A stretch of 64,000 nucleotides of DNA from Carcharhinus longimanus (taxonomy: Eukaryota): assembly GCA_030264375.1 (NCBI GenBank), contig JASCQW010000119.1, positions 8,796,506-8,860,505 on the forward strand. Direction: 5' to 3'. The position numbers and the translations under genes were made by a program. A model generated the notes under the pieces. That model did not search any database. It was not told the origin of the DNA and was given only the letters and a program-made list of their open reading frames with translations. This document shows, piece after piece, positions 1 through 64,000 of the stretch (within the stretch, counting starts at the first letter, position 1; every line of letters starts with the position of its first letter).

Positions 1-2233
1 ACCCCCTCACCCCTTTGAAGCCCCCACTCCCCCCCACAGCAGTCGAAGCAGCAGAAACGCATCGTCAGCAGGCCGCTGCATACCTCAGCATTGCCCGCGT
101 GGCTTCATGGGCCTCATTGTAGCGGGTTTCAACCTCAGTTTTGGGCTTCCACACAGCTGTCACCAGCCATGACATTAGCGGGTAACGCTTGCCACCCAAT
201 AGCCATCCAGGGAGCCTGTGCTGGTCTTCAAGAAGCCCTGGGATGTCTGACTGGTGGATCACAAAGCTGTCATGGGCACTACCTGCGGGGTATGCAAGGA
301 CCTGCATGATCTTCACAAATGCTCAGAGACAATTTGGATGATCAGGGAGAGGAAAAAAATTGGTTCAAAAATTGCTGCGGCCCAGCATGGAGAGGGGGAC
401 TGAGGGTCAGAAGATAGTGTGTGTCCCATCTGCTGGGCCCTACAAATGAAGAATCCCACAAATGGATGTGAAGACGCGAGCCCGGTCCTCCTGCTGTGCA
501 TGGCCTACATTAAAATTAATGAACAATCTTGCCCAGACATACAAGGAATCTGTGACATGCTACAAGCAAGTGTACACGGAGGCCTGTACAATTCCAGTTA
601 GGTCGCCACTGGGACCCTGGAATGAACTGTAGACAAAGAAATTGACGATTGCTGCCACCCCCACTTGCAGAAGGAGCCGATTTTCACCGCATCGCGGATG
701 TGCAACGTGTGAGAGCAAATGACTTGTACCATGGACTTAGGTGGCACATCTCATCCGAGCAGACCTCGAAGGAATTGTGGGGCCTGTACCTCCTTGTACT
801 TGGCACAATCCGCCATTTGTGCACCCTCTGAGGCGCCTGCTCACCCACCTCATGGTCCTGAGCCACAGCCCCTCCTGGTCCTGAGCCACAGCCCTCTGCC
901 CCCCGTCCCAGTGTCTATTGCTGGCTGCTCTTGCAGTGGCCTCTCCACGCCCACCACCCCATGAACCATCATCTCCTCTCCCTGCTGCTACCAACATGGC
1001 TCGATCAACGTCGAGTAAACCAAGATCCGTCTGCACAGTGGGGTTTGAAAACAGCATAGAATGACAGATGTTGATCATTGGCTGCATATAACGAGCACTA
1101 CTCGAATTCCACCCCACCCCCCACCTCCGCCGCCCCAACCAACTCACTTCGGCCAGAATCCCAACTTATGGAAGCTGACAACCTACACTGTACATTGTGC
1201 AATGCGTGTCCCAAAAATGTTGTGTGAGATTCCCATCATTCCAAATGCTGGCACAGGTCATGCAGGTCAGTGTGCAGACCTAAACAAGGGGCACCCATTA
1301 TCCTTCATTCATTGTCATGCGTTCACCTGCAGCATCTGTTACAGACATGTGTTGCTAATCCATTTAATAGGACAAGGACAGGCTGCAAATCAGCACCAGA
1401 TGTATGCCCAATGACAGTAGATACCATGCAATCTATTTCTGAAGCGCCAAATCCCAACCCAGTGCAGCAGCTCCTTCGACTATTTAGGCCTCAGTCAGCA
1501 CATGTACACTTCTCCGCCACCCCGGATATCTATCACTTAGTAGAGTCACTGACTACACCCTGCAGCAAGCCAATACCACTGCAAAATGTTGTGGAGAGGG
1601 ACGATGAGCGGGAGCCCTTGAGGCTACCTCCTGCAGTGCGCTTCATCGTGGCCAAGGAAGGGGGAGGGAGAGGATAGCTGTGTCGCTCAAGGTTGGCTCC
1701 CACAGTGCCCAGGGGTTGGGGTAGTGTGTGAGGAGGAGGGGCGCCGGAGTCCCTAACGGGACCTCACCGAGACAGCTGTGAGGAAATAGAACCAACCCCC
1801 CACCACAGATATCAGTGGCCTATAGGCCAACGCCTGCAGGCAGCAGGAGGGAGGCCACCAGACGCCCCCATGGCCTATCTGCAACATCTCCCGCTCTCCA
1901 CCAGCAGCCCTTATGTCCTTACGCCAGATTAAGGCTGCCATGCCAGGTTTTGACGTCCAAATACCTAGTCTGGTTCGTGCGAAAAACGTGGGAGATGCAG
2001 ATGTGGGCGAATATTTCCACGTGGATTCCAATATGGCGCGTCAAGGTACATAGGCTCATACTAATCAGGAGCCGGGCAATTTTCAACGGGTTCCCTGCGG
2101 TACTATTTCATTCTGGCTGGGAGATTCGCGCCGGTCGTTTCAACTATGGGAGACCCCACAAAACGTCCCGCACACGCATCTCCAGGCCCGACTCGCCAGA
2201 AAAGTTGGGGGTTGCGGTGGGAGAATCGCGGCC
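1..2233 (-). mobile_element. PIF/Harbinger DNA transposon, degenerate, running off the window start
   Basis: ORF 65-316(-) reads ...YPAGSAHDSFV...GWLLGGKRYPLMSWL...ETRYNEAHEATR, matching HARBI1-type DDE transposase motifs (GSxHDS, LLGDxGYPL, YNxAHxxTR). Further broken N-terminal pieces lie at about 530-860(-). The GC-rich block ends in gggagaatcgcggcc at 2233, a probable terminal inverted repeat. Confidence 0.8.
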
Positions 2234-2498
2234 TATGTTTCAGATCCCGATGCTGTGCATCCAAGGTGGCTGCTCCGACACGGCATCAGTATTAATACAA
2301 TGGGCCTGACCATCTATGGATGTCAATTGCTTTCATGTATGCTGTAATGATGCAATGAATGATTAAATTTCCCCACTCTGTCACCCGTCAGAGTCTGTAG
2401 ACAAATTAAGGAGCTATCTGTGTGTCAAAGCAAGCGAGGCTACAGAAAGTGAATCTCCAAAGAAATCAAATTGATCGTAGTTGTGCGCTGATTTTCAG

Positions 2499-2534
2499 AA
2501 ATAAAAGACCTTGAGGCTAAAGTTGAACGACTTG
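2499..2534 (+). CDS. Micro-exon 1 (36 nt): (E)IKDLEAKVERL
   Basis: attttcag|AAATAAAAGACCTTGAGGCTAAAGTTGAACGACTTG|gtgagc; phase 1-1. The first residue depends on the unseen upstream exon. Confidence 0.85.
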
Positions 2535-5500
2535 GTGAGCTTTTTCTTTCCAAAAAGAGGAATGCAGACGAAATTGGAGCAAAATTAAATTCCAGTGTAA
2601 AAATAACGTCAGTGAACACTTAATAACGGTTGACATGTTTTTGACTTGTATGTTTTAACACTTCTCTGAATAGATTTTGGAATTATGAAACCTGTTGATG
2701 AGCAAATAAGAATTTGATGGATGAGACAGAACATTTGTAAGAACGATTACAGTGGTGTTCTGGTGTGGTTCCATCGCCCACAAGAGCAAGCTGTAAGGAA
2801 ACGTTCAGCTTTGGATAAGGGTCAATGTGGAAAAATTGTGGGTTTAGCGGAGAATAAAGATTACTTTTTTAAAAAAACAATTTGCGGAATATGTGCAGAG
2901 GTGGCTAGGACAACATTCATTTTTCATAACTTGTTGCTCTTCAAAATGCGTTGGCGATCTGCCTTCTTGTGCTACTGCAGTCCCAGAGATGCCCTTAGTC
3001 TGGCGTTCCTGACGAAATTCCACATTTATGTTTTGCACCAATAGCACTGACAAAACTGTGATGTGTGTGTCACAGAGAATGGTTGTGTACGCGTTAAGAA
3101 ACCTTCAATTAGCTAACTGCACTGACGGTGAATCTTTCTCATTTTGGTCCATACTGCCTCAAGTACTCAATGGGAAATGTTCGCAATATTTTCTATCGAT
3201 GTAAAAAGATATGTGCAGTGCATTACCTCCCTTAGTACGGCCAGATACACGATATCATGCGCATATGTTGTACGTGCGTGATATCCAGACCTGTCACGTG
3301 AAAGATATGCGACCTGGATATGATTGAGCACACTACTATATTATAAGTCCATGGTATGTGCGACTTGCTGGATAGGCAGACATAAATACGCCGTCTTTCA
3401 ACTGAAATCGGAGTCACGGACATGACGAGAATTTCATTATTCATGTTTCAACCATGTAGTGAAATACCGCGGAGAAAACACTGAAGCAGCATACTCCTCG
3501 AATACGGCCCTGAGGCATGTTGCAGCAAACACTTGAAGTGCTATTCCAACAGACTGAATATAATTCCGGAAAATAAAGCACAACAGTAATATGTATTTTC
3601 ATTTGGCTAAACATACGGTCACATATCGGTTAATGATGTAATGGGAATTACTCCGAATCATAAACTATTCAAACGAAATTTTGATGAAACGGCATTTGTC
3701 TTTTTATCATTTTACGAATCTCCCCAAAACATATTTTGTGGAAGAGCTGTCCATTAGTGCACCCGTTGAAAATTCCAAATGTAGCCTCCAAGTCCTCCGA
3801 AATAATTAAACCATTGGCAAAATATACTTTGTTTTAAAGATTGCCCGAGATTTAATGACCCTTCCATGACGAAGTCAGCAATGCTCATTATATAAAATGC
3901 AATAATATCCCATATTGCATATTAAATTGTTTGCAATGCACTAATCGTTGATTTGTTCAGTATGTGCCCCACAATTCTACTAATAAATCAATAAATGTGG
4001 AAACGGTGAACATTGATTCTTGCAGAAGCTGATCTGGAGGAAAAAGCCAAAGGTAAAGCAGATAACTGAAATGAGAATCTATTATCTCAACGTTTCGAAA
4101 TTTTTGCAGCTTATATTGTTTGTGAATTGCACAGAGCGAATAATGTTCGCCTCAGAAGATATAGCCAGTAGAATGCCCATTTTATCTGCACGGAAACATT
4201 TTGGTACCTATTTTCTCTTCAGAGAACAGAGAAAACAAAGTCATACCACCTCGCCAATGTGTACAACAGAGTGAGATTATTTATTTTGAGATAAAGTGTT
4301 AAAATGTGATATAAAATGTGATAAATAATCTCTCAATGCAGATTGCAAAATAATGGAACAACTTTGGAAACGGAAGAAAGCTAATTAGCCCTTCTTCTTG
4401 GCCAGAACTATGCTTAGCTCTGGTGCAGAATTAAACACTGTTTATTTTGCATTTAGCAAGACTTCAATTTCGTCTTCCGTTTCATTCAGAGATACATTTC
4501 CCGTTGTCGGTCAAGCGAATTTGCATGCCCTGAGCACGTGCCTTGTTCTAAAAGAAAAGCCAGAGGCACCTGAAATGAACAGAGTAATAGAGGTTTGAAG
4601 TTTGAAAAAAAAACCTTTAACCCAATGTTTCCAATATGTCCATTTTAACCACTAAGATATTGGCTGCATTTGGTGCCTGTCCCTTTAATCCTAGTTTACC
4701 CGTATAACAGTTTAATTTGTTTTTAAGACAAAATCGTACCCGCCTCTATCACCTCCTCTGGCTGCTTGTTCCCGATACTTACCACCCTCGCTGTGCATAA
4801 AATAATCCTCTGGACCCTTTTGTAACTCACCGCTCTGAACTGTAACCTATGACCTCTATTTATCGTCTCCCCTAAATTTATTTTGACGATCGAGCTGATC
4901 TATGCAACTAATTATTTGACACGTCTCCATATCATCACCCTAAGTCCAACATTCCTGAGCCAGGGGTGGGGAGGGGTATCCCAGTCTAGCAGCCACTCCT
5001 TCTAACTCAAACAACAAACTTTCCATAGCTTCCTGATCTTGTTTTGCGGCACTCGTTCTAGTTTGATATATGCATATATGCGTGACGAGACGTGTATACA
5101 GTTTTCCAATTAGTGCCTTCTAAATGTCTTTAACAGCTTCAGCAAGACGTCCCAACTCATGTATTTAATGTTTGATCTAGTGAAACCAAGCATGCCACAT
5201 TCTTTTTTCACCACTTTGTCCACCTGTAACCCCACTTTCAAGGAGCTATGAACCTGCACTCATAAATCTCTTTGCTTTATAACTCTCTCCACCGCCCGAG
5301 CACTAACTGAATGAATCCTCCCCTGTTCAACCTATCAAAATGCATCAACAAATGTTTTATCTAATTAAACTCTATTTGCCATTCTTCAACCCACAGTCCC
5401 AACTGATCAAGATCCTTGCGATTTTGAATAATGCCTTGTATGTCACCAGTCTTGGGTATCGGATCTGCGGTGGATCAATGAGTAAAATAATTGGTTCTGC

Positions 5501-8500
5501 GTTAAACGTTCCTGCACAGTTTGCAACATCGTTTGACTGTCAAAAATGTTGCGTTCCAGATGTGACAAACACCTTAATTCCTTTCAACACAGGCACGCAG
5601 TAAACGGGAGAAACTCATCAACAACCATATCTGAAGTTTATTGTTCTCACACAAGTTTTCAATCTTTGACAATTGTCACGTGAACTGTTCCTTAAGATAT
5701 TTGCAGTTGAAGCAGAGAAAAATGTGCCTGCTGCAGCGCTTGATGTGTAAATAGCTATATAAATCCTGAAATGAAACCATTGTTTGGTTATTATTTGACA
5801 GCAATCATGCTGTCGTTGACATTTGCTTCGGTTTCAAACTGACAATCTGTCGGTTCTTTTACAAATATCCAAGAAACCGACAGGAAAGTGAAGGAACTGG
5901 GTGAGTAAAGTATTCAGAAACTGTTCATAACATTGCACATGTATACCCTTCAACTTTTTATTTGGGCATTTATGTGGTGGTTAACTGGCAGCGTGCCCTA
6001 TGTTAAAAAAAGAGTCCGCCACAACCCGGTCCAGGCCCTACCCCCATATCCCTACATGTTTACCCACTAAACCGTCTAACCTACACACCTCAGGACAGTA
6101 AGGAACAATTTTAGCATGGCCAATCGATCTAACCCGCATATGTTTGGACTGTGGGAGGAAACCGTCACACCCGGCGGAGACCCACGCAGACATGAGTAGA
6201 ATGTGCAAACTCCAAACAGACAGTGACCCAATCTGCCCACCCCCTTTATTTTGAGGCTTGATCGTATCTAACCCGCCAGTGCAAACAGCCTCGGTACTTC
6301 TTTTTTTCTCTCCTTCATATGTTTGTATGCCTGTATAAGATTGCTGCTAATTCATCCATTTTCGAGCCCACCATGGTCCGATTTTGGTCAGATCCGCCTC
6401 ATAAGCCAAACTTCCGAGTCCCAGAATCAACCTAGTGAGTCTCGGGTGAACCGTATCCAGAACCAGAACATCCTTCCTCAGGCCAGAAGAACAAAATTGT
6501 ATGCCATGGTTCAGATGTGGCCTCACTAGCACAGTATATAGCTTCCTTTCAATACTATTCCTCTGGCAATGGAAGACGGCATTCCAACTGCTCTCTTAAA
6601 TACCTGCCACACCTGCAAACCTAAATTTTGGCTTCAGGCTAGAGGTCCCACAGGTCCCTCTGCAGAGCAGCATGCTGTATTTCTTTACCGTTTAAATAGT
6701 CGTCAATGTTGCTTTTATTCCTACCAAACTGGGTGACTTCTCATTTGCCAACATTGTTCTTGATCTGCCAGACTCTTGCAATTCAATTCAATTGTTTATC
6801 TCCCTCTGCAAACTTTCAGCTTCCTCTGCACACTTCGCTCAACAAATCATGTTAATATCATCTGTCATCTTGGACACACTACTCTTGGTCCACAAATCCA
6901 AATAATCAATGTAAGTTGTAAACAATCGCGGACCCAGCATTGTTCCATGAGGTAAAAGTCGTTGCTCGTCAACTCGAAAATAAAACAACTATTTATCCCC
7001 TCTCTTTGCTTTCTGTTAGTTAACAAACCATCGAACAATGCTGAGACATTACGCATAACGCTCTGCAACTTTTTTTGGTAAGCAGCAGTTTTAGTGGAGC
7101 AACTTGTTGAATGCCATCTGGAAATCCACATCCACCCATTCTCCAGTGCTCCTCATGATCGTAATCATCCCAGTAAAAGATGTTAAACATGGCCTGTCTT
7201 TCCTGAATCCTTTGTCTGCCTAATAGAGCAATTTATATCTATATGTCTCTCTACCTTTTCCTTGATGATAGATTCAATCATTTTGCCAAATACTGAATTG
7301 AAACTATCTGGCCTATATTAAGTTGCATTTTGTTTACTTTTTTTTCTCAAACTGGCATTAAAATTACTGCTGCCGGATGTGCTGGAACTCCCCCACAGTA
7401 CAGTAAAGTTGTACAATACGACGACCATAATTGCTATATCCCCACAATCTATTTTATTGCCATGAAGTGCTTTCCATCAGGGCCAGGAAACGTTTTTACC
7501 TTTAGCCCGTTATATTGCCCAACATTTCCGCTTCCTTCAGAATGATCACTTCTATATCCGCATTATTGCCTACCTGTCATCATTTTTTTGGCATGTCATT
7601 TCTGTCTTCCTCTGCGAAGACTGAGACAATATATCTGTCCAAATCCTCGCACATTTTCCATTATTAAATCCCCCTTTACCTCTGCTAAAGTACCAATATT
7701 TATTGTAGCCACTCTTTCCCGTTTTATATCTTACGTACAACTTTGCTGTATTCTGAGCTTGTTCCCTCTCATAATCTGCCATATTTTGCTGATAGTTTTC
7801 TTCGTGCTTTTAGTCCACCTTTAAATTTTCCCCAATCCTCCAGTTACCTACTAGTCTTTTATTTTAATTTGTATGCATTCTCTTTCAATTTGATAACTTC
7901 CTTCATTTCCTTAGATATCCATGGCTAATTATTTCTTTTGCAAATTCCTTCCTTTTCACTGATATATGTTTTACTGAGCACTGCGAAACATCGATTTCAA
8001 AGTCCCCCACTGTTGTCTAATTGTCCCATCACGACGTTCTTGCTCCCCTGCAACCTTAGAACAGTGTCCCCTTATCCAATTGTAGTTTCCTTTGTTTAAA
8101 AATAATGAAATGTTATTGGCTTTTAATTTATCATGCTACATCTATATTTTAAATTAAATGAAAAGCGTCAGTCCCTAGGAGGGGATCCCTAACTGAGTGA
8201 TCATCAATTATTTTTATTTCATTACACAGGACCTGATTTTGGAGAGCGTGGTTCTTCTTAAACCCTACTACATGCCATTCAAGGGAACTATCGCAGAAAT
8301 ATTCCATGTTCACCTTCTCAAGACAGCCTTCATCAACCTGATTTGACCAAACCATATGTGAATTAAATATCACATGATAATTCATGTACTGTTTTTGCAT
8401 GCATCCGGTCTTTATTTGTTTATTACCCGCTCCAACATGATGTTATTATTTCGTGGCCCACAGACTAAGTTCATCAATAATTGTTTCATTCTTACTATTT

Positions 8501-11500
8501 CTGACATTCCCCAAAACAGAGTCATCTTTGTAACCAAAAAACCTATACCAACTCTTACCCTGGTTTTATCATTTAATATCAGAGTTGCACCAACTCTCTT
8601 ATCTTCGTAAATATCGTTCGAATACACTGATACCTCTCGATATTTAACGGTCAGGCAGACACCATGGAAGCATATCTCCGGAATGGACCTATATAGTATT
8701 CAACTGAGATGATCTGTGCCATCAATTAATTTACCTTGTTTCTACTGCTTCGAACATTAAGTTAAAACGCCCACACATTGTTTTTTACACCTTCGTTTTG
8801 AATCCCAATACTTCTATTAAGAAAATCTCCCGAGTTCTCCTCCAGTTAACTTTTATCCATTATTCTCCATTAGGTTGAAACCTCCTCAGTACATGATAAC
8901 GTGTTGCTGTTTTTCTCAGTACCATCGTATTTCGCGTAGTTTTACTATTCCTCCAGATGGGATCTAGATGGGAATTGGGAAGTGAGAGTGAGGCTGACGC
9001 TGCACAACTCTCCCTCACTTTAATCCAAATCAAGCGCTATTTTCGACACCATCGTAATCAGTGTCCTGTTCATCCCTTGAAGTCCTGTGCCGATGGGCAA
9101 GCGGCAAAGCAGCAGGTGTGAATACACTGGGTGCTGTAGTCACTGACCTGCACGCAGGCGGCTCAGGTCTAATGATTGTTTTCCGCTGACCGAAGCAGCA
9201 GTGGAATTCGGCGTCGACCTGGATGACTGAGCAGTCCTCTGCAGGAGCGCACTGNNNNNNNNNNNNNNNNNNNNNNNNNNNNNNNNNNNNNNNNNNNNNN
9301 NNNNNNNNNNNNNNNNNNNNNNNNNNNNNNNNNNNNNNNNNNNNNNNNNNNNNNAGTCATGCACCAGTCTGCTCCTCATGCACCGTACACAGAACCCATA
9401 ATCACAATCAAAGGGCAGAAGCTACACACAGTGGATCAGTTCACTTTTCTTGGCAGCATCCTCTCCCTAGCAGTGGCTATTTATTCAGAAGTTAACTGCA
9501 GACGGACCATGGCACTTTCTGCTTTTGGTAGACTGCACCCCACTGTATGGGAACGTCGAGGAATCAGCCCAGCAACAAAACTGAAGGTCTACAGCGCCGT
9601 GGTACTCACTACCCTTCCGTATGCCTGTGAAACGTGCAGAGTGTATGGAAGGCTTGCAAGACAGCTGAAACATTTCCGCATGACTCGTCTTCAGAGGCTA
9701 TTACGCATCAGATGTCAAGACGAAGTACCACACATTGAAGTTCTCTCTCGAGCAAGTCTACCATCAGTCCTCACACTGCTGATGAGAGCGCACACCCGGT
9801 GGGCAGGTCATGTCATCCGAATGTCAGACGAGCGCATACCCAAGCAGTTTCTTTTTGGGGAACCCTCTGCTGGAAGACACTCTCATGGACGACAGAAGAA
9901 ACGTTTCAAAGACTCCCTGAAGTCGCTTGACATTGACACGACAACCTGGGAAACGCTGGCACAAAACCGTCCAACCTGGCGCGACCTCATCTACAAAAGG
10001 CTGTCAAGCTTACGAAGCAAGATGTATTGCTGACGCACAACTTAAGGGCGAGCTGCGCAAGTCCAGAACCACCAGCGCATCAATTATAGTGTCTACACAA
10101 GTCTTTCCAATATGTGCCAGGACATTCCGTGCCCAATTTGGCCCGATCAGTTATTTTCGGACACACCACAACCAGCCAAAAAATAACGAATGGTGCCGAG
10201 GTCATCATCGATGACGATGGACGAACAACTAGTCCCCCACACACTTGAGAGTTTTGCACTGCTATAGTTAAATGTGGGATAGCCTAACCTGAGAATAAAG
10301 AGCACTCAATGACCACATTTCTACGCCTACCTTGTATTTATTTAGACACCGGAAGTCGATAAGTGTACATGAGATAGGTATTGTTATTTGAACTAAGCAT
10401 CAGCTCAAATCCCTGGACTCATTGTTCATTGACATTGCCAAACGCAATCATCCGCTCAACAATTTATGCACTTGTACGGTAATCTTTAAGAATGGCTTTA
10501 TTATTGTCAAATAACTTTGAGGTAAATTGTGTTTTCGTTGTGGATAATAATACATCCAATATGAAAGAAAACAGTTAACCGTTTTTGAGTAGCAATGCTC
10601 ACGTGAATGATGGGTATTTGTTTCAGAACATCTGTTTGTGGAGGATATGGTAATACCGGACATCATTAATTACGTGAAAAGAAATCATGAACATTTTGCG
10701 ATGAATGATAACATGATTTGCACCTCAGAGTTAGTAAAACGCTTTGTATTTTGTTAACCCGCTATGGAAATACGTGTCGCCCTTTCAGTTTAAGTTGCAA
10801 TTGAATTCTCATGAGTGTGCTTGAGGTTTATGCACATTAATATGCAGAATGGTGCGTATTTGCTGCACAATTCGATTACTTGTCTTCCATTCTGTGGCTC
10901 TGCGTACCCAGTGAATTCTTCAACCGGAATCCGACAACTCCTCTTAGGGTAACTTTCTGACGAAAAGTGGGTTGATGTTTTACCTAACTGTGGTTAAAGT
11001 CAGACCGTTTGGCATTGTTTACTGATTTCTTTTTTTTTGCTTCAGAATTTAAATTTCAACCTGCACCTTTTGGAGCGCGACATACTTGGACACTTTTATG
11101 ACTCGTGTGGTGCATGCTGCTGGTTATTTATTTGTATGATGCATACATTTTTTTTTATCATGACAGGTGCACATGCATTTTTTTTTCTGAAGTATGCCTG
11201 CCCAGGCAATGCAATTTTAGTTGTGTTACTTCACTCCCTTTCCCTCTAAATTGACAGTGTTATGCCTGCTTATTTGTAGGTGATATGGTTTGTTTTATTT
11301 TCTACATGCTTATGCATATTCCATGTGCTTGATCTAATTCACAGAAAAGACTTATTTGGGTAAGCATATTTGTTTGCTGAGTATTTACATTGCTTTCCAC
11401 GAGAAAGATGCACGTTAGCGACATTGGAGCCAGGGGCCCAGCCGATTGTGTTACTCTTTGAAGGCAGACTTCATCAGTTTAGCATTACCAATTCCTGCCT

Positions 11501-14500
11501 CATGAGGTGTGGCAACTTTCTTCTGTGGATGCCTCCCCTAACTCAGCAACTGAGAGCAACCACATTAAGCAATTATAAAGGCTAATTTCAAAGAAAGTCA
11601 ACCACATTTAACACATTCGAAGTGTGGGCTGTAAAGTAACTTTATATGCCCCAGCTGCCACAACGAAGACAATAGTAAAGTGCTGATTAAAAATATCGGT
11701 CCAGGGATGTTTTGAGTGTTCAATCTAAGTGTATAAGTGTGTAGCGGAATGATTTATGCATAGGTGAGTATTGGGGAAGCTATTAGGGGAGACAATACAT
11801 TGGAGGGTGCAGCTTTCCGTGCTTCAGGCACGGCCAAGATATTGAGATTGCATCTCGGTCAGGTGGTAGTAGAACATAACGTGGGGTAATGAGGGCAGTG
11901 TTGGATGGCAGCCTCTTGCAGTATGCTGAAGATCTGTTCTTGTTTGATTGATTTACTCTGCCCGGTATTATGTTTATATTCATTTATTAGTTTCACAATT
12001 AGGCTTACACCAACACCACAATGAAATTATAGTGAAAGTCTCCTCGTCGCCACGTGGCGGCACCTGTTCAGGATCACTCTGGTGAAATTTAGCGTGGCCA
12101 ATACACCTAACAAGAACATCTGACAGGTTGTAGGAGGAAAGATGGGCACCCGGAAGAAATTCATGCAGGCACGGTCACCACGTGCAAACTCCACCCAGTC
12201 TGTCACCCAAGTCAGTAACCGAACGCGGGTGCCACTTTCTGAGGCAGCGGTGCTATGTCACCGTGCTGCCTAGGTCCGAAGGAAGGATGATTTCCACTTA
12301 GGTCCGCTGTTTGAATGTTTGCCAATGGCTCATTTTGTGTTCGGTGGAAAGTTGTCTTGCAAAATGCATTGTTGGAATAAGTGGCTGGTTTGTCTGGCTG
12401 ATTGTGTTCAACCCTGTCGGTGATTGATTTCAGTATACAGACGTATGGCGTATTGTGGCCAGTCGGTGATTTAGGTTGTTAAGGCTAGTTGTGCGGAGGC
12501 GAGTTTCTGTGGCAGTTTGGGCAGTATATCCAGGCACGTTCGGAGTTTTTTTTTGTGATCGCTGAACTTACAGGAATATCCGGAGTCCGGATTGGAATTG
12601 CTGATGAGGTGTTGTTCGATTCGATTGGGAGCAGTCAATGCTAGGTCGGGTTAATATAGTGCCCGATTGCCCAAGGTTTGGGAGTTATTCATGGAAGCGT
12701 TGAGGAAGGCTTCGCTGGTTGGCATGCGAAATTAAATTTGAACAGGCGGGGTGGTGTCAGTGATGTCGAAGTTGTGTCCTATGTGTCGTTCAACTAGGCC
12801 GAGGTTACAGTTTTCAACTGTATTTTTTAAGTGGGACAGGTCTGTTTGGAAAATAAAATGTATCAACTTAAGGCATGGTCGGTTGAAATTTGGAAGCTGA
12901 GGCCCTTGAGAAATTGGTTGTCTCCGTGGACAGCTTCCACAGTTGACTGTGATTTGAGGCACCAACAAATTGCCATTGAGGGAGCGAAGATGTTATCTCC
13001 TATCATTTCGTTCCTAATCCTCAACCATTTGTTGTTTGTATGGTCAATAGTTTAATATCTTTAACACCGAGAAACAAGGATCTTATGGCCTATAGGAAAG
13101 CAAATGATATTGTAAAGAAAATTAACCAGTGCTAGACAAATGGAGTATTATTTTGATGAAAAACTTATAATTGCTATTTCCACCTTTGTCTTTTCTGCTC
13201 TCTTTTTTCTGCTACGCAGAATTTGTTTGCGGTCTGGTACTTTCTGTACAAGCGACGTATGTCATTACTGTGGACTAATGCATCCATCTTTCTGGCATTA
13301 CGATTTAAAATTTGACAGTTTCTCTAAAGGAGATATCGATCGAGAACATTTTTAACATTGCAACTCGACCATAAGAAACCAATGATGAGTAGCCATATCC
13401 ACAAACACTCGTCGAAATGTTGTCTAGAAACATCTTCAGTGTCATGAACTGGGAGTGCCAAAGCAGTGTGCTACGCTTGGAGAGATATGCCTGTTTTCTT
13501 GTGTCTCGATCTGTTTCACTGGCTTTCACAACGTTTTGGAAATGAGGGGAAAGATGGGTGAGAGTTTGGATTGTGTGGAGATTCATCAGTGGTCACTGAG
13601 CTGCAGGATTCAAGACGTTATGCCTCTGCGATAAAAGCCTTGTTGTCTGCTGATGGTGGTGAATTGGGCAGGTTGAATGAGTGACGTATAGAAACTGGAG
13701 AATCCGGAGCCATTAGAAATCGCCTACAACATGAATTATATAAAGGCACGTCCATATATATATTTTTGTCAAATGTAAACATCATCAGGGACCCTGATAC
13801 GATTTAGAACTCTGTTTGCATCGAAATTTCCCACTTTCACCATCAGTCCAACGCTCTGTGGTCAGGNNNNNNNNNNNNNNNNNNNNNNNNNNNNNNNNNN
13901 NNNNNNNNNNNNNNNNNNNNNNNNNNNNNNNNNNNNNNNNNNNNNNNNNNNNNNNNNNNNNNNNNNTGTCAAATGTTAACATCATCAGGGACCCTGATAC
14001 GATTTCGACCTCGGTTTGCATCGAAATTTCCCACTTTCACCCTCAGTCCAACGATCTGTGGGCAGGGTTGAAAAGTCATGGCAACGGTATGGTGTTATGG
14101 GGATCTGGACGAGCAGGAGATATCGCTCAAATATAATTTTGAGTGTGATTCACTTTCAGAGTGTTGGTGCAGGCTCAATGGGCCGAATGGTGTTTTTTGC
14201 TATTTTGTTATTCTGTAGTTCTATGTGTCTCAACACAATGTATTTTTCACTGAAGGTACATTTACAAACCTAATTATTCTAGTGAATGTTTGCCAACTAT
14301 TCTTAATATTCACGATTTCGTACCCTGAGAAAATGTACTGACTCCTATAAAATGATTTAAAAATGACTCTGGAAATTAAAAATAAAACATGCACAGGTAG
14401 CACTGGAAAAAAAAAGTAGTGAATCGTGTTCCACTGGAATACAAAAAAAAATCTATCATCACTTTTCACACATCGTGCCTATTGCGTTATTATTGGTTGC

Positions 14501-17500
14501 ATTTTGAGCCTGGATGGAAAAGCCAAAAGTAGAACTTGCTCTTCATAATAGTGTGATCGCGTACAATTCCAGATCGTATTTACATGGGCCTTTTTTTTAA
14601 ACTTAAACACTAACTTATTTGTCGCATGTAAAGTTTGCATTAAAGCTGCAATAGAGTTACTGTGAAATTCCTCTGGTCGCCATACTCCGGCGTCTGTCCG
14701 GGTCAATGCACACATCATCACGTCTTTCAGACTGTGGGAGGCAATCGGAGCACCCATAGGAAAACCATGCACGCACGAGGAAAGTGTGTAAGTCCTCACA
14801 GAATGCAAGGAAGCGAAGCTCCAGGGATGGAATTGGTGCAAGTTTCTACTGGACAGTCCATTCAGCAGTTCCTTGAAAATTGTGCTAGATGCTACCATGC
14901 TGTTTGAAATTGGCTAGATGCTGCCATGCATGCGAATCTACATTCATGGCTTCAGACTTACCATTTAAAGTGAAGACGTAAAGGAAATCTTATATAGTTT
15001 TAAAACCAAGTGATGGAGAAAAAAAAAATGCACGCCCATCCCAAATACAGAATTCCGTCGCTAGCAGTTCAAATAATTACAAAGGTAGACATGGTTCATG
15101 CTATTTATTGTATATTGAAATTAGGGCTAAAAAACACACATTATTCTTTGAGCAAAATCATGCGCAACAGAAAGATACATCACCAAAGTAGAATCCTCAG
15201 CCCACCATGTTGTGCCTAACATGACAACAAATTAATCTAATCTCTTCTGCCTGTCAAGGTCCATATCCTTCTATTCTTTGAATATGCATGTGTTCATCTA
15301 AAACTCCCTTAGAAGTCAGCAACCCACCTGGTTTCACTGCTACCTCATTATATCTGCCACGCTCGGCGTATAAATATATTTCCCCTGACATCTCATCTGA
15401 TCTTTCTCCTTCACACGTTACCTGGATGACCCGGCATATTAGACATTTCAAATTTGCGGGGGGTGGGCGTGGGGGGGGGGGCGGAATTTGGCGGGTAACT
15501 GATCCATTCCATTCATAATTTTCCAGACATCTATCGCCTCAGCCTCCGTCGCTCGCTCCTGAGCAAATTAACCCACGAGGCCACCCTCTCCTTTCAGAAC
15601 ATGCACTGTCATTCGGGCAGCACCCTGGTAAACCTCTACGACACACTCTTCAAAGCCTGCACACTCTGTTTACAATCTGCCGACTGCCATGAACACAGAT
15701 TGATAAAGAGGCAACATGATCAACAGGCCATTTTAATCAATACCCTGACACAAATGAAGGCATGGCCTGGCCTCTGTGCGACCCCATCGAATTGCGCGAT
15801 CACAACCAAGAAGCTATGGACATGATCCCGACCTTTTCTCTTTGCATACATGCTGTTCAGCGTCCTGCCATTCTCTGTGTATTTACAATTAAAATTTATT
15901 CCACGGACATTCAGTGAAACACGCCAGCCTGCGTTAAACATGGCCTGCATTTTTTTCGCCGATTACGTGCAATATATCTGTCTCCCGTTGTATCGTTTGC
16001 ATACCTCTCATCTAGTCACATCTCGACCTATTTTGACGTCATCGACAAACGTAATAAGCCTTCATTTACATTTTCATCAAAATCATATCTGTCCCAGTAC
16101 GGATCACTGAGGTACACAATCAGTTCAGGAAGTACAGCACACACGCATCTTTCCAAAACTGCATTCTGCATTTAATGGGCCAGATCACAGAAGAATCCAT
16201 TCCTATTAAAGGATCACATTGATCTAAGCTATTCAAGTTTCCTTTCTTCAGTAGAGAAACAATGTCAGTCACGCAAATTATCCAACAAATCTCCAGTGCT
16301 TAACAGCGATCTCTCTCTGGGTTTCAGCAATATCCTGTCATTACACTCCCCCAAAAAAGAAAATGGTGTGGATGCTGTCCGGTTCTGGGGAACTATGCAG
16401 CTAGATTTGACACTCCATTATTGTCAGGTTTACTGGTATACAACAAACAAGTTTAGATTCTCGCGCACTTCACAAACTAAGAATATCATATACAGAGAAA
16501 ACAAAAAGGAGAGGGTGCATGAAGTAGACTGAACTTCTTGTTTGACTGCTAAGAAAAGTCAAATTCATGCCTAGTAGGTCAATTCAAAAGTATAATGGCA
16601 GGAAGGAAACCATAATTCATGAGTTGTTTGGTAGGTGACCTCAAACTATTGTGCATTTCTGTTTCATGATTGAAGAAGGTGGAATGGACTATGTGCAGTG
16701 TGCGTGGGTTCCTTGATTATGCAGGCTTTTTTTTCTGAGTCAGCGGGAAGTGTAGACGGACTGAATGGATAGAAAGTTGTTTTGTGAGGTGGACAAGTTT
16801 TTTCTTCACAATCTTACGTACTTTCTGCAGCATTTTACAAATAAGGAGCCATGTCAAACTTTGATGTATCCCGGAAGAATGCTTTCCATGATGCAAAAGT
16901 GGACTGTGGTCAGAGCCAAGCTGGTATGCAAAATGATCTTAACCTCCAGAGAATGGAGGCGTTATTGTGTTTTCCTAACGAGAGCGTCAGGATAGATTAA
17001 TCAGGAAAGGATGTTGGTGAACTGGATATTCAACAATGTAACACTGTCAAAATGTTCTGATTTGTCGCCCTTGATATAGAGAGGGGCATGTCCTGTACTA
17101 CCCCTTCTTCAGCCGATGAATAACTCTTTCGAATTTTAACGTTGAGGGAGAGATTATAGTCTCACAACTAGTTCTACAGATTATCTATCTCTTTCTTCGT
17201 CTATGATTGAGTTCTGACCTACGACGGTGGTGGCATCGGAAAACATGAACATCAATTTGGTGTGTAATTTGACCACAGAATCAGAGGTGTGTAAGTATTA
17301 TAATAAACAGCTAATGACACAGCCTTGTCGGGAACTGGTGTTGCGGATGATCGTGGAGGAGTTAGTGCTGTCTATCTTTACGATTGCAGTTTGATGGTTA
17401 GGAAATCAAGGATTCGGTCACAGAGAAAGCATGCCACGGAAGATTCGGAGGAACTCTTGCAACACATTTGCGCCATGATGTAAGTAACTTTGACGGGAAT

Positions 17501-20500
17501 ATGCAGGGCCTATGGTGGGGCCGAGTACAGAGTTGTGTGCGACTATAGCTCCATTAGCTTATTATATGATTATGAATTTGCACAGATTGGTTATCAGAAG
17601 TGTAAGAGGGTCGCTCAAATTTTAATGCAAAATGCAATTAGCTCACGGGGATTACCCATTACGTTTGGTCTGCAAGATTGAACAATGCAGAAGGCAAACC
17701 AAATTCCATTGTTAAAAACGGCATAGAAGCGAAAGTCAAAACAATTATTGGTCCACCAGTCATGCATCATTCGCGGGCAAATTAGTCGAATCAATTTTTT
17801 GGATGGGATGAATTGCCTCTTAGAAAGTCACAGGTCTGCCATGAATAGTCAGCATCGGTTTGAAGAAAGATGATATTGAACATTTCGAGAAAGTGGCAGG
17901 AAGTGGTGATATAACTAGTTTTATTTTTTGAATGATGTGAACACGGATGTTAGTATCACGTCTGGAAACGTTGTTGCCTCCACGAATGAAACTTCACTCA
18001 TGGTCTTTTCACTGATGTGTCGATATTCACTGACAGAACAAATTAGGAAAGACGCTTGTTTCGGTGTCTGAAATGAAGCTGCAATTAAGGATATTTTTGA
18101 CTGTTTTTGTGTTATATACTAACAAATAGGGCGTCAGTATTTGTCTCTGTGCTGTGTTGCTGGGTTTGGGGTATGTGGGGAGCGGGAGTGGGGGTGGAGT
18201 AAGTGTCTTAGGATCATCGATCCTGTGTACCATCAACCTAAGGCATTCTTAGTCGATTGGAGTACAGATAGCGCGACACAATGCACAATCCTTGGCATTT
18301 GTTGTGTAAAAAAAAACTGTTCTTGATCACGCTCTGGTGAAGGTTGAGAAGCAGAATGGCATGGGGACTATGGAAATTAATATTCGCTTGTTCATGTAGA
18401 AGTAGCAAACACTGATACATTTGAAGATAAGCCAACTAACAAACAGTGTAAGAACTGTACAGACAANNNNNNNNNNAACTTCAATATGAGCATTTTATCT
18501 TTCCCAAAATTCAGCTTCCCATATATGAAACTTGAGTCGAGCATTTTACCTTCCATAGAGGGATGCGCTAGGCGTGACTGTATGGCAATTTTGCAGTCAA
18601 ACAAACACTGGACGAGTATTTAATAGGTGTCGGTGAGCTTAGCTGTAGTTTACAAAGCAATGTTGACAGTCAGCTGAAAATGTGTGTGTGTGAGTGGGAG
18701 GGGATTTGGGGGAAGGAGGATAATGCGGCAGATGGATGTTAGATGAATTGAGACAGAGCAAACAGTTGTAGGAAATGCACAGCCGATAATCTGAGAGGCA
18801 GCAAAGAAAGAACAAAGAACAGCACAGCACAGGAAAGAGGCCCTTTTTCCCTACAAGCCTACGCCGCCCATTTTAACACTCATTGAGTGTCTTATTCAAG
18901 TATTTTGTCGATCGTCGACGTTTTTGTCTANNNNNNNNNNNNNNNNNNNNNNNNNNNNNNNNNNNNNNNNNNNNNNNNNNNNNNNNNNNNNNNNNNNNNN
19001 NNNNNNNNNNNNNNNNNNNNNNNNNNNNNNCTAAATGTGGTCTAACGAACGTTCTATTAAACTGCAACATCAGATTCCAGCTTTTATACTCTATACCACT
19101 TACTATAAAGGGAAGCATACCATATGCCTTCTTCACCAGCTTCTCCACCTGTGCTGCCACCTGCAAGGAGTTGTGAATTTGCACACCCAGGTCCCTCTGT
19201 GTTTCTATACTTCTAATGGCCCTGTAATTTATTGTACAACTCCCCTCTACATTAGCTCTTCCAAAATGCATTACCTCACATTTATCTGGATTAAATTCCA
19301 TCTGCCATTTATTCACCCTTTTTACCAGCCTATCTATATCGTGTTGTATTGCCTGGCACTGTTCATCACTATCAGCAAGTCCAGTCATCTTCGTGTCATC
19401 CACAAACTTGCTGAGCACACTAGTTACTCCTTCTTTCAAGTCATAGCATAGGTCCCAGTACGGAGCCCTGTGGAACACCACGAGTCACAGACCTCTAGCT
19501 AGAAAAATACCCTTGCACTGATACCTTCTGTGTCCTGTGACCAAGCCAGTTCTCAATCCATCTAGCCACCTGTCCTTGTATCCCATGAACCTTAACCTTT
19601 TTTTTTCCCAACTGCTATGAGGGACTTTGTCAAACGCCTTACTGAAATCCATATACATGACATCCACGTTCCTTCCTTCGTCAACCGTTTTTTTTCACCT
19701 CCTCAAAAAATAACACCGGATTTGTAAGGTACGACCTCCCTCTTACAAAAACATGTTGTCTATTTACGTGTGCAGGCACATATTTTCAGTGATTTAAATA
19801 GACAGGATTATAAAACATTTGTACAGATTGTTCTCCTGAGTTGTCAGACGTACAGAATAGAAAAATTAAGATGCAATTTTGTAATTGCATTCAACAGTGG
19901 TGAGACCAGAACTGGAGCATTGTGTGCAATTCTGTTCACCAGGAAGGACGAAATTGCCCTGGAGTGAAAAACATTGACATTCACAAGAATGCTGCCAAAT
20001 CTGGAAGAAATGACGTAAAAGGAAACATTGTTTCGGCAGGGGCTGTTTTCATTGAATGTAAGGTAGCTGAAAGGTGATTTGATCAATGAATGCAACATTA
20101 AGACAGGATAGGGCAGCATGCAATGGGTTAACATCTTTCTAATCGTATTTTTCTTCCTATATCCAGAGAAATAAATTACACAAACATGGCGGTATGATAG
20201 GAGATGATTTTTGTGACGTAAGTAGGTGATTGGATTTTGCTCTCTGTGTTGATGCCGGTGTTAGAAGCCCTACAATCTCAACAAATGCAGCTTCGTCTTG
20301 TTTTGATTAAGCTGCAGGGTTATAGACCATGTCCACGGAGATGACATTAAGATAAAACAAAGACAAATCGCAGTTTCGGGGGGTCGGGGCAAGAATAAGG
20401 TCGGAAGGATTGTCTTATATTCTGCTGCAACGATCCAATGGTTCTACGGTTCTGATGAGCTGCAACTCAGCAATGTCAGCTGAAATCTGAATTTTGTTTG

Positions 20501-23500
20501 TTTTTATCAGGAAGCAAGATCACTAAATTAAATTTTGATGTAAACGCTCAAATTTTTATTGTCTGAATTGTAGATATGAAGACATGCGAAGTATCACTGA
20601 ACCAGTTAGGTGAGAAACATGATTGTTCTGTGATTACTGATTTTACGCTTACTATTTTCTTTCAAAATGCGATCGACAACAGCCCACAGAACTTTCAGCT
20701 ACCTTGCTTTGGGGAACAGTATTAACTTGTGCCTGCTATCCCGCCTGTTCAATGAGTACTCTTGTTCATTTCATCTTTGTGTAAATATGCAGAAACAACA
20801 AATATCAGTAACGGCGGATATTTTATGAGCAGAAATGATACTGCGCGTAATTCAATGTGATATGACCGGAAAGTTTATATCTATGGAAATGAACAACAAA
20901 GATGATTGGAAACAAGTCAATTGTTGATAATCCGTTGCATTTTGCTGCCTGCCAGCCAATTTCTAGACAAGCAAAATAAAACAAGACATATGCAAACCCG
21001 ATTGATTAATTACAGATTTTGTGGTTAATATTTATCGCTGCAATAGAGGAAAAACTCAAAGCAAACGAAAAAGGTAATTGGATAATACTAGCAAATTATT
21101 CATTCGTTCAATATGTGTCAATGGCTGCCTTAGTAACTTTGATTTTGGTTGACATATTTTGAAATGCAGTTATCAATATTTTTTTGTCAACATTCGAAGA
21201 TAACACCTCCCAAGGATATCTTCCATTGTGCAGACGCATGTATTTGGGCCTGATATTTGGAGCATACCCATCAAGGACTATGCATATTGAAGAAAATCAT
21301 GACTGATTTCAATCTAACCTCCTCATTCACAACTGACCCATTCTGTTTTCGTCACTATTGTTTGCTAATATTACGTCCTACCTCTGCGACAAAGAGAAGA
21401 AAAACGCATCAAATTGCTGATTCTGCCCAAATCACTGGAACAGAGATCCGTATAGTCACACCTTAAGAGAGTAAATAATAAGAACTCACGTTAATTCTGA
21501 TTCTAATCGCCGTTCTGATCATTAACGCTATTTCCAGATTCATTTAAGGTAGCACATGCATCTATAATTTCACCCTCTCAAGACCGTTCGTCTATACAAT
21601 ATTAATATCCAATCATCTCTGCCTCACTTAAACTCCAACAAATTGATCTCGTCTGCAAATTTTCCATAACATCACAACGCAGCCATTCAACTTACTGGTA
21701 AACATCTGAAATATTCTTTACACATTTATCCAATCTCTGAAAAAAAACAATACAGGGCACAATGATTTAAATGTGCACTTTTGTAGTGCCTTACAGAACT
21801 AAGGTATGACTTCCTTACATTGAATTCAATTCCCATCACATTAGCATTCTCATTGTATGCTGCACCTGAATGGTATATTTTGCGATTATTGCAGGCGGGA
21901 AGAACCGTAATATTTGGGCGAAATTGTTAACCTGGAGGTTTTACCATATAACTGAAAAGATTAACTAATTGAATAATTGTACACGCACACTTACACACAC
22001 ACTTACACTTACACACACACACACACACACACACATCGCTAACACATTCTGCCAACTCGGGTGATTAAGTCAATGTGATTTATGAAACAGTGCAAGGAAT
22101 AAGAAAACAATTGTCTTCGTTGTTGTTTATTGAGGGTGCGAGCCTTTTCAATATCATTTTAAGACATCAATTCATACATACTTTAGGAAAAAATGGTAGC
22201 TATAGAGCCTACTTCAGGAGAGGGTATTTGTCGAACCAAACGACGTGGGTGAGATCCTTAATGAGTATGTTGCATCAGCATTCATAAAGCAGAGGGGCAC
22301 GTCGATTGACGTTGATTTGGACATTTTTCTCCTCCCTTTAGAACAATTTATCATTGCAAGGGAGGAAATCTTAGGAAAATTTGAAAGCGTTCAGATAGAC
22401 GAATCCGCCACGCCAGATAGCAACATTGCTGAGGGAGATGAGATTGTGGGCATTTAACAAAAGTGTTTTTTACTTCGTTGGCCTAGGTGAGGTCGCAGGT
22501 TATTTTTTCGGTTAACCACAGTTCTGCGTTTATTTAAGAAGGGTAGCAACGATAACCTGGATAATTTTAGGTCAGTAACCTGGACGTGTGGGAAAAGGAA
22601 ACTTTTGGAGAAGTTTCTTAGGAATAGGGCCGATAAACATTTGGAAATTATTGGTCTTGTTAGCGGTAAAGATCATTGTTCCGTACATGGGAGTTCACGG
22701 CTCTCTCGTTTAATTTGTTTCACAGATCATTACAATGTCAGAATAGGTGAAGAGGTGTTGAAGAAAGCACAAGACATGCTTGCCTTTATCGGAAGGGGCA
22801 CGGAGTAATAAACTTGGCAAATGATGTTACCGTTGGATGAAAAAGTGGGTTACGCTGCATTTGGAATACTGTGCTCATTTTTGGCCACTACGCTACCAAA
22901 AGTTTGTGGAGGCTTGGAGGGAGTGCAGAAAAGAAACAAAACGTTTACCAGGATGTTGTCATGTATGGATGATATTAGCTCTGAAGAGAGATTGAATAGA
23001 CTTGTATTGTTCTCCCTGAAAAGACGGAGGCAGAGGGTCAACCTGCTAGACATTAATGAAACTGTGCGTGGTAGAAATTGAATGATCATTTGGAAGCATT
23101 CCCGCGGGAGGAATGACAATTATAACGGAGCACAATGTCAAGATAAGAGGGAAAGTTTCAGTGGACATGTGCGGGAGACGTCTTCTACACAGAGAGTGGT
23201 GAGGGCGTACACTACATCGCCAGCTAAACTCGTTGAGGCATTTAGGTTAGTCTCAATTAAGACTTATCTTAAAATGCATGCGAGCAAATGGGGAATCGAG
23301 GGATATGCTCAGTTGGTAACCGTGATTGGCGCAGGCTTGGAGGGCCGAAATCCCTGTTCCCGTGCTATACTATTCTTTGACCAATATTTGAAACACTCCT
23401 ACTTAAAAGCGCAAAACTTTTGTGTTGAAGAGTGTCGGGTTTTTTTTCTGCAAAATAAACGCTTCCTTATTTGATTGCACCATACACTCAAATGATCAAC

Positions 23501-25962
23501 ATTAAAACTCACATTACTTTGTAGTTATTTGTGTAACCTTGCGTTGAAACTTAAGGGCCACTCAATGCAATGTTTTCACTTCAAAGCGCAAAGCCCAATG
23601 TTCAACCTGCCAACACGATGACACATTTACCATGATACATTGACTGAACCGACATGTTCCAACTGGTATTTCAACGTGTGCATATTACACTACGTTTCTG
23701 AGAATTCCGCAAATGGAAACTTGCAATTTTTTTTAACAATTATATTGCAGCAGCATTCAAGCCCACACCTCTTGAACTAGCCTCAAATATTGTGGCTTAT
23801 AATACAAAAACAGATGTGTCCTGTTAAACAGTGTGTTGTAGAATGAAAGTCACTGCAGGCATGCGCGAAGAATGAGCGTTTCAGTTGTATAAATATGACA
23901 GCTCTCCATCGGATCAGGAAAGGAGGCATGCCGACTCATTCTCTGTTGAGCAGAAATGATTGAATAGAAAACAATAAATCTTGAAAATAATTGTTGTTTT
24001 CATCTACACTGCAGAACTAAGCGAATGCGAAGACGCCTTGAAAGATTTTCGTGAGAAAATAATTTCCCAATTTCAATTTGGTAACATTAAATTTCAACCA
24101 ATCAAACAGACTTTCACAAATCTTGAAAAATCCACTGACATTAATAATATATTAACAATAATAAATTACCCGTAGATATGATGCCATCTCGATGAAATTA
24201 GAAGTCTGCAATGCACCTGAAATCACTTTGACATATAAAACGATGGTCCTACCCACTACGGACAAAATAATTATTGGCATTTTAAGGAAGTGGCGTATAC
24301 AATTACTGTTTTTTTTAAATAATCGTTCTATACATTCATTCTATCTGTTGAATGAAACGGAACTTCATAGATGCCGCTGGTGTTGCAAGATTTCTGAAAG
24401 TGATTGACTTGTTTTGAAAGTGCATCACGTTTACTCACAGGTCATCCACATACCCATTAATATGGTTGCTCTTTTCAAAGTCACCACCTTTAATCATTAT
24501 GGAAATAACTAAAAAGCCGTTTTACAACTTATAGAAATTCTGTCATCACCACGTTTTGATTGGATTGAAACGTCCTTATTACAATACCAGCTGTTAACGT
24601 CGCTCAGAACTAAGAATATTCCACAACGTCCAGAATGAGGCAAAATCGAACATCCCGATGTCGCTGAACTGGGCAGATCGATTTGCAGAAAGATGGTGCA
24701 ACCTATTTGAAGACAACATAATTGTACCTCCCTGTGGCAGTGTTTTAAAATATGTTTAAACGTTGATGATTTGGGAAATGTCGTTCAAGCTTTATGCTTG
24801 TGATTTATGTAGAAAAAGAAAACAGGTTACACAGATCATTATTAAAGATAAAATATATTATTAAACTGGAGAGAATGCAGAAAATAGTTACTAGGATGCT
24901 ACCTGACTTGTTGGTTTATGTTCTAAGGAGAGGCTGGATAGACTGGGACTGATTTGTCTGGAGCGTAGAAGGATGAGCGTAGTGTTCTATAAAACAAGAA
25001 GGGCAAACATCAACTATATATTCAAGAGCTTTTCCCATAGTTAGGGGAGTCTAAAACTAGGGGGTAGAGGTTTAACGTGAGAGCAGAGACATACAGACGT
25101 GTCCAGAGGGGCATTTTTTTTTTCACACAGAATTTAGTGAGTCTCTGGAACAGTTTGTCAGAAATAGCAGTAAAGTCGGGTAAAATTGTGTCTTTCAATA
25201 AACATTTAGATAGTTACATGGGAAAGATTGCAATAGAGGGATACGGACCAAAAGCAGGCAATTGGATTAGCTTAGGGTTACAAAAGGGGCAGCATGAACA
25301 AGTTGGGCAGAAGAACCTGTTTACGTGCTGTAAACCCCTATGAATCTAAGCACAGTTTAATGGGAATGATAAACAGACGGAATAGGAGAGAACTTAAAAG
25401 GGGCATCAGGAAGGCAAAAAGGGGCCACGAAATGGCTTTGGCGGGTAGGATTAAGGAAANNNNNNNNNNNNNNNNNNNNNNNNNNNNNNNNNNNNNNNNN
25501 NNNNNNNNNNNNNNNNNNNNNNNNNNNNNNNNNNNNNNNNNNNNNGGGACGGCGGCGCGGGCTCGTTGGGCCGAAGGGCCTGTTTCCCGTGCTGTGTTGT
25601 TCTTTGTTCTTTGTTCTTTGAACACTGGCTAGAATTGTCTGTGGACCTCCATTTTGGCAAGGCCTGTTCGTTCAAATTTGTAATTAATGTAGTAAACAAC
25701 GTTGTTAAATTTCCTCAAGAATGGAGACCTTGAATTAGCAAATAGCAAACTAAAAAAAAAATACTGCGCACGTTTTTCAACGTTTTTGATTGATTTAAAA
25801 TAAAGAATCCGCTTTTTTAATATCATAATATTGCACGCTGCAAGGAATTTAGAGTGAACCGTGATTCATAAATGGAATAGTAACGGAAGAGGTTCTTTAA
25901 TGGTTAACAGCTAGTCTGGGATTTGCAGATGCGTTACAACAACAACAACAACAACAATAACA

Positions 25963-25998
<36 letters not shown>

Positions 25999-26694
25999 GT
26001 GCTGGTAATAACCTGTCAGCTGACAAGCATTGTGTGAATTCTCAACAACACATTCAAGGTTGATTGGTGATTTCCCTGGCATAGCGATTACTCCAAAATC
26101 CTGTGTTAATTTGGAAACGACACAATTTAAAGTCTCGTCCATCCAGTCCCCCCACCCTTCGCCACAACCCTCCACCTCAACGGCACGAGCGCGATGTAGA
26201 TTGATATTAAATTTTCTTTTGCAGAAGGATGGACCCTGCTCATTGCAGAAGGAAGAAGGATAAACGTATGCGTACCTTGAGTAATTAGGTTGTGGAAGAC
26301 TAACGTCACGCTATTACTATATGTTTCATTTCAGCAATACACTTTTCCCCGATCAAGTGATTGCGTGTTCCAGATAAATAGTCACCTTTATTTGTCCTAC
26401 TGAGTAAAAGTCTTTCAAATAATAACAACTGTTTCATTATCAATGATTAACTTCGTCTACACACGCATTTTAATTATCCACCATTTCTCAAATTCACAGA
26501 GAATCTAAAGAATGGTAAGTGAATGCTTGATACAGAACATTGATTGCAAAAATGCATATAGATGATCACATTTGAGAGAAAAAAAACATTGCGTTAACTA
26601 ATGAATTCATTTGAATGGCCTTCAACATTGCAAACGGACAAAATCACAGGTAAAATTCCATGACGAGAGGTGCATGAGTAGGTACACGTGTGTG

Positions 26695-26725
<31 letters not shown>

Positions 26726-29700
26726 ACGTGTGCCTAATATGACAGTTCCCTCCCTGAGTGTGNNNNNNNNNNGTGCCAGTGTTAATTTCTGCACCATCTC
26801 ACATAATATAAAATGTAATTCAACTGCAATCGCTTGAAACATTATTCCGTGAAGCACAGGTGTATATTAGCCGAAATGTGTCACATCATATTTGATGCAC
26901 CACATGAAATCAAAAGTACACGTACAACTCCTTTTGAAAATGTTAGATTAACAGTGCTAGCAATGGGGACACTACCTGTGCTGATATCCCAAAGACGTGT
27001 TCTGCTTGTTCATTCGCGGCTGAACGTCAGGATATTCTGCGCTCAGTATTATGCGTGTGCCCAATGGACACAGTCTGCGCAAGCTCAAGTTCATAATTCA
27101 GCACATTTCTCTAACGTGGCCCTAGAAAGGTGTCAATAATGATGGATTTGACGTAAAATTCCAATGCAAAGCAAAGATTAATGCAATGCCATAAGATCTG
27201 GCTGTTATACGTACAAAGGAAGGTACTTGTCGTTATTTTTCATTTTGTAACTGCAGTAACCTGCATCTTTTTTTTGTTCCGCTAATCATTATGGACTTTC
27301 ATTTGTACTGTAATAAAAAAAAAGTTTGTCAGTGATTGAACTTACTTGCTCAAGTTGATGGTTTTGAAATAATTTGCCTGCACAATAAGAACAGAATATA
27401 TTGCATGAATGTTCCCGCAATTCATATTCCAATATTTGTATCCCTGCCGCTTGTCTACATATCAGAGCATATCCGCCAGATAGTCAATGGCATGCAAAAC
27501 TAATTTACTGAAAACAGTGCCATCAGCGATATCCATAAAATTACTCCAAATCAATTGAAATGAACATTTAACATTGTCTTCGAACTAAATGAACTACAGT
27601 GGCAAACATTGCCTTCGCATTGTAAAATTAGGTCAACGTTTCGAGATCTTGGCAATTGCTGCATTAAGACATGCCTTGCATTGTGATGTTCTGTGAAGCA
27701 GATCGCATGTAAAATATCCGTCGCAATACTATCGACATGGTGTGCATGTATCGGAACAGCAACGATTTAGGAAAAACTCAGGTGGCTGCACACTGCATTA
27801 GACACTGGTGTAGTCGTATTGGGAGACAACAAGTTTGACGACTGCCCACAGGAAGACCCAGTATCAGTCAGTATTTGACAATGATTATACCTAAAAATTA
27901 CAATCCTGAAGAATCCATACTCGAAAAAGTAAGGATTCAGTTGGAAGGGCACTGATGCAGTCATTAAAACAAAGACAACCTTTTCTAGTGAAGATGACCA
28001 TCAAAGCTGAGCAGTAGCAATGTTCGAAGGAAAATTAGTTCGGCTTCATTAGTTGAAGATTGAAAGCACTGGTTTCGTTAAATGTGATGAACACAAGATA
28101 ATATTTAAGAAATAGCTAAGAATGTTAATGTCATGAAACGAACACTATACGAACAGTTTCAAGAAGACATTCAACATTGACCAAACCGGTCAAACCTCAA
28201 CTGATCTAAACATCTCAACCAATTGCCAAATGATGAAAACTGTCTGTGAAACCTCCATCAAACTGCATTGACTCGACAAAAAAAAAGGCTTTCTGTTGTT
28301 CCATTGTTTGGTTCGGTCGATTCATTGCATTACTGACATCATCTCAGGACTGAGGAGAACATCAGCGTGAAGACATCAACTCAAAATTTCAGCGTGATTA
28401 TAACGGCAAATTTATCACTGCCCGAATGCAACATGAAGGAATGTTGTTAATAAATAAACAGTTGGGAGTCGTGGAAAATCTTCCACCAGTACTGTTGATA
28501 TTTGCTGCAATGTGAACTTGTTTGGTTGTTGTAGATCAAAACTACCTGGAGCTGCATTTCTTCTCAGAAGGTGTAAAAGATTTTGCCTTCGGGCTAAGAA
28601 TATTTAGTTGCTTCATCTCCGACATTCCCATCCATTACCAGACACTTTTCAGTATTGGCAAATGAGTACACAACGTCCAGCACCTTTCCGTTCTCCTGAA
28701 ACACCAGAAAATTGCTAGTTGCAATTCTCATTTGCCTATATACTGTTTGGTTGATATGGTGAAATGACATTCACGCTGCACAATTTCCAAGAAAGACAAA
28801 CCGCCAAGCATAGATGGTATAAAAAGATTTCAAATAAAACAACGGCATCAGCATCAGAGACCTGCAAAAGGAAAACATAATTATTGGTCCAGAAACTGAC
28901 CTGAAGCTGCGTCTCAAACGTTATGCGTCCAATAGCAAGAACGATTCTTCAAAATCTGTGGAGAGTATGTAATTTTCGAGATCCCGAAAGCCTCTTCGAG
29001 ATCTACAAAGGATAGGTCAGGTTTGTGATGAAGTGCTATTCAATTGTCTAAATCTTGGATCAATACTCAAGAGTCAAGCTACATAATTCAAACGAAGAAA
29101 AACAAACACTTTTCGATTTGGACGACAGGCAACACTGATTAGTTGATAACTCCATTGCAAACCGGCACACTTGGCAATAGAACGCACCATGTCCATAGTA
29201 CTTTACAACATCACAACAAGACTTCGAATATGTGTCCAAACTACCGCTATCCAAAACTTGGATGACGTGAGTAGTTAATGGACAGGACTGCGACCACCAC
29301 TCATGGTGTGGGAAGACAAACACCATCCTGTTTACACTTTTTTAAAATCACAAACACAATAATATTACCTGTAATCCTTGCAATCAGTTCAAGGCAATAT
29401 TGCAGGTGCTTTGAAAAATAGTCTTCAATGACAAAATATGGCACCTCACCAGCAGATTCTCAAGTGAAATTATAGGTTGGCCTGGTGCTGACGATCACAT
29501 TCTAAACTTGAAAAATGATAAGAATTGTGAGTTATTATTACAAAATTTTGGTCACGGATTGATTATCTTTATCAGGATGTGAACTGAGATTGTGTTCTCC
29601 CGACTGTAAAGTTTTAGTCTGACGCACACATATAATGATGTAAAGGCTTTCTATTAATAAACTTCAAGTTTAAAACCTGAACGCAACTTACCACTCTAAG

Positions 29701-32229
29701 TTGTCTAATTTCGGGGACAAAAGTTGACTGAATATCACTTCAATTTAGCGAACAATATGATGGGTATAAACGTTTTTCATTACAGTATACGCAATTCAGG
29801 AAGACACAAACAACACATTTCATCATAATTTACATTTAATAAAATAACATCCTCGTCCGTATTACAGAACTAAGCAGTCGCCTCCAAACGGAAAATGATA
29901 CAAGTAAGCAAAACATACTTCTACCATGCTGTTTTTTCCATCTTCTGCTATATTGTTAATGTATCAGCAAAATACTTCCTAGGCTGCATGCTAGTTGGAC
30001 GTAGCTTGTTCCGTGTTTAACTTTTTCAATAGCATTCCATAATATCTCACAGAAGAGAGTAGTAAACAAGAGTTGAGAACATAAGATAGATGTGAATATT
30101 ATGACACAGGTTGTGAACGAGTTAATCGGAAGTTCCCATAAAGTAGGACAAAAATTGTCATTTTCGTTTTGGCATGGTGCAATGCATGAACTGTCGCAAG
30201 GATTCCGGTTGGGTCTCCAGCAATTCCGAAACTAATCAATAATTTGAAGGCAATTACAAAAGATAATGTTTCCAAAAGTGATGACAACACAAAAATATGA
30301 GTACGAGTTGTGATGCTGATAAAACAAAACCTGAAGAGAATTTACATTGGCCCAGAAAGTGAGAAATAATGGCAGGTGATTTAAACTGTGAACAAAGGGT
30401 AAAATGCCCACTTTAGAAGGGCACGGAAATTATAACGTGATAGTGAAACTGGAATTGCTTGGCCATCAACGTTTCCTCATGTATCAGTGAAAGGGAACAC
30501 ATAGACACGAGGAACAATAAAGGAGATGAAGATTTGGTCTTGTATATTGCAAACTGAGTTATTTGAGTGCAGGAATAAAAGTTCCTTATTACATTTATAT
30601 TGAACCTTTGCAAAACTGCAATTGGAGTTTTGTGCATTCTTACCTCATGGCAGATGCACCAACAATGGCCTGAATAAAAATAAATTTACCAGATTGCATA
30701 TTGCGCGTTACTCAGATGAGATTGTTTTCAAACTTTCAAGAATTGGAGCTTATGTACTTATGACATTGTTACCTTCATGCCATCGTTTTTGCAACATGAA
30801 TGTTTTAACGTGCTTGACTATGTTCAATCAATCAAGCCCAGAAAACCAACTTTAATTTTCATTAATTCTGCTGGTTTGCCATCCATTCTTTAACAGAAGA
30901 GAAACTCAATACAACGGAAAAAGGTAACTATTATTGCACTAAAGTGTTAATTAAGAAAACAAAATGCCCACTGAAATTATATCACTTCAGAACAGATCTT
31001 AAATTGCATGTTTTCAGAGCCGATGTTCCATGTAATGTGCTTCTTGTGGCAAGGCATAATATCAAGTATGTGCTAGTTAGATGGGTTGGTCATGATATGT
31101 TTTTTTTTCCCTTCTTGTCAAGGGTTTTAGCAGGGTAAATATATTCGCTAACAAGTATAGGGCCTGGGTGGAAGTTTTGTTGTTCAATCTCGATGGGGCT
31201 CCTTCTGTCCTCCACGAATTATATGTTTCTACGATAATATAACATGCTTAAGCCGGTGTGAGAATACCGATCTACTTGTGTGTTAGCGTTGGACGTTGCT
31301 GTGAGCATGTGAAGACATTAGAACCACGTATGACAATATACACGTTGATGCCATGACAATACAAATTGAATTCATTTTGCCTAGTGTATGCAATCCTCTT
31401 CAAATTCGAATAATGTCATAAAATACTGAAAACTGTTTCGTAACAAAGAGAGATTCTGTTATCTTTAGCCGGATTTAAAAAAAAGATGCGATGGGACAGA
31501 GTGTTTAGGATGCATGGATAAACACCGTGATTAATCTATCTAATTTTGCTAGAAAGTATGAATTATTGTTGGGAATCGGATGCAATATGGTTGTACGGAA
31601 TTGATGTCTAAGCCATTAAATTCGTGTCTTTCAGAACTGGAAAAATGCAAAGAGGCTTTAAAGAAATCAGGTTGATTCTTTTATTTTGGTAGCTCTGCCA
31701 AATAATTGTTGCCCCAATAAAAAAAAACATGTCCTTGATTCGAAATCAGATTTAACAAAACCGTTATAACATACGTGTAAAACCGTGCTTGATTCAAGAT
31801 CCAGTGGGGACAATACAGTTAATTTTATGGGGTGTGCAGCCTTTGAATTTGTTTTCATTCCAGCAGTTGCATGAACACGCCTTGCAATTACTTTTCTCGC
31901 CTACCTGAAAGTACCTAAAGCACAGCTTTGCACCCTGCAGTAAAATAGCTTTCTTTTCCGCAGATTATGTGTTATGTTGTGGCCTGCCAGATCATAGATG
32001 AACCTGCGGTCACTTGTGTACTTTCCAAGGGTAGCGACGCATTCAATCTTCATTCGCATTCGGAAGGGAATGTGAACAATCACAATGGGTATAATACACA
32101 ATTGTTCGCACAATTCTGAGAAATGTTACCTGTAACCTTACTTTCGAAGTATTTCAGAAATATACATGATAAGTGTTCTGAATGCTTTACTGCACGAAAA
32201 AGTACTGAATAGAAATAATGCATGTATTT

Positions 32230-32267
<38 letters not shown>

Positions 32268-35200
32268 TGTNNNNNNNNNNNNNNNNNNNNNNNNNNNNNN
32301 NNNNNNNNNNNNNNNNNNNNNNNNNNNNNNNNNNNNNNNNNNNNNNNNNNNNNNNNNNNNNNNNNNNNNNNNNNNNNNNNNNNNNNNNNNNNNNNNNNNN
32401 NNNNNNNNNNNNNNNNNNNNNNNNNNNNNNNNNNNNNNNNNNNNNNNNNNNNNNNNNNNNNNNNNNNNNNNNNNNNNNNNNNNNNNNNNNNNNNNNNNNN
32501 NNNNNNNNNCAATATTTTCTATCGAATGAACATGCGTTGTTAGCCCTGGATGCAACCTCTCCACGTAGCGTCGTCTGCTTCATGAACACAGCAAATGCAT
32601 CGGAAAATCCGGGTAGAACAGGGGGAATGACTTGAATACGATAATCTGCCAGAGAGTCACTGGGGCCTCTATGTGCCGTATAGACTTTTATGCAGCGTTG
32701 TTTCTGTATTCTATGATGGCGTAACGCATTTGAAAAAAAAAACTGCTCTAAGTTGCATGTATTATCACATGCAAAATGGACGTTTGCCGAGCAGCATGTT
32801 ACTGACCTTTACCACCAAAGGCCAATATTGTCCAATTTATGCAAACCAGGTGCATATGACTATATGCGTGTCTATAACTCACTGTTCCACGTCACTACGT
32901 GAAGTACATATTTACTTAAGATTATTGTTTTATTTTAGTTTGCTACAGCGAGGTGACATTGTCTGTTCAACACAAGTAAATTTCCATATGCATCAGTAAA
33001 ACAAAGTTTTTTTTTTCTGATTCATCAATTCTTCAGAGAAAAATGCTGCAAATAAGGATAAAGGTATCTTTTAGCCTTTGGCTGTTAAATAAAACGTCAA
33101 TTATGTATATATTTCTATATGTGTGTACATATAATATATGTTTGAAAACAAGATGATAGGTTGACTGATAGAGTGGCACGAAAACAGGAAAACACGAAGC
33201 CAGATAACAGGAAATAAGGTAGTTGTGATGACCGATGCACTTTCATTTCATCAAGTTCATAGCTGTAATGTGAGATCAAAAGACATAGAAACCTCGGAAA
33301 AGTAGAAGCGGCGGCAAGTCATGCGGACCTTTGAGATAGCACCTGCATTAATGTTGATCAAGGCCGAACATCAAATTCAATATCATGATAACGACGCCCC
33401 GTCGCCATATATAAAAAAAAGGTGGTCACTTTATTCCAAACAGCTGTATATAATTTAATCACACAATATTTTATCCTAGACTTCGCTCTGTGGTACTGAC
33501 TTCTGCAGATCTATCAAATTCTGGGTAAAGTATTTTCTTCTCACATCAGTTTTAAACGTTTTGCACCTGACACTCCTGGACTGGAGTCCACGCCATCGAG
33601 ACCATTATTTCTTAATCCAAACTGTTTAATCCTATCATATTGTTACAAGTTTCAAGAAGATTCTCCGTCACTCTTCTAAACACCAACGAACATATTCCGA
33701 AATGATAATCTTTGTCACCTTATAACGGCCTAGCACATCAGGAAACAGCCTGATAAAATTCGCTGATCTCCTTGTATGTCAAGAATATCCTTCCAGAAGT
33801 AAGCACGCCGAAATTGCGTGCATTACTTCAACAGTGGCTTCACGAACACTCTACAAAATTGCAGCGTTGTAAACCTCCCTTTCTGTTCACTCAAAGATTC
33901 TTGCTGCTATGGCCAACATAGCAGATTAATTATTTCCTGCCTGCGGTACTTGCATGTTTCGTTTTACAGAACAATGCACGAGGGCAGCAAGGTTGCCCTC
34001 CCGTCTCTGATGGCGACACGGACAGCGCAGGGGTCTGGGTTCGATTCCGGGCTTGTCTCACTATGTGTGCACATTCTGCATGTTTCCCCTTTGTCTGCGT
34101 GGTTTTCTTCCGGGCGGTCCGTTTCCCTTCCTGAGTCCGAATGACGTGCTGGTTCGGTGCACTGGCCGTGCTAAATTCTCTTGCAGCGTATCCCATAAGG
34201 GACCGGAGTTTGGCGACTGCGAAATATTCACAGTAACTTCACAACCGTACTAATGCAAGCCTCTTGTGACTATTACATAAACTTAAACTTATTGAAATCA
34301 CACTCATGCATATTTCCTTGGCTCTGCCATTCAAGTATGATGTCATCTTTATGTTTAGTATGTGAGCTCCGCATTCAGAATTGTAAGCGTAGATGGTGTA
34401 TTCCCTCCATGTCGCAGATCAATTGCCGGAAAACTAGCTGAACATTCAAAATTATTTTCGTGCTCGAACAGCTGCAAAAATGCGAAGTTATCCATGACTT
34501 GTTTGACAGATCTATGCAACTTCACAGAATAACTAACTGTGGGGATAACACTGGATAGAATGCAACAGCACAATAATTATTCCAGCAGGACCAGTCATGT
34601 TCAATAACTGACTTTTCTTACGCCTGAATTGTTTTGATGTCTAGAAATGAGGATTTTACTTGGCTAACTTTTGACTTCATGCATTAGCACGATGTTTTTC
34701 TTTTCAATTATACAAGAATGCCTGAGATTCCAGGGCAGTTTCCAGAGATAGCCGTGATAGATCATGGGCTGTTTAATTTAAGATTTTGGACTCGAAGATC
34801 TCCAACAAGTAACCACCTGCAGGTGCGCAGAATCAATGCAAAGTTATGCGCAGAATCAAGAGGCATTCCTTTCCAAACATTGGCAATTTCGTTACACTAA
34901 GGGTCTTGAGTTCTTATCAGTAAATCAGTAAGACAAGACTTTGAGCAGACATCTCTGAATGTAGGATGGTTTCTTGATGCTATCACCTCAGAGAAAACCA
35001 GGGGGAGTAAAACAAAATCTGAAAATTCAAATCGCAAGGTACAAGGCATGGAACAGGAGCAGGCCTCGCCACACCCACCCAGATCCCAGCCCACGACCCC
35101 AAGCCTCTTCTGATAATGATGCTCTAAATTAACTAAAAATGAGCCTTCTGCCCTTAGTTGGTCCATGTGCTTCTATTCTGTCGGCACTGATGCAGTCAAC

Positions 35201-38200
35201 GTGATAACACTTAAATGCTGCTTTTGTGCCCGCTTCCACAACTTCCACTGGCAGCCCATGCACCTATCATTCTCTGCATGAACAAAGAACAGCGTGGCAC
35301 ATCTCCGTTAAAGTTTCCTCCCCTGAACTTGAACCTGTGAATTGTAATCGGCATTTACCGATTCAGAAAAAAAAACAACTGAGCATTCACCTAGCTCTTC
35401 TTCTAATAACATAATATATCTTTATCTGGTCTCCTCTCAGCCACCGACTGTGCAGTAAAATAAAAAATCAAATTTGTTCAAACTCTTCTCGTAGCCGACA
35501 ATCTTGTGACCAAGCAACAGACAAGTGAACATACTCGAACTCTCTCAAATGTTTCCACGACTTGCGAGTAGTTTGATGAACAGGACTGCATCCAATACTC
35601 CAAATGTGGCGTTAGAAAATGATAATATAGCAGCAGCATATTTTCCTAACTCTTGTACTCAAGATCCCAGCTGATGAATTCATGCATGACATGGCTTTTC
35701 TTAATAGCACTGGCCACCTTTGTTGCCACTTAGGAAATTGTGGACAGTCACGACCATTTCATTTTGCATGTTATTGTTCCAAATTCTTCTGCCCATTACA
35801 GTATAATTTGTTGAACTAGGATTATTCAGCTTACCTTTTGGTTGCGAGTAAAACCATTCAACATCACATTTTCTTTTTTTTTCCCATCGGTGCTTGGTTC
35901 GACTCAACGATGGAATTATTTTGAATGTCTGTGTAAAACGTAACTCGGAAACTTTACTGCCAGCTTGAAGTACTGCCGGATTTTTATCACTAAGATTCAT
36001 GAAAAACGACAGAAATACATTCTACAGTGCTCTGTACACCATGCGATGGTATAATCCTCAGTGTCCCAGTGTAATCAATTAGCAAGAGCAGTTTGCATGT
36101 CGACAGATGAAGTAAAAGCTCGCTGAAGCAAAAGTGCATAAGGACATGCCGACAGATTAGCAATGGAACACAATGCGATTTTCAGTGACAAGTGGTTGCA
36201 TGTCAATAGATCAGAACAAAACTCTGTTTTCCTGCCACAACCTCTTGTCATTGTTGATTAGATTTTATGTATTTAAAGGTAGGAGACGTTCCACAACAAT
36301 CAGAAAGATGTGTGTTGCTGAATTAAGTTAAACTGACAACTTTGAAACATTTATCAACAGGCCAGTAAAAGGACTGGGGAGATGAAGTGCATGATCCATT
36401 TCTGATACTCCCTAATGTCAGCAACATCAGATTTGCAAGTCATCATCCAATTGCATTCACACCAAGTAAAATAAATTCCAGGCAAAGTGTACTTTATGAT
36501 GCTAACTATATGAATCCTGAAAATATTCAGGTCAATGATGAGACATACTCTGGAAATATCGATGCCTGCTGTACAAGATCCCACTCTAAATACAAAACAA
36601 GCATCGATAGAACAATGGGCAAGGGACCGAATCTGTATTATGTGCGTATTCAGAAGGTGCACTTCGCAGGTTACAACAGAATGTAAGTGCTCATGCATAA
36701 ATGAATGGAACATTGTTTGGCTAATAGGAAATAAGGATTATACTCAGTTTAGTCATTTTAGGATCAACACGAGTTGTCGAATGGGATACTGCAGATACTT
36801 GTACCAGAACTTCAGAAATTACGCTTATATGCCAATGACTTGGAAGGGACATATAAGTACCTAAGGACACAACGAAAGTTAACAAAGTAATTGAGGAAAA
36901 CGGAATCGTGAGTTTACAAAGTGACATAGTTCGGTAAAGTCAATGGTCAAAAATGTTCCAAGTTCACTATAATGACTGGAAATGTGTATGGTGCATTGTG
37001 TGTATCGGAAACTGTCCATTTATATGTGGAGAAATAGCTGGAATCAGTGAAATAGAAACATCAGGGTGGCCTTGCACATTCATCAGAAACAAAAGAAGGC
37101 TGCAAGTATTTCAGGAGATTAGGAAATAAAAGGGGTATTGCGTGTTTTTTTTATAGTAGGCATAAGATTTGGAAATATGTATTGCACATTCTGAGGAATT
37201 TGTTAAGACCTGGTATTCAACTCTGCAATCTATATTAAGGTATAATTATGGATGTGTTACAAATTGAAGTAGACGCTTAGCTGTAATGTGAAATCGGAGC
37301 AAGAGTGGGCAGGGAATATGAAGCAAATGTTTATTGTACAAAGTGTGTCTGAATTAATTGCAGCATTGGAAGTTACCTTTTTTTTTGGGGGGGGGAGCTT
37401 TTCGCAGGGCTTGCTAAAAGGGCGGCCTCCCAAATGGTGGAGGCTTACNNNNNNNNNNNNNNNNNNNNNNNNNNNNNNNNNNNNNNNNNNNNNNNNNNNN
37501 NNNNNNNNNNNNNNNNNNNNNNNNNNNNNNNNNNNNNNNNNNNNNNNNCTTGCTAAAAGGGCGGCCTCCCAAATGGTGGAGGCTTACTTTTAGACATTGA
37601 TTACAGCCTACAGGTCACGCAGTTAAGGTTGACATTTGCATTTTTTTTTCTCCTCACAATGCCAGAACGCTTTGGTAATTTATTAACGTTGACATCCTCA
37701 TTCCTTGACCCGAGAAAATGTTTGCAGCACTCGTGTTTAATAAATACCAACCGACTGAAGAATATATTCTTCACTGCTGCCGTCAGATTTTTGAATGAAC
37801 CTACCTTGCATGAAATTGGACTATCCCGTTCCCTTGTCTATGAACAACATGCTTTATTTGTATAGCGTGCAAAAAGCAGCACTTTTCACTACATGCGGAC
37901 ACACATGACAATAATAAATAAAATCAAAGCAATATCAATTTTCTCTGCCTGCAAATTGTACTCATTATTCGCTGATTGCTTCAATTTCCTAATATTTGCC
38001 TCATTCTGATCAGGAAATTTGGATATACAGATATCGGCAAAGCAATACAGAGATATATCTTGTTCGGTTTCGCAAACCATTAACTTGTATATTTTTCAGA
38101 GTTGGATGAACTGGAGCAGAAGTGCAGTAAGTACTTTCTGGACTTCAATGGTATAGTTTTCATGGATTTGAACCAACTTAATTGTTGCTGAATTCCCATT

Positions 38201-41200
38201 TTCATGGCGGATTAGATATACTAACCATGCACAAAGTAACAGAATGTTGCCGAGAGCATGCACAAATAATGGTTTAGCCTTGGGTAACCGTGTCCACGGT
38301 AAATATGATCTTCTAACATGTTTTCCTAAAGTTTTCCTTCAATCGTGGTCAGAGAATGTTTGGCATATCAAGTACGTAGTAGATTGCCCGGGGTAGGTTA
38401 ATTGTGGACATTACTCGCCCTTCTGTTGCCAGAATACATATGATGAATAATTCCGAGAATATTGTGTGCCGTCCATTCCTTTACAATTTCTGTGAAAATA
38501 AAAAGGACTTGGAATTTGTGAAATCTTTAAATCTGCGCGGATCTTTAATAGCTCAACACTTGGCTGTGTGCACAATGCAGATTACATCAACATTACTTGA
38601 CATAATTTTGTCAGCATATCTATTACGATATTGATAATGAGAACAAAAGTTTAACTCAAAACTGGCATTTACAGTTCGACTACAAATCAACCACGTAATT
38701 TAACTCTTTCAGTGAGGAGGCCTATGTGGTGGCTGAAAAGATGTTTTCATCATGTCAGAATTATTTGTCATAGATTACGAATACATCCTGCCATGTGTGC
38801 GATATTTATACTAATGTCACAGCAAGAAATACAGAGGAATCATAGTCATTCTGCTTAATTGAATAATGTAGACATCACTGCAGCAAATGTTGGGAACAAA
38901 TGAACTACCTTCGTTTGTTCATGTTCTCAGACATTGGTGGGATTTACTTATCTTCACGTACTTTCTGAAAAACAAATGCAAATATCTAAGGATATGTATC
39001 AAACGACTGAAAAAAAAAGATTACCTTCCTTGCTGTCATTAAATTTTGATTGGACCTTCCTTGTATTAATTTAATCTTTTTCAAGTTTGATCAAGCGAAC
39101 GCAGGATGATTTCATGAAGGGAAAGTCGTGGTTGAGAAACTTACTGTATTTTTATGAAGACGTAACGTGTGTGGTTGACAGAGGAGAACTGGTGGATGTG
39201 GTGATTTTAGACTTCCATAAGATGTTCGATAAGGTGCCTCACAAAAGGTTGCTGCAGNNNNNNNNNNNNNNNNNNNNNNNNNNNNNNNNNNNNNNNNNNN
39301 NNNNNNNNNNNNNNNNNNNNNNNNNNNNNNNNNNNNNNNNNNNNNNNNNNNNNNNNNGCTTAGTTAGCGTGGATTGAGGATTGGCTATCTAACAGGGAGC
39401 AGGTGGTTGGAATAAATGGGTGTTTTTCTGACTGGCAGTTGGTGACTAGTGATGTGTCACATGGATCAGTGCTGGGGCCTCAACTGTTTACCATATATAT
39501 CGACAATCTGGAAGAAGAGGTCAAGAGTAGGGTAACAAATTTTGCTAATGACACAAAGATGAGTGGGAACGCGAATTGTGTGGAGGATGTGGAAATTCTG
39601 CAGAGAGATTTGAATAAGTTAAATGAGGGGGCGAGGATCTGGCAGATGGAATATAACGTTCACAAATGTGAGGTTACCCACTTTGGAAGGAATAATAGTA
39701 AAATGGACTACTATTTAAAAGGTTAAAAAAAAAACAAAATCATCATGCAGAGGGACCTGGGCACCCTTGTGCATGAATCGCAGGTGCAGCAGGTGATCAA
39801 GAAGGCAAATGGAATGTTGGCCTTTATCATGAGAGAAATGAAGTATAAAAGTAGGAAGGTCTTGTTGCAATTGTACAAGTGTCTGTGAGGCCGCAACTAG
39901 AGTACTGTGTGCAGTTTTTCGAAAGGATATATTGGTCTTGGAGGGAGTACAGGGAAGGTTCACCAGTTTGAAAACGGAGCTGAGGGGGTTAGCTTATGAG
40001 GAAAGATTGAATAGATTGGGCATGTACTCGTTGGAGTTGAGAAAGCTGAAGGAAGATCTTGTAGAGACATATAAGATAATGAAGGGGCGAGACAGGGTGG
40101 AGGCAGAGAGGTTATTTCCCTTTAGAAAGGAAACAAGAACTAGAGGTCAGAGCCTCAAAATAAGTGGGAGTCAAATTAGAACAGAGTTGAGGAGGAATTT
40201 CTTCTCTCAGAGGGTGTTGAATCCCTGGAATTCTCTGTCCATTGAAGCTGTGAAGGCTAACTCGTTAAATATGTTTAAGTTCCAGGTAGATAGATTTCTG
40301 ATCAGAAGGGAGTTAAGGTTCATGAGGAGCAGGTGGGGAAGTGGAAATAAACCACTATCATATCAGTTCAGCCAGGATCTTATTGAATGGTGGGACAGGC
40401 TAGAGGGGCTAGATGGCCTACTCCTGTTCCCATTTATTATGTTCTTATGCCTTATTTTCTAAATACACTGCCTATGACCGTAATATTGTTTTTTTTTCCT
40501 TTCGTTCTCAATGTCGTGTATGATTTGACTTTGTGGCACAAACAAAACAATGATTGTTACTGTATGTCAATAAATCGAACCCTATTAAATCGAATAAAGA
40601 CAATCAAACTAATACTGAACCATAACACGGGTGAGATGTCTAAACAAGTGCGTTGACATTCCCTGGAATAATCCATTCGGATCATCTCCTGTGGAGCTGA
40701 GAATCGCGATTAGGGTTTCGAGACAAATGGCCTGTTCATTTATGTTAAATATGAGGGGAATTTAGAAAATGAGCTACGCGAATGTTCAGCTACAAAAAAG
40801 TATGCAGTATTGGGCGTTAAACTTTTTTTTATATATATAACCACACCTCCTTGAGATGGTAGCTACTTTACGCAAATATAACTTCAAGCATACCTTCTCA
40901 GGAATGAAAATGATAGCAAAACATAAGCAGTTAAATTTAGAATCATCTGATCAGAGAAAATGAAATCGTTCGGGCATGGAAAAACTCTAACGTATGTCGC
41001 ATTCACCTTACCATTACACTAATTTCTTTTTCTTTCAGGAGAAGAAACCGACGAAAAGAACTTGGGTAAGCTGCGATTTCTCCAAGCTCTTGCCAGGATA
41101 TCAAACTTTATTGAAAATATATCTAAAAAAGTAACTAATGCTTTGACAAGTTAACGGAATAGATTCGATGAAAATAAAATGACAATCTGTGTGTTTCCCT

Positions 41201-44200
41201 TGCAGTTGCGGCAATGCGAAAATAAAACTGCGCAGTCCTGCTTCGTCAGTTTCTTGTCTGAAACATTGCCTGAAGTTTCTTGTCTGAAAATAAGGGTTAT
41301 GGGGAGAAAGCGGGAAAGTGGAACTGATCCACTTCAGATCAGCCATGATCTTGTTCAATGGCGGGGCAGGCTCGAAGGGCTAGATGGCCGATTCCTGCTG
41401 CTATTTCTTATGTTCTTATGTTCTTTTTTACATATGCTACTTCGCTGAAAAGCAAATTTAAACATGTTCTCTAATTTGTCAATATAAATACTTCTGTTTT
41501 TTGTCACTCACTGATTGGCAGATTCGGAAGCAGATCTCAAACCAAAGACAAATGCGCACTTAGGGTCGTACGTCAATTATCTGCAACCTTCTTTTATTGT
41601 TATTTGCAAAACACCGAACTTTCAAACAGACTACGATCAATGCAAAGAAATAACACTGTAGCATTTCCGACATTGTATTTGATTGCTTTCCTTGGTATAT
41701 TTTGCCACAAATTTGATTGCTTTTTGCCATATAAATTGAGCAGCAATACGAACAAATAAATGAGAAAAACAAACGCTGGCGCCAATCAACACCATCTGAT
41801 TTAAGGTGGCGCAGGTGCCTGGAGAAATCGTGTGAGCAATCCCCAACATGCCTCCAGTTGTATATTTTACTGTTGTTCCAGACTTGTAAAACTGTAATCC
41901 ATCCATTTAAACAAATCTCTATTATTGTTCTAATTTATCCTTGTTCACCTTAAATGATATTGATGTTTCCGGACACCCGAACGATACTGTAATGCTACGG
42001 ACTGCACCTTCTCATTTATTTCGCGGTATGCTTTGTTTGCATAACGCGCAAGAAACAACATTCATTTTCGCCGTAACTAATGTCTGTGGCTATAGTAAAA
42101 TAAATTGAAAAAAAAATACAGTTTCTGACCAATACAATGTCAACGTACGTGCTTCGATTGATTGACACGTTAAAATTAAGGAACGTTTGCAAACAATTAA
42201 TATGCATTAAATAAAATAAGCCGGTGAAATATTTTCTTCTGACATGAATTTTCAGTACTCCAAGACCTCAACAATACTCAGGAAGAATTGGGTGAGAGCA
42301 TTTTTTTTTTAGCTGAACATTAATTATTAATATAAAAAGATATAAAAGCTCAAATTAAGAACAAAATGCAGGAGTTCGGCCAAGTTCAAATTCAATAACA
42401 TATACCCAAGACCTAGTCATATTGGTGTTATATTCAGAGACATTTTGATGTGCTGTTTCGTAAGATGGTTTTGGCACGTTTAATCAAGCAAAATTACAAC
42501 TCTGAACGTCAACGTCAGAGCATTTGAGATTATTCAGGAGGTAAATGCCTTCTTTTTTTTGTGGTGTCGGCAAGAGCGGTCTGGTTGTTATAGATATTAG
42601 CATGTTACCAGCAAGGAAACTTTTTTTTTAGTCATTCCAGGGAGCACTGTGAATTGTGTCCCTTATCTGTCGGATAACATAGATATTGGTGTTGGCTCAA
42701 AATATTGTTCAATTCTGTGGCAACAATTACATCTCATTCGACAGAGTGCAGTTTTGTCGCAGTGAATGCCACAAGTCGTCAAAGCCACTGCATGTCCGCA
42801 GAAATGTCTACCTCATAATGATTTTCACATTCTAATAATTCAGCGTAGTTCCAAATAATTGGAGAAACAATGGGATGCCCTCTTACTTTTGCGAGTAACA
42901 ATATATTTTTTTATCAACGTCCACTAAAAATACACTTTTTTATTAAAAAAGAACTTAACTGTGGGATCATTTCCCATACATGCTCTCAATGCACAGAAAA
43001 TAAATCAGCAGAACGCCGCGTTGCATACAGTGTCCACCAATTCACTGCTGAGATGCATCATTCCAAAGATCCATATTTTCCCTATATGTGGGTGCAGGTA
43101 CACTGTAATATGTGCTACAATACAAAAAAAAAAGATCGCAATTGCTATCTACATTGGGTGAATATACGTATTGGGGCAATAATACGTCCAGCTTACATAC
43201 CATTTTCCTGATCAGTTTTCTTACAAGGACGATCTGAGACACATGCTGTTTGTCATTGCGATCAGACGTTGAACACTCTAAAAGATTAGCACTATTTTAA
43301 ACCATTATCCTGATCTGAGAGCTTTTTTTTTTACCGAACTCTAGCAAATTCATACATGAAAAGAATCTGTTCCACTTCAAAATTCTCTCCGACGTTTTTC
43401 TTTCAGAAATTCTGAACGGATTAAGCATGTAATTTCAAACAGTCCACTCTGCCATCTTTTCTATGTTTTGTGTTCAATTAGAAGGTGTTTCTTTTCACCC
43501 GAAAAAAAAATCGTACTGTCTGGCAAATAGTTAGCAAGAATGTCTGGGTTTTACTGTTGTTCCAGTGTGAAGCCAATCGATTGGGTGCCCCTATGATTAA
43601 TTGATTGAATTAAGCCGCACAATCCACATCGTGGCCATCAGACTGAGTGAGAGACGCCCCATTTAAAAAAAAAAATCCCTGTCAGATGTTCGCATTCGAT
43701 TTTGACACTTTTATTAAACATCGTGATGATCATTATCAGCGGCATCGACTCCACCTAAGCAAAGTTGTTAGATCCAGTAAACATGGCTCATTTATGATTG
43801 AAAAAAGCGAGTTATGTTGAAAAGCAGCGACACCTTTTCGGCAAGCATTTTTTTTCACTTAAAATCAAAGCTAATACAACGGCATTGCTATGTCACAACA
43901 TTCAATGGACTGTGGTTCATTCTTGATTTCTCCAGAGCAACGTCTCGGGCAAACGGACAGTGTTTGTTAACGCGTGCCACTCTCCCCTTTCAGCCTCAAC
44001 TGCTATAGTGCCTTGAATGTTCGCATTTCTACACTTGTACTGATGAGGGCAAGACAAAAAGCTTGAAAACTTGCCAATGATTTCGGAATTTTAAACAATT
44101 TCCGAGACTGGAATTCATAACTTTACTGAAGTGCAATCGGATGCACAGTCCGAATTAGACAATAATAAAGATAATTAAGAACAGATGAAAGGGAATCACT

Positions 44201-47200
44201 GCAGAACGCAATTTCAGAGAAAAAGTTTTTTTGTTAATGGCACACACTCTGTTGAGATATTTTATATGGGATGCGCATGGGATTGGCGTGATGTTTCATT
44301 CTTTCACTCGACGTGGGCCACGCAATTGACATAATTGTTTTCATTTCTTATTTTACCTCGCTGTGTTAGTTCTTGCATGACCGCAGTCAAACTCTGCTCA
44401 AATACACAAAATATTTTTTAAAAAGTCAAGCCATCCTCTCAATATTTTGTTTTATTGGTGAGCTCTGCTGTTTGAAGCGAACACATGTGCAGCCTGATTT
44501 GTGCACATTGGTTAAGAAGGCATGTGCCAATCTATCATACACTGCTCCATTGTGAATGAATTTTCGTAGGTCGTGTTCTCTGTTGGTTTTCTTCTATTTA
44601 CGAGGGCAGCTGTGGAGCACGGCAACCAAACGTAACATGAATTAATTACATATGTATTGTTTTAAGACAGTGGACATTAACCACTACTGATGTGTGTTAG
44701 CAGTCGCAAGATTGGATGGAAACACCGACAGTTGCTTCTGGGAGTGGCAAGGACGAAGTAAAGTAAAGTTGTGTTTAAAGTATTTTGCATCAAGATGAAG
44801 TCACGTAGCACTGAAATAATCGAGGAGATTAAACAGTCACCAATGCGTTCTGTGTTGGCGAGGTCATTGATGCTGAGTTGAGAATTACTATTAAATAATA
44901 CGGGAGCGGAGTGATCTGGCAGTAAGTGAAGTTTTCAGGATGTCTTTTTTTTTACTTGTTTATGTTCCAGAGTGCTTGAAGCCCCACAATTTCAGATAAG
45001 CGCAATTTCAAGCGAACCAGTACCAACCAGCATCCGTTGAAATTAAAAATGATCCATTACCTAATCTTCAACGTTCCACAGCTGAGAGAAGGGATGGTTT
45101 ATCCTTGAGAAGAACAAAATGAATGGGTATAAACGAGTTTAGGACAATAATAATAAAGTGGGGTGTCTTCATGTGACGATACATCAGGGTGTGCACACGC
45201 AGTAACTGCAAAGTCAAAAAAAAGTGAAGTTGAACGTGTAATCAACCAGTAATTCTCAAATTACTGGTTAATTGCACATACAACGTTACTCATCTTGTTT
45301 TTAAACCACGCTGAACAAAGCGCTCATATCGTCAAATAAACACTGCTCTCTCACAACGAAAGGAAACGTATTTTATTCCAGCATTATGTGACGGTGACTG
45401 GACCTTAAACATTATCGCCCTGTTTCAGTGCGTTTCTTTTGACTACTCTGTCCGAGGATGTGTAACACTGTTGAATGGGTTGTGGTAAACGCAGAAAGTT
45501 ATGGGGAAGCGTTGGGAAGGGGTAATCTGTTCCTTAATAAAAAGCGCAAACTTAATGAAATGTAATAATTCTTATCCGATGTTTGACACCTCTCCTGCAA
45601 ATATTCAGCGATCATTAACAGAACAGTGTGTCATCTTGATTTGTAATACCTACGTGTAAATATATCCCTGTCCTATAATTTATTTGTCAAAATATCGGAT
45701 CTCAGTAAAAACGAAAGGACGAGGAAAATGACAGCATGGCAACAGGCCCTTCGGTCTTCCAAACCTCCGTCTAAAATGTTGCCCGATTTAACTAAAACCC
45801 CCTCCCCTTTCGGGGAACATATTTCTCTATTCCCTCGTATTCGTGCATATGTCCAGAAGCCCCTTAAAAGACACGATCCTATCTGCTTCTACTACTTCTC
45901 CAGGCAGCGACTTCCAGGCACACATCACTCTCTTTGTAAAACAAAACTTGGCATGTACATTTTATTTAAACCTTGAGCTGAGCGTATACGTCTTCCAGCC
46001 TTGCAAAAATCTTGTGACTATCCACTCCGTTCATGCCCCTCATAATTTTGTAAACATTTATCAATTTGCCGCTCAACCTCCGTCGTTCCAGTGAGACGAA
46101 ATCAAGTTTCTCTCATCTCTCTTTACAGCTAAGCCCTCTAAAATCGCACTGGTTTCCGTGACACAACGGAGACTGCAACGATTCGTTTAGAATAGTACAC
46201 TGAATCATTGTTCTTGTCAATTGCGGATGGGCACATAATTCTGGGCTCATCACTGACAAATGTATGCCCTAAATGAGTAAAATTATGCAATACAGATATC
46301 TGTAGAAAATGAATAAGACTGACATTTTTCCTCCAAATTGAGTAACAACAGTGATGATTTCAAAGCAATTCATTACACGAGTCAGCACAGTGCGGACATG
46401 GATTTCCCAGCTGAATCTGTACTTGCAAACGATCCCGTTCATTGTGCCCGACGTTTTGCAAACATTAGAGGTGCAACCTCTGAAATTCCGTCCTTTACAT
46501 TCGATTGCACAAGGAAACCCAATGGTTTAGATATACATTTCGGACGTTACGATTACATTTCTATCAGTGCACACCTAGTTTCAGAACAAGGAGATTGTGA
46601 AACTCACGTCATCTGACATTTATATGCCAGTCATTTCCATAAAACATTGCAATTTTTCCATGCAACAACAACAAAAAAAAAACTCCATCATCGAAGTGAC
46701 AATCGAAGTTAGGTTGACAAACGACATCTTTATTCGAATTAATATCATATCTCATATAAGCTGCGGATCCGAGTTCAACTCTGGAAAGATAACGACAAAA
46801 TAACAATTGTGATGCCTGCTGCATGGATATTTAACCATTCGTGCTGTCTATTTAGAAGCTGTTGGATTTTAGACTAAAAAGCACTGTTATTGCGACTCTC
46901 GCTGGCATTATAAATTCTGGTGATACGATGTTTGCAGTTTTACTTGCCTTCAAAGAATTAACACTTTGCTGCGTATGCTGCAAGCTAGTTTCACAGGGTG
47001 GCACTAACTCTACCTCCAGATGCAGTGATTTCCAGAACGGAGAAGCCAGAGATTCAATTATTCAACAAAAGGACAAATAAACAGCAGAGTTTACAAAGCC
47101 AAAAAAAGTACTTGAGCATTCTTATTTTTCTTTGCTAATTCCCGGGAGGGTGTGTGTTACAGGGAGGTCTGTTTCGGTGCAACAATGCGTTTAGTGGTTA

Positions 47201-50200
47201 AGGCTTATGCAAAATCGGACTTTGTTTTTTTTGTAATTCGTGAAGGTGAAAGCTAATTTTGATTCGGTATGTCATCTTTAATCTTGAATAACAGCTCCCA
47301 GGTGAATCGGCTGAAACACATCTCAAGTAACATATTTTACCCACCCGTTCCAACTTCAATTTTCAAGAATTATTGTTGAGTCTGACATCTTAAACTCTAT
47401 TGTGGTTTCTAACCTGGATTATAACAGTCACACCATTCCAAAGTTGTGACGCATGACACAGTGTGCATTCGGAAACGAGTTCTCCAGAATTGATCTGAAT
47501 TAACTCCACTCCACAAATCTGTTCAATCATTGTCAACGATTATTTTTCTAATTGTTATCTGTGAACATTCAAAATCAAATGATGAATCAACGCTCAACAA
47601 TAATGAAAACCATTCAGAAGAATCGCAGGCACTCAATGAAATAGAAGATACTCTCTGTTGCTGGCTTCAAGATGCAACAATATGAGTGGCTCAATAGTAT
47701 ATTTCCTAAATATCTTGTGCGTTCTGGAGGCTACATCTGCTTATTACTTAGATTATTAGAGATGAGGAAAGCAAGAAGAAATTGAGACACACGATATCTT
47801 TCTCAGCAATATACCTGTCACAAACGCAACTGCCAATCGCTATATTGTTCATTCTGGTCACCACAGGGAAGTTGGGGGTAAGGTACCGTATCTTCAAAAT
47901 GAAAAGAAACAATATTGTGTAAAATGCTACTAGCGCTGATGTGACTTACAAATATTTGGGACAGAAAGAAGGGGAAAAAAATACTGAACATCTCTGTGCC
48001 TTTCTGGCCCATCAGAAGGACGAGAAAGGGACTGAATGTTTAAAATCCAGCAACATACCCGATTCGCAAATTTGCATTGAACCCGCCGTATCTCCAAAGT
48101 TGTAATGATAATTTCAGGAGGGTATTCCACGAGGAGATTGTGACATTTCTTAAAATTGTTTATGAAACAGTTCCGGGCTTGACACAAGGTTTCTTGATTT
48201 CCAATCAGCAGACAAACTGCATAGATGTAAACAATATATCATTGAGTGCATTAAATGTACTGCAAGCCTACTCTATTCGTAAGTGAAAGCTTGAGCACAT
48301 CCAATCATCGAAGGGAAGAGCAAAATGAATAAATTCACCATCTTCAATGACGAAAAAAACAACAACCAGTCAGTGCAGAAAATAACATCCCGAAACATGG
48401 CAACGTTATACATGCAAAAAATCCCAGTAAATTAAGAAAATTAAGTACATTTTCATCACCCCATGCCCTCGTGAAACATCACACATGAAACGTTTCATCC
48501 AACTAAGTACACTAATAATGAAACCGATAACAACTAAACTTAATGGATACAACAAAGACCAAATTCTTTGACAATGTTCCACGGATAGTACTGACAACAT
48601 GAGTGCTGGAATAAGCTCTGGTTCTATCCAAGATTTAGCAGCGCTATTACAACACCGACGTCAGAAACAGGTCATGCAAAGCTGTCTCATATCTCATATA
48701 CACCAACAACTGAGTAGAGCCATTCCTCAAAACGTTTCCTCCTTTAGTTCAGTTTGTTCAACTCTGTGTTATAGGGTAAACTGAGGTGCTGTGAAGCACA
48801 ATGGGCACAACAGTTCTTTTCATTTTACTGGGCATCAGTTTAGTATTTGGAAACGCCGCACAACAGTTGCCCTTCTGTTAACACGCTGCAAATATCGCCA
48901 TAAATGGTTTAGTCCTGAGGAAAAGTTGTCATGACAGAACTTGATATCAATTGGTAACTTGAAGGAAAGCACCATCATACAACACAAGGAGTATTAAAGT
49001 CAGTAGCAACGATAAATGAACAGATGATGAATCGAATGCAATGCTATAAAAATGACAATGGCATTTCAAGGTGCTCAATGATCTCAGCTCACACTATGTG
49101 TTACAGCAGTGCATTTGGGCAGTGTCTTTGTCCATCCATCTCCATTTGCTTCAACAATGATGTTCCCTTCGTACGGTTTGTTTTTTCCGCACTGCAGAAA
49201 AGATTCCTGATTTTACCATATGGTCAGTAATACACCCTTATTTATAACAACAGAAAAATATTTCTGATCTCATTGCAGAAAAACTAAAGAGAGGTAGGTG
49301 ATCACATGCACTTTGAAATCAATATGTAAATTTAAAAAAGTGCTGGTTTGCGAAACAAACAACATATTGACATCTATATATTCCTACTTGAATCCATTCT
49401 CAAAGTTCCAAGTTTGGCCTCAGATCTGGTATAGAAGTAATGTGCCCGTGTGTATACTCTCGACAACATGCATTTCTCTGCATGATCTGACTGCTTGAAT
49501 GGCAACAATCACTTTGTCCCACCATTGGTGTCCCTTTTTTTTGTTACAGATGATAACGTTACAGGACACTCCAACTGCCCTTGTTAATTCCAATTATTCG
49601 AAGTTCAGAGGGCACCTTATTTCATAGCCCATCACAAGTAAATAGGAAATGTTATCTTCAGTCAAGGGCATTATACAACAGTGGATATTATAAATTAAAT
49701 CAAATTGAAATGACATTCAAAAAATATGCCAATCTACTCACCGGGCATGCCATCTCATGATGCGGTATTACAGTTTGCAAAAGCAATGCAATCATTTGCT
49801 CCACTGTCCTGCTGCTTCTGGAATTGGTAGCGTTCTATTGTATTTTAGAATCATTCATATGACATTAATTTACAAGCCTAATGCTACAATTTCCAACGCC
49901 CAAGGGATATTGTTCAATGCTTCCTATTCAGGTTGTTGTACGTTTTGATAATAAGCTGTTTTCTTCCACTTAGAAATGCTGGTGACCAGTACCGCACACA
50001 GTATTACTCAGAACGACGTAACTTCTGACCAGAAATGAAACGAATGTTGCACGAAAGGGAAACACAGTGACATTAAGCTGAAATGCGATTAATTACATTT
50101 CGTATTTTTTTCTATACCATTGCAGATCTCACATATTGCTTGGAAGATGTTAAAAAATTAGGTGGGAAGAACATTTCCGTACCTGTGTCAATTACTTCAA

Positions 50201-53200
50201 TCTAATGGCCCAATATGTGGCAACGTAAAACTAAGTGCTAATGGGCATTTCAAAACTTGAGATCAAATTTCGCTTACCATTCGTCGATGGTACGTTGTTT
50301 CCGGAGCGAATTTAACTGTGCAGAACTATTATCTCTTTGTGTTGCGAAGGGTGCAACTGCTCAAAATATAAATTTGTTGGCAGGATTAATGTAACAGTTC
50401 TTATCAATCCAATATCAAAACTAATTACTTTTTTGCCAAGTTGCACTGAGTTCGAATTACATGAAATGAAACAAAATAATTAAAGTTCATTAACCATAAT
50501 CTGCAGAACGGGCAAAATTCATCAGTCGTCCTTGCAGGCTGTTCCCAAGACTCGATTCTTCGCGCTGCAATGGAATTGAATAGCGGGCCAAATGTCGATC
50601 TGGACTACTTAAGAAAAAAAAAATGCCTAATGTGAACAGAGATGAGATAGAATTTTGGAATTCTAACGAATGCAGCACATTTTGTACAGATTTTGTACAG
50701 ATTGTACAGGTAAATCATGTCCCTATTTGGTCCGAGGGATATCTCATCTGGTCCCTTTGCTCATCACTTTTTTTACTTCTTCTTCAGATACTTATATGCC
50801 ATTTCGTAAAGCTGTTAACCTCCATTGCTTTGGGAGGCAATGCACTCCAGATCCTAATGTGATGACTTAAGTTTTTCTTTCACATGTTCTTACTCATTAA
50901 TTCAGTTGAACACTTCAAAAACGTGTTCTTTCGATTTTTTTTTCGCAATGAAACACTCTACACGGTACTGACACTTTGAACACCTACCTCGTATCTTTCA
51001 TCTCCTTGTTGGAGACGTGGGCCTTGTACTAATATCGCCTGATGTGCAAAGTAGAAGACCCATGAGCGAGCCCAGATTGAACGACGTGCCTTTCGGGCGG
51101 GCAAGAAGAACTCGTGCATATCATCCTTTCTGAGCGTATTCTTTGCTACTGATGCTCGACGTCAACACATGGTCCATTTCACAACAAGTGTTTTTTTTTA
51201 ATGCATTTCTTGCACATACTTTGATGTATTCTATGTTATGTACAGCACATTTCAGTTCACTTTTGTTTGTTAAATATTTTGACTTCCAAACAGAAGACAA
51301 ACTAAAGGATAAAAAGAGAGGTAGCGTTTTTTTTTGCCTATTCAATGCAAATTGAGCACGTGATCGTTGTTTGCGTATTTGCCAAAGAATGCACTTGTTG
51401 CAGTATCTTTCAAAACATAGGGCAAAACTTTCAAAAGTTTTGGCCGAAAATAAAGTTGTTGTTAGCAGGTAGTATGACAAATTAGGTTCCCCTTAACATT
51501 ATACTGAAGAAAAGAAATGTTCTGCATGGAAAAAAAAACAAACGATCAAAGTGGCATATGCATTATCAAATTTTAAACAGCGGCGAATGGTTTGGTGAGA
51601 ATGCAGTCTTAAATGCCGCAAAGGTTACGTCAAATGGAGTGAGACATTGATAAAAAATGAAATATATTCCGGACAGTGGAAATGATGTTGAGCATTGCAC
51701 GCATTCCAAGCCAACGTTAAGAGTTGCATTCGTGTTTAAGATGTGCCTGATCAAATGCATATTCTGCAAAAGACGAACTTGGGATTTTGGCTTGCAACTG
51801 ACAGACCTTTTTTTGTTCATTTCTAAAACAACCAATACCTTCTGCAACACGCAATTGTTTTTGAAAATAAGTATAATTCCAGTAGTCACAAGGAAGTAAT
51901 GGTTATCAGTTCAAGTTATCTCATTTGCAATTACCTTGCGGCCTACTCACCATAGCTCCGGCTACCGTTGGATAATATGTAATAGAATCGGGAACAGTGA
52001 GAAAAATACTTTCCAACTTCCTCGACATGTGTTGGTTCAGGAGGGGGCGATTTCGATGTCAATTCAGACGGCTTTATTTGCGCATAATCGAGGGCTCAAA
52101 TATAAACGTGCCCAGTAAAACATTGCTCCGTTATACACCCAGTCCAGCCACCCATGTCAGTACTGTCTCTCATGTACAAAGTCCCATAAACATTCCCTTT
52201 AAGTATCCTTGCCCAACATGTTCTCAAACGACAACATTAACAAACGGAAGAACAAACGTTGGGGGCACACGGAAACTACCACCAACGATTTAATCTAATA
52301 ATCAGATTTCGTCATGGTTTTGAAATGCTTCACATTGCGTGCCAGAGTTAGGAAGTCATGTTGCAGCTGTATAACAACTTGGTGAAGCCATATTTTGCGT
52401 ATTGTATGCAGTTCTGCCCGCCATGATACCAGAATGGCATGCAACATTTGGTAACAGTGTGGACAGATTTTTCTTTTCAATGGGTGGAATTGTCAATTAG
52501 AAGGATGCACAGTTTCAGCGTGAGAGTTCAACTATTAAGGGAAATGTGCGGGGGACTTCGTTTTTTTTTACGGAGAGCGCGGTGGGTGCCCAGAACGTTT
52601 TGTCAAATGAGGTTTTGAATGACAGCATTTTGTCACATTTAAGTGACATCTAGATGACTGCATGGATAGGGACAGAATAGAGTGTTACATGTCGAGTACG
52701 GAAAGAGATGTTTTTTTTTCAGGTTTAGTACGAGCATCATGATTGGCTCGTGCTTGGAGGGCCCAGGGCCTGCCTGTCTGTGTTTTACTTGTTCTTCTTT
52801 CCTTGCTCATGTCGTAAATGTTCCAACTGTAGCTCATCGTAAAATCAGTTACATTGTTATGCCAAAGCAGATCAGTAACAGTGGTTGGAATATAATGCAT
52901 ATGACAATTGTGACTGGACAATAATTTCTGATGTTGTCTGCACTTGAACATCACGTGGGCAATTCAGTATTTGATGTTTACAATCATAAAAGTCATGCAA
53001 ATTACACAAAAACGTACCAGTTGGATCCAACGGTTATTTTCCATGTTCGAATTAAATTCGAATTTAAGTTTGAAACACGAATTGAAATGGTCTGCTGATT
53101 GTCATTTTGTTGTATTCATTACCTTGATCTATGCACTGGTAGAACTGTATTCATAATCGCTCATGATTCTTTCAATTGTCTCTCTATAACTTAGTTTAAA

Positions 53201-56200
53201 CCCAGACAAATTAAAAGTTTAAATCAGTAATGAAATGCAGCTGACCAACACTTCTGAAGTAAGGGTTTAGGACCCAATCTTAACAGAAGTCCACTAATTG
53301 TGTTAGTTAACACATTGAATTGAATTCCAGATATATGTATATTACAAACAAATGAATATTTTACATCAAGTAGATCGGCAACTTACGAAACATTATTATT
53401 GAAAACATATACATGGTTGCACAAAAGTTAATCGATTTGAACTTCTTGATGTGTGCAAATATGAAAACGCCAGAAGTGCAATTTTTCAGCCTAACTGTGC
53501 AATTGCAGACAAATTTCCGGAGGAATGAAGTTATAACACAGGGGAATGATTTGTGCATCAGTGTGTTTCTGAACTGTAAAATACATTTTGTCAAGAGATA
53601 AGGTAATAGAATGAGTTCTATGAAGTATACAAGATTAGATTAATTCTTTGATTTAATTAAACAGAACTGTTGCCAGTTTCTAGGAAGCAATAGGGTCACA
53701 TCCGATGGACGTTGCTGAACAAACATTCTGTAACTTCTCAACTGTTTCCGCTAGTAAATCTGAGGCAAATTTGCTATATATGAGGTTGCAAAACGCAACT
53801 TTCAGGACGCATGTGCATTCTTCAGCTCAATGCCTCAGCCAATCAGATATAGCCAGGCTGGGGCAAATTTAATTAAACACGAGCAATCAAAGTTATTTTA
53901 GACCACCGCCCTAGACACATCCTCATAGAACTCCAGTAAATTTGTCAGACACGACTTCCCTTTAACGAAACCATGCTGCNNNNNNNNNNNNNNNNNNNNN
54001 NNNNNNNNNNNNNNNNNNNNNNNNNNNNNNNNNNNNNNNNNNNNNNNNNNNNNNNNNNNNNNNNNNNNNNNNNNNNNNNCATGATCTTATTGAATGGCGA
54101 GGCAGGCTCGAAGGGCTAGATGGCCTACTCCTGCTCCTATTTCTTATGTTCTTATGCTCTTATTTCCGCTGGCAGTTCATTCGCCTGCGAATCAATTTGC
54201 AGTGTCTTCTCATTTGGCCCAACTTTTAAATTAACTTTCAAAGTCAAATGTTAATTTACTTTCCTGGTATTGCAGAAATGATTGCAAAACATGTTTCATT
54301 TAAACATTTCAAATTTCATTTGTAACATTGCTGCGAAATATATCCAGTACTGCGCTGAGGAAAACGTTCTGTCGTTAATGGAAATGGATAGCACAAGCTC
54401 ATCCCAAGAAAAGCGAGCGCAATAAAAATGTAAGGAAAATGATTTGATGTTGTTGCATAATTAAATTGTGTGACCATATATGACGAGGTATAAATGGATT
54501 GCAAGCCCGGGTGTCGATCTTTTCTTTTACTGTGTGATAATTCAGTTAAATTTGGGGCATTCATTTCGAGAGACCGACATTTTCAAAATGACACTAACAT
54601 ACGTTCAATGATTTTGAATTTTTACAGAACTGTTTGATTGCCAAGAATCATTAAAGCAACTAGGTGCGCCTTGTGTCATATTTACGTTTGTAATATGTTA
54701 TTTCCAGAAAGGCAGAAACAGCAATTTTTCATCACACAATAAAATTACCAAAAATGTTTTTGTGTTTGCGTGGCACAATATGTTGAAAATCCATGTTGAC
54801 TATCGAAAAACAAATAACTGCCAGCAGCTCTATTTCGTATTTGTCAGTTGTCCACGAGCTGAAACATAATCAAGGCCAATATACGTTTTCCAACAATGCC
54901 AGTCTAGTGAAAAATGGCAAAAGTAGTTGGCCGAGTACACTTCCCGAAATGTACTCCATGCAATTATAAACGTACTGTGGAAATGCGTCATGAGAAATGC
55001 CTGGAAATTGTTCTGTTGTTAAAACAGTGCATGACGCATTCAGTTGCATATGTTCCCAAGAGCTCTTAGCCTCTGTCACGATTGGCGCAAAGATCAAATT
55101 GGACCTTGTACTTTTTGAGTCAAATCCCCAAGAACAAACCAATTATGAAATAATGAACCTATTGTGAAGGAAAACCGGAGCTCAATCAACGTGGAAGATA
55201 TGCAGGACGCAGTGAGACTCTGGTCGGGAAAGGTGTGCGATGGAGTGGGGTGGGGTAGGTTAAGATAATGTTTCCTAAGGAAGAATCCCAGGTTCATATT
55301 TTGGGTAGTAATATATGGAAATCACGCTGATGCCGCCCGTGGAAATTAAGTACAATTATCCGCCAAATAAATGGAAAATCAGATTCGCCACAATAGGAGT
55401 GACAATGGAAATTTTAGACCTTGCCCTTGCATCCTGTCTAGCTCCAAAATGTCACAGCGGTAAATAACTCAGACACATTTGCTTTGTTTAGACTTCATTT
55501 AATTCCCTTAACAAAACAATCTTCGCTGTTCTATGAAATGATCTAGCAAAGCATTCACTGAATGTACAATTACAGGTGTGGAAATGATGGCCTCGCTCAT
55601 GACGCCCAGAACACCAGACAGAGCAAAAATAACTGCAATACACATGTTTTTTGTAATGTGCATCAGGAAGTTTATTTGCAATTCAGAAATACAAGTTATT
55701 GCCTTCAGTTGCAAACTAGTTTAAAGCCATGAACTGCCCCGAAGCTGTGAGCAGGGTTAAACGGCAACTGCAATTGATTTGAGATGACAAAATGTCATTT
55801 TGCTCACTTGAACGTAACAGAAGGCTTAAATGTAATGTGACAGACAAGAACATAAAAGCTGAACAAGTATTGCGTTATGCTGAACATTCAGGATTATATT
55901 TCAGCGTAATTTTAAAGTAATTTATTTTGCAAAGTCGCCCAGTGAGAATAGTTTGTGCAACGCTGACAAGGACATCTGAGTCTAGAATTATTGAACAGTA
56001 CATTCGAGCAAGCCGGGGTTGGGGCGGTGCGGGGTTGGAGATCCGTTGTCCCTGGGTTAATGTCTCGACAGTGTAGCCCATTTATCTTCACACACAATGT
56101 CCGTTTAGTTGTTACAATGAAATGCATTCCAACGCGTTTAGTCTTTATGGAATGCCATTTTGAAACTGGCGAATGCCCTCCATATGTGTGGCGGTTTACA

Positions 56201-59200
56201 TCGGAGCATTTTTCATCCCAAGAAACGTTTAATGACCGCTCTGCTTAATTAAGTAATCTTTTGCTTCATGTTCTTAATGTCCAACGGCCCGGCGTGTGCA
56301 GTTAATGTTTTCCATAACCAAGCAATTCAATATGGCAGTTCTTTTTTTAACATTAACAAACATTATGATCCATTGCCGGATCTAGCAAACCGATACACTG
56401 ACGGCTCCCCCCCCCCTCCCCCCCACACACACACACAAATCAGACAGACTTTCCTCAAAAATTCAACGCGCAGTTTGATTTCCGCTGTTGTACCGTTGAT
56501 ATGAGCTTAAGAATAAGAACATAATCGTTGTGGACTAAAAACAAAACAAAATATGAAACATCAGATTAACTAGATAGTTCTTGCTGATAGTCTGCATTGA
56601 CATAATGTGTGGCAGATGATCATATAATTTGTATGTTACCACTATCTTATATTTTTGATTGCAGCTATTTGAAGGAGAATTGCATTTTTATCCACAGATC
56701 AAAATTATGATAAAATGTTCAACATTCATTTGGATGGAAAGTCCTCTCAAGAAAAAAACATGTTTTTTTAACGTCGATATTACTCATAATATTTGCTGTA
56801 GCTTTTGAATACATCGAGCTTACGGATGTTTCGGAGGTGAATGGTTGTGTCATTTTTCTCTTCAAGATATTATATCGCTTTTCAACCTATGGAACACAGT
56901 TGAAATTCTAAATAAATATCTGGATCACAAAAAAGGCCGATGAGCCTCAAAAGCAACACAGCACAGATAGATCCAAGATTTGAGTGTAGGGACCATCTTA
57001 ATTACAAAACTGCGCACATTGATACATCTTTCTAAATATTTGAATGCATATTTCGTTTGCGCCGAATTGTCTTTTAGCCTGACTTCTCATACCACACATC
57101 ATTAGTTTAATTATTTTTTTTTCTTAATAGAATATCAACTAGGTGGAAAGGAAAAAGGTACTGGCTTTCATTATTCGCTGCTTAAAAGACATAAATATAT
57201 GACACTCCTCATTTATGGATTTTAATTGTCATGCAATTTCCTCCTCGACGGCAAAATAACAATTCTGCTAAGTTTCTAATCATGTAGACCTTTTATTTCT
57301 CCGATACTGGGAACAATTTGGATTTTAATGTAATGGCCATGAAATCACTTGAGCTAGCCTTTTTGGAGGGAAACCTGAAAATAGGAAAGCGACCGTTTCA
57401 AGAATTTAATTATTCCGAAATCTGCTGGAATGTCAGTAAAATATCAAAACAAAAAAAAAAACAATCTGCTTTACTCATTTGCAGTTGGAAAAAAAAAACA
57501 ACGTTTATCATTTGCTTAATCTCTGTGTCACTCCAAACAGGCCGAACATTTTAGCTATTAGTTGTGTCGCATTTGATCATTCTGAAGTTTCCACCAGCTT
57601 TCTGCAGACAATAATGTGTTGACAAATGATCTTCCGATTTATTTTGATCAAGATATTCGTTGGTTTGAAAAGCAATACCGCCTTCATGAAAAATTTGGTA
57701 CACAATTTTCAGTGTGATACAATAACAATTAAAGACAGAAAATGTCGCATTCGGCAGTGGACAAACAAAACACATCACATTCTGCAAATTTTATGACATT
57801 TATGCAGGTACTCCATTGAGCAGGGATCCCCTNNNNNNNNNNTGTTTTTTACTTTCTGTTACTATATTGTTTGAACTGCCAGTGTTGATTCGACGGGATT
57901 AACAACTGCAATCAGAGAACGGCCCATTACATGACCTAGTTGGACGCATATGGATCCAAAAATGGACATTTCAAATCGCTTTCACTTTAATTTTGAATAA
58001 CCAGCTTTGATAAAATCCAAATCCGTAACCGTTTCCGGAAGACTTGATTTTGAAATTGCCATTGTAACAGGTGTTTTTTTTTCCCACAATGTTTTGAATG
58101 AATGACGTGAACGGTCCGTCCATGCATTAAAAACAGTGGCATTCAATCTACCTCAGTAGCTAAGTTGTGTGATCGTTGAGAGAGACGTAGCGAGTCAGAC
58201 AGAACTATCAAGTGGCTTACTTGGACAAAATACGGCTCACTGCAGCTGTGTTTGTTCTGTCAAGTCTAAATGTAATGATGAATGCATACAAAATAGTTGA
58301 ATTCCTAAATTGTGTTGACTTTATTTCCTGTCCTTGAAAGACGATGATGAGACGATGGTCTAGTGGCATTAACATTCAACGACTAATCCAGACAATGTCT
58401 GGGAACCGGGGTTCAAATCCAGCCATGGCAGATGGTGGAATTTGAATTTTAAAAAATCTGTAAACCTGGGTCAACAATGTCATTTAGGGAAGGAAATCGT
58501 TTGTCCTTACCTGGGTTGGCCTACGTGTGACTCTAGAGCCACCGCAATTTGTTGATACTTAACTGCCATTTGAAGTGACTGACCAAGTCACTGGGTTGGA
58601 ACAATCGGTAGAAAAAAAAACAACAAAGAAATAAAACTGGACCCCCACCACCTGTTATCAATCTAGGCAGCAGAAAAGACAAGAGCAAAACAGACAGGCC
58701 TGTCGACCCTGCAAAGTCATCCTTGCTAGCATATTGGCGCCAGTGCCAAAATTGGGAGAGCTGCCTCAGAGTTTAATCAAGCAACAGCTTGACGTGACCA
58801 TTCTCACGGGATCATACCTTGCAGAAAACAGTCCAGACACCAGCATTGCCATCCCTGGATATGTTCCACTCCATGTCACGATAGGCCCAGCAGAACTGGA
58901 GGAATGGTGATATACAATCAGTCGTGAGTGTCCCTTGGGGTCCTTAACATTGACAGCGGACCCCATTAAGTCTCGTGGTTTCAGTTTGCACACGAACAAG
59001 GAAACCCCTTCATAGTTACCACATGCCTCCATACTTCGGGTGCATAAATACGTGTCCCCCTATGTTGAATAACACTCGGAGGAAGCATTAAGCTTGGCAC
59101 GGGTGTAAAAATCACAATGGATGAGGCATTCCAATGTCCACCACAAAGCGTGGCTCGGCAGCTGGTCGGGGCTTGGAGGATATAAATGAGAAAGTGGGCC

Positions 59201-62200
59201 TGCAGAAGGTGCTGAAGGAACCAACAAGAGTAAATAACATTTGGCCTCATTCTTACCAAACAACCAGCTGCACATGAATCTGTCCATGGCAGCATCATTA
59301 AGAGAGACCATTGCACAGTCTCTGCGCAGACGACGGCCCATCTTCACAATATGAACAAATTCCATTTTCTTGCATGCCACTATCATTGTGCTAAGTGGGA
59401 CATCTAGCAACTCAAGACTGAGCAACCGTGAGCTGTGTGCCATCAACAGCAGCGGTACAGTATTCCAGCACAATCTGCAACATCGTGGCCTGGCATATCC
59501 CCCACTCACCATTACCATCAAGCCAGGGGATCAACCCTGGTTCAATGGAGAGTCCAGAAAGGCATGTCAGGAGGAGCAGTTGGCAATCTAAACATGCTAT
59601 GTCAATCTGATGAAGCTAGCAAACAGGGCTGCTTGCATGTCAAACAGCAAAATCGAGAAGTGATAATAAGACCAAAATGATCCCACAAATAAAATATCAG
59701 CTTTAAGCTTTGCCGTCCTTCCAAATCCAACGGCTAGAAAATTAAACTACTCACTGCAGGAGGAAGCTCCACAAATATCCCCATCCTTAATGATGGAAGA
59801 TCCCTTTTGATAGCACTATTCCACCAATTCTGCTGGGTCTATTGTGTCATTGGGGCGATGGTCAATTGTGTTGGGATCCCAGTGTAAAAGATAAAGTTGA
59901 AGTATTCGCAGCAGCCTTCAGCTAGAAGTGTCGAGTGGATGATACATCTCGGCCTCCTCTAGTGCTCCAAACTTGCCGCTCACCTTGCCAAGTTCTTCCA
60001 GTACAGATACAGAATTGAAGTCTACCAACAACGTGGAACACTTACCAAGCTACGACCTGTTCAAAAAAAAAGCAGGGCAAATCCAGCCCGGCCTGTTAGC
60101 ACCCAATCAGTCTACTGTTGATCACCAGTAAACATTATGTGTTGGCTGGAGTCATTAGCAGTGCTATCACGCAGCACCTGCTCAGCATTAAGCTGCTCAG
60201 TGACGCCCAATTCGGGTTTTGCGAGGACCATTCAGCTTGTCACCTCACTACGGCCTTTGCTGAAACATGTACTAAGGGGCTGAATTCCAATGGGGATGTG
60301 AGAATGACAGCCCTTAAGATCACCAAGGCCGCATTCAACCGAGTGTGGCATCAAGGAGTCATTGTAAAACTGGAATCAATATGTTTCTCGGGCAAGCCCT
60401 CTGCTGTCTGGTGTCATACCTGTCACATGGGAAGATGGTTACGCTCGTGGAACATCAGTCATTTCAGCTCTAGGATATTTCTGCAGGAGTCCCTCAGCTG
60501 TTCGTTCAATGAAATTCATAAATTCAGAAGTAGGATATTCACAGATCACTGCAAATTTCAGCAGCACTCGCAACTCCGCAGATACTGAACAACCCACGTT
60601 CGAATGCAGCAAGATCAAGAGCATATTCAGGCTTGTGCTGGTAAGTGGCAAATAACATTTGCGCCACACACATGCCAGACAATGACCATCACCAGTAAGA
60701 AACACTCTAACAACACGTCTTATCATTCAATGGTGTAACCATCACTGATTCCCCCACTGTCAACTTCCTAAGGGTTACCATTAACAAGAAACTCAATTAG
60801 GCACACCACATAGACACAGTGGCTACAACAGCAGGTCAGTTGCTAGGAACAGAGAGTAACTTGCCTCCTGACTCCCCGGATTCTGTCCATCCTCTGCAAG
60901 GCACAGTTCAGGCGTGTGATGGAATCCTTCCCAAGTGCCTGGGTGGGTGAAACTCCTAAAAAAAAAACAAGCAGCTTGACACAATCTAGGAAAATGCAGC
61001 CTGCTTGATTGGCACTCCATTTCCAAATAATCAATCATCCAACACCGATGCTCATTAGCAGCAGTGTGTGTTGCCCACAAGATGCACTACATCAATTCAC
61101 CAAATATCCTTAGGCAGAACTTTCCAACCTCACACCCATTTCCATCTAGAAGGATAAGAGCAACAGATACATGGGAAAATCCACCACTGCAAGTTCCCCT
61201 CCAAGCTCCATAGCATACTGACTTGGAAATATATTGATGTTCCTTCGCAGTCGCTGGGTTAAATCTTGGAAATCCCTCTCTTACGGCATTTTTGGTCAAA
61301 CCTCAGAATTTGGACTGCAGCGGCTCAAGAAGGAAGCTCACCATCACCTTATCTAGGGAACTTAGGGATGGAAAATAATTTTTTGCAAACCAGCGACGCT
61401 GATGTCGCACAAATAAATGAACAAAAAAAAAATTGGCTGACTGTGACATCGAGAGAGGCTAGAACATGTGAAGAATTGGGAATCAGTGGGACACGTCTTC
61501 AATCTTTGGTGCCATCACTAGCTCAATGGCATTCCTGTTTATTATTTCAAGATAAAAAAAAATCAACTGGAGTTCAATATTCCAGAACCCCAGTCTAAAT
61601 AATTTTCAGATGTTTCGTCAATAATTTTCACTCTCAAATTTGACAAAACGATGTGGATGTTTGATGAAGATAATGTTGCCCTCGTTACCATTCCAGCACG
61701 TTTTGGCATTGGAGCTTCATTTTATGACATGGTACAAAATCTGCACGGGAAAAAAAAAACTCTTAATGTGCACTAGTGACACGTAAAATTGTGGGCCGTG
61801 TGTGGTGATTATTCATTGTCAAACTTTCTGGCAATATATGATTTTCGAAGACCTGTGTTACAATTTGAAAACATAACTTTATTTGAACAACAATACTGGA
61901 AAGAAATTATTGAAGTTTAGTAGTCCCCTCAATCATAGCACAACCATACTTCTCCAATGCGTTCTGAAGTATAGACTTCGAGTCAGATCAACCATACACT
62001 CCCTCATTAGATACATCCACATTTGCTTCATTTTGAATTCATCATCTTCAACATGCAGAAATAAGCAATAACACATGCTATAAATTGCAACCAATTGCAC
62101 CTCACCTTCTGGCATATTGCTGTTTCATTTGTCTGTAAATTCAGGACCAATCTTCCTTTATTGGCTATTGCAATATTCTGTATCCCTCAGTAATCAGAAG

Positions 62201-63431
62201 TCTGGCCACTAAGTTCACATTGATCCTTACCACAAATTTCCCTCGGGTCACTAAAACAAATTAAAACTTGATCCCGCATCGGTGATTGCATCCGAACCAT
62301 CAGGACAGTGTATAAGCCCTTTCATCAAGTTGCCCTGAGTGCTCCACCACTACAAACACTACCAATAAAACGTGTTTCATTCTTCCGTTAGAATGCGGTT
62401 CCATCCGAACGTCCTTTGCAATCACACACCACGGAAATCTGTCATAGGCAACAAAAAAAAAGCAATTCTACAAAACATTGATAAAGTAGCTTAACTATTT
62501 CCAAAATGTTGACCCATATATATTTTAAATCATCATCGTACGTTTAAACTTCTTATTGTTTTTAATATGTGGCAGATGTCTCACTCCTTTGCTTATGTAT
62601 ATGATTTAACCACATTTATCGTGATGCTAGACATTTTGCCAACGCCTTCAAAATCAAAGGATTGGACATCTTCACCAACCTATTAAGATTATATCCTCCA
62701 AGCTATTCCAGGACATGTTAGCATTAAAATTTCTAGAGATTACATGAAAACAAAAGCTGAACAGAATCCAGTCCTGTGCACAACAGTAACTTGCAATACC
62801 CATGTAGAAAAATTGCCAGAACATAGTCATTCTGAAAAGGTGAAAACCTCAGAATCCTGCTAAAATTTCAATTATTGGACAAAGTTTGGCATCTCAGAAC
62901 TTGCATCCTGTGGAACAATTTGGAAAATAAAGCTACAGTGAAATGACAGAGGATGTGAATTATTCAGCTCGTAAATGAACATCATGCCTCAATGCACAAT
63001 TTCCAGGTTCACTTGCGTAGTTTTGTGAAGTTCCAAAAACTGTCAAAAAAATAAATATATATATATATATATCTTGCGTAGTCCATTGACTCAGTCACAG
63101 ATGCACGAACGTTGAAAGATGTATTGCATGTCGTCGCCATTGCAGGTGCAGAGCAAACTTAGTTCCAAAGTACAATATATTTCCCACGAGATTCTCATTT
63201 TGGTTGAGGAATTCAGTTGGATTAGATATATTTTATTCAGTGAAAATCATCTGCTTGAATGCACTTCCAGAAATTTACAATCAGATATTCTCCAACTCTT
63301 TTGCGGATCTGCCGACAAAATTACCGAGAAATTTCAGTGGTGCTCCAGTTATAAAATCCTAACTTGCAGAAACATGTTTTCCCCTGTTCTTTTTTTCTGC
63401 ATAGACATTGAATCCCTTAACAAAAAATGGA
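2499..63431 (+). CDS. Partial multi-exon gene: 21 phase-1 micro-exons (36/27/15 nt) encoding a ~204-aa coiled-coil segment; identity unknown, 5' and 3' ends not seen
   Basis: Each exon has an AG acceptor (one exception, at 5865) and a GT donor, a length divisible by 3 and the same phase. Joined translation has no stop: (E)IKDLEAKVERL-EADLEEKAK-DIQETDRKVKEL-EKTYL-DMKTCEVSLNQL-EEKLKANEK-ELSECEDALKDF-QNLKN-ELSSRLQTENDT-KEKLNTTEK-ELEKCKEALKKS-EKNAANKDK-ELDELEQKC-REETDEKNL-VLQDLNNTQEEL-EKLKR-DLTYCLEDVKKL-EDKLKDKKR-ELFDCQESLKQL-EYQLGGKEK-DIESLNKKW. Confidence 0.85.
4026..4052 (+). CDS. Micro-exon 2 (27 nt): EADLEEKAK
   Basis: ttcttgcag|AAGCTGATCTGGAGGAAAAAGCCAAAG|gtaaag. Confidence 0.85.
4680..5460 (-). 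mobile_element. CR1-clade LINE 3' fragment, degenerate
   Basis: Reverse-strand sequence resembles the RT C-terminus and 3' region of the better-preserved CR1 copies at 18873-19760 and 39085-40450. Confidence 0.65.
5865..5900 (+). CDS. Micro-exon 3 (36-nt class): DIQETDRKVKEL; the acceptor reads AA, with an in-frame alternative AG 9 nt downstream
   Basis: ggttcttttacaa|ATATCCAAGAAACCGACAGGAAAGTGAAGGAACTGG|gtgagt. Consensus donor; same length and heptad pattern as the other 36-nt exons. Confidence 0.65.
6040..6232 (-). mobile_element. V-SINE/HE1-like SINE
   Basis: tttggactgtgggaggaaaccg...acccacgcagacatg...aatgtgcaaactcca is the reverse complement of the V-domain core; related copies occur elsewhere in the window. 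Confidence 0.75.
6340..8760 (-). mobile_element. Long degenerate CR1 LINE (RT and upstream ORF2 region)
   Basis: ORF 6347-6532(-) LVRPHLNHGIQFCS...RKDVLVL and ORF 6865-7131(-) ...LTNRKQREGINS carry CR1 ORF2 motifs; many stops and frameshifts. Confidence 0.7.
8960..10230 (+). mobile_element. RTE-clade (BovB-like) LINE fragment spanning an N gap
   Basis: ORF 9359-10033 has TKLKVYSAVVLTTLPYACET...RWAGHVIRMSDERIPKQFLFGE...GRQKKRFKDSLK. A frameshifted C-terminal zinc-finger remnant (FPICARTFRAQFGPISYFRTH) follows. Confidence 0.9.
11345..11359 (+). CDS. Micro-exon 4 (15 nt): EKTYL
   Basis: ctaattcacag|AAAAGACTTATTTGG|gtaagc. Shares the acceptor 9-mer aattcacag with the 15-nt exon at 26500. Confidence 0.7.
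11975..12272 (-). mobile_element. V-SINE/HE1-like SINE
   Basis: Similar to 6040-6232 (gtgcaaactccac core), with a tRNA-like head end (caccgtgctgcc) near 12270. Confidence 0.7.
12300..12990 (-). mobile_element. Gypsy-like pol (RNase H) remnant
   Basis: Minus-strand translation near 12870-12950 reads STVEAVHGDNQFLKGLSFQISTDHAL, resembling the Ty3/Gypsy RNase H motif AIVxAVxxxxxYLxGxxFxxxTDHxxL. Confidence 0.45.
14615..14830 (-). mobile_element. V-SINE/HE1-like SINE, diverged
   Basis: gactgtgggaggcaatcggagcaccc core; tail shared with the 11975 and 33985 copies. Confidence 0.65.
15150..16250 (-). mobile_element. CR1 LINE 3' fragment, degenerate
   Basis: ORF 15254-15451(-) ends KGVLDEHMHIQRIEGYGP, the CR1 ORF2 C-terminus also seen in other copies here. 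Confidence 0.65.
16480..17430 (-). mobile_element. Rex1/Babar-like LINE fragment
   Basis: Minus strand reads FMFSDATTVVG...EIDNL...DYNLSLNVK, matching the KFADDTTVVG...NNLxLNVxKTKE motif of Rex1/Babar reverse transcriptase. Confidence 0.6.
18820..19760 (-). mobile_element. CR1 LINE RT fragment, relatively young
   Basis: ORFs 19485-19667 (DVMYMDFSKAFDKVPH) and 18873-19481 (SKFVDDTK...WQMEFNPDKCEVMHFG...RDLGVQ...VRPHL). Confidence 0.92.
19770..20430 (+). mobile_element. CR1 LINE 3' fragment, highly degenerate
   Basis: gtgagaccagaactggagcattgtgtgcaattctg (VRPxLExCVQF) followed by 3'-end-like sequence. Confidence 0.55.
20574..20609 (+). CDS. Micro-exon 5 (36 nt): DMKTCEVSLNQL
   Basis: gaattgtag|ATATGAAGACATGCGAAGTATCACTGAACCAGTTAG|gtgaga. 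Confidence 0.85.
21047..21073 (+). CDS. Micro-exon 6 (27 nt): EEKLKANEK
   Basis: ctgcaatag|AGGAAAAACTCAAAGCAAACGAAAAAG|gtaatt. Confidence 0.85.
21981..22035 (+). repeat. (CA)n microsatellite, imperfect
   Basis: Direct reading. Confidence 0.95.
22180..23385 (+). mobile_element. CR1 LINE, internally deleted
   Basis: MGEILNEYVASAF; KKAQDMLAFIGRG; LEGVQKR..FTRML; TQRVVRAY...GIEGY. The core RT segment is missing near 22730. Confidence 0.8.
24015..24050 (+). CDS. Micro-exon 7 (36 nt): ELSECEDALKDF
   Basis: ctacactgcag|AACTAAGCGAATGCGAAGACGCCTTGAAAGATTTTC|gtgaga. Confidence 0.85.
24850..25620 (+). mobile_element. CR1 LINE 3' fragments around an N gap
   Basis: FFTQNLVSLWNSL...HLDSYM...IEGYGP; ELKRGIRKAKRGHEMALAGRIKE; a 3' tail with (tgttctt)n after the gap. 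Confidence 0.8.
25936..25999 (+). repeat. Compound (CAA)n/(TAA)n microsatellite
   Basis: Direct reading. Confidence 0.95.
26500..26514 (+). CDS. Micro-exon 8 (15 nt): QNLKN
   Basis: ctcaaattcacag|AGAATCTAAAGAATG|gtaagt. Confidence 0.8.
26687..26725 (+). repeat. (GT)n microsatellite
   Basis: Direct reading. Confidence 0.95.
27750..29700 (+). mobile_element. Possible ancient Gypsy-like internal region
   Basis: Scattered motif remnants: KRFCL...HSHPLP near 28575-28640 (cf. RFCxDYxxLNxxTxxDxYPLP) and LHCKPAHLAIERT near 29150-29190 (cf. integrase HxxxGHxGxxxT). Very degraded. Confidence 0.35.
29868..29903 (+). CDS. Micro-exon 9 (36 nt): ELSSRLQTENDT
   Basis: ccgtattacag|AACTAAGCAGTCGCCTCCAAACGGAAAATGATACAA|gtaagc. 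Starts AACTAAGC like exon 7, and has CGC at the position where paralogous exons have TGC. Confidence 0.8.
30897..30923 (+). CDS. Micro-exon 10 (27 nt): KEKLNTTEK
   Basis: ttctttaacag|AAGAGAAACTCAATACAACGGAAAAAG|gtaact; clearly paralogous to exon 6. Confidence 0.85.
31635..31670 (+). CDS. Micro-exon 11 (36 nt): ELEKCKEALKKS
   Basis: gtgtctttcag|AACTGGAAAAATGCAAAGAGGCTTTAAAGAAATCAG|gttgat. Confidence 0.8.
32233..32270 (+). repeat. (GT)n microsatellite abutting an N gap
   Basis: Direct reading. Confidence 0.95.
33037..33063 (+). CDS. Micro-exon 12 (27 nt): EKNAANKDK
   Basis: aattcttcag|AGAAAAATGCTGCAAATAAGGATAAAG|gtatct. Confidence 0.8.
33285..33980 (-). mobile_element. CR1 LINE 3' fragment, degenerate
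   Basis: Reverse complement resembles the 3' end of the 39085-40450 copy. Confidence 0.55.
33985..34295 (+). mobile_element. V-SINE/HE1-like SINE
   Basis: tRNA-like head with B-box ggttcgattcc near 34040, V-domain (ctgcgtggttttcttccgggcg), and the tail shared with the other copies. Confidence 0.75.
35030..35780 (-). mobile_element. CR1 LINE 3' fragment, degenerate
   Basis: ttccacaacttccactggcagc...aatactccaaatgtggc matches the CR1 3' region on the minus strand. Confidence 0.55.
36680..37280 (+). mobile_element. Ancient CR1 RT fragment
   Basis: ttacaaagtgacata...caatggtcaaaaatgttccaa...tataat (LQxDIxxLxxWxxxWQxxFN remnant) and a gttaagacct (VRP-like) remnant. Confidence 0.45.
37690..37935 (+). 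mobile_element. Rex1/Babar-like LINE 3' end
   Basis: TNRLKNIFFTAAVRFLN C-terminal motif followed by a 3' UTR ending acaataataaataaaatcaaa. Confidence 0.6.
38100..38126 (+). CDS. Micro-exon 13 (27 nt): ELDELEQKC
   Basis: atatttttcag|AGTTGGATGAACTGGAGCAGAAGTGCA|gtaagt. Confidence 0.85.
39085..40450 (+). mobile_element. CR1 LINE RT and 3' end, 5'-truncated, broken ORF2
   Basis: ORFs 39087, 39403 and 39932 give VDVVILDFHKMFDKVPH, GSVLGPQLFTIYIDNL, NFANDTK, WQMEYNVHKCEV and RRNFFSQRVLNPWNSL; the tail reads ttatgttcttatg. Confidence 0.93.
41039..41065 (+). CDS. Micro-exon 14 (27 nt): REETDEKNL
   Basis: ttctttttctttcag|GAGAAGAAACCGACGAAAAGAACTTGG|gtaagc. Confidence 0.85.
41285..41430 (+). mobile_element. 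CR1 3' UTR fragment
   Basis: agccatgatcttgttcaatggcggggcaggctcgaagggctagatggcc...(ttatgttc)n; similar to 40370-40450 and 54080-54160. Confidence 0.8.
42256..42291 (+). CDS. Micro-exon 15 (36 nt): VLQDLNNTQEEL
   Basis: gaattttcag|TACTCCAAGACCTCAACAATACTCAGGAAGAATTGG|gtgaga. Confidence 0.85.
45710..46150 (-). mobile_element. CR1 LINE 3' fragment
   Basis: caggcccttcgg...ctacttctccaggcagcgacttccaggcacacatcactctc, typical of the CR1 3' region on the minus strand. Confidence 0.55.
49279..49293 (+). CDS. Micro-exon 16 (15 nt): EKLKR
   Basis: tctcattgcag|AAAAACTAAAGAGAG|gtaggt. Confidence 0.8.
50126..50161 (+). CDS. Micro-exon 17 (36 nt): DLTYCLEDVKKL
   Basis: ataccattgcag|ATCTCACATATTGCTTGGAAGATGTTAAAAAATTAG|gtggga. 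Confidence 0.85.
   Translation: MSHIAWKMLKN
51294..51320 (+). CDS. Micro-exon 18 (27 nt): EDKLKDKKR
   Basis: cttccaaacag|AAGACAAACTAAAGGATAAAAAGAGAG|gtagcg. Confidence 0.8.
52330..52800 (+). mobile_element. CR1 LINE 3' fragment
   Basis: gtcatgttgcagctgtataacaacttggtgaagccata (VMLQLYxxLVxP) through the 3' UTR ttggagggcccagggcctg. Confidence 0.65.
53900..54163. mobile_element. CR1 pieces flanking an N gap: minus-strand RT piece on the left, plus-strand 3' tail on the right
   Basis: gacacgacttccctttaacgaaaccatgctg is the reverse complement of QHGFVKGKSC; catgatcttattgaatggcg...(cttatgtt)n is the 3' tail. Confidence 0.75.
54628..54663 (+). CDS. Micro-exon 19 (36 nt): ELFDCQESLKQL
   Basis: aatttttacag|AACTGTTTGATTGCCAAGAATCATTAAAGCAACTAG|gtgcgc. 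Confidence 0.85.
57131..57157 (+). CDS. Micro-exon 20 (27 nt): EYQLGGKEK
   Basis: tttttcttaatag|AATATCAACTAGGTGGAAAGGAAAAAG|gtactg. Confidence 0.8.
58350..61432 (+). mobile_element. Near full-length degenerate CR1/L2-group LINE (APE + RT) with a tRNA-like Pol III 5' head
   Basis: A-box tggtctagtgg (58356-58366) and B-box ggttcaaatcc (58410-58420). APE N-terminus PKLGEL...KQQLDVTILTGSYL...IPGY near 58740-58865. RT LLSDAQFGF...AFNRVWHQG (ORF 60118-60588). A-rich tail ending at 61432. Confidence 0.8.
61700..63050 (-). mobile_element. Possible ancient Gypsy-like integrase/pol remnant
   Basis: Only weak, broken motif resemblance on the minus strand; not verifiable by eye. Confidence 0.25.
63405..63431 (+). 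CDS. Micro-exon 21 (27 nt): DIESLNKKW
   Basis: tttttttctgcatag|ACATTGAATCCCTTAACAAAAAATGGA|gtaagt. Counterpart of exon 13 (ends TGGA vs TGCA, same gtaagt donor). Confidence 0.85.
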
Positions 63432-64000
63432 GTAAGTAGCAGATGCACTTCCAGCCATTGGAATGTAACTTTCACACTTATGAATCCGAAGACGATATGC
63501 TCCCATCGTACTGATATGACTAAAATGCATTAATGATAAAAAAGGAAAATCGCAAAATTCGTTCTTTTCAATAGCTGATTATTAAAAATGGAAATGTTTC
63601 AATATCTGTTCTGAAAAAGAAACAGCATATGGATCTGAACCTGACTGTTGTTATCTAACAAATTTATTCTAAAACTGGGTCCTAATTTTATCTGCATCTG
63701 TAGCTGGTATACAATGATTGTATTAATGTGTACACACCTGATCTCTGTGCCGCCAAAAAGTGAAATATTCACGTAGATTCAAAACAAAACAGCTGTGAAA
63801 GGCTAACATGAAACTCTGTATCAGATTGATGAAATATCTTTGGTTGAACATGTCTTCAATATCTGAACTTTTCGATCCCCTTGCTGTCATTTTCAGTGTT
63901 TTTTTTTGTTTGTTTTTCTGTTGATAATTTTCTTTTGAAGTTTGGAACACCCTTCCGATTTTTCGTTCTTGTCTGCGTAAGCCTTGGTAAGTAAATGAAA

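Follow-up and report, generated by a model that had tools for sequence, protein, structure and literature searches.

A micro-exon array with a terminal B30.2 exon predicts a giant coiled-coil gene of a cartilaginous-fish family in Carcharhinus longimanus

Guinea pig enterophilin-1 is reportedly a soluble protein with a long leucine zipper and a B30.2 domain. It is listed as binding sorting nexin 1 (SNX1) in a review table (PMC13749957). In butyrophilin genes, a B30.2 exon comes after a series of short exons that each encode a heptad (PMC6790196, PMC4046983, PMC12841164). The long coiled coil of chicken BG is built from many tiny, alternatively spliced exons, and a soluble, tail-only form, the BG zipper protein, controls actin-myosin in gut cells (PMC4046983).

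Here, we analyzed a window of 64,000 nucleotides from the Carcharhinus longimanus assembly (contig JASCQW010000119.1, hereafter C119; genome size 2.68 Gb), in which an initial annotation had proposed a hidden gene of phase-1 micro-exons. Coordinates outside 1-64000 extend the window numbering, and positions on C119 equal 8,796,505 plus the coordinate. We read the window as the middle of a ~420-kb gene for a predicted soluble, cytoplasmic coiled-coil rod of ~850 residues that is tipped by a B30.2 domain and would serve as a spacer or tether, and assign this reading a probability of about 0.58.

The micro-exon array of the window

The exon list was rebuilt from scans for AG...GT exons, which gave a plus-strand series of 36, 27 and 15 nt. 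It comprised 21 micro-exons between 2499 and 63431, nine of 36 nt, nine of 27 nt and three of 15 nt (Table 1). When joined, they amounted to 612 nt or 1.0% of the span, and the phase-1 frame was free of stops vs. 16 and 15 stops in the other two frames, which reproduced the number, lengths, open frame and coding fraction given in the initial annotation. AG...GT ends were present on 20 of the 21 exons. The remaining one is likely either skipped or used as a 27-nt in-frame exon starting from a weak AG at 5874; a public DNA contig that is identical over 2400-6000, and that is possibly the source of the assembly, carried the same letters at the AA acceptor. Contigs from four sequencing runs were DNA-like and had no splice joints, and they carry no information on expression.

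Table 1. Micro-exons of the window and their coordinates.
Feature	Position	Strand	Length (nt)	Remarks
Micro-exon, first in window	2499..2534	+	36	phase 1-1; array goes on upstream
Micro-exon	4026..4052	+	27	
Micro-exon	5865..5900	+	36	AA in place of AG acceptor
Micro-exon	11345..11359	+	15	
Micro-exon	20574..20609	+	36	score 7.8, just below threshold 8
Micro-exon	21047..21073	+	27	
Micro-exon	24015..24050	+	36	
Micro-exon	26500..26514	+	15	
Micro-exon	29868..29903	+	36	
Micro-exon	30897..30923	+	27	
Micro-exon	31635..31670	+	36	
Micro-exon	33037..33063	+	27	
Micro-exon	38100..38126	+	27	
Micro-exon	41039..41065	+	27	nested in-frame acceptors 41042, 41045
Micro-exon	42256..42291	+	36	
Micro-exon	49279..49293	+	15	
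Micro-exon	50126..50161	+	36	
Micro-exon	51294..51320	+	27	
Micro-exon	54628..54663	+	36	
Micro-exon	57131..57157	+	27	
Micro-exon, last in window	63405..63431	+	27	splice sites good, profile score low (3.9)

The micro-exon array is real and lies far above chance. A splice-plus-profile model was trained exclusively on 54 exons of paralogous genes, chosen by a composition-based scan, which avoids circularity. At a threshold of 8 this model recovered 18 of the 21 window exons and no further site on the plus strand, and nothing on the minus strand; the exons starting at 20574 and 63405 scored too low, and the one at 5865 was missed for its absent AG. Markov-resampled windows gave 0.13 matches per window (30 resamples, maximum 1). 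Over the region from -267 to +222 kb, the model returned 79 exons on the plus and 5 on the minus strand at threshold 8, and 58 and 0, respectively, at threshold 12. A splice-site-only scan, which has no coding term and uses generic splice-site frequencies, was run over the whole gene. On the plus strand it yielded 267 candidates, of which 28 were 27 nt and another 28 were 36 nt long, with a mean of 4.4 candidates (maximum 10) for other lengths, and on the minus strand 4 and 9 among 241. Phase-1 stops were present in 1 of the 28 candidates of 27 nt and 4 of the 28 of 36 nt, compared to 11 and 14, and 20 and 14, for the other phases. The signal was weaker for the window alone (5 and 8 of 54 candidates on the plus strand, 1 and 4 of 49 on the minus strand).

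The AA acceptor and an exon-like stretch near +190,650 with non-canonical ends could be taken as signs of a decaying or silent gene whose exons are remnants. We consider this highly improbable: the terminal B30.2 exon is complete and free of interruptions, a search of the whole span for high-scoring exons that carry a stop or a broken site turned up one, and variation is greatest at third codon positions, with identities of 0.30-0.34 vs. 0.50-0.57 at second positions. The loss of single symmetric exons would, moreover, leave the frame intact.

Fragments of non-LTR retroelements were observed in the window introns at 39075-40462, 18873-19484 (minus strand), 60100-60588 and 9356-10033, and four window ORFs matched RVT_1, one of them above the cut-off. 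A short minus-strand ORF at 65-322 resembles a Harbinger/PIF transposase by its motif and is a putative fragment of one. Near-identical repeats at 13767-14066 and 37410-37587 flank N gaps and are likely assembly overlaps.

Extent of the gene, its terminal exon and its 5' region

The array was not confined to 2499..63431, the 61 kb to which the gene had initially been assigned, and continued on both sides to a gene span ~7 times that of the window. Its limits were ~-197,764 (C119:8,598,741), ~198 kb upstream of the window, and +216,933. It was followed by an intact terminal B30.2 (PRY-SPRY) exon at +221,694 (C119:9,018,199), 158 kb downstream of the window, with a strong phase-1 acceptor, 173 codons and a stop. 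The gene thus delimited measures ~420 kb and has ~80-86 predicted micro-exons encoding a rod of ~850 residues, and the window represents about one seventh of it. The catalogue in which GC donors were allowed held 86 exons and 846 residues, a few of the exons being likely false; its introns had a median length of 2.9 kb and a maximum of 23 kb, and 0.7% of the sequence was coding. Further exons may be hidden in 41 kb of N.

The terminal exon was identified as SPRY by Pfam (PF00622, E 4e-11, above the cut-off). In a search of solved structures with the B30.2 domain BTN3A1 was the closest match (E 1e-31), and TRIM21 was found at 2e-25. The AlphaFold model of the exon was weak (pLDDT 55), and an ESM Atlas search returned generic SPRY clusters. 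The B30.2 exon is preceded by a Trp-bearing 9-residue exon, which in a ray relative aligned with the same stretch of BTN3A1; TRIM58 also aligned over the Trp exon. This exon was sought in four paralogs and was not found there. Both the gene end and the closest structure bear out the suggested butyrophilin/BG precedent, and the B30.2 exon was among the features for which inspection of the flanks had been advised. The proposed analogy to CD23 and C-type lectins does not hold, as the terminal exon encodes B30.2; a motif scan for a lectin-like exon detected none.

To the 5' side, Pfam searches for Ig, RING and B-box domains found none in 107 (the longer ones) of the 220 ORFs upstream of the array gene, nor in 61-62 (the longer ones) of the 153 ORFs upstream of a family member on contig C81, where the last exon of a ZIP transporter (PF02535, minus strand, C81 ~94.368 Mb) bounds the search 26 kb upstream. 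Ig- and RING-bearing queries, 41 of them RING-bearing, gave no match at four 5' regions, a single match at E 0.006 corresponding to neither domain. No fitting transmembrane exon was present among the 22, 14 and 26 candidates of three 5' regions, where one hydrophobic match was the ZIP transporter exon, and a search of the 5' regions for signal-peptide exons gave no convincing one. Comparison of two paralogous 5' regions revealed repeats only and no common coding exon. The array gene has two candidate starts, a myristoylation-like one at -198,931 and a short one at the donor at -198,094, neither of which is common to the paralogs. Searches of the genome with an IgC family of butyrophilin type and with an IgV query located such exons on C81 and elsewhere, whereas C119 6.3-11.3 Mb yielded none when each of the 57 and 77 candidates was scored; in a V-set family search, 150 of 928 candidates were scored. 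Several V-set Ig exons were observed at C119 1.15-3.63 Mb, 3-5 Mb from the cluster.

Assembly gaps occurred in every 5' region, with 1461 N in 11 gaps for the array gene and, for the upstream paralog, 1226 N ~3 kb ahead of its first exon. Exons for Ig, transmembrane, RING or B-box parts are apparently absent upstream of the array gene in the assembled sequence between gaps. Among the flanking features initially listed for inspection, B30.2 was found, and signal-peptide, transmembrane, Ig and C-type lectin exons were not found in the sequence between gaps. The gaps would allow for a true membrane protein of butyrophilin or BG type with a giant cytoplasmic tail, whose Ig and transmembrane exons are hidden in them or are too divergent; the rank of BTN3A1 among the solved B30.2 structures and the BG-type 21-nt exons of the upstream paralog (see below) are consistent with such a protein. 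It is nevertheless unlikely, given that four separate 5' regions were devoid of these exons in assembled sequence, that the canonical IgV and IgC exons map outside the C119 cluster, and that Pfam assigned SPRY/PRY to seven relatives from chondrichthyans and detected neither Ig nor RING nor B-box in them.

A gene family of cartilaginous fishes

Six related B30.2 exons are located on C119 6.3-11.3 Mb, and five paralogs lie within 5 Mb. Micro-exons faced their B30.2 exons in the sampled stretches of the paralogs, and in one sampling matches occurred in 12 of 20 10-kb stretches. The B30.2 exons at C119 6.33, 8.53 and 9.02 Mb and at 9.09, 10.68 and 11.29 Mb display the same layout twice, a minus-strand gene followed by two plus-strand tandem genes. 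The upstream paralog (C119:7,310,447-8,529,180) extends over ~1.2 Mb and would rank among the longest micro-exon genes. It has 21-nt single-heptad exons at 7.40-7.69 Mb and 36/27-nt exons thereafter; at 7.30-7.55 Mb, 13 of 27 plus-strand matches were 21 nt long. The array of another paralog contains, at C119:10,826,146-10,829,261, consecutive phase-1 exons of 21-27 nt in which Gly, Pro and aromatic residues are abundant and which are predicted to form a non-helical insert in the rod. At C81 85-102 Mb, numerous B30.2 exons are clustered together with IgV and IgC exons of butyrophilin type, and two members of the micro-exon clade are located within this cluster.

The tandem arrangement raises the question of whether the block that contains the window merely extends the 1.2-Mb gene upstream at its 3' end as an alternative, reached by splicing past the first B30.2 exon to give a longer rod with another head. 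Both blocks are on the same strand, all exons are in phase 1, a second tandem pair of this layout is located at 10.68/11.29 Mb, and no 5' coding exon or CpG island was detected in the 70 kb that separate the array from the upstream B30.2 exon. However, the exon-free gaps of 55-70 kb far exceed the introns of the array, two other members have no recognizable 5' exon and yet no array directly upstream of them, and in-frame ATG candidates directly precede the first exon, which makes an extension quite unlikely.

In a B30.2 tree, the family formed a long-branch clade of its own with 24 rows and a support of 100/100, to which this genome contributed 8 genes and the databases 16 proteins. The tree had 64 rows and a midpoint root, 30 of the 40 outside rows being random nameless matches, and no mammalian butyrophilin rows; TRIM rows and a salmon protein fell outside the clade. 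Thirteen of the 16 database members were named and were all from sharks, rays or a chimaera, one clustered with a skate protein, and two were unnamed. These database relatives are mostly short fragments called TRIM39-like, A33-like or butyrophilin-like. The initial annotation had anticipated a lineage-restricted and un- or mis-annotated coiled-coil gene, and both points are in line with the clade. The family is present in databases as misnamed fragments because a coding content of 1% in exons of 15-36 nt defeats gene finders. The B30.2 domain of the reverse-strand paralog was 76% identical to a catshark protein, and peptides of catshark models matched single micro-exons of two paralogs in this genome, showing conservation of family exons across species via paralogs only.

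The only long model found among the database relatives was Callorhinchus milii XP_042192744.1 (1697 aa, "nuclear-pore anchor-like"). The profiles of the 12- and 9-residue exons tiled this protein with a z of 10.8, compared to 3.1 and 4.2 in a coiled coil from salmon. The proposed split module of 12 + 9 residues was thus recovered in the array as well as in the chimaera protein. The N-terminus of the latter gave no match in the ESM Atlas. Searches for full-length relatives returned none or one clade member, a weak negative, as the same searches missed known members, and none of the database proteins found covers the exons of the window. No description of a cartilaginous-fish family of micro-exon B30.2 genes was found in the literature searched, most subscription papers being outside its coverage. 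One "A33-like" protein, a possible member of the clade, is listed in shark skin mucus (PMC10707392).

Heptad register, proposed function and comparison with known systems

The 12-residue exons (n = 32) had hydrophobic fractions of 0.72, 0.94, 0.91 and 0.50 at positions 2, 5, 9 and 12, and the 9-residue exons (n = 41) of 0.71 at position 4, the last d position being mostly Lys. The pattern initially described for the window, with hydrophobic residues at 2/5/9/12/16, was seen in 9, 7, 7 and 7 of the nine 36-nt exons and, for position 16, at position 4 of five of the nine 27-nt exons. A 36+27-nt pair encodes 21 residues, or three heptads, and is register-neutral; the phase is displaced by 3 residues in a 36+15 pair and by 4 in a 27+27 pair, and the two displacements offset each other when such pairs are adjacent. 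The chain of the window peaked at a period of 3.5 residues, a value that was reached by none of 2000 residue shuffles and none of 2000 exon-order shuffles. Exon order, besides exon content, therefore carries the heptad register. In the whole catalogue, spacings between 12-residue modules were multiples of 7 in 6 of 19 cases, in part due to missed exons, and Fourier analysis of residues 270-890 of the chimaera model gave no 3.5 peak, likely as a result of phase breaks.

Skipping of one exon keeps the reading frame and moves the heptad register by 2 or 5. The earlier idea that rod length is tuned by free skipping is weakened in this respect, and free combinatorial skipping is doubtful because exon order maintains the heptad phase. 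Some skipping probably occurs in the family, as the members of NCBI isoform pairs of relatives are distinguished by blocks of 9 residues in five instances and of 6, 7 or 18 residues in others. Isoform models at NCBI generally rest on RNA reads.

The first d position was Cys in 10 of the 32 twelve-residue modules. Such core cysteines could be cross-linked in a secreted or extracellular structural rod, if a short signal-peptide exon had been overlooked, and a protein of this kind may exist in Salmo salar, where XP_045550229.1 (2294 aa) has B30.2, a long coiled coil and a start that resembles a signal peptide; hydrophobic stretches are also present at the start of the skate and chimaera models. 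Secretion of the rod is very unlikely, however. The salmon B30.2 falls outside the clade and its coiled coil fits the 12/9 module poorly, so that it is possibly a convergent secreted design, the hydrophobic starts look like read-through of T-rich acceptors, and no convincing signal-peptide exon emerged from the search.

For the favored cytoplasmic rod, all micro-exons and the B30.2 exon would be joined in one transcript. By analogy with butyrophilin and BG tails, the chains would dimerize in parallel, with Leu/Ile at a and Leu/Cys at d, although g-e' salt-bridge pairing for parallel chains was not above the control (13 attractive, 9 repulsive, p 0.34). A coiled coil rises by 0.15 nm per residue, and the dimer would be a rod of ~125 nm. 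Its paired B30.2 heads might bind a partner protein, which the rod would hold away from an anchor such as the cytoskeleton or a membrane compartment; this spacer or tether role in the cytoplasm is suggested by analogy with the BG-derived zipper protein and enterophilin-1. A cytoplasmic tail of butyrophilin type may have given rise to the family, its symmetric exons being duplicated repeatedly and the Ig and membrane parts lost. The B30.2 tree, which has no mammalian butyrophilin, is compatible with a butyrophilin or a TRIM origin, and TRIM58 also aligns over the Trp exon.

A broader reading, which we regard as doubtful, is that of a cartilaginous-fish family more than 400 My old, made up of receptor-less, butyrophilin-tail-like giants (0.07-1.2 Mb, up to hundreds of micro-exons, in a ~5-Mb cluster) that encode intracellular rods, whose length would be set by register-aware 12+9 splicing and whose B30.2 head may be swapped across tandem blocks. 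If true, this would be a splice-programmed molecular ruler that annotation has almost wholly missed.

Apart from this broader reading, the array gene exposes a multi-megabase family found throughout cartilaginous fishes and present in databases as fragments under wrong names. Heptad exons of butyrophilin/BG design are thereby seen in the oldest lineage of jawed vertebrates as well, in a form that apparently has no receptor part, which bears on the origin of B30.2 immune and trafficking proteins. The gene also offers a natural test of whether the splicing of symmetric micro-exons is limited by coiled-coil register or by reading frame alone.

Like the butyrophilins BTN3A1, the best solved match, and BTN2A1, the array gene has a C-terminal B30.2 exon after short heptad exons. 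It differs from butyrophilins, which have a few such exons, in its ~80-86 micro-exons and its 36/27/15-nt modules, in having no IgV, IgC or transmembrane exon in the sequence between gaps, and in the separate clade of its B30.2 domain. With chicken BG it shares a long coiled coil of many tiny exons, and the upstream paralog has the 21-nt exons; in the array gene itself, only 2 of 86 catalogue matches are 21 nt long. BG genes have signal, IgV and transmembrane exons, 7- and 8-residue exons and a 3' UTR end exon, whereas the array gene has 12-, 9- and 5-residue exons, ends in B30.2, spans hundreds of kb and revealed no Ig or transmembrane exon between gaps. Enterophilin-1 appears to be the closest architectural analogue and is likely convergent. 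TRIM/C-IV proteins (TRIM39, TRIM69, A33) also combine a coiled coil with B30.2, and relatives of the array gene carry these names in databases, but no RING or B-box was found here, the rod is many times longer and coded by micro-exons, and TRIM rows lie outside the clade. The chimaera protein XP_042192744.1 belongs to the same clade and has the same 12/9 module; it is an automatic prediction with an uninformative name, related to the array gene at the level of the clade. In CD23 and other type II C-type lectins the stalk is followed by a lectin domain, and here by B30.2. By the N-terminal features in its assembled sequence the array gene falls outside the butyrophilins, BG and TRIM proteins, and it is outright distinct from the C-type lectins. 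Its component parts are already known; what is new is the scale, the split of the module into 12+9 residues and the fact that a receptor part is apparently absent.
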